A program made the position numbers and the translations under genes. A stretch of 64,000 nucleotides of DNA from Lytechinus pictus (taxonomy: Eukaryota), in NCBI RefSeq assembly GCF_037042905.1, contig NC_087250.1, forward strand, positions 9,240,001 to 9,304,000, in the 5' to 3' direction. The notes under the pieces are model-generated. The model did no database searches, was not told the DNA's origin, and saw only the letters and a program-made list of their open reading frames with translations. Below, piece after piece: positions 1 to 64,000 of the stretch. Positions within the stretch are counted from its first letter, which is position 1, and each line of letters starts with the position of its first letter.

Positions 1-17300: not shown

Positions 17301-18478
17301 CTGGATAATGGTGGTAATGTGGACTGCATTTACCTCGACTACCAAAAGGCTTTCGACAGTGTTCCGCATGACAGACTGCTGAAGAAACTGCATGCTTATG
17401 GTATCAAAGGGAAGATTTTGCATTGGATTAAAGCATTTATATCAAATAGGAGCCAGAGAGTAAATGTCAATGGATCCTTTTCACATCATATACCTGTTAC
17501 CAGTGGAATTCCTCAATGGAGCGTGCTCGGCCCCGTTCTCTTCATTATTTTTATGAATGATCTCCCCGAGGTTATATCTGGTAACTCATCGACAGTCAAA
17601 ATGTTTGCAGATGATACTAAACTCTACTCTTCTGTCAACAATTATAATGATGGTGAGATGTTGCAGTGTAGGAAAAGTTCAGACAGGATTTATAAAGTGC
17701 AGAAAGATGGTATGATTTCGGACATTGCATCAGTATCATCGGAGAAGGACTTGGGAGTTACTTTCGATGATAAGCTTAAGGTTAATCATCAAGTCGGAAG
17801 ACTTGTCGCTGCAGCAAATAGGAAACTAGGAATGATCAGACGTACCTTTTCATATTTTGATCAAGAAGGATTTATACTTCTGTATAAGACACTTATAAGG
17901 CCTGTCTTAGAATATTCCTCATGTGTATGGCATCCTATCTACAAAAAAGATATTGAAAAGGTGCAACGAAGAGCCACCAAACTTCTGACTTCATTAAGGG
18001 ACCTCAGCTACCCTGCACGCCTCCAAAGCATGAAACTGCCTACACTTGCCTATAGGAGACACCGATCAGACATGTTGCAGATCTTCAAATTAGTGACTGG
18101 TATTGATGACTTTTGTGCAGACCAATTCTTTACACTGTCTAGATCAAAGAGAACACGTGGACACAATTTGAAAATTCAGAAGAATCGGGTTCGTTCAAAG
18201 CTGAGACAAGGTGTATTCTCTCAGAGAGTTGTCACACAATGGAACAATCTACAAGATGAAGTTGTGAACAGTCGAACTGTCAACATGTTCAAATCACGTT
18301 TGGAAAAGGTGTGGAAAAGGTCCCTAAACATGTACAATCGAGATGAAAATTTTCTTTGTCCATGCTCTACCCATGCCACTCAGCGCCAAATAAGTTTTAG
18401 GTACCAACGTTTGGATACAGAGGGGCAAATAAGTTTTGTATAACTTTATGGCTACTTCCAAGGTAAATCCAAGGTAAA
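14312..18478 (+). mobile_element. CR1-group LINE, 5'-truncated and inactivated (APE endonuclease + reverse transcriptase)
   Basis: YSNVDSLLNK, IIALTE, GDFN, GKSDH endonuclease motifs; QHGFRKGRS, LDYQKAFDSV, GIPQWSVLGP, FADD, EKDLGV, RTRGH motifs; multiple stops and frameshifts; (CCAAGGTAAAT)2 tail. Confidence 0.92.
15028..16060 (+). mobile_element. 3' fragment of an L2/Crack-like LINE nested in the CR1 endonuclease region
   Basis: Degraded C-terminal ORF2 (HKYPTR...FEGPRLW...FKYKFKKFL), 3' UTR, AATAAA plus GAAAT-like tail; ATTACA repeated at 15022-15027 and 16061-16066. Confidence 0.85.
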
Positions 18479-18784
18479 TTACCATTGTTTAACATTTCAT
18501 GGGTCAGTCAAGCTGATCCTTACTGTCAAATATGTAAAGAATGAAATATTGTATAATTCAAACAATAAATAAACATAAACATGATCAATAGTAAGGAACA
18601 TCATCGATTTTTCCATTTGCATGTGACTAAATTGTGCATATGACTATTTGAAGAAAAAAATAAGCGAAACTTTAAAATGTCATAACTTTTTTTATATTTT
18701 ACATCTGAATTTGATGAAATTTTCAGCATTATGCTCGTCTGATTTTCTCTATTGATTTAAATCAACAATTTAAAGTTTCTGTCT

Positions 18785-20352
18785 TTTTTTTTTTTACAAA
18801 TAGTCATATTTGTCTTTGTTTCAATGTTTGAATTATAAATTCAAAACCTGGCAGGTCCCCAACCACAGTGTTCATGAGCTGTCCTGAGTCCATGCAGTTT
18901 GCAGTGAAACAAGGTATGAACAGGGAGAAGAAAAAAAGATCTTCGCGTACAGAAGTTCTAAAATACCATTCATACTTATACATAAAGTGGGTGTATCTGT
19001 GCCTTCAATATGACGATGTAAAATAATATATTGATGTGAAGTTGTGATTCCACAGGCACGCACCGAGGTGGAAGAAAGCTTTGGTGCGTGCCTGTGGAAC
19101 CATATGATTCCAAGGTTCAATGCATTTCTAGTATAATGAGAATTGACAGAACTAAATCTCGGGAACAAATCTGCGAGGTAACCTGGGGCTTCGCCCTGCG
19201 TAGAATTAAGCATAGTTTTGCACATTCAAAATCGCCATTGTTCTTAAAGTGGTACCCGATTTAATCTTGCACTCAAACACTAATGCAGTAGGTGTATTAA
19301 GATCTACCTGTAGGACCAGTCGAGCCATTCGTGGTTTGATAAAAGTGTCCTTTCAGTTTTGGTTACAGTTGTTTCAGGCATTGCAACGTTATTCGAAATG
19401 CTGTAAAACTAATGAATTTACCAATAGTTTAGCACCCAAAACTGTCATGTATTTCCGTAATCTAGCAAAAAGTGCAAGAATACAATTAAAGGTATTGTTT
19501 AACTTTGTGACCAGCCGATTTAAAAAATTCTCAAACCAAGATGAAACATGTGTACAAGTGCATGTATTAGAACTAATAAACCCTGAAAACAACCATTATT
19601 GAGAATGAAAAGCTAAAACTACAAGGCAAACCCCGATTTTGTAAATAGGCGTCTTATAGACGCCTAAATAGTACACATAAGTGTATGGGATGAAATTAAG
19701 ATGGTGTTTTCGGTCACTTTATATTTAAATTTTTGAAGCACTAAATAATTATTTTCGAACGCAATTTTTTCTGGGCTTCATTTTTGTAACATATCACAGA
19801 CACAGGTGACAAGTGTGACCTGCTAGCTCAGATTTTTTAAAAGTCAAACCAATGTTAACCAATCACTTTAACTTTTTTTACTGAGTCCACTTCCGTGAAA
19901 TTGCAAAGTGAACAAATGAAGTCTGAGATATTTGAAAGTCGATTCGACACGCTTTCAATTTTATGTTGTTCAATGACGAGGTTGAGATCGCAATTCCTTA
20001 GTGTTTGTTCGGTTCCAAATATCATATTCTGGGATTTTGTTAAATTGAGTACCAAGTGATTGTGCATTAACCAATGATTCACATTATGTAGATCTTCATT
20101 CATGACAGATTCAATATCCTGAGTATGTGTACCACTATATATGAGAGCTGCATCATCTGCGTACAATACGATTTCATACTTATTAATAATATTAGTAATA
20201 TCGTTCACCATAATCGAAAATAAGAGGGGCCCCAAGATAGACCCTTCGGGCACCGCACTACAAACTTCTGCAGTTTCAGATGATGCCCCTATTACAAAAG
20301 TTCGTTTAGTTTTGCCTTTCAGATATGCACTTAACCATTGTTTATTAGGCAT
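18785..20352 (-). mobile_element. Degraded L2/Crack-like LINE fragment (RT and C-terminus), interrupted at ~19600-19900
   Basis: VPEGSILGPLLF and YADDAALIY motifs, followed by degenerate C-terminal ORF pieces. Confidence 0.85.
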
Positions 20353-20431
20353 ATAATAATATTTTTAACCTCCGTGGCTTGTTCATTCTCATTATGTTTT
20401 ATCCTAAAGCGGTAGAATACGATTGGTAGCC

Positions 20432-20467
20432 ATGCAGCCTGTTACAATAGTGGAAAATCACCCTCAG
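20432..20467 (+). CDS. MS4A/CD20-like tetraspan membrane protein, coding exon 1 (MQPVTIVENHPQ)
   Basis: Acceptor tcctaaag|C at 20409/20410, ATG in GCCATG context at 20432, strong donor CAG|gtgagt after 20467; phase 0 matches the next exon. Confidence 0.75.
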
Positions 20468-20939
20468 GTGAGTGCTATTATACATGTATTTAATATTAAT
20501 TACACCCTAAACAACAAATAAAAAATAAGTAAGACATAAAACACGGAATGAATTTTAACATCAATAAGACCCAAATCATAGAATGAATATCAAAATTAAT
20601 TATACGTAGATCATGTAATAATTTGTAGCATCAATAAAACATAAATCAAGAAATAATATTTAATATCAATAATAAATAGAACATGGAATAAAAGTTAATA
20701 TTAATAATACAAAAAACTTGGAGTAGTATTTAACGTAATGTTTATAAAAAAACATGTAATGAAATTTGATATACAAAACATGATATAAAGTTTCAAATCG
20801 ATAATACTAAAAACATGGAATGAAACGTATTATTAATATTACACAAAACAAGCTATGAAATGTGATATCAATAGAACAGAGAATAACATTTATCATATCC
20901 TCTTGTGAATATTCATGAGTATTCTAGTCTCTAGATAAT

Positions 20940-21273
20940 GGAGGAGCCGTGGTGTAGTGGTTCTGACTCTCGCCTTGTAAACAGAGAGTTGTGTGTTTGA
21001 ATCCCACCGCGGTCTGGCGTCATTTGGCAAGGCGTTAATCCACACTTTGCCATGCACTCTCGACCCAGGTGATAAATGGGTACCCGGTAGGATGTGAAAG
21101 TCATTGTACATGTAGCTTGTCCAGTACTGTGTGCGCCTCACAGGAATACTCCCCAGGGAGTGGGAATGACTGATTGAATCCGATCACCGGGGTAATTATA
21201 TATCTGTAAAGCGCTTAGACACGTCGTCCCGATGTATTAAGCGCTATATAAAAAAGCGGATTATTATTATTAT
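20940..21273 (+). mobile_element. tRNA-derived SINE (second family)
   Basis: A box TGGTGTAGTGG, degenerate B box, aaatgggtacccggtagg core, aagcgctatata...(ATT)n tail; 5'-truncated copy at 54036-54315. Confidence 0.8.
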
Positions 21274-21671
21274 AAACGATGGGTCAGTTCGCGATCATGT
21301 GACAAAGTATAATTTCAATAGGAAAACGCATCGCTCCAAATAGCTCCGATGTTCAATTTTCGATATCCTTTCATGGGGAGAACTGGGCATGCTTATGCTA
21401 TTATGTTTTATGACTCAACGTTGAACTGTACATGGTCCCTGACTTCACCGGATCCAGATCCGTACCGTTTATCCGCAGCATAAATAAATTTAAAAAAATA
21501 CAAACTTTCGCTAAAATAACCGGCAATCTGAGAAGTCTGTGTGGAATTAGGTCTACATTATCATGCAGAAAATATAATTCCATGACGGCCATCCTTACAT
21601 GATTAGTAAATTGTGAATAAGCATACCTAATAAGGTGAGTCAAGATCCGATACTGTAGAGTTTATAATAAA

Positions 21672-22445
21672 AACTAGAAATTTAACGTGTCCAAAGAACA
21701 CAAATGTCCCCGCTTAACGCGATCATAATTTCATACAATATGATTGAACTTAATATCGTGCAGAAGCCAATATGCATATATATAACAAATTTAGACCTTT
21801 GAACCAACTCGCATATATGATGAGCTGTGACCTTTGACCTACGGACTCCGAATTCGAATTTAGCCTTTGTTTCGTTGTCATCTATCTTCAAACCCATTTT
21901 TTTTTAAATCTGTTGAATATTTCATAAGTTATCATGCGGAATTCAACTCGCATATTTAATGAGCTGTGACCTTTGACCTGCGGACTATGAATTCGAACTT
22001 AGACTGTATTTTGGTGTCATCTTCCTACACACCCACACCCACATTTTTTTTTTTTGTGGAATATTTGTTGAGTTATTTCGCGGAAACCAACTCGCATATC
22101 TAATGAGCTGTGAAATTTGACCTGCGGACTCCAAATTCAAACTTAGCCTGTATTTTAGGGTCATCTACCTAAACATTCACATTTTAAAAATCCATTGAAA
22201 ATTGTTTGAGTTATTGCGCGGAAACCCACTCATATATTTAATGAGCTGTGACGTACCTTTGACCTGCGGACTCGGAATTCGAACTTAGCCTGTATTTTGG
22301 TGTCATCTATCTACACACCAACAATTTTTGATATCCATTAAATATGTTTCGATCTATTGCGCGGAAACAAAGTGGGGGGGGGCGGACGGACGGACAGGGA
22401 CAACGCTTAATGCCCCCTCCGGACTTCGTCTGCGGGGCATGGAAA
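21672..22445. mobile_element. Second Helentron/DINE-like family with ~140 bp tandem units and (GGAC)n
   Basis: About four units containing atgagctgtgacctttgacct, a (ggac)n run, terminal hairpin atgcccc...ggggcat, A-run flanks. Confidence 0.65.
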
Positions 22446-22824
22446 CGATAATATAATAATCATTAATAATAACATAACAATTAGTAATCCTCGGCTGGCC
22501 TTGCAATCAAAGGTAATATTCGAACAGTCGCACGAATATGACAACACATTGATTTTTGTATATACAACACACGATATGTAGATATAGTCTAGACCATATT
22601 ATGACACTTAGATTGATTCTTGGCATTTGATTTTTTCTTTAAAAAAGTGCACACCTAGTTACCAATAAAGCATATAGCATTACCATTTATTTGAAAACAG
22701 GATAAAAGAGCATTGTAGATTAAATGCCTTGCTCACGGGCCGGGGGTCGAACCCCGGACTTTCCATGTATAGCCAGGCGCCTAATTATACCACTCTGCTA
22801 CGGCACCTCCACTGCGGACTCCAA

Positions 22825-23221
22825 ATTTGATTTTTATTGTTTGAATTATACAATATTAATTTTTTTGCAGATTTGACAATATGACTGAACCAAAACTTGT
22901 TAAACAATATTAATTCCACATGTTCAGGGAGAAATACAATTTTATTTCACATGAAAATGAGGAGAAAATTAAAATATTTCATATTTCGTTTAATAAAATA
23001 CAAAAGAGATAGTGAGTTGGTGATGCCATCAGTCCCCTCAATTGCATATCCGACCAGGATGTGCATATAACTGTTTTGTAAAATTAGGCACAACTTGAAA
23101 ATGTCATAACTTTCGATCATATTTTACATCCGAATTTGGTAAAATTTTCAGCGTTATATTTGTTGGATTTTTCTATTTTTATTCAAATTAACTTTATGTT
23201 GGGAGTAGATTTGTCCGTTAA
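22825..23221. mobile_element. Partial Kolobok-like MITE, preceded by a reverse SINE fragment (~22690-22810)
   Basis: Colinear with the right two-thirds of 57826-58420. Confidence 0.65.
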
Positions 23222-23514
23222 GAAAGATACATGCCGGCGTATACCGTATCCACCGGTTGAACCAGATCTGTAGCTACATCTACACCGGCTCTCTTGCTTG
23301 AGCGTGCAATAGTCGATGATTGCACGGGTCTAGTACATGTTTCGGCGTGCTACAGCTTATTCCTCTGAATGAAATGTGAAGCGCATTCATCCAATCAAGA
23401 ATCCATGTGCTGTCTATAATATGATATCAATAATACACCAAGTCACACACCCACACATAAATGCTTGCCTTTTCACTTTTTATTTTCACCTTTATTTTGT
23501 GATAATTTTCCCAG

Positions 23515-23700
23515 CGGGAGGGCTATGCCGAGAACTACAGCCTAGGGGGTGCCACATGTGCCTCTGTGATGCTATTGCTATACGCCATAGGGGTGACGGT
23601 GTGTGGAGGTGTTAGATATATCGCAGATGCGACAGGTGCGATTATTTTACCCCCATCTACCATATCATACGATCAGATCTGCGCCTTCGCTCTCGGAGGG
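23515..23700 (+). CDS. MS4A/CD20-like protein, coding exon 2 (TM1 and start of TM2)
   Basis: Long pyrimidine tract and ttcccag| acceptor, 186 nt open frame REGYAENYSLGGATCASVMLLLYAIGVTVCGG...QICAFALGG, donor GGG|gtaagt; phase 0-0. Confidence 0.88.
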
Positions 23701-25247
23701 GTAAGTTAGTATACCAACCACCCCTTCCCATTTCTCCCCCAATCCTTAGCCAACGGGGGGGGGGGGGGGTACAGGGGGATCTAGCTTTTGCCAATTAAGG
23801 GGGGGGCGGAAAAATATTTTCATCCACCTCCCTGAATTGCCGCTAAAAGCAGATTTTTTAAAGGGGTATTCCAAACTGAAGACTGACGTTTTCTTCTTAT
23901 TCTTCTTCCATCGTGTTCCTCTTCTTTTTCTTCTTATTCGTCTTCTTCTTCTTCTTTCTCCTTCACCTTCTCCCAACCCCCCCCCATTGTTCCCTTAACA
24001 GACTTTAATTCCCCAATGTATTCTACTTTTAATTCCTTACAAATATGATTCCAATTGCAATATATACATGTTATTATACGCTTATTCCGACGTTGTCTGA
24101 ATGAAATGTGAATTTGCTAAACTGAATTCCCTACAATGTATTGTTTACGCTCAAACTTTAGCTGTCTGCTTAAAATTGTATTCCCGAACCAAAATATTGT
24201 GTTATATGACACTTTAATATTGTATTCTCATTTTATTATTTCTTACGGTACTTACAATAGTCGTTTGCTCCCTGCAGAAACGTATTTCAATAATATAATA
24301 TAAGCTAAATGCATTTTATATGATTTTACGTGCAAATTCTTGTGAAATAATAATTTTTAGAGCCCATTTACAAGATGCTGCTAATATACATGTATACTCA
24401 CGACTTAGAGCAAATGGGTATATCCCAACCTCCCCTGATTATGATAGTTTATCGTTATTATCGGTATCAAATATAATAATATTATTATTGTTATCATCAT
24501 CATCATCATCGTCGCCCCAATCTTCATCGTGATCAGCATCATCATCATTTTCATCGTTATCACCAATATCATCATCATCGTTACTCTCTTTAGTCACGTT
24601 AGTAGAAGTAGTAGTAATGAAAGAAGTAATATTGTTTTTTGTATTATCATATTAATCATTATCATTCAGTTTCAGTTTGGTTTATTTTCATTTCAACTCA
24701 AGACAATTTAACAGCAAAAGAAATCATTACAAAGATATAAGTGAATATGCAAGTATATACAGTATGACAATATGACATAGATAAATTAATATTTACAATA
24801 GACACGAAACAATATAACCATTTTAATAATGATATTTACAATGAACTAGGTAATCATAATCATAACTGTATACTATTCATGATAAAGAATTTTGCATTTA
24901 ATTTCTTTTATTTATCTTTATTATCTAAATAAATGTTGAGGAAATGGAGGGATCCACTAAAAAGCAGGGCTTGTTGAGTGTGGATTCCTCATTACCCAGT
25001 ATTATTAGGCTACTGTTATTATTGTTGTTGTTGATATCTGTATCTTTATCACGATCAACATCAATATCATCATGTATCATTGTTTCTATATCATCAATGT
25101 ACACATTTCTACCATCAACGACCCTCTCGTTTTTACCGGAAGTACATGCGAGAGGAACCGACATCAAAGTTCCCTAAAAGTTGTCAAGGTCGTAATTTTT
25201 TACCGACTCTTTAATTATTAAATCAATGTCTTCCTCGTTCTATCCAG

Positions 25248-25304
25248 CTTTATCTTTTAACTTCAATCATCGGATTTGGAACAGCGTGTAGGAACATGTG
25301 CATG
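25248..25304 (+). CDS. MS4A/CD20-like protein, coding exon 3 (57 nt, rest of TM2: LYLLTSIIGFGTACRNMCM)
   Basis: ttctatccag| acceptor, ATG|gtaatt donor, phase 0-0; same size and position as the 19-codon TM2 exon of CD20 as I recall it (YIISGSLLAATEKNSRKCL|V). Confidence 0.85.
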
Positions 25305-28275
25305 GTAATTATGTTTCTTTTATCTGCTCTTAATTGTTTAGTCGGTCACAAATACCGTTAGGAACCGCTGCGAACGTCGTACGAACGATTCTTAGACCCG
25401 ATTCGGAAGACATTCTCAAGAATGCTACACGAAACCAGCGTTCGCAGACCGTTCGTAGATTGTTCGTAGGTTCGCCGCTGGGTTAATGGTTCCTTCCAAG
25501 ATTTTTTTTGCAGTAAACGTTGTACGCTGGCCAGTAGTAATAAAGTCATAACCATGCGAGCTTTTGTAGGTTTGAGAGTCCATATTAATTCCAACACCTT
25601 TAACTTTTACAGTGATCGTATAAACGCCTTCAGTTGATGTGTATAGAGGGCTTTTACGGCCTTATCAAAAACTTAGGCTTTACGAATAATCGTTCGGCAC
25701 TCTTACGATCGACCTCTTGTAAGGTGTTCGCAAAAACTCGTAAGGAGTGGGTGGGTACACAAAAAAGCGACTGTTGAGTAAAATTCTCTCATGAGTATCG
25801 TGAGTTTCACGTACGGCAATCTTGTGACAATATCAATCATAACATGGCCGTACGTTTGACGAAAGAATAAGAAAGAATTTGAATAGGAAATGGGAATGCA
25901 GGTTATTGCCGTTTCCTCAACTTTTATTAACCCGTTTGAGTTGGCATATTCAATTCAACTTCAATACAACACTGTCATTTATATGAAAATCATGTAAAAA
26001 CATTTTCAAATATCCGTTCGAATTTTAGCAGTAGCATATTCCAAATTCTATAACATATAAAAGAGTTAGTCCAAATCATTAATGTTTTATTGAGTATGTA
26101 TCCGACCGAAACAAATTGCCAAAATCACAATATTTTTTTTTTATCTACTCGAATTTTAGTTGGTATGGACATTTTTACTGATCGGACAAATACTTACCAA
26201 AACAGTGTTTACTTTGACCAATACTTTTTATGAGTGGAAGGAAATATTTCATGGGGTACTTTAAGAAAAATTGACATAAGATCGTCTTCCTTTGAAATAT
26301 GGGGAAGGACCTCCCGTGATCCCAGAAAACTTTTTTAAAAATGTCATGGATAATAAATTAATTTGAAATAGAAAGCTTGATAAAGCTGTATATGCTCTAA
26401 AGCTTTGTCTTCCTTTCAATCTATACACACCTTTGAGAGTCTTTCTGAGGGAGGATTAATAACTTGTATTCATTTATTTCTTTTCAACCTTTGCCGAGTA
26501 TTAAAAGACATTACTGTGGCTGACTATACAGATAATGACAAAGCAAATGAATCGTTATAGTTATAATTCCTAACTACATGTATCTACCTTCCCCAAAATT
26601 AGAGGTAGCATGCGTGCCGACAAAAGACGTAGAAAAAATAAAAAAATATATATACAAAAAATGAGCACAGCTTCAAAGCCATCAAGGGTTGTCCCTTTTT
26701 ATGCCTTTGCATTGAATGATCATTCACGCGTACGGCTCAGCAAAACGTTCCTGGATCGAGTCGCCGATTGGTCTACCAGCTAAATATGATTGTTATTCTA
26801 TTTCATAATATTTAAATCATAATATTTTGATCATTGAATGATTGGTCACACTGCTTTGGAAACAAATAAGGGGTGCTGGTTTGTTAAAACAAGACCAAGA
26901 AAAAAGGGTTTCACTTCGATATGACCATGACGACAAAGGAGTCTGTTCAGAAAAAAAAAGACGACAAGAAAAAAAAAATAGATAATAAAGTATTTTCTGT
27001 CCCAAAATTAAGAAGATTAGCGTCAAATCTCTACATTTTAGCATACCAACCTATTTTCTAGAGGTACTGCTTGTGGTATACAAAATACCCAACAGCACTC
27101 CCACTTCCCAGGCTATGATCATCCAGGTGTTTTTATTTAATATCATATTGGATGCAGCAGTAAAGGTCCAGGGCATGGTCCAGGGTCTCTACTTTTATAG
27201 AATCCGAACCAGACCCTCGATTGAACCCAAATTGGTGAGTCCAGGCAAAACACGAATTGTATTGATTTCCATAAGTTACAAAGTCAGTGCCGAACCTGGG
27301 AATGCATGCTTATTGTCATTTAAATATTTGAATAGAATGATACAGCCAACATACAAATAAGGACAAAATATGTAACCACAATCGTTCGTGACAATATTAA
27401 CGTCTAAGCTTTTCCTCGTGGCCCCCAAATCCCTCTTTGTCTCTCCACTTTTCTCACGTTTAGTATTTACCCATTTCATCAGTAAACCTGGTAGTTTTGG
27501 ATCAAAAGAACCAGTCAGACAGAAAGGAATGTAATTCAAAAAAGAGAAGTATGAAAGGTTCAGTTTCATTTTGCTTCTGATGATTTGAAGGAAAAATATA
27601 TTTCTTTTTATTTCATTTAAAAAGGCCTCAATGTACAACGCAACCAAATCCGTTAATATCATGTTAGGCCAATAACGAAAATTATGATATGATGAAAAGC
27701 ATAACCGTGCTATGCACTGAAGGCAACTGAAAAAGGGAGGAAATTATGATGCATTGGGTCAGTTGCATAAAAAGTAGCAATTGCTTTTTCTTGGCTTTTG
27801 TTTTACTTTTGATTAATTCCGTAGGCTATGCATGAACATGAGCAAGCATAATGCTTTTGCTACTAAGTTCAAGAAATCGTTAACCGACTGCTAGATTTTC
27901 CTTGAGGATTTAGCTATTGCTAAAAATCGTATGCATTAAGCAAACGTTTCGCTTGTGCGTTTAAGCACTTGCTTTTTTTTCAAGCTCGGTCAGAACAGCT
28001 TGAGCTTTTGTTTGATCAGGGCGTTCACGTTGTTTTAATCATATTCCCCACTTTTCGCTGTGCAACACAGATGGACTTCACGGCGGTATATTGATTTTGG
28101 ACTTTAAGGCCCGTCGTAAAACACTATCCTGCAATGTATGTTATGTGACATTTTTCGTTTCGCATCTGCAACGGAAACATTCAATCTGCACTTACGTGAG
28201 CAGAATTCTGGTTGCTACTTTGGTAACAGCGATATATCCGATTCAGGACGACTTTCCAGAGCCACATTTGGTTCC

Positions 28276-28577
28276 TCCCAGAGCTCGAGAGGCCGCCCGG
28301 GGCGCCCACTTCCATTGACGAGTGGATACCAGGTGCGACCACGCGTAAACAGGGAAAGAGTGGGCAAATACGTTACGTATAGGCCTATGTAACGTTATAA
28401 GGGTGTCAAAACGGTGTTTAAAACTACTGAAAAAGGGATATATTTTCACAAGACAAATACTTGTTAAGGGATGCATATTCATAATCAGGAAAAGATTTGC
28501 TTCCTTGTTTAGGGTGCTTTTCGAAACCCCATGGTCGCGCCTGGTATCTACTCGTCAATGGAAGTGGTCCCCCCGGG
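28276..28577. mobile_element. ~300 bp MITE inside the left foldback arm (mirror copy at 31479-31800)
   Basis: cccgggg..ccacttccattgacgagtggataccagg / cctggtatctactcgtcaatggaagtggtccccccggg TIRs. Confidence 0.8.
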
Positions 28578-30364
28578 AATTTGAATCTAATCCCCCATTT
28601 CGGGGGAAAGTAAAACATAATGTCCATTACATTGTGTGCTAGAGGCTTATCGTTTATGTACGAGGAGCAAGCAAAAAAAAATGCAAATTCGGATGGTTTT
28701 CAGACGGATATGCCTATTGCATATGCTGTGTACATATCAACACTTCTGCAGCCTGCAGTATACATAGTCTGCTATGCAGACTCGTTGAATCAGCTGAGGT
28801 ACACACACTGCAGATGTGGGTCTACATTTGTAGACTAAGCTGCCATAGTCACGATATTACAGCCCCGCCGCGGGCCCAGTCGGGCATATTATATGATGAC
28901 CAGACGTACATGCATGAAAGCGGGATTTTAACAATTTGGAATGGCATGCATGGTGTTGCATGAAATGATTTTGCAGAAAGCAGATCTATAGGACTTGTAA
29001 CACAAAGCTTAGCAATGATTGCAGAACAGTTTTTTATGGTCGATTCTATTATGTACAATCAATGTTAAAAAAATCGAGTCTATGATTAATCGTTAACCTT
29101 CGTGTTGCCTGACCCTAATGTCGCGTCCCCGATGTTTGCGAAACTCGCTATTTATGCACCTGAGAGAGTACCCTTAGGTCTACCGTATCTAGCTCTACAA
29201 ACATGTACATGTTTTCTTCCTAAAAAGTGCAAATCAAATGCCAAATATATAAATCTATTAAAAAAGAAAGAAGTTAGTTTGACACCACATGTGAGGAAAC
29301 GATGTTATTTGAAAGAAGCGGTAATTTGCAATGCCTTTGCGTTCGACCCTGTGAGTTGTGTTTGCACTAGCGAGACGTCGCTATTTTTCAAACCGCTAGC
29401 AATTGCTTTGTGAAGGCAAGAAAATGGTTCAACCACTAGCAAAGGGTTATGCATATGAAATCAAGCATTTGCTTGGCTAGCTATATGCATAAAAAGTAGC
29501 AATTACTGGTAAGCAATTGCTTCAAGCACAAGCAATAGCGAGCCAAGCAAAAGATTATGCTTCAGCAATTGCTTTATTTCATATGCACAACCCTTTGCCA
29601 GTGCTGAACCCTTTTGTTCTCTTCATAAAGCAATTGCTAGTGGTTCGAACAATAAAGCGACGTCACGCTGCAGAGCGCTGGTGCGAACACGCTCACAGGA
29701 AAGGCAGGACTTGAACGCAAAGGCGTGGCAGTGCAATTTTCAGCGTCTTTCCTATAATAGCCACCTTTCGCAATCATCACGGACGCTAATATTAGGGTCC
29801 CCTAACACAAAAGTTAACGCTTAATCATACACTTGATTTTTAAGATTGATTGTACATTATAGTCAATAGAATCAAACGTAGAAAACTGCTCTACAATCAA
29901 TGCTAAGCTTTGTGTTACAGGGGGGTTACAGGCCCTACAGATCTGCTTTTCGTGTGCAAAATTCTTTCCCGCGACACCCGCACCATACGCATGTACATTA
30001 CGACTGATGGTCATCATCGAGCCTCTACTATGATAGCTGGCTGGAGATATTCGAAATGTAGGGCCCACAATAGATTATGACATGGATAAGAAAGTGGTTT
30101 TTCAAACAAATCGAGAACATATTGAGTGAGGAAAAACTTACTGAATTAAGGCTTAGATATAGATCATTACAGTCCATCGAATCGATATTGCATTTAATGT
30201 GGATTATTGGTGGATCTCTGGCAATCGATTCCATGGGTCAGATCACCTCTCCAGCCGAAAGTATTTCGTACGCGTTGATTATGTACACAGCATGAATACG
30301 TCTGAACATGGACCTATTACGTGATAGGTCCATGGTCTGAACACGTACCAGCCGAAGTTTCGGG

Positions 30365-31381
30365 TTTTTTGTCTCACCTGCATAGCAGAGTGAGACAATA
30401 GGCGCCGCTTTTCCGACGGCGGCGGCGGCGTCAACACCAAATCTTAACCTAAGATTAAGTTTTTGAAATGACAGCATAACTTAGAAAGTATATGAACCTA
30501 GTTCATGAAACTTAAGCAATAGATTAATCAAGTATTACTAAACATCCTTCCTAAGTTTCATGTCACATGACCAAAATCAAAGGTCATTTAGGGTCAATGA
30601 ACTTAGACCATGTTGGGGGAATCAACATCAAAATCTTAACCTAAGGTTAAGTTTTTGAAATGTCATCATAACTTAGAAAGTATATGGACCTAGTTCATGA
30701 AACTTGGACATAATGTTAATCAAGTATTACTGTACATCCTGCTTGAGTTTCACGTCACATGACTAAGGTCAAAGGTCATTTAGGGTCAATGAACTTTGGC
30801 CAAATTGGGTGTATTTGTTGAATTACCATCTTAACTTTGAAAGTTTATCGGTCTCGTGCATAAAACTTGGACATAAGAGTAATCAAGTATCACTGAACAT
30901 CCTGTGCGCATTTCAGGTCACATGACCAAGGTCAAAGGTCAATTAACTTTGGCCACAATGGGGGTATCTGCTCAATTACCATCATAACTTTGAAAGTTTA
31001 TGGATCTGATTCATGAAACTTGGATATTAGAGTAATCAAGTATCACTGAACATCCTGTGCAAGTTTCGCGTCACAAGATCAAGGTAAAAGGTCATGTAAG
31101 GTCATTGAACTTTGGCCATTTTAGAGGTAATCATTAGATTGCGGTCATTACTTTCAAATTTTATAGATATAGTGTATAAAATATGGATATAGGGGTAATC
31201 AAGTTTCACTGACAAGTTTTAGGTCACATGATCAAGGTCAAATGTCAATGAACGTGGTATTGTTTCATTATATGAATAGTGTTTTTGTGAATAATTATTT
31301 GATAGTAGTTTTCAAAGTCAGCACTGCTGCTATATTGAATCGCGTGATGCAGGTGAGACCGCCGGAGTCATTCCACTTGTT
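30365..31381 (+). mobile_element. Helentron/DINE-1-like element (same family as 11825-13002) inserted in the right foldback arm
   Basis: GTCTCACCTGCA (30371) / TGCAGGTGAGAC (31348), inserted in a T run; absent from the mirror position in the left arm. Confidence 0.8.
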
Positions 31382-32528
31382 TCTTTTGTTTACTCCTACA
31401 CAAACGATATGCCTCTAGCACACAATGCAATAGGCATTATGTTTTATTTTCCCCAGAAATGGGGATAAGATTCAAATTCCCGGGGGGACCACTTCCATTG
31501 ATGAGTGGATACCAGGCACGACCATGCGGTTTCGAAAAGCACCCTAAACAAGGGAAGCAACGCTTTTCCAGATTATGAAAATGCATCCGATGTTAAGGCT
31601 TAACAAGTATTTGGAAGTATTTGGCTTGTGAAACCCTACAAGTATTGGAAATATATCACTTTTTTCAGTATTTTAAACATCGTTTTTGGCACCCTTATAA
31701 CGTTACAAAGGCCTATACGCAACGTACTTGCCCACTTTGTCCCCTTTTAAGCTTGGTCGCGCCTGGTATCCACTCATCAATGGAAGTGGGCCCCCCGGGC
31801 GGCCTCTCTTGCTCTGGGAGGAACCAAATGTGGCTCTGGAAAGTCGTCCTAGATCGGATATATCGCTGTTACCATAGTAGCAAACAGAATTTTGCACACG
31901 AAACGCATTTTGAATGATTCCGTTGCAGATGCGAAACGAAAATAAAATCTCATGTCACACAATTTGCATTGCAGGACAAGGTTTCACGACCATAACGACG
32001 GGCCCAAAAGTATTTTCCAAAATCAACTAACGTCGTAAATAAGCGTTCGGGAAAGGTCGGGAATGTCTTTTCCTCGGACGTGGTGTCAAATAATTTAACT
32101 TGTTTATTTTGATAAATTTATATATTTAGCCTTTGGTTTGCACTTATTATTAAGAAAACATTTACATGTAGGCAACGGTTCACCTCGGGGTTCTCTCTCA
32201 GGTGCATAAATATGATTAAAAAAACGCGAACGCACTGGTAAAGCAAACGCTTAAGCTACTCTGGTAGAGCTTGAAAAATAAAACAAGTGCTTAAACGCAC
32301 AAGCGTAATGCTCGCTTAATGCCTACGCTTTTTAGCAAAAGCTTAATCGTCAAGGAAATACTAGCAGTCATTTAGCGATTGCTTGACCTTACTAGCAAAA
32401 GCATTTGCTCGTTCATTTGTATGCATACGGAATCAAGCAAAAGCCTAGAACAAGCAATTGCTGCTTTCTATTCATTTGACCCATGACCTCATAACAGCTT
32501 CGAATCGTGCAGGTTCTTCCCCCCTTAA

Positions 32529-32921
32529 AGCTAAATGATAGTAGTTGCAGTAAAACACTAATTTCGTGAGAAAGTCTGTAAAACCAAGGTTAAGTAAGAC
32601 TATATCATCGTGGATCTAGATCTGGTACAGTTACATAAACTGAACTTTGTGAAATCATAAAATCTAAGCTGAAATACGATCACACTGAAAATCGCCAACA
32701 CAGATAGGCACACGTGGGACAGTGTATTATTATTGCTGGAATAAAGACCCGACGGAAGTGACCGAATCCGCGCTTATTTTGCTTATTTCTCAGCAGTTAC
32801 ACAATTTCTTCCAGAATCCTTTGGCACATATTTTTTTTTTCATACAAACAGATACTTGGGTGGTCATTATATTAGATTCTGTAAAAAGTCATTTTGAGAT
32901 CGTTACCAGAACTGGAATTTA
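32529..32921 (+). mobile_element. ~390 bp TTAA-flanked MITE
   Basis: ttaa|agctaaatg start; highly similar reverse-complement copy at 33443-33835. Confidence 0.75.
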
Positions 32922-33059
32922 TCAAAATTGTAACCAGCACGAAGGTAATTATGTGTTCAACCAATTTTGATCAATATTTTACCCAATGGGGGAAGCATAT
33001 TCATATTGTCCAGTAAGGTGATAGTTGGGTAGATATGATCAAAGTTATTGCATGAACGT

Positions 33060-35370
33060 CAAGTTGGATATGACTTGCTGGAAGTTCTGGTATATATGGG
33101 GTGTCTACTTCAAGAATCCGACGGGTGCCACCTCGGCACACTTGGGCATTTTTTTATTGACGTCATAGGCAGGCCCATTATTTCACATACCTCTTGAATA
33201 TGAATTTCATATCTCAAGCAATAAACATGTCATGTTTGGTATCAAATTAAAGCTAATGAAAAATCAAGTGTAAATTTATGAATCACTGGACATTTAAATC
33301 ACGCACAGGTTAGTTTAAGGTCGTTTAAGTTCATAGAAGGTCAAATTGCCTAGGAAATGTAAGTCATACATACAATGTGGAACATATCATGTTTTAAATA
33401 CAAACAAGTTAGATATTATGTGAATGTATTGGCAAAGGTTAAAGGTAAATTACAGTTTTTGGAACGATCTCAAAATGACTTTTTACAGAATGTAATATAA
33501 TGATCGCCAAAGTGTCTGTTTGTATGAATAAAAAATATGTCCCAAAGGATTCTGGAAGAAATTGTGTAATTGCTGAGAAATAAGCAAAATAAGCGCGGAT
33601 TCGGTCACTTCCGTCGGGTCTTTATTCCAGCAATAATAATACACTGTCCCACGTGTGCCTATCTGTGTGGGCGATCTTCAGTGTGATTGTTTTTAGCTAG
33701 ATATTATGATTTCACAAAGTTCAGTTTATGTAACTGTACCAGATCTAGATCCACGATGATATATCAATAGTTTACCTTGGTTTTACAGACTTTCTCACGA
33801 AATCAGTGTTTTACTGCAACTACGTTCATTTAGCTTTAAAATGAGGGTGTGCATATAAAAAATCCGACCGGTGCTACTTTGGCATCTTGAGGAATTTTAT
33901 TTTTGGCACGTCATAAACCACACCAGCTTTCTTATATTCCTCTTAGATATTAAGCGGAATAAACATATCATGTTGGATATCGAATTAAATCAAATTCATA
34001 ATAAAATCCACATATATGAATCACTAGGTATCTAAAACTTTTCCAGGAAAATTAAAGGACATTTTAAGGTTATAACAGGTCAAACTTGGCCACCAATGCA
34101 ATTAATGCAACATTAACAGATTTCCATGAATACTTTCTGTTACTTTCTGTTGTTATAAGTTTATTAGTGATTTTGATTTATTTTTACTTTTATGTATTAC
34201 ATTTTTCTTTCTCATTGATTATTATGTTCCTTTTGTTGACGATTTTTATGTGATATTGTTTTGTTATGTTTTTAATTTATGTTGATACAGGGCCCCTTGG
34301 TCGAGCAGTTCTTATAACTGAAAGGGCTACCCTGTTAAATAAAACGACAAATAAAATAAAAATAAATAAATATAATGTGGAATATCTCATGTTTGGTTGC
34401 GGGTGTGTATATTAAGAATGTGACGGGTTCTACCCCCTCACCCTTTGGCAATTTCTATTTTCTGACTTCGGCCGTCGAATCATATATTTCATAGTTCATA
34501 CTACAAGTGTGAATCGAAGTAACACAGCTCTGGCAGAGGCATGTAGTGGAGATTGTTGGTGAAGGGGAATTCTATGATCATCTGGTCGAAGAGGAATGGT
34601 ACAGAGGGTAGTTGTGAGAGGAATATAATTTGTGTATAATTTGTGTAGATTATTTGGAACTACATGAAATGATTTGATACAAAATGATATATTAAACGTT
34701 ATGTTTAAAGTCCTGTTAAACTCGCGCAATCATCAACCTTTCATGCGTGTAAATGACCAAAAGGTCACCTTTACATCTTCTTCACCTTTTCTAACCTTTA
34801 AATGTACATTCCACTTTCCATAGGCTTTAATTTAATACCAAATATGAAATGTTTATTGTGTACACTAGATAAGTCATAATTAAGAGGTTGACCTATGTTA
34901 TGTATGTGAAAGGGATGGCGTGGTTCATAACGTCAAAAAATAACGTTGCCCAAGTTTGCAAAAGGAGCCTTCGTCAGGTTCTTAATCTGCACATCCTCAA
35001 CTTAACGTTCAGCCAAAAATAGACCTACATAAATAATGCCCAACTTGTTTGTATTCCAAACATACTATATTCCACACTATATGTTGCATTGGGCCCTACT
35101 TACATTTGTGATCCAATTTGACCTTTTATGACCTTAAATGACCTTTAATAGCTCTGGACGCGTTTTAAAAGCGTAGCGATTCATATTATGTGGACTTTAT
35201 TTTGCACTTTATCTAATGTGATTTCAAACATGGTATTCCGCTAAATAGGAGAGTCATATTTAAGAGGAATGTAACTGAAAGTTGGTGTGATTTTTGACGT
35301 CAGAAAAATAAAATGCCTCAAGATGCCAAGGTAGCATTCATCGGATTCTTAATATATGCACACCCTCAAA
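33060..35370. mobile_element. Older foldback-type element with tandem subunits in both arms, hosting later insertions
   Basis: gagggtgtgcatataaaaaatccga (33843) is inverted at tcggattcttaatatatgcacaccctc (35341-35367); direct subunit at ~33100; LINE 3' UTR fragment at ~34130-34370. Confidence 0.55.
33443..33835 (-). mobile_element. ~390 bp TTAA-flanked MITE, complete
   Basis: TTAA|AGGTAAAT...ATTTAGCT|TTAA. Confidence 0.8.
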
Positions 35371-35472
35371 CTTTAAACATAAATAACTTCGTTCTCATTT
35401 CATGTGGTGGCATACATGTATATTCAATTTGACATACCAGTATACATGTACAACATATACATGTACATTATA

Positions 35473-35714
35473 CACTGCAAAAACTCCGGTGTTGATTTAA
35501 CACTAGCCCGGAATCTATATATGCCCACATCGGAGAAGTATTTAAACAACACCAGTTTTGAATCAAACCGATGCTGTTTTAATACTAATTGGTGTTGTTT
35601 AAACACCTTTCTCGTGTAAGACCAAAACGAAACAGGTGTTGTTTAACACTTCTCTAGTGTGGACATATATAGATTCCGGGCTGGTGTTAAATCAACACCG
35701 GAGTTTTTGCAGTG
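35473..35714. mobile_element. CACTG-ended MITE with TA target duplication
   Basis: TA|CACTGCAAAAACTCCGGTGTTGATTTAACAC...GTGTTAAATCAACACCGGAGTTTTTGCAGTG|TA. Confidence 0.9.
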
Positions 35715-36625
35715 TATCGAATTTATGAGGTAGCATACCTCCCATTTGACAAATCATCATGAAAGATATAGTATATCATGTAACATGAAATCATTAAACC
35801 ATTTACAGATTTATTGCAATGGCGGAAGTGTGACAGGCTGCGATTCCATGGTTCAAGGTTATACAAAACGCATGGTAACCGAAGGGCCACAGGTTGCGTA
35901 ACCATGAATCTGTGCCCAACCCAGAGGCCCGGGAAACAGTTACCTGGGACATTTATTTGTTCCTACGCAAGATCTGGTAATCGCAGGCTAAACCCGCCGT
36001 CAATTCGTGGCGCTCTGGGCAATATTGAAAAATAATTCTATTCAGTTCGGAAATGGAACAAAAGATCAACCCCCTCAATTGCAGACTTGAAAATGGTGGA
36101 ACTGACCACCATGTTTGCCAACAAGCAATTCCAACATTTTACCTTTGACAAAACAAAGCAAGTGAACGGTTAACATGGTAAACCAACTTTACAAGATAAA
36201 CAAAACGTGTATAAATAATAAAAAATGCATGAAATGAAGGGAAAACATTTCCTTACAAATTCAGGTGAGTATGAAACAATCTTAAATGTTAATTTATTCA
36301 AATTTTATGCAAATTATTTGTAAAGACATATATCTTATCATATCTCGACATATTATTGTCAAAAAATTTTTTTTTTCCCACATGTGCCACTTGTACAAAC
36401 AGCATTGATTCTTGGTAGGATGTCCCGATACCAGTGACTGGAATCATATTACATAATGCTGAGTTATGCAAATTAATGCAAAATCACACTATTCACTGTA
36501 ACCTCAGACCTAAACTTTTCCAGAAGCCTGTTTTTTTTTTTTTTGGCATTCATTTTGATGGGGCATTAAATCTAGATCGATTTCAATAAAATTGTGGAAT
36601 GAGAATCAATTTGTAATGTTAATTC

Positions 36626-37254
36626 AAGGTCAGGTCCACCCTAGAAAAATGTTGATTCAAATAAAAAGAGAAAAATCAAAGTAACAGAACGCTGAAAATG
36701 TCATCAAAATCGGACGTAAAATAAGAAACTTAAGACATTTTAAAGTTTCCCTTGTTTTTCACAAAACAATGATATGCACAACTCAGTGACATGCAAATGA
36801 GACAGTCGATGATTTCCCTCACTCACTATTTTTTTAATTTTTTTTTGAATTATACAATATGTCTTTTTTTACAGATTTGACAATAAAAACCAACTTGTCT
36901 TGCCATAGAGTACTGAAAGAATGAATTGATTGTTGTTTCACTTGAACATGAGGAGAAAGGAATATTTCATATTTCACAATTTAGGTACAAAATACATTTC
37001 ATCATATTCAAGATATACCTTGATCCATGTGATAAAATACAAAATAAATAGTGAGATAGTGATTTCATCATTCCTCTCATTTGCATCCGATCAGGATGTG
37101 CATATAATTGTTTTTCTGGAATTAAATCAAATATTTAACTGTCATAACTTTCGTACTTTACATCCGATTCTGATGAAAGCTTCACTGTTATCCGTGTTGG
37201 AATATTTATTTTCTCATTCACATCTACTTTTTCTTGGGAAGGACCTGCCCTTAA
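36626..37254. mobile_element. Kolobok-like MITE
   Basis: aaggtcaggtccacc...ggacctgccc|ttaa; colinear with 57826-58420. Confidence 0.75.
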
Positions 37255-37277
37255 ATATTTGTTCGTAAACCGGGGGG

Positions 37278-37548
37278 GGGGGCGCTTCATAGAGCTGTTT
37301 CTAAGTTAAGGGGCCTGTTGCAGAAAGAGTTGCGTTTAAACGCAAATCGAAATATCAAGCGCAAGTCCCGAATACGGGTGTTTCATTGGAAAAAAATCAA
37401 GTTGCGCGAGATTTTTTGAGTTGCGTTCGATTGCAACTCTTTCTGCAACGGGTCTCAGAGCGACTTTAAGAACGACTGGTTATCCTTACATTGCCAAGGA
37501 ATATATCATTTACCACAAGAAAGGATCACCCACCAGTTTATGAACAGG
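37278..37548. mobile_element. Small MITE (family of 54743-54903) with a second MITE nested at ~37310-37457
   Basis: Inner TIR gttgcagaaagagttgc / gcaactctttctgcaac; outer halves match the 54743 element. Confidence 0.6.
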
Positions 37549-37668
37549 AGATGGTTACGAACGCCAGCAAACACATTTTCTTACTTGATCCATACAAAAC
37601 TAGTTTAAGGGAAACCGGTTAAAGAAAAAACACTAAGAACCGTGTCTATGTTTCTTTCCCTATTTCAG

Positions 37669-37797
37669 GTTCGGTTCTTCCTGATAGCATGTATCTTGTC
37701 AGTGGTGGGAAGTTTATCAGCTTGCGGGTACTTCTCCTACTACATCTACTTGTCCGTAATCCCAGGGATTGATTTCCAGCAGTGTGCAGATTGTCTG
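37669..37797 (+). CDS. MS4A/CD20-like protein, coding exon 4 (TM3 and loop: VRFFLIACILSVVGSLSACGYFSYYIYLSVIPGIDFQQCADCL)
   Basis: tttccctatttcag| acceptor, CTG|gtaaat donor, 129 nt, phase 0-0, hydrophobic helix. Confidence 0.88.
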
Positions 37798-37844
37798 GTA
37801 AATACAACGACTAGCAGTTATTGGGTCCTACTAATCAATACTTC

Positions 37845-37867
37845 TATACTACTACTACTACTACTAT

Positions 37868-37951
<84 letters not shown>

Positions 37952-38102
37952 CACTACTACTTTTATTACTAGCTGCTAGCCTGCTACTTCTTTCTAGCTG
38001 CTATGTATGCTACCACTGTATTCTACGTATTCTACCACTGTTCCTTCTACGACTACTGCTACTTCTACACTACTTCTACTACTACTGCTTCTACTACTAC
38101 TG

Positions 38103-38144
<42 letters not shown>

Positions 38145-38690
38145 ATAATAATAATAATAATAATAATATTGATAACACTACTACTACTATCACTTCTGTT
38201 ACAACACTACTACTACTATCACTTCTGTTACAACACTACTACTACTATCACTTCTGTTACAACTACTACTACTACTACTACTATTACTAGTACTACTACT
38301 AATGTTGTTACTACTAAAACTACTAGTACTTCTAATAATGATACTTTTACTACTATAACTACTACTACTTCTACTTTTTCGTAGCAGCAGGGACCAATTT
38401 GAAGCAGCGTGATGCAGTATGTTTGGTAAATGCAATGGCTAGCAGTTATTGGGTCTATAGTTATACTACTTCTACTACCAATACTACTACTACCACTACT
38501 ACTACCACTACTGATTTTACTACTACTGCTTTTACTACTACTGTTACTATCAAGGGGGTAGCTAGGGGCGGTGGGGCGGTCGCCCCCCAAAAAGAAAAAA
38601 GGAAGGGAGAATGAGAGGAGAAAAGGAAGAAAGGTAGTTATGTATGCTACTACTACCACTACTGCTTTTACTACTACTGTCACTATCAAG
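37845..38690. repeat. (TAC)n compound microsatellite just downstream of exon 4
   Basis: Read directly; same triplet as the 2-5 kb array but on the opposite strand. Smaller run at ~46500-46690. Confidence 0.95.
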
Positions 38691-41250
38691 CGCGTAGCTA
38701 GGGGCGGTGGCCTCCCCCCCCCAAAAAAAAAAAAAGGCCCCAAAAAGAAAAAAAAGAAGGGAGAAAGAGAGGAGAAAAGGAAGAAAGGTATAGTTATATA
38801 TATGTATATATATATGGCTTCCGCGCTTCGCGCGGCTAAATGGCAATATGTATATATATATTTGGCTTCCGCGCTTCGCGCGGTTAAATGGCAATATTGC
38901 AGTTCGTTTTGTTTTCCTCAACCTTTCTCTAACCCTGTGTTTCCGCCTAGGCTATAGGAATAGTGTGTTTCTTGCCATTTAAAGTTCAAATGTATACACT
39001 AGGGCATGGTGTCTGTGTTAGCACCATGATCAGGGCATGGAATTATAGAGTAAAATTAGGCCGAAGTATATGAAGTTATCTTTTTTTTCAAATTGCATTT
39101 ATTACTAAACAATCATAATTTGGGGGCAAACAGGTTTCTCATTTTAAAAGAGAAAGGTATGAAATTCGTGTTGTATTAAATAAAAAGTACAATATTTCTA
39201 TCAAATTCTTTGAAACTTATGTCATTTCCCTGCACCGGCATTCATCTCATGTCATGTTTTACGCACCCAGTTTGAAATGTTGAATGACATTTAACTTTCT
39301 TTGTTATTTAAAATGAAGCGCTTCAGGATGAGTTAAAGAAATTATACATCATCCTTTTTCTTATATAACTTAAATAAATCACATAATTCTGAATTTCTTG
39401 CGCTCTTTTTTCAATCTAATGAACTCCAATAGTCTTAGACAATCAATTGAATAAGAGCCGATGGGGTATTCGAGATATCTGCATTATTTTGATTAAACGT
39501 CCACCCTTTGAAATTTCAGAGTTTCGCTGCTCTGCGCGGATAGGAATATCTTCGTCCCGGTATTTCCCCTCTTCTCCTCTGTTCTGCGAGTTAAAGGTTA
39601 TACGCTGTCGCTAAATTGTTCGTAATCAAATCTGGGCCCCGTCTTACAAAGAGTTGCGATTGATCCGATCAATCGCAACTATGGAAAGCCATAATTTCCT
39701 GTAGAAAAAATTATGACACTGATGGATTTCCATAGAGTTACGATTGATTGAATCAATCATAACTCTTTCCACGGGAAGTATTCAATATAGCTTGGAGAAT
39801 ATCCTTTTCCCGGGACCCTTTTTCTTTTCCAAAAGAAATGATAAAATGCTTTAACTTCCGCGCCTCGCACGGGGTAATTACGGGGTAATTATTATTTGAA
39901 TTTGCTCCATTTTAACTTTTTTTGGTGCATTCACAATCAAGTTTGAAAACAAGATTCAAGATCACAATAAAGTCAACTGAATTGGAGCTGATCAATGTAC
40001 TAGAGACAAGAGAGACGGCTCCTTTTCATTCAAATTAATGAAACATCGGACTTCGCGCTTCGTGCGGGAAACTCCCCCTCCCTGCACCAACCCACCCTCG
40101 ATCTCGAGCAATATTCCCGCCGCAACTGTGTCAGGATTTTTGGAAACCCCGAGATTCGAGGAGAAAATCCTGACCGACTTGTACTGATGTACTCCAGAAG
40201 CGATTGAAACTCAACGTAACGTCAGCTGACATCAAAATGAGTCACCGCGTATATTAGGAAAGACGGATCCAGATCCTGGAAAACATCGTGCTCTGACAGT
40301 CAAGTTCGGTAGCTATCGTGCTAGAAAGCTGGTCATTTTATCACGCAGAAAGTTGACAGGATCACACATGCCCATACAAGAAGACCTGACTATGAAAAAT
40401 CAATCGCTGTACCGTCGTCTTCAAAAGAGCGAAATGACTAATAACAGCGTTCTAAATGCGTGGACCTATGGTGGAAGAATCTTTGCCGAAGTTAAAGCAA
40501 GTGATGGCAAGACAGTAACACTTGTCATCTGCACATAAGCAGATCTAGCCCGTCTGACACAGTGACTCTTTAAACGCCCCATCCTGCTTTTCCTAGTATA
40601 AATCATATACCCTTATTGTAGATATCCACTGGCAACCTTTGATTCCCTTCGCGATTCATCAAAAGATCAAAACATTTGTAACCCCAGATATTGCTATGTA
40701 TTTATCCTGGTGTTGTTGTTATTTTATTCTTATTAGAATATGCGTCTGCTACCAGTTCTGCATGCCATCACCATTCGGTACTAAAATATTGATTTTGATG
40801 CCACCGAAACTCTCCAGAATTTGCACTGCCTGTTTATATCATTTTCCTGATGTGTTACTTTTAAATGCAGAACTATTATGCTACTGTTTGATGTATCTTC
40901 TTGCTTTGTCATTACCTGTCGTGAATGATGAGAATAAATTACAGCTAGGAGGAGGCTGTATGCATGTAACACTAGAAGACTTTTCATATGAAAATGTAGG
41001 CAAAACAAATGTTTTTTCACTGCTGCATTTAAATTGCCGTAGCTTGTCAAAAACACTATGATGATATAACGTTTCTACTGTCAAGTTTTAAAAATTATTC
41101 TGGTCCTTTAGCATTTACTGAAACATGGTTGGACAAGGGTGAAATTAATATTCATTGATATAATACTGAGAGTAAATCACGAAATAATATAAAAGGTTGA
41201 GTTGCATTTGCCATGAAAAAAAATGTAAGATATGTCATGCGTAATGACAT

Positions 41251-42799
41251 TGTTGGGGCCGAAGTCGGCCGCAACCATTCACTCATCAAGGGCGACAAGA
41301 GGACAGATGAGAGCGATAGGACAGGCAGATGTGTTGTGTAGTGTTTATTAATCATAAACAGAATAAAAAAACGGAAAAACGGGAAAACCCCTGCATTGTA
41401 CAGAAGACAAAAGAAAACATCGTGAGTATAAAATAACATAAATTGTTACAAGTTGTATCATCAGTTATCAGACTTCTGTACAAAGTAAGTAGTTCAATTA
41501 AAGTAAATTGATATGGAATATCAATTGTAGTTATTTATCCCAAACAATGTAGAAATTATTATCATATAATATCATAAATTGTCGTAATACAGTATTCATT
41601 ATCATATAATATTATAAATTTCATCTTCCGGAAAGGAAAAACACCTGAAATTATGACATCAAAGTATTTCTGACTCGGATTGTCATATGTTAGAATTTAG
41701 CGTAAATCACTAGGTTAAATAACTCACCCTAGTATAATAAGGTCCCAGGAATATATGTCTCCTGGTCAGCTGCGCCCATGGTCAGCAGCCATGAATACTC
41801 AACAGCCTCTATATCAGCGGCTATAAAAAGGAATAGATCCGTTATCTAGTATGTATTTCAACATATAAATCGTTACTTCAAAAACCCAACAATTAATTTC
41901 GCAAGACCAAAGCGGGTCTGATATTTAAGACTAAGCATCAATCTAAATATTGTAAGCAAAGATCGCAAAGAGTACGCTTACGTACAAAATTATACATTCC
42001 ATCGTTTGGTGAATGAATTTAAACATGTCATATAAAAAATGCAAAGTGATTAAATATCATCACTGTCAATCACATAAGCTGCATGAAATATTAAGCAGTT
42101 TATTTCGTGGTACATAGTAAATATTAAGGTGTGTTCAAAGATTCAAAAGTTATAAGCTGGATATACATAATGACACAATTAAAAATGTAAAACAGTGTGT
42201 TTTCTAACACTACTTTGTCCGGCTAGAAATGAACAATCCCATAGAAATAAGAATATTTTCCGAGTAACGAGATCCTATAAATTCCAGCAAAGTAAAACAT
42301 ACATCAGATAAAAATCAATTAACATACCTGGTAAATAACAACTGCAAACCTACAGTCAAAAGCTAATGTGCAGCTTCTAAAAGGGTCAACAAGCCGCGAC
42401 GACGTCGTTTTGAGTTGTGCGCGGGATAATGTCACTGCCCAGCTACCGGGCCTTGCCTAATATATCTCCGCATTTAGATATTAATGACGTCACACTCTAA
42501 TGCATCAAAATATGATATGCTAGTGAATATTAATTTAAATCGACATTAATGTGTAATATATATATGCATATTTATATTCATGCATCTATGTCCAACAGTT
42601 GTATCATAATACATGTTTTTAAAAATAATAAAGGGGAGGACTATTTTTCCTCGGCGGGATGACACTAGACCCACGTGACCCAAAAGTGATTAGGTTTCGC
42701 GGTCTGTGATAAAATTTTACCACACCCGAATTGGTCGTAGGGTGGTCAAAAATAGATAAATCAAACAAAAAAAATTAAGAAATTAGTTTGGTCACTACA
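41251..42799. mobile_element. Solo LTR (TG...CA, 4-bp TSD; Gypsy-like)
   Basis: ACAT|TGTTGGGGCCGAA...TTTGGTCACTACA|ACAT; removing it restores the host LINE reading RNDI...GESLFLE. Confidence 0.75.
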
Positions 42800-43300
42800 A
42801 CATCTTAGTATAAGGTGAAAGCCTTTTTCTTGAAATGTTGAAACCCGGAAAGAACTTTAACATTGGTGATCAATCACATGCACATTTGCATGTGGATACT
42901 TAAGGAAATATATTTGCTACAGTTAACGAGAAAAATATCTTTCTAGGAGACTTTAATATTGAGTTCTTGCAATGAGTTGCTTGAATTGTTTTATCCATCT
43001 GGCTTTTTCCCTTTTCGCTGTATTACAAAACCAAGAAAAACTCCACAGCTTCATTGATTGACAATTTATTTACAAATAGCATGTGCAATATTTCCAAAGG
43101 AGTATTAACTTGTGATGAATCTGATCATTTACCATTATTTGCCATGTTTGATTTTAAAGGTATACATGAAAACAAACCGGTTGCATATATACATCAAATT
43201 AATGATATCGATATACTATTTTTTATGTTTTATTTTCAACTGATATTGATCATCTTCTCTGCAGATGATAAAAATAATGATCAAAATAGAGCCAAATTAT

Positions 43301-43542
43301 ACACTGTAAAAATTGTGGTGTTAAAACTGACACCAATTGGTGTTAATAGAGGACCACACCCAGAGGTGTTAAAATAAATCCCTAGAGATTGAACATAACA
43401 CCAAAGAGTGTAAATGTAACAACCATAGGTGTTGTAATAACACCTATAGGTGTAAAACTAACACCACCAATTTAGCACCGGTGTAAAATAACTGGTGTGG
43501 TCCTCTATGTACACCGGTTAACACCACATTTGTTTTTCTGTG
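43301..43542. mobile_element. CACTG-type MITE (related small ones at ~43992-44157 and ~46352-46490)
   Basis: ta|cactgtaaaaattgtggtgttaa...ttaacaccacatttgtttttctgtg|ta. Confidence 0.65.
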
Positions 43543-44585
43543 TACGTATTAACAATTTATGGAGGTTTTTTTTCTCAGACTTACAATAAATGTCTTCCTC
43601 TCAGACGACTTAGATTTAAAAAAAAACTTAAGCCATGGTTTAAACATAGAAAATAAAGAGATGTGTTAAACAATAATTTATATTAAAAACATATTAAATT
43701 TCTACATTATACAGAAAAGAATCTTAAACTAGATTTCGAATGTTTATTCAAAACAGATACGTGATGCCAAAGGAGATTACTACTTTTCTAAGTTTCATAT
43801 GTTCTAAGGAAACATTAATAAAACATTGAATACAATTATACCTCTGTATCTTAATGTCACGGTACACTTATTAGTGAATCCAAGAAGATCGCTGATGGTT
43901 TCAATGATTAAAAAAATATTGGTCATAAAATAGCAGGAATGAATGTTAGTAAAACTTGCAACAACTTTGCATCATTCTTGGGAAACAAGTTCACTGTAAA
44001 AAATGAAGTGCTAATTTAGCACTTACAGTGCATGTGTAGTGACCGCACTACGAGTGCTGATTTTCTAGTTAAAATTTTAACTAGAAAATCAGCACTCGTA
44101 GTGCAGTCACTATACAAGCACTGTAAATGGTGAATTAGCACTTTATTTTTTACTGTGTTGTCCCCACACAACTTATCGTTTTACCTATCACAGAAAGATA
44201 TATATATATATACATATATATATATACGTATATATGATTTTGCTTTGTCTTTCAAAAGTGGAAAAGCTTCTGGTTTTTTACTCTATTGATTGCACCGTTG
44301 TTAAGAGAGTTATACATTTTATTTCTAAACCACTTTGCAGTATTTTTAATTTATGTATTAAAAAGGGTATTGTAACTCAAAGTCTGAATATTGCTAAAGT
44401 TATCCCTATACATAAAATGGGACCAAAAGATTTATTTACAAATTATAGACCTATTTCCTAACTACCCCCTTTTTCGAAAGATTAATCTATACATCTATAT
44501 TTTTCAAACCAACAGAAATAAACAAAGATATAATATTAGAAATTCAGCGGATACTCGTCCGATATTATTCTTTTTACAACAATAT

Positions 44586-45480
44586 GTATAAGAATTGAAA
44601 AGGTAATTACATTCATTTATTTAGTTGTATCCTCTTTAAGGATATTCATAACATATAATGATTAAGAATATTCCAGAATGTCTCAGTAAAGCTTTATCAG
44701 GAATGCCTATTCAATGAGAAATAGAGCAATTTTTGTTATTTCTGGAATGCACAAAGAGAGGCAATAATAGATTGCAACACAATACAGATTCCTAGAGGTA
44801 GTGGAAATGGACAATAGGATTTGCTCTGTTGTTTACATTGTTAATTTCAATGAGGTCATCCAAGAGTCTTCTAGAAATGGACTATTCTAGAAAGAAGGAT
44901 AATTTCCCTTAAAGATAACTAGTAGCTTCCAGAATAGTTGATAATTTGTATATAAGCTGGCAGTTTCTTCAAGGACATCATCACATCAGATCAGAACTCA
45001 GAGTTTCACGACGGACTTGATGTCAGAGCATAATTTATTACCAACTGAAATACAACATCTATCTTCTGTGGAATTATTTGCACGCCATCAATGAACTGCT
45101 TGCAGTTACTTTGAGAGAGGAATTCTCAGTTCTCATCGAGATCCTCAAGCTGTTTTAATTAACGCTTTTCAGCCTATGGATTATTAACATCGTCTTCACA
45201 GACATTTCAACTCGTTACAGTGTCTCTTGGTATTCATCGTGCTTCAACATCAATTTCATCATCGCCATCATCATGAACTTTAATTTAAGGAATCTTCGCC
45301 AACCGACTTGGATTTTATTTGGATTTAATACATAACTATCATAACCTTGAATTGCACATTAAATCTTCAAGACATGTTATATGTTTGTTTTTGTTTTGTT
45401 GATTGATCTATTTCCTGCAGTAAAAGAAAAGGAAATCAAATTCAAAACTAAATTTCCATTGTTATTTGTTGCAGTATATA
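44586..45480 (+). mobile_element. Possible second solo LTR
   Basis: Interrupts the LINE C-terminus; starts TGTATA, TATATAA at ~44949, AGTAAA at ~45419; 3' end and TSD unclear. Confidence 0.4.
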
Positions 45481-47472
45481 TATATTTTATGTAGGGGTCC
45501 CATTATGGAATAAGTTCCCTCAAAATATTAAACAGCGCAAATCTCTACAAAGCTGTATAAGACATTTCAAAATCCATTTTAATGCTAATAGTAATACTGA
45601 TATAGATTCAATTGTATACATGTAATGTTTGTTTGTTCTGTATATCCCGAATGTATTTGTTTATATTACATAGGTTATGTAGATTCGAATCAGCGATAGG
45701 TCAATACGCCATCACATGACCATAGCAGCGAGGATCGCATTTGTTATATCCAAGGTTTTTACGTCCCCTCAGGGAATATAACGTCACCTCAGGGAATATA
45801 ACGTCACTCGCTGCTTACAAGTTGCGTAATCAGGTAGTTTATTTGATGTACGCGCTAGTGTTAACGCGTCGATTGCATGAAGAACGCGCTTGATGTATTT
45901 TCCAAAAAAAAATCCATTATGACGTAGATGGATCAGAGCTGTAGCAAGAATTTCGGGTTGGAGCCAGATAATAAATGCAATCTCTGATGGCGAATCCACA
46001 TAGACTATATAATATAACAGATATTGCCTGGTCTATCTTTTTAATAAATAACATTTCAACTCCCCTCCGAAGCTATATTTTTAAAATATAACTCCGTCGG
46101 GGAAAGGAAATGTTACATTCAAACTCTAGGTAGGCAACATCTGTATAATATTGTGCTGTTTTGTGTAAATTTCAAGATCATTTATCTGTAAGTTCTTTGT
46201 AACTTTTCTTTGATCCTCCCTCTATTCGTAAATATTCTCACTTGTGTCATAATGTATTTTATTTGAAATATTCATATTTCTGAATTGTGTTAGTTTTTAT
46301 GAAGATTGTGGTAAATAAAGTTTCCATTTCAATGTCTAGTAGTACTAATATCACTCTAAAAACGAAAAAACTAATGGCACTTTTCTAATTCAAATTTCGA
46401 ATTACCTGTAGGCCTACTGAATTAGCACTCCGAGGTGCAGTCATTATACATCCTCCTTAGAAGCTGAATTAGGTCTTTATTTTTGGAGTGTAGGTTTATA
46501 TACTACTACTATTAGGCTTAGTACTATGACTACTACTATTAATACTACTACTACAACTAAAACTACTATACTACTACTACTACTTCTACTACTACATATA
46601 CTATGACTAACTACTGCTAAAACTACAATACTACTACTACTACTACTACTAATACTATACTACTACTACTACTAAAACGACTGGTACTACGACTTGCGAT
46701 TAATGATATAGATGTTAATAATGAAAAATTATACTAGGGCCTACTAATAATGATTACAACTATGATATCTGCACTCATTGGATACAGCAATTTTCTATGT
46801 ACTATGTCCACCGCCAATTGGAAGGATCCTCGTTTGACCAATAATGCAAGTCACACCGATCGTATCGAATTCATACCGATCAAAGCAATTACGTAATTTC
46901 CAGTGACATAATGTCGTTCGGTTTGGAGTCGGTTTCGTTGGTGTGACTATTAAGCCAATGCATACAGTTTCAATTGCTGGCGTACAGCTGGCCCACCGCC
47001 TTAAAAAAGGATAAATGAATAAATAACAAGAGAGGGGAAAATAGAAAAAAAATAACGAATGAAACAAACATTAAAAACGACAGAAAATTGAACTTAAATA
47101 TCATAAAGAAGGAAACATAATGAAAAGAAATGAATAAAATACAATAAGGAGATCAATAAATAAAAATCACGACCAAGAAAATAAGGAAAAGTAAGAAAAG
47201 GATAGGAAACGGAATAAAATTTTACATTAGCTTCTGAATTTTACGTCAGAATCTATCACAAAATTAGAATTTCGCTCGCAGATTTTCATAAATTTTGCCC
47301 TACATGCCATGTCTGACCCCCCCCCCCTCTAAAAATGATTCAACATCTCATATACATGTAAGATAAACAGAATTATTAGTAGTAAAACATCATCATTATC
47401 ACGATTATTGCTATCATCAAAGTTGTAGTGATTTTTGTTGTTGTATTTACTATTATTATTTTGCATTTGCAG

Positions 47473-47598
47473 TATTACGTAATCCCTAATTGTGTCTCGG
47501 CTTTTTTGAGTTTCATCGGTTTCTTCACTGCCCTGGCCGGGTCTATCTACTGCTGCCAAGGCATGTCCTCCCCCGATAACAGAAGAACCTCTCAATTG
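47473..47598 (+). CDS. MS4A/CD20-like protein, coding exon 5 (TM4 followed by SIYCC)
   Basis: ttttgcatttgcag| acceptor, TTG|gtgagt donor, 126 nt, YYVIPNCVSAFLSFIGFFTALAGSIYCCQGMSSPDNRRTSQL; juxtamembrane Cys after TM4 as in MS4A proteins. Confidence 0.9.
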
Positions 47599-47629
47599 GT
47601 GAGTCGTGCCTATACATTGGCGAATGGTA

Positions 47630-47858
47630 CACTGCAAAAACTCCGGTGTTGATTTAACACCAGACCGGAATCTACATTCACACCAGAGAAGTATTGGAAT
47701 TAAACCGATGCTGTTTTGATACTAATTGGTGTTGTATAAACATCTATCTGGTGCTAGACCAAAACCAAACTGATATTGTTTAACACTTCTCTGGTGTCAT
47801 GGGTGTGGACATATAGATCCCAGTCTGGTGTTAAATCAACACCGGAGTTTTTGCAGTG
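47630..47858. mobile_element. CACTG-ended MITE, same family as 35473-35714
   Basis: Same TIRs and TA flanks; starts 31 bp after the end of exon 5. Confidence 0.9.
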
Positions 47859-48654
47859 TATACATCCATTTCGTTTACTTTCCGTTAAGGGCAGGTCTTA
47901 AGGGTCCATCTCAAATTATCTCAGATTTAGATTTTTTTTTCATTTCTCATGAAATTATATACCAAGATATATATTTTACAAGTATAAATAATATAGTTTC
48001 GTCAAAATAATGACGCAATAATGATGACATATAGTATGTGTACAAAACATGAACATTGAAAGCAACCAGTGCAAGGTTTAATGAGAGCATGGAAGAAACG
48101 CAAGTAACACAAGTCCCTCATCTGGGTAGATACAACTCGTAATTTTTCAAACGAAAAGGGAATGACGCAACAATTACATTCAATAAAAAGAATATATCAT
48201 AATGATGGCAATCTGTATAGAACAGACAAGGATAATAGTAATGCAAAGAAACTTCATCCCCCCAAAATCAAAACGCAAAAAGGAAAGATACTTAGATTAA
48301 TCTAGTTCGTTTACTGGTAGTGCGGCTAATCATAAATTTGGTTTAAAGGGGCAGTTCACCCTGACGAAAAGTTTAACGTAAAATATCAGAAAATATCATA
48401 TTCCTTCGGTATACGAAATGACAATTTATTTTACACCGGCTCCTTGAAGATAAAATTATAGTCATGAACCATAAAAAAATGAAAGGTATGCTTTTTATAT
48501 TGCATAACATATGGGGCAGCTGCCCAAAAAACAAATCTAAATATTAAAATTATAATAACATTTTTAATCTCCGATGGGTTTTTCCTAATTCTTCATAGAC
48601 CAGGAAAAAGGGTTTGACCTCAAATAAATTGCAATAATTTTTTTTTTCGCCGTA

Positions 48655-49540
48655 ATGCATTTCCATAAAGTCTCCAAAATTACACACTAAAAGTGCAGAG
48701 TAATCCGATTGGTAGAAAGATGTCTAATTTGCATAACTAAAATATCGCTGCCATCGTGAGATCAGTACAAATACTGATCTGACCATAACACTTTCAAAAG
48801 GTGTGATTAAAACATTAAACTTTCACCAGTGTTCTATCTTAACATGAGCTTCATTTTTGAAATTAGAAGGTAAGTCAGATTTGACCTCTGCTGACCCCGA
48901 GAGGTCAACGACCTCGAATCTCAGAAAATTGATGTTTTTCGTCATATGATAATAACAGGGCCCGCTGGGAGAACAGTTTTCGGAACTGAAGTGGCTACCT
49001 TACGTAATTATTCCTTTATTATTAGTATTACTTCATGATAAATGCAGTTATAATGCAAAAAATGGTATTTGATATTGATTTTCAAGGTATATAGGGAATG
49101 TTGTGTATTATAAAATTTGACCTTTGTCCCTGGAGAGATGGCAAAGGTCTATGACTTTAACATTTTAGAACACTAACCATCACTGTTTTTTTTTATAAAC
49201 TGGCCTCTCGTGAACAAATCGCAATACAATTTATTTCACCGCATGGCATTTTCATAAAGTCCCCAAAGTCCAGAAATATACAAGTTGCGGGAAGGCGTCT
49301 AATTAGCATAATCCAAGAATGGCTGCCATCTGAGAATTGTTTCATGATCGTAATAATACAAAAAACACAAATACTGGTGTGATCATAACACTATTACAAA
49401 ATTATGATAAAACATGAAACTTTCACCAGTGTTATATCTTACCACATGGGCTTCATTTTAACGTTGAGATGTAAGTCAGATTTGACCTCTGCTTACATTT
49501 AGAGGTCAATGACCTTATCGTCAACGAACCTCAAAATATC
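48655..49540. repeat. Diverged direct repeat (~280 bp blocks about 590 bp apart), probably a transposon arm
   Basis: aaactttcaccagtgtt...gtaagtcagatttgacctctgct...agaggtcaa occurs at ~48820-48910 and ~49417-49510. Confidence 0.6.
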
Positions 49541-49766
49541 AAAAACTTTATGTTCTCCATCATTAGTTCATGATATAACAATGCAAATAAAAAGGTGGGT
49601 TATTTGATCCTGAAGATTAACTTTGAGTGTACCATCAAATTTAATGATAACTTTTCATGATTTTTTAACATCAGGTAAAAGAAAGAGGAGAAACAGTGTA
49701 AAATGTTATTACTTAGTAATTATTAACTTGAGATTTTCTTCTCTATCTTTCTTTTTATGTTTACAG

Positions 49767-49808
49767 TTAGTTGCAGCTCCCCATCAGCCACAGATTATCA
49801 ACTATTAG
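49767..49808 (+). CDS. MS4A/CD20-like protein, terminal coding exon (LVAAPHQPQIINY*)
   Basis: Long pyrimidine tract and tttacag| acceptor, phase 0, TAG at 49806-49808. Confidence 0.72.
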   Translation, partial: LVAAPHQPQIINY

Positions 49809-51218
49809 TATACAGGATGGACCAATTCAGTGGCGTATCCATGGGGGGGGGGGGCTTAGAGGCAGTTGCTTCCCCCCCCCCCCCCCCAACAAAAAGGAAA
49901 TAAATACATTAAATAAAATAAGATAAATAAATAAAAAAGAAAACAAAGGAAAGAGAGAAGAGTGAAATATGATAATACTTTTGGAATATTATGTCAAAAT
50001 CTTTCACAAAATTTGATATTTGTAATAAAATTGTAAAAGCCCAATACACAATATCTAGCCCGTTCAAAATGTTTGTCACATTACGCCACTTGATCAATTA
50101 ACCATAATATCGATGATACATTATCAATATTCTCAATTAATAATCAAATCCATTCCCATGAAACTGACTCTGCAATTTATTTCATTTTTGGAAAGTGAAA
50201 ACCTTTCGTAAGAAATACCCGCGTGCCAATAATTTTGAACAAAATCCAACTCGGCTTCTAAAAAATAGGCAAAGCTTTATTCGTATTCAAACTGTAAATG
50301 ATAATTCAACCACCCGTCTATTTTTAACTTCATTGTTTCTTTCCTCTTATCTAATCTCTTTAATTTTTGGTGTATAATCTGTGCTACGATACAAGAAGAA
50401 CCGCAACAACTTTTATTTAGTAAATTGAGTTATTTCCTTTTTCATTGCAAGGATTAGAGCAAAACAAAAATAACAAATTATATTTCATAATAAAAAGTCA
50501 GTCCTTACTAAGTCCAAATAATGATCAAAATTGGAGGGCAAAAAATCCTTACGTTAACGTGATGTTGTAAATTGATTGATGATTACAGTCACTGTAGTGA
50601 GTTAAAATGTCCGTGAATACAAAGTTGATGATGATGAACTTTAGATTTGAGCAATCCATGGGTTGAGCAATGTTCTCTAGAACAGGTTGATGATCTTGAT
50701 GGGAACTGATCATTGGCGACGGAAGCCAAAAAAATTAGGGGGGGGGGGCCCACCTGAAACGTTTCGATGGACACGGAAAAAATTTGACAAGCCCCCCCCC
50801 AAAAAAAAAAAAAAATTATCAACCTAAATTTAAGGAGGGGATCGTAAAAATTTTTGACAAGCAAAAAAAAAAAAAAAAAAAAAAAGGTCATCAACCGAAA
50901 TGTTAGGGGGGGGACCGTCACCCCCGCTTCCGCCGCCTATGGAACTGATAACCCCTCCTCTCTCAAAATAATTGCAAACAGTTCATTGATTGATGATATT
51001 CAAATAATTTCACAGAAGTTAAAGTTGTATTCCACATAGAGGCAAACTATGCACTGACATAAAGTTTTGCTTCAAACTCTGAGTTCTGATATCCTTTGGG
51101 AACTGCCAGCCTTTTTAAATATAAATTTATAATATACTTGAAGCTTCCAGTATTGTCTTAAAAAAACATTCTGCTTCTTTCTTGAACAGTTCGATTTTAC
51201 ATGTGACCTCAATAAAAG

Positions 51219-51405
51219 TAATACCTCGGTCACATTTTTTTGTTCTACGGCGGTCGTAAGGCGAGTCGAAAACACCCGTTTTAACATTTTTTGTACCAGC
51301 TGAATATAGGTCACGTATATGTAGGTGGTTTGAATTAAAATGAATAAAACGGCTGTTTTCGACTCGCCGTACAGCCGCCGTAGGGCAAGTGTGACCGAGG
51401 TATTA
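51219..51405. mobile_element. ~185 bp palindromic MITE
   Basis: taatacctcggtcaca...ggcgagtcgaaaaca / tgttttcgactcgcc...tgtgaccgaggtatta. Confidence 0.8.
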
Positions 51406-52264
51406 CAATGTTAACAACATACCCAATTTTATTGTCCTTTTTGAAAATGGGATATTAATCTATCCATCGATGTGACTTGCCACCACGAAACCAACGATAA
51501 GTCGCCAGGAAATATTCCAAAAATAAGTTGGTCTTTCAAGAAAAAAATATGTATAGAACATTAATTTGTATGAAATAATAACATTTTCAAACCTTTAAAC
51601 TATGCAGTTTTTAAGTTAACTAAAACATGAGATAAAATAGTTTTCATGACACCTCTTTTTCCAGCTTGCTGGAAAGTTTCGACATTGCATGCTCTCCCAT
51701 TCTTTTTTGAAGCTCTTTCTTAATTGATTTATTAAAACTTGTTATTGGTAATTGCCGATAACACTTGCATAAGTTATTAAAAGTTTATGATGTGCCTTTT
51801 CAAGCTCAATGCAATTTTCAAAACTCATTTTTGGGCGACGTATTGATGGTTTGGGGAGTTCACTACACATGAAAACTGTTGTCTTTTTAGCCATGTTCAA
51901 TAAGCAAATATAAGTAAATATGTGATATGAATACAATCAAACAAGCATAACACTGGAAATGTGATAATGTGTCATCATTGTTACACGAGTTTTGCAAAGT
52001 TTCCCCCATAAGCATTCATACGCATAATTTAGCGTGTTAGCACGGTCCGGATAACTGGATAATGATACACACGCTCACCATTATATATATATTTTCATTT
52101 ATTTTCTGTAAGGTTTATTATACTTAAACCCCCCAAAAAGTTGTGGCGATTCACGAGTAATATTATTGCATGTACTTAAGTTTATAAGCTATTGAACAAA
52201 AGAAATGGTCATCTGCAAATAAAGCAAATGATAAGGCATGTGGAGTAGTCAAGTCGTGAATATG

Positions 52265-53083
52265 CAGTGCGTCCCAGAAAAAACGAAACCGAGATTTAGC
52301 GATGATTTATCATAACTTAACCATAAATAAAATAGACAAATGACTATACCATTGTAAAGCTTAGAATCTCCCCTTTCATCTGATATTACTTAGATTATTC
52401 CTCATTCACGCATGAGTGAGCAAAACAATTTGAAGAAAGGATGCCAAAAACTTATTTGGCGGGGGTATCTGAATTTCAAAAAGAAAATCACATGAATAAA
52501 AAGTTCAATATCTGCTCTTTTGTTTGATACCTTAATCACAGAAAATGGTCAAGAAGTAAACAAGTTATGATCCCTCGAAACAATGCTTGTATTTCCATAA
52601 TTTCATTAAATAAACGTGTTTTCACCGGTTTCCCACAGAAGCAATCGGACGGTAACAAAAGACTTAATGCATGGCTGTTCGTCAACAAAACGGAGTGTCG
52701 AGTGAGTTTAAACGCTAGCCTGTAAAACCTCTTCATTTTATTAAATTATTGAAATTCAAGCCTTATTTCAAATAACCAGAACTTTGTTATTTTTTGACCA
52801 TTTTCTGTAATTAAGGTATCAAATTAAAGAGCAGATATTGAACCTTTTAAAAAATGTGGTTTTCTTTTTAAAACCCAGATACGGCCCACCAAGTGACTTT
52901 TTGGTATCCCCTTTTCAAATTGTTTTTGCTCACTCATGCGTGAATGAGAAACAATCTCAGTAATTTCAGATGAAAGAGGAGATTCTAAGCTTTAAAATGG
53001 TAGGTCATTTGTCTATTGTATTTGTGATTAAGTAATGATAAATCATCGATAAATCTCGGTTTCGTTTTTTGTGGGACGCACTG
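52265..53083. mobile_element. Tc1/mariner-type non-autonomous element with ~300 bp TIRs
   Basis: CAGTGCGTCCCA...TGGGACGCACTG|TA; long inverted arms. Confidence 0.85.
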
Positions 53084-54035
53084 TATATTATGAAGAAAAA
53101 AAACACTAGGATCGATCCTTGTGGAACTCTGTTGTATTTTATTGAATGGAAATTCAAACATATCATGCTATATTTGAAGAGTTTAGTTGCAAAAGGGGTT
53201 AGTACCACTTTGGACCATTCCGAGAAAAACCATGTTTTTTATTCTCACTAATTGCAATATTCTTATGAAAAACTAAATTGTCATGATGTACGACCCTATC
53301 ATGTGAACATAAAATTGGGTATAAAAGAAATCTAGGCTATCTGTCTTCATTTTTTTCTATATACTAACAAAAATATATAATATAACCCCTTTTGCAAGTA
53401 AAATGAAATGAATCCAATCTCTTTTGATTAAAAAAGTAATTTTTCTTTGCCACTTTCATTCACGTTTTCATTTGAATTTCAAATTTTCTTTGGTATCATC
53501 AGAGTGACTAAAAATTTAGGGATTTAGAGACAAAAAACAGTAAAATTTATGAAAAATTGACCTACCGGTATACCCTTTTAACAAATGAGTTCTTCAGAAG
53601 AGTTTGGTTGCAAAAGGGGTTAGGTCCGCTCCAAGAAAATCGTTTTTTTAATTCTCCCATATTGCAATATTATATATTATATTATATTGTTTCTTATCAG
53701 AATATTAACTTTGTGTTTTATTTTGCTGATTGTATATAATTTACCTGATTGCTAAAACCTTGATAGAATTAATTGTTAATGATCAGGTGTCAGGATTAGA
53801 CTTTTGTACGTATCGTATTTTCATTAAATGAGGGAATAAATATGAGACTGGGATTTGACGAAAGTGGTTTTATTTGACTTGGGTTTCCACTCCGCCACAG
53901 CGGTCCCACGTCGCCAGTTTAAGGCCGGTCCCACTGGCGGGAGGATTACCTGTGTATGATTTGCGTCTACAAATTTCGGGCGTTTTTTAAACCTTGAGGC
54001 ACCCTACTCTTCCCCTCCTTGAATGCACCCCCCCC

Positions 54036-54315
54036 CCGCATCCTTTGGCAAGGCGTCAATCCACAATTTGCCACTCTCCACCCAGGTGTTAAATGGGTAC
54101 CCGGTAGGATGCGAAAGCCTATGTAGTATGCCTAGCAATTTAGTCTTGAACTCTTGTCGGAATGCTCCCCAGGGAGTGGAGAAGGTGCATACATTGTATG
54201 CGGGCATGCAAGGATCCGATGACCGGGATAATAATATATTTGTAAAGCGCTTAGAGACGTCGTTCCGATGTGTTAAGCGCTATATAGAGATATAAATGCG
54301 GATTGTTATTATTAT
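54036..54315 (+). mobile_element. 5'-truncated SINE (family of 20940-21273)
   Basis: Colinear core and tail. Confidence 0.8.
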
Positions 54316-54742
54316 TAAACAAAAAATAAAAAAGTAAATAAATCGATAAACAAAACTGGATAGAACAAATCGCAGCTCCTTGTTGGTGTTGTACTTGACC
54401 TGTCGGTATATGGCCCTATATAGGCCACTGTTAATTTGAATACTTTTCCTGTAGCTTCTAGGTCGTGTGTTCGGCTGCATATAACGAGCTCTATCTGTTT
54501 TTTTTTTTTTTTTTTTTTTTTTTTGGGGGGGGGGGGGGTATCGGTCTGTCGGGTAAGCCTGCTCAAGTAATTCAGGGTATTAATGGCAACCTTTGTTATT
54601 AAGTGTATGCACAGACGTCGGATAATGTACATGCCTAACATTTTCTCCTGGGGAGGGAGGCGGAGGGGGGGGGGTAGTGCATGGCTCAGCTACAGTCACA
54701 TCCCCTAAACTTTCTCAAGACAGACCCAACGCCATCTGGTAC

Positions 54743-54903
54743 GTGTTTCATAAAGCTGTACGTAAAGTTACGAACGCTTTACGCACGACTGGAACCTGTT
54801 CTTGGGTCATAACTCAATTAAATAGGGATATCAGATAGCACAAGAAAGGATCACCAGTCGTGCGTAAAGTCATTCGTATCTTATGAACAGCTTTATGAAA
54901 CAC
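54743..54903. mobile_element. ~160 bp palindromic MITE
   Basis: gtgtttcataaagctg...tttacgcacgactgg / ccagtcgtgcgtaaa...cagctttatgaaacac. Confidence 0.8.
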
Positions 54904-56071
54904 TCACCAGGTTATTTCCAATGACATACCATCGACCGATTTGGTTGCTGAGCTTGAGAAAGTTGGCATACATATAGTGAAACTTGCAAAATGTACAGAG
55001 TGCCCCGATTGACTCCCACAGCCAGCGGTAGGTTTTTTTTTCAAGCGAAGATCAGTACTGAACCGCAGAAACAATATTAGCGCCAACGAACGTAGAGGGC
55101 AGCAACACACGGCAGTGTTGGTATATTAGGAAAGTCCACTCCAATACGGTAGTCATGCCAACGAAACCATAAACCGATACAATACACTCACGGAGTGATA
55201 GCAAAGTAGAGGTGAACTAATAGATTATGACAATAGTAGATTCAAACAAAAACAAAAATATATAAACAATAGAATAACAATGTACCATATTTTAAAAATA
55301 GAACTATCACTAAACTATTGTCTTATTTTGTAAACCTTCAGTAAAACAGGATTAAATTCTGTCATAAAAGAGTTTGCTAATTTTACCCTGATTTAGCCAA
55401 GCTCATTTTGTGACCACCGAAATCCTCTCAGAGCACTTTTTTTTTGTAAATTGTAGAGTTGATTTATTTTTATTTCCTCCTTTTCACTATTTTTCACAGT
55501 TTTACATCAAATATCATGCTTAAAAATATGAAATTTGTGTTCCTGTATTTTTCCTAAAATATTACATGGTGGTGACAACGGTTTTATGACTTTGCATATC
55601 AATATCATAACAAGGATACGTGAGGTTGGTACGTCTTCATCTAAATTTCGCTGCACCACATTTAATGCGCGCCTACACAATTCAGCACCACCTCTTGAGG
55701 TAAAATTATGGAATAAAAATAGTAGATGTGACATAGACCTTCGCCCTTTGAATTAAGTTCTCAAGTTAAGACCCGTCGGAGTATACATAGCTCGATATAC
55801 TGAACCAGATAATTTATGTATAATATTAGGTCTAACGTTAGCTAGGACTTTACTTCGCTAGTTTAGTGGCCGTATTCGATCCTGCCTGATGGATTGCGAA
55901 ATCTGGGTTGGATTTGTGGATATAGCATAATTATTTCAGATTTTCAGACTACAATATACACTGTAAGTGAAAGTTAAAATTCTAACCTTGAATATTCATC
56001 GTTGCTCACCCATCATAGTGCCACATCAATGACAGACCAAGTCTATATCTTTCAAGTCCTCATCTTGCTAA

Positions 56072-59000
56072 TAGTGGAGCGGTTATGTGACAAAAAAAGG
56101 CCAAGATGCTCGGATCTGGCAGAAAGTGTGAAATTTGGCATACAGGGGTATTTTGGGGCGCTGATTTCAAAAATTGCCGGCCCCAAGCGATTTGACCATC
56201 GGGTCGGCCGCCATTTTGAAATCCAATATGGCTGCCATGAAAAATCATTAAATGTCAATTTCTTGAGTTTTACATGCCATGTGACACTGATATTTGGCAT
56301 ATAGGGGTATTTTGAGGCACTGATTTCAAATATTGCCGGCCCCCAGCAATTTGGTCGGCGGCGAAACGGCCGCCATCTTGAAATCCAAGATGGCTGCCAT
56401 GATATATTATTGCAATCATTTTCTCGAGTTTTATATGAACTGCGGTATTGAAATTTGGCATATAGGCTTGATTTGGGTTGCTGATTTCAAATATTGCCGG
56501 CCCCAAGTGATTTAACCATCGGGTCGGCCGCCATTTTGAAATCCAAGATGGCCGCCATGAGAAATCATTAATGTCATTTTCTTGAGTTTTACATGACTTG
56601 TGACACTGTAAAATGGTATGTTGGAGTATATTTAGGCACTGATTTCAAATATTGCCGGCCCCCAGCAATTTGACCACTTGGTCGGCGACAAAATGGCCGC
56701 CATCTTGAAATCCAAGATGGCCACCATGATATATTATTGCAATCATTTTCTCGAGTTTTATATGAACTGCGGTATTGAAATTTGGCACATAGGCTTAATT
56801 TTGGGCGCTGATTTCAAATATTGCCGGCCTCAAGCGATTTGACCATCGGGTCAGCCGCCATTTGAAATCCAAGATGGCTGCCATGAAAAATCATTGGACT
56901 CATTTTCTTGAATTTTACATAATATGTGCCACTGAAATTTGTAGTATTTCGGTATGTGGGTAAGTTCATTTAAAAAATTGCTGGCTCCAAGCAATCTGAC
57001 AATTGGTCGGCGGAAAAATGGCCATCATCTTGAATTCGATGCTGGCTGCCATAGAAATATTGCAATTATTTCGTTGAGTTTTATATGATCTGCGGTATTG
57101 CACTTTGACATATAGAAGTAGTGTGGGAAGCTTATTTCAAATATTGCTGGCCCTCAGCGATCTGATCCCCTGAGTCAGGGTTATACGGGCCAAAGATATT
57201 CATTCGTGCCAACCCATTTAATTCTCAATTTTTAATTCTGATATTGCTGATTGACAAAAATGAATGAATATGATTGATAATAAAACACTGATTCTAGGGA
57301 GGGTAACTTTACTGAACTTTCCTTTTTCAAATTGGGAAGATATATCACCACTTTGGAACTATTTTTATACTGGCGGGAGAAGTATTGCCATTTTACTGTC
57401 TCAAGTGATGAATTTGATCCTGTCAGGTGTAGTCTTCATAAATGCCGATTTATTTTTAGAAAGAGCTGGTCGAGGTACCATTTTCTGGTCAGATATGGAA
57501 TGTCAGACATATATCCTATCCACTGGACAGGTAGTAAACATTCAATTCTCGAATTTCATCCTTTTTTTTTTTTGAGGGCCTCTTTAACACACGAGTCTAT
57601 GGGAAATGTTTTAGGCCCGTGATACCTCAGCTGCAAGATGGCTGCCATAAAAAAAATCATTAAAAAAATCAAGTATCATAATTATAACGTAGGTATTATT
57701 TTGAAATTTGGCATCTTGGGGTATTGACATTTCCCCCCAGTAATCTTTCCAATAGATATGCTGCAAAATGGCCACCATCTTTACAACAAACATTTCTCCG
57801 GGATGAACTTCCCTTTTTAAAATAAAGGTCAAGTCCACCACAAGAAATTGTTGATTTGAATAAATAGAGAAAAATCAAACTAGCATAACGCTGAAAATTT
57901 CATCAAAAAATCGGATGTAAAATAAGAAAGTTATGACATTTTAAAGTTTCGCTTATTTAAAAAAAAACAGTGATATGCCCAACTCAGTGACATGCAAATG
58001 AGACAGTCGATGATGTCCCTCACTCACTATTTCTTTTGTTTTTTATTGTTTGAATTATACAATATTTCATTTTTTACAAATTTGACAATATGGACCAACT
58101 TGACTGAACCATATAGTATTAAATAATGCTAATTCCATATGTTCAGGGATGAATTATTGTTGTTTCACTTGACAATGAGGAGAAAATTAGAATATTTCAT
58201 ATTTCATATAATAAAATACAGTGAGTGGATGATGTCATCAGTCTCCTCATTTGCATACCGACCAGGATGTGCATATAACTGTTTTGTGAAATTAAGCAAA
58301 ATTTTAAAATGTCATAACTTTCTTATTTTACATCCGATTTTGATGAAATTTTCAGTGTTATGTTTTTTGGAATTTTATCTTTTTATTCAAATAAACTTTT
58401 TGTTTAGGTGGACTTGTCCTTTAAGGGATAGAGCAACGTCCGATGTGGCGCTGCTAAGTTGCTGCCGGGCTCACGATCTACAGGGTATGGGCAAAATTAA
58501 TTTTCGGAGTATTTCTGTAACTGAATTCTATTTTGAACAATAAAATATGTATTATTATCATCCATCATTAATATTAATTTCATCATCATCATCATACCAC
58601 TATATAACCATCAGTACTTCAAGTCTGGAGCAGTTTTCTTCATGTCGATTTGTAATAAAACATCACAATTATTGGAGCAATATTCTGAAACCAGCAGGCC
58701 AAAAACCTGCCTGTATGTCTAAAATGCAGTGCCTCAAATTATTAAAACCAAGAAAATGATTTTAATGAATTTTCATGACAGTCGATCCTCTCTAGATTTC
58801 AAGATGGTGGCCATTTTGCAGCATATCTATTGGACAGATTACTGGGGGCAATTTCAATATCCCTAGATGCCAAATTTTAAAATAATACATTACGTGATAC
58901 TAGATAAAGTGATTTTTTTTCAATGATCTTTTTTCATGGCAGCCATCTTGGATTTCAAGATGGCTGACATTTTGCTTCTGACTCAGGGGATCAGATCGCT

Positions 59001-60716
59001 GAGGGCCAGCAATATTTGAAATAAGCACCCCGCACTCCGTCGATATGTCAAAGTGCAATACTGCAGATCATATAAAACTCAAAGAAATAATTTACAGCCT
59101 CTCAACAGAAAATGATTGTTCCGGATGGTGATTATTCAACCAAAGCCACTTCAAATGTGTAACTGCAGAAAAAGCTAGCTGGTTTGTGTATTTATGGTGC
59201 TTCATACTTACGTAACATCTATATCAGCAATTAAGGGTGCCAAAGTATTATAATCCTTGCAACGGTTTTCCAGTGCCAATACAATGGGTTTTACTCACCA
59301 TTATAATGTTGTACATCATTCAAACTTGGTAACCATATTGGAATTCAAGTTTTTCTCCAAATTCAAAGTGTTACAGGCCATAGGTAAGACTTGAGCAAAT
59401 TATCTTTCATGGCGGCCATCTTGTAATTCAAAATGGCAACAAAACAGGGGTCTGACAATAATGAGTGTCTAAATATATGCCTATATGACAGCTTTCAGGG
59501 CCACAGTTCATATAAAACTCAAGACTATTATCATTTCTTTTAATTCATGGCGGTCATTTTGCCGAAACCCGGTGGTTACATTGCTGGTGGCCGGCAAAAA
59601 TCAGTGCCACGTACCTCTGTATGCCAATTTTGGTGTCATATATAATGTAAAATCCAAGAAAATTATTTTGATATGGTTTTTCATGGCAGCCATCTCTATT
59701 TGCCAAAGTTCAGAGCACATGTAAAATTCAAGAAAATGATTTTTAGTGATTTTCATGGCGGCCATCTTAGATTTCAAGATGGCGGCTGACCTGGTGGTAA
59801 GACTATTTAAAATAAGTGCCCTAAACTACACCTACACTATATATGCTAAATTTCAATACCATAGCTCATACAAAACTAGAGAAAATTATTGTAACGATAT
59901 TTCATGGCGGCCATCTTGGATTTCAAAATGGCGGCCGACCCGATGGTCAAATCACTTGGGGCCGGCAATATTTGAAATCAGCACCCCGAATTAAGCCTAT
60001 ATGCCAATTTTCAGTGTCACATATCATGTAAAACTCAAGAAAATGACATATAATGATTTTTCATGGCGGCCATCTTGGATTTCAAAATGGCGGCCATTTA
60101 GCCGCCGACCAAATGGTCAAATTGCTGGGGGCTGGCAATATTTTAAATCAGTGCCTAAAAATACCCCAACATACTGAATTTAAGTGTCACACGTCATGTA
60201 AAACTCAAGAAAGTGACATTAATGATTTCTCATGGCGGCCATCTTGGATTTCAAAATGGCGGCCGACCCGATGGTCAAATCACTTGCGGCCGGCAATATT
60301 TGAAATCAGCACCCCAAATTAAGCCTATATGCCAAATTTCAATACCGCAGTTCATATAAGACTCGAGAAAATGATTGCAATAATATATCATGGCGGCCAT
60401 CTTGGATTTCAAGCTGGCGGCCATTTTGCCGCCGACCAAATGGTCAAATTGCTGGGGGCCGGCAATATTTGAAATCAGTGCCTCAAAATACCCTTGTATG
60501 CCAAATTTCAGTGTCACATGTCATGTAAAACTCAAGAAATTGACATTTAATGATTTTTCATGGCGGCCATCTTGGATTTCAAAATGGCGGCCGACCCGAT
60601 GGTCAAATCGCTTGGGGCCGGCAATTTTTGAAATCAGCGCCCAAAAATACCCCTGTATGCCAAATTTCACACTTTCTGCCAGATTCGAGCATCTTTTTCA
60701 CATATCTACTGGACTA
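56072..60716. mobile_element. ~4.6 kb foldback element with >1 kb TIRs built from ~150-170 bp tandem units; TAG...CTA termini and TAA TSD (Academ-like, non-autonomous)
   Basis: TAA|TAGT...ACTA|TAA; arms 56072-57785 and 58795-60716 are reverse complements; no transposase ORF. Confidence 0.85.
57826..58420. mobile_element. Intact Kolobok-like MITE in the centre of the foldback element
   Basis: AGGTCAAGTCCACC...GGTGGACTTGTCCT|TTAA. Confidence 0.85.
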
Positions 60717-61290
60717 TAAGTCGAGTCGTGTCGAGATTATCTTGCCAGTGCAGTGCGGCCAATCGCGCAGTACGCGCACCGTGGTGACCGGGGAAGTTTC
60801 GGCGCTGCCAGACCAGAACATCACGGTCTTAGCTCTGGCGTTAGCTTTTGTAGAGTTGGTAGGGGCAGCGAAATTAAGCAGAAGAAAGGTAGCACAAATG
60901 TCATCAGTCTATGTAGTTAATTGCTATGTAAACTACGAAAGTCATGATCACCTTTTGTCTAACATTTCTTTTAAATACAAAAAATACGTAAATAATATTA
61001 TTTAACATATTTTCTTGGAGGCTTCATTATCCATAAAAAAATTGTAAGATTAGACAAACGAAAAAAAAAAAAAAAAAGTGCTCTGGGAGAAAGTGGTCAC
61101 AAAATCTGATCAAAGTGGTCCTTCCTAATAGCAACACTGCCGCGTGTTGCTTCCTCTACGTTCGTTGCAGAATACCAAAAGTCTCGATCTCGTAACTTCT
61201 CAATTACTGACGTTCCACAGTTATGTTTGTGCGCATCATGATCTGCACATATCTTACACTCTGCGCGCTGACGTCACAATCGATGAACAG

Positions 61291-64000
61291 GTAGTAGTAG
61301 TAGTAGTAGTATTTATTTCCGTATTAAAAGCACAATTATATACAATAAAATACGATGGATAGCCCACATTCAGCGTGACTGGCACAGTAGCGCTGGTCTT
61401 CCGTGGGGTCCATAACATTTAACATTAACGTATAATTTAGACACAAATAAACCACATTAGAATAACAGATGTACAGAAGATAAATGAAAATGTAAATATC
61501 AACAGTAAACATATTTAGATAAAACATAAAAAAAAAATAAAAAAAAAAAAAAAAAAAATAAGGGGCGCAAACCTAACAGGGAATGGGGGGGGGGGGGGGA
61601 TGGGGGGTACCGGAGTCCATGTGCTACAGATCAACAATCTTAGATTTGAAAATATTAATACTAGGGGATGATTTGATGTGAAGAGGAAGGGAATTATAAG
61701 CCATGGCGCTTTTATACTTGAAGGATCTTTTGAGGTAATTTGTTCTTGGTTTTGGTAATTTAAATTTGGTTCCGAAACGGGAGGGATACGTATGTGATAC
61801 TAACTCAAATTCATTTCTTAAATATTTTGGAGATAGATTATTCATGATCTTATACATGAGAATAAGGGAGTGATCGTTTCTTCTTTTGTCCAACAATTGC
61901 CAATTTAGTGTATCATGCATTTCCAAAATAGATATATGAGATTCGGGTTTAATTTGGAGTATAATACGACCTGCTCTGTTTTGCAGTTTTTGAAGGCGGT
62001 CTGTGTATTTCCTAAAGGATGCATCGTAAACAACATCACCATAATCAAAGTAGGGGAGGATCAATGAACTATATATTAATTTCAGGATCGATTCACTTAA
62101 GGATCGCCGCAATCTTCCCAGAAAGCCGACTAATTGACCTATTTTTTGCAACATGTTGTCTATATGCAAGTTAAAATTCAAATAATCATCAACTATGATG
62201 CCTAGGTATTTGACATGATGAACTTGTTCTAATGGGGTATTATTTAAGGAAACATGAAGGACATTTTGTTTAGAAATCATATTCTTGCTTCCGATGAGCA
62301 TACAGACCGTTTTTTGACAGTTAACACTTAACTTATTCTGGCACATCCATTGGTACATATTTTCTAAATCTGAGTTTAGGGCCTCGTTGATTCTATCTAT
62401 GGAGGGGTGTGAAAAATACAAAACGGTGTCATCCGCATACAATTGGATATGACATGTATTAATACATTTCACTAGATCATTGACATATAATATAAAGAGC
62501 AGTGGCCCCAGGAGTGATCCCTGGGGCACACCGCAGTTAATAACTGATTCATAAGAGAGTTCCGAATTGATAAGAGTCCTACAAACCCGGTTTGACATGT
62601 AACTTCGAAACCATAAGGATGGTGTGCCAGAAATACCTAAGTTATTCATTTTTTTTCAAAAGAATATCACAGTTCACGGTGTCAAATGCTTTTTTTAAAT
62701 CGACGAAGACGGCCCCAATGTAATGTTTAAGATCGATTGAGTGAAACCAGTCATTGGTTACCTTTAGGAAAGTGGTAATGGTTGAGTGCCTTGGCCGAAA
62801 ACCGGATTGGGCAGGTGTCAGAATATCATTATTTCGCAAAAAATCTAAAACTTGCCGTTGGACAACCCTTTCCAGTATTTTAGATACGCAGGGCAAAATT
62901 GAGATGGGCCTATAATTCGAAGGAGAATTTTTATCGCCACCTTTGTGAATTGGGATAATCTTAGCTTGTTTCCATTGTTGCGGAAATATACCACTTGACA
63001 AAGATAAATTAATCAACTTAGCAATACTCATTGATATCTCCATAGAGCATGCCTTCAAGACAAAGACAGATATCTTATCAACACCGACAGACTTAGTGTT
63101 TTTAAGATTTCTTATGATTTTCAAAACATCATGTTCGTTCACCTGAGTGAATGCAAAAGTCTCATTTGTATAATTACCATCTTCTGTATGGAGGTTCATA
63201 TCGGGTATTTCACTGGCTAATTGTCTCCCTACATTTGCAAAGTAAGTGTTGAATAGGTTAGCAGTTTCAGTATTACAATCCGAATTAGACGAAACTGTGA
63301 GATTTTCACGTTTTTTATTCGGAATAATGGACTTTAAGGTTTTCCAAGTCTGTTTTGGGTTTACCTTAAGATTTGTAAATTTATCAGAGTAATACCGTTT
63401 CTTTGATTTCCTTACTTCATTTGTTACCTTATTTCGTAATATTCTGTACTCGCACATAAGTTTATCATCTTTCAGTTTGCAAGCTTTTCTTTTAAGTTTG
63501 TCACGTTTTTTCATGAGTTTACAAATATTTGCATTCATCCAAGGAGAACCCTTTGTACTTATTCTTTTTGAACGATTTGGCATGTGTTTGTCAACAACTT
63601 GTAAAAACATATTTTGCCATAAATCGACAGCATCATCAACTGAATTACATTGATCTATACTTTCCCAATTCTAGTTACGAATATCATTTCTAAAGTCATC
63701 AATATTGAGCTTGCTGCAACTTCTGAAAGTGATAAATTTTGGCTGAGCACAAATCTTAGAGTTCCAGGTCAGGAAGCTAATCGAATGGTCACTCATTCCG
63801 TTATGAATTACACCATGATTCACTACGTTTTTGGTGTTGTTTGTTAATAGATGATCAATCAATGTAGCAGAAATATTAGTGATTCTTGTTGCTTCTTTGG
63901 TATTAACTTGGACCAGAGAATAAACATTATTTATATCAATATATTTCTTGGTCATGCTTGATAAGGGTTTAGCTAGGATATCACAGTTTACGTCACCTGC
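61291..64000 (-). mobile_element. Young L2/Crack/Daphne-group LINE, ORF2 nearly intact (endonuclease end, RT, C-terminus); continues beyond the window
   Basis: GDVNCD, LIDHLLTN, SDH, NYRPIS, QSGFRP, DLKKAFDTV, GVPQGSLLGP, YADD, KYLG motifs; in-frame TAG at 63671-63673 and one frameshift in an A-run at ~62650; 3' end AATAAA followed by (TAC)n. Confidence 0.95.

What the first reader, a model, noticed from the sequence alone, without database searches (positions are those of the whole stretch)
20432..49808. Hidden six-exon gene for a divergent invertebrate MS4A/CD20-like tetraspan protein
Seen: six exons (36, 186, 57, 129, 126, 42 nt) splice in phase 0 into a 191-aa ORF with four hydrophobic segments and very short termini. 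Introns are 3.0, 1.5, 12.4, 9.7 and 2.2 kb. Established, from recall: MS4A genes have phase-0 introns, a 57-nt exon finishing TM2 (CL|V in CD20, CM|V here) and Cys residues after TM4, and they act as immune signalling subunits and non-GPCR chemosensors. Inference: a poorly characterised invertebrate family member and a candidate immune or chemosensory receptor. The usual G..W.G Trp at the start of TM2 is absent (QICAFALGG).
Basis: partly seen in the sequence, partly recalled or inferred. Interest (0 to 1): 0.7.

Follow-up and report, generated by a model that had tools for sequence, protein, structure and literature searches.

The report
Sea-urchin CD20-like four-helix membrane gene
The six exons form a real, expressed sea-urchin gene for a small four-helix membrane protein that folds like the CD20/MS4A family but does not pass that family's sequence test, so it is a modest find with an unknown job.

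Summary
All six exons sit at the stated coordinates with AG/GT borders in phase 0 and give 191 aa. A 659-nt contig from run X1 joins exons 4|5|6 exactly at the predicted borders. The Lytechinus variegatus orthologue P0002 (186 aa) matches along the whole length at 82% identity. NCBI's model for this locus (P0001, 111 aa) stops early because it reads through the exon-3 donor.

The CD20-like reading is partly supported.
- Against: Pfam CD20 is hit by 0 of 11 family proteins and 0 of 3 exons at E<=10. The family profile finds nothing among PDB sequences.
- For: the AlphaFold model's best PDB matches are Fc-epsilon-RI chain B, sarcospan and CD20.
- For: hhalign links the family at 96.8% to urchin 240-aa tetraspans that score just under the CD20 threshold.
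- For: one such gene shares three intron positions, including the 57-nt exon.

The family was found only in three sea-urchin species, is clustered, and evolves fast. Function is untested. I infer a palmitoylated auxiliary membrane subunit.

The parts
20432..20467 (+). Exon 1 (36 nt): start codon and first 12 residues of the cytosolic N-terminus
   Evidence: ATG..CAG|gtgagt. Identical N-terminus in P0001, P0002 and P0003.
23515..23700 (+). Exon 2 (186 nt): conserved GY(A/S)E.Y motif, TM1, first outer loop, start of TM2
   Evidence: cag|..|gtaagt, open in phase 0. 100% identical to P0001. All 16 sampled words are held by 8 runs.
25248..25304 (+). Exon 3 (57 nt): rest of TM2 and the inner Cys-x-x-x-Cys turn, ending CM|V
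   Evidence: cag|..|gtaatt. A 57-nt exon also occurs at the same alignment columns in paralogue B and in the C13 CD20-like gene.
25305..25361 (+). Read-through of the exon-3 donor, which gives the 18-residue tail and stop of the public 111-aa model
   Evidence: The tail of P0001 maps directly behind exon 3 in frame. RNA support for this form was not tested.
37669..37797 (+). Exon 4 (129 nt): TM3 and second outer loop with two Cys
   Evidence: Piece 37668-37796 of X1 contig record 3, no mismatches.
47473..47598 (+). Exon 5 (126 nt): TM4, juxtamembrane YCC motif, basic tail
   Evidence: Joint 37796->47472, GT..AG (cut +1), skips 9675, in the X1 contig at depth 243.
49767..49808 (+). Exon 6 (42 nt with stop): last 13 residues
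   Evidence: Joint 47597->49766, GT..AG (cut +1), skips 2168, in the same contig.

Best explanation
This is a real, transcribed six-exon gene of Lytechinus pictus. The species name comes from the names. It encodes a 191-aa membrane protein with four transmembrane helices and short termini that are probably cytosolic. It has two short outer loops, the second carrying two cysteines, and a YCC motif just after helix 4. It belongs to a small, fast-evolving family arranged in a local cluster and found only in sea urchins. The family is most likely a very divergent branch of the CD20-like tetraspan superfamily (MS4A, Fc-epsilon-RI beta, sarcospan). It is not MS4A proper. By analogy with those proteins I infer how it works: it sits in the plasma or vesicle membrane, probably S-acylated on the juxtamembrane cysteines, and packs sideways against other membrane proteins as an auxiliary or scaffolding subunit. 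The variable outer loops would be the only exposed surface. Shown here: the gene model, splicing of exons 4-6, the paralogues, the four-helix model and the fold ranking. Inferred: homology to CD20-like proteins, topology, acylation and the partner-subunit role.
For: Gene model:
- Exons and splice sites are as described.
- The full-length orthologue P0002 is 82% identical (157 of 191 columns).
- A spliced 659-nt contig of depth 243 in X1 joins exons 4|5|6.

Family:
- 7 proteins at E<=1e-3 among 1.84 billion representatives.
- 7 at E<=1 among 5312 candidates in the word-indexed search.
- Every named member is from L. pictus, L. variegatus or Strongylocentrotus purpuratus.
- At least three copies lie within about 80 kb on contig C6.

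Fold:
- AF2 model of P0002 with alignment A1: pLDDT 72, pTM 0.65, four long helices.
- Foldseek against PDB: ranks 1-3 are Fc-epsilon-RI chain B (E 0.008-0.012, TM 0.50-0.68). Sarcospan is rank 4 and CD20 rank 6.
- VIA-align against 48161 chains: 8k7t_B Z 16.5 (146 aligned, rmsd 2.8), sarcospan 15.0 and 14.5, 8yvu_F 14.5. These are the top four rows.

Profile link:
- hhalign of A1 against the urchin 240-aa tetraspans (A2) gives 96.8%, E 2e-10, over 137 columns.
- Controls: reversed alignments give 0.2%. The best of 40 block-shuffles gives 20%.
- A2 members hit PF04103 at E 1.5e-4 (whole profile), 4.1e-4 and 0.59 (3 of 4).
- The model of P0015 has Fc-epsilon-RI chain B, sarcospan and CD20 as all nine top Foldseek rows.
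- ESM Atlas: 26 of 30 feature hits for P0002 and 27 of 30 for P0012 are PF04103-bearing clusters.

Introns:
- The L. pictus C13 gene, orthologue of P0015, has phase-0 introns and a 57-nt exon.
- Introns 2, 3 and 4 fall in the same alignment columns as in the window gene in 2 of 3 MAFFT modes. Introns 3 and 4 coincide in all 3.
Against: - PF04103 is not matched by any of 11 family proteins or 3 window exons at E<=10.
- The window's exons are not among the 30 six-frame PF04103 matches in the genome.
- Profiles A1 and A2 find 0 PDB sequences at E<=10.
- hhalign against the two urchin sarcospan-like exons gives under 1%.
- No Foldseek match reaches E<=0.001.
- In VIA-align the margin over a tetraspanin (uroplakin, Z 14.3) and soluble helix bundles (Z 14.1) is about 2, and helical models typically reach Z 14.
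- CD20 itself is only rank 25 there, at Z 11.6.
- The Atlas structure search names no CD20 cluster. One row is a MARVEL-bearing cluster.
- The bridge family's PF04103 scores are no better than a probably spurious DUF4418 hit (E 9.8e-5).
- The A2 gene on C19 carries helices 1-4 in one open frame, so the intron pattern is not universal.
- dN/dS between the window gene and paralogue B is 1.24, not different from 1 (Fisher p 0.52).
- Three ribo-depleted RNA runs, about 6% read, show no joint reads for the gene.
Confidence: 0.6

Rival explanations
1. This is a lineage-specific four-helix membrane protein with no common ancestry with CD20/MS4A. The resemblance would be the generic up-down four-helix bundle that many small membrane proteins share. 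The urchin families A1 and A2 would then be an independent invention, as Zuccolo et al. argued for invertebrate 'MS4A-like' sequences.
For: - No Pfam or PDB sequence hit.
- Foldseek E-values are all above 0.001.
- VIA-align Z scores of 14.3-14.1 for a tetraspanin and for soluble copper-storage bundles lie close behind the top rows.
- Zuccolo 2010 (PMC2826416, passages read) concluded that the invertebrate similarity is limited to short transmembrane stretches and may be convergent.
Against: - Two different structure aligners both put CD20-family chains first. This holds for two separately predicted models built from overlapping alignments (A3 contains six of the eight rows of A1): ranks 1-4 and ranks 1-9.
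- Language-model features point to PF04103 clusters in 26-27 of 30 hits.
- The best sub-threshold Pfam family for 3 of 4 A2 members is CD20.
Confidence: 0.27
2. The locus is a decaying or redundant duplicate. Its main product would be the annotated 111-aa two-helix read-through form, with the six-exon mRNA a minor by-product.
For: - NCBI's only model for the locus is the 111-aa form.
- dN/dS against paralogue B is about 1.2 in helices, loops and tails alike.
- Three total-RNA runs show no joints.
Against: - The spliced contig has depth 243, carries exons 4-6, and has room for exons 1-3.
- About 62 nucleotide differences from paralogue B have produced no stop or frameshift, and both indels are in frame.
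- All ten splice sites are canonical in both copies.
- The family keeps its motifs out to S. purpuratus at 47% identity.
Confidence: 0.08
3. The fold is CD20-like but the mechanism differs. The protein would act on its own as a ligand-sensing receptor or cation channel, as proposed for MS4A olfactory receptors and TMEM176 (recalled, not from a call), rather than as an auxiliary subunit.
For: The two outer loops are the most variable parts. Identity to the orthologue is 6 of 15 and 9 of 15 in the loops, against 24 of 25 and 27 of 30 in helices 2 and 4.
Against: The outer loops are only about 15 residues each, which leaves little surface for a binding site. dN/dS in the loops (1.26) is no higher than elsewhere.
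Confidence: 0.05

Closest known systems
Fc-epsilon-RI beta chain (MS4A2), chain B of 8k7t, 8yvu, 8y81 and 8ywa
   Same: It is the best structural match: Z 16.5, 146 of 186 residues aligned, rmsd 2.8, and Foldseek ranks 1-3. Both have four helices, short loops and small size.
   Different: Sequence identity is 13-16% with no detectable sequence-profile match. The urchin tails are about 20-25 residues, and I saw no paired YxxL/I signalling motif of the kind the beta chain carries (its ITAM is recalled). That chain B is the beta subunit is my inference from its length and fold, because the tool gives only entry titles.
Sarcospan (9c3c_n, 8yt8_S)
   Same: Second-best fold match, at Z 15.0 and 14.5. 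The chain names are confirmed. It is a tetraspan that acts as an auxiliary subunit of a larger membrane complex.
   Different: The genome has its own sarcospan-like exons on C3, which hit PF04103 at 26.5-27.2 bits. These show no profile similarity to this family.
CD20 (MS4A1; 6y90, 6y92, 6vja)
   Same: Same overall bundle, at Foldseek rank 6. There are two cysteines in the second outer loop and cysteines next to the membrane on the inner side. The corresponding CD20 features are recalled.
   Different: The fit is weaker (VIA Z 11.6, rank 25). The second outer loop is far shorter.
Urchin 240-275-aa tetraspans (A2: P0012-P0015; genes on C19 and C13)
   Same: They are homologous by hhalign at 96.8% (controls). 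They share the GY(A/S)E.Y motif before helix 1 and the YCC motif after helix 4. The C13 gene shares the 57-nt exon and three intron positions.
   Different: They are longer, with Gln/Pro-rich N-termini and Cys-rich tails. They score 20.9-22.3 bits on PF04103, while the window's family scores nothing. The C19 gene lacks the internal introns.

Membership tests
CD20-like family (Pfam PF04103: MS4A, sarcospan, TMEM176) | Match to the PF04103 profile at or above its gathering score (27.9 bits) | tested here: not met
   0 of 11 family proteins (P0001-P0011) and 0 of 3 window exons match at E<=10. No window exon is among the 30 genome matches.
CD20-like family (Pfam PF04103: MS4A, sarcospan, TMEM176) | Four-helix transmembrane bundle whose nearest solved structures are family members | tested here: met
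   Top four of 48161 chains are Fc-epsilon-RI chain B and sarcospan, Z 16.5-14.5. Foldseek ranks 1-4 and 6 agree, at E 0.008-0.08. The margins are small.
CD20-like family (Pfam PF04103: MS4A, sarcospan, TMEM176) | Profile-level homology to proteins that carry the domain | tested here: inconclusive
   hhalign gives 96.8% to A2, but A2 members reach only 10.6-22.3 bits on PF04103. The Atlas reports PF04103 on 52% of the nearest echinoderm cluster. hhalign to the sarcospan-like exons gives under 1%.
CD20-like family (Pfam PF04103: MS4A, sarcospan, TMEM176) | Both termini cytosolic, short first outer loop, second outer loop with a disulfide | tested here: inconclusive
   The model has helices 22-48, 54-83, 86-118 and 128-162. 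Arg residues lie in the helix 2-3 turn and after helix 4. Two Cys occur in the second loop in 7 of 8 aligned members. The orientation is inferred and no topology predictor was available.
MS4A proper (vertebrate MS4A1-MS4A18) | Conserved exon plan with phase-0 introns and a 57-nt exon ending helix 2 | not testable with these tools
The plan is present here and in an urchin CD20-like gene. No vertebrate gene was available, and searches found no text on it.
MS4A proper (vertebrate MS4A1-MS4A18) | Detectable sequence similarity to MS4A proteins; family reported only in jawed vertebrates | tested here: not met
   There is no sequence hit to CD20 or Fc-epsilon-RI beta chains in PDB. Zuccolo 2010 places MS4A in jawed vertebrates only (passages read).
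Tetraspanin (PF00335) | Pfam match and a large second outer loop with the CCG motif | tested here: not met
   The only hit is E 0.13 (12.3 bits) on the truncated model P0001. The second loop is about 15 residues with no CCG motif.
MARVEL (PF01284) / claudin-PMP22 | Pfam match, or best structural match to family members | tested here: inconclusive
   No Pfam hit at E<=10. Synaptogyrin scores Z 12.7, claudin-15 Z 11.6 and synaptophysin Z 11.4, all below the CD20-family rows. One Atlas structure row is a cluster with MARVEL on 39% of members.

The most novel reading that the evidence does not exclude
The urchin tetraspans, this gene included, are true relatives of vertebrate MS4A/CD20 genes. They would be marked by an inherited phase-0 gene plan with a 57-nt exon that closes helix 2. 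The MS4A-type family would then predate vertebrates, contrary to the published conclusion that invertebrates lack it. In sea urchins it would have become a clustered, rapidly diverging set of surface subunits used in immune or gamete/chemical recognition.
Probability: 0.25. Interest if true: 0.6.

Novelty: new variant of a known kind. Interest (0 to 1): 0.35.

Why it matters
First, it corrects a public gene model. The locus is annotated as a 111-aa protein, but the expressed mRNA encodes 191 aa with four helices.

Second, it defines a sea-urchin-restricted, clustered, fast-evolving tetraspan family with no Pfam domain and ties it to the CD20-like fold. The tie rests on structure, profile comparison and intron positions.

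Third, if vertebrate MS4A genes share the 57-nt phase-0 exon, that shared gene plan would be concrete evidence for a pre-vertebrate origin of the MS4A-type family. Zuccolo et al. (2010) answered that question in the negative on sequence similarity alone.

L. pictus can, as I recall, be bred and genetically modified in the laboratory, so a knock-out test is feasible.

Tried and rejected
- Homodimer test (complex prediction, two copies of P0002): no verdict, score 0.00. I take nothing from it.
- RNA holders: no listed holder of exon 2 is on record as RNA. X1 was labelled only as a guess, but its spliced contig shows that it holds RNA-derived sequence.
- Runs X9-X11: no joints for this gene at about 6% of reads. 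This says little about expression.
- Alignment-based search of the window's own genome was not accepted by the tool. I did not pursue it another way.
- hhalign of the family profiles against the urchin sarcospan-like exons gave under 1%.
- Literature on the MS4A exon plan and on the family's LOC identifiers (0 papers) turned up nothing usable.
- The search of earlier findings near this place returned nothing.
- The tetraspanin, claudin and MARVEL readings were rejected. They have no profile support and rank lower on fold.
- A test for positive selection on the loops was inconclusive. dN/dS is 1.26 on 25 codons, the same as elsewhere.
- No topology predictor was available. I used hydropathy and the AF2 model instead.


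Full report
**What is in the sequence.** The window is AT-rich animal DNA at G000:C6:9240001-9304000 of an 812-Mb assembly. Database names identify the species as the sea urchin Lytechinus pictus. A scan for AG|open frame|GT segments of the stated lengths recovered every internal exon at the predicted place:
- exon 2 at 23515-23700
- exon 3 at 25248-25304
- exon 4 at 37669-37797
- exon 5 at 47473-47598

Exon 1 (20432-20467, ATG..CAG|gtgagt) and exon 6 (49767-49808..cag|..TAG) close the model. For the 129-nt and 126-nt exons the scan gave two candidates each. The ones kept are those that match the orthologue. All borders are phase 0 and the joined frame is 576 nt, 191 aa. Hydropathy gives four hydrophobic stretches.

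**Is it a real gene?** Four lines of evidence say yes.
1. A word-indexed search with exon 2 found three longer proteins (3 at E<=0.01 among 19 candidates).
   - P0001 is the NCBI model for this very locus (111 aa).
   - P0002 is a 186-aa L. variegatus protein.
   - P0003 is a 187-aa L. pictus paralogue.
2. P0002 matches the six-exon product end to end, with 157 identities over 191 columns (82%).
3. P0001 shares exons 1-3. It then reads straight through the exon-3 donor into intron 3 for 18 codons. The public model is therefore truncated, and "hidden" is only half right.
4. One run guessed to be RNA (X1, Logan contigs) holds a 659-nt contig of depth 243.
   - Its letters 302-430 lie on 37668-37796 and letters 431-556 on 47472-47597.
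   - It then jumps to 49766. Both jumps have GT..AG ends and there are no mismatches.
   - The jumps skip 9675 and 2168 bases, exactly the predicted introns 4 and 5.

Three deep ribo-depleted RNA runs (X9-X11, about 6% of reads used) gave no joints for this gene.

**The family.** An exhaustive phmmer search of 1.84 billion representatives with P0002 found only 7 proteins at E<=1e-3, the query included. A profile search added two more (7 at E<=1 among 5312 candidates). Every member that carries a name is an "uncharacterized protein" of L. pictus, L. variegatus or Strongylocentrotus purpuratus.

In the genome the window gene has two neighbours.
- Paralogue B (P0003) lies on the minus strand at C6:9312520-9320844.
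- A third copy lies at C6:9335044-9338486. It is the orthologue of L. variegatus P0006, with 93% and 88% identity in two exons.

Paralogue B has the same five intron positions, all phase 0, including a 57-nt exon, and much shorter introns.

The copies diverge fast. Over 174 codons dS is 0.109, dN is 0.136 and dN/dS is 1.24, not different from 1 (Fisher p 0.52). The ratio is similar in helices (1.17), outer loops (1.26) and tails (1.31). Against the orthologue, the two predicted outer loops keep 6 of 15 and 9 of 15 residues, while helices 2 and 4 keep 24 of 25 and 27 of 30. Both copies keep open frames and canonical splice sites.

**Testing the CD20/MS4A reading by sequence.** This test fails.
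- Pfam PF04103 is not matched by any of the three larger window exons.
- It is not matched by any of 11 family proteins at E<=10.
- No window exon is among the 30 six-frame PF04103 matches in the genome.
- The family profile A1 finds no PDB sequence at E<=10.
- P0002 alone finds only noise: CD44 at E 0.3-0.5.

**By structure.** An AlphaFold2 model of P0002 with alignment A1 has pLDDT 72 and pTM 0.65, with helices at 22-48, 54-83, 86-118 and 128-162.

Foldseek against PDB gives no match at E<=0.001. Ranks 1-3 are chain B of three Fc-epsilon-RI entries (E 0.008-0.012, TM 0.50-0.68). Rank 4 is a chain of the dystrophin-glycoprotein complex and rank 6 is CD20. That complex chain, and its counterpart in 8yt8, is sarcospan.

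The Foldseek-independent VIA-align search of 48161 chains puts the same proteins first:

| Chain | Protein | Z |
|---|---|---|
| 8k7t_B | Fc-epsilon-RI chain B (146 aligned, rmsd 2.8) | 16.5 |
| 9c3c_n | sarcospan | 15.0 |
| 8yvu_F | Fc-epsilon-RI entry, chain F | 14.5 |
| 8yt8_S | sarcospan | 14.5 |
| 8jj5_A | uroplakin complex chain (a tetraspanin, by recall) | 14.3 |
| 6q6b_B | soluble copper-storage bundle | 14.1 |
| 8a6m | synaptogyrin | 12.7 |
| 4p79_A | claudin-15 | 11.6 |
| 6y92_A | CD20 | 11.6 |

The order favours the CD20-like family, but the margin is about 2 Z units. The tool warns that helical models commonly reach Z 14. I recall that the AlphaFold2 weights predate all of these solved structures, so memorised templates are unlikely. 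That point comes from no call.

**By a bridge family.** One weak PF04103 match in the genome (L030, contig C19) is a 206-residue open frame. It has four hydrophobic segments and the same YCC motif after helix 4. Its relatives (P0012-P0015, alignment A2) are urchin proteins of 238-275 aa.

hhalign of A1 against A2 gives 96.8% probability, E 2e-10, over 137 columns, running from a shared GY(A/S)E.Y motif before helix 1 to the YCC motif. Controls on the same alignments are far lower. Reversed alignments give 0.2%. The best of 40 block-shuffles gives 20% and the median 0.3%.

A2 members score on PF04103 at E 1.5e-4 (22.3 bits, whole profile), 4.1e-4 and 0.59. That is 3 of 4, all under the 27.9-bit cut-off. 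A probably spurious DUF4418 hit is just as strong.

A model of P0015 (pLDDT 64) has Fc-epsilon-RI chain B, sarcospan and CD20 as all nine top Foldseek rows, with best E 0.0012. ESM-Atlas feature searches place P0002 and P0012 next to PF04103-bearing clusters in 26 and 27 of 30 hits. The nearest is an echinoderm cluster in which 52% of members carry the domain. The Atlas structure search names no CD20 cluster.

**By gene structure.** The L. pictus orthologue of P0015 (C13:18164057-18167436) has coding exons of 195, 201, 57, 204 and 144 nt. All have AG/GT borders in phase 0. In a joint alignment its introns 2, 3 and 4 fall in the same columns as those of the window gene in two of three MAFFT modes. 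Introns 3 and 4 coincide in all three. The 57-nt exon ends ..NCV| there and ..CM| here. Introns 1 and 5 lie 4-7 columns apart in poorly aligned tails.

I could not check whether vertebrate MS4A genes have it, because no vertebrate gene was to hand. Three literature searches also found nothing. The C19 gene has no introns across the helices, so the plan is not universal.

**What it most likely is and does.** It is a probable remote member of the CD20-like tetraspan superfamily. I put that at about 70%, but it does not pass the family's curated sequence test and it is not MS4A proper.

Zuccolo et al. 2010 (PMC2826416; passages read) found MS4A only in jawed vertebrates. They judged invertebrate look-alikes, including a sea-urchin sequence, possibly convergent. 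The shared fold ranking and intron plan argue for homology but do not settle it.

On mechanism, the solved relatives are small subunits that pack against other membrane proteins (the IgE receptor, the sarcoglycans). This protein has tails of about 20-25 residues and outer loops of about 15. It has a Cys-x-x-x-Cys turn after helix 2 and a YCC motif after helix 4. I therefore infer an S-acylated auxiliary or scaffolding subunit, with low confidence for any specific pathway. An immune or chemosensory role is possible but untested.

**Verdict.** The gene is real and the public annotation should be extended. The family assignment is plausible but indirect. This is a divergent variant of a known kind, of moderate to low interest unless the intron plan proves to be shared with vertebrate MS4A genes.

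Noticed in passing
window 2114-5000: A 2.9-kb (TAG)n microsatellite of about 963 copies at 85% match. It explains the extreme GC skew (0.81) of that stretch.
   Followed up: partly
window 37839-38375: A (TAC)n array of about 179 copies starts 42 bases behind exon 4, inside intron 4. Read mapping marks it as a skipped repeat.
   Followed up: no
window 17112-18443 (+) and 61624-63670 (-): Open frames with reverse-transcriptase domains (RVT_1, E 2.5e-25, 2.2e-19 and 1.8e-13). The second is split over two frames, so these are retroelement remnants flanking the gene.
   Followed up: partly
window 30000-31333 and 33335-34001 (intron 3): Tandem 153-192-nt repeats carry heavy strand-biased RNA coverage (depth 160-385) and many internal skips. 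This looks like transcripts of a dispersed repeat family rather than of this gene.
   Followed up: no
window 48949-48996 (intron 5): A piece of about 48 nt is covered by hundreds to about 2000 RNA reads per run that continue into unrelated sequence on both sides. It is a short fragment of some abundant RNA encoded elsewhere.
   Followed up: no
window 8944-9016 (+): A weak tRNA-like Rfam match (31.8 bits against a cut-off of 29) that ARAGORN does not call. It is possibly a tRNA-derived repeat.
   Followed up: no
G000:C3:67825724-67825921 (L013) and C3:28243351-28243467 (L014): Two sarcospan-like exons. L014 hits PDB sarcospan chains at E 4e-8 and both hit PF04103 at 26.5-27.2 bits. They are the strongest CD20-domain signals in this genome.
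   Followed up: partly
L012:1976-2071 (G000:C6, third paralogue): The L. variegatus model P0006 lacks the 19-residue segment of the 57-nt exon. A matching open stretch exists in the L. pictus copy, so that public model probably skips an exon.
   Followed up: no
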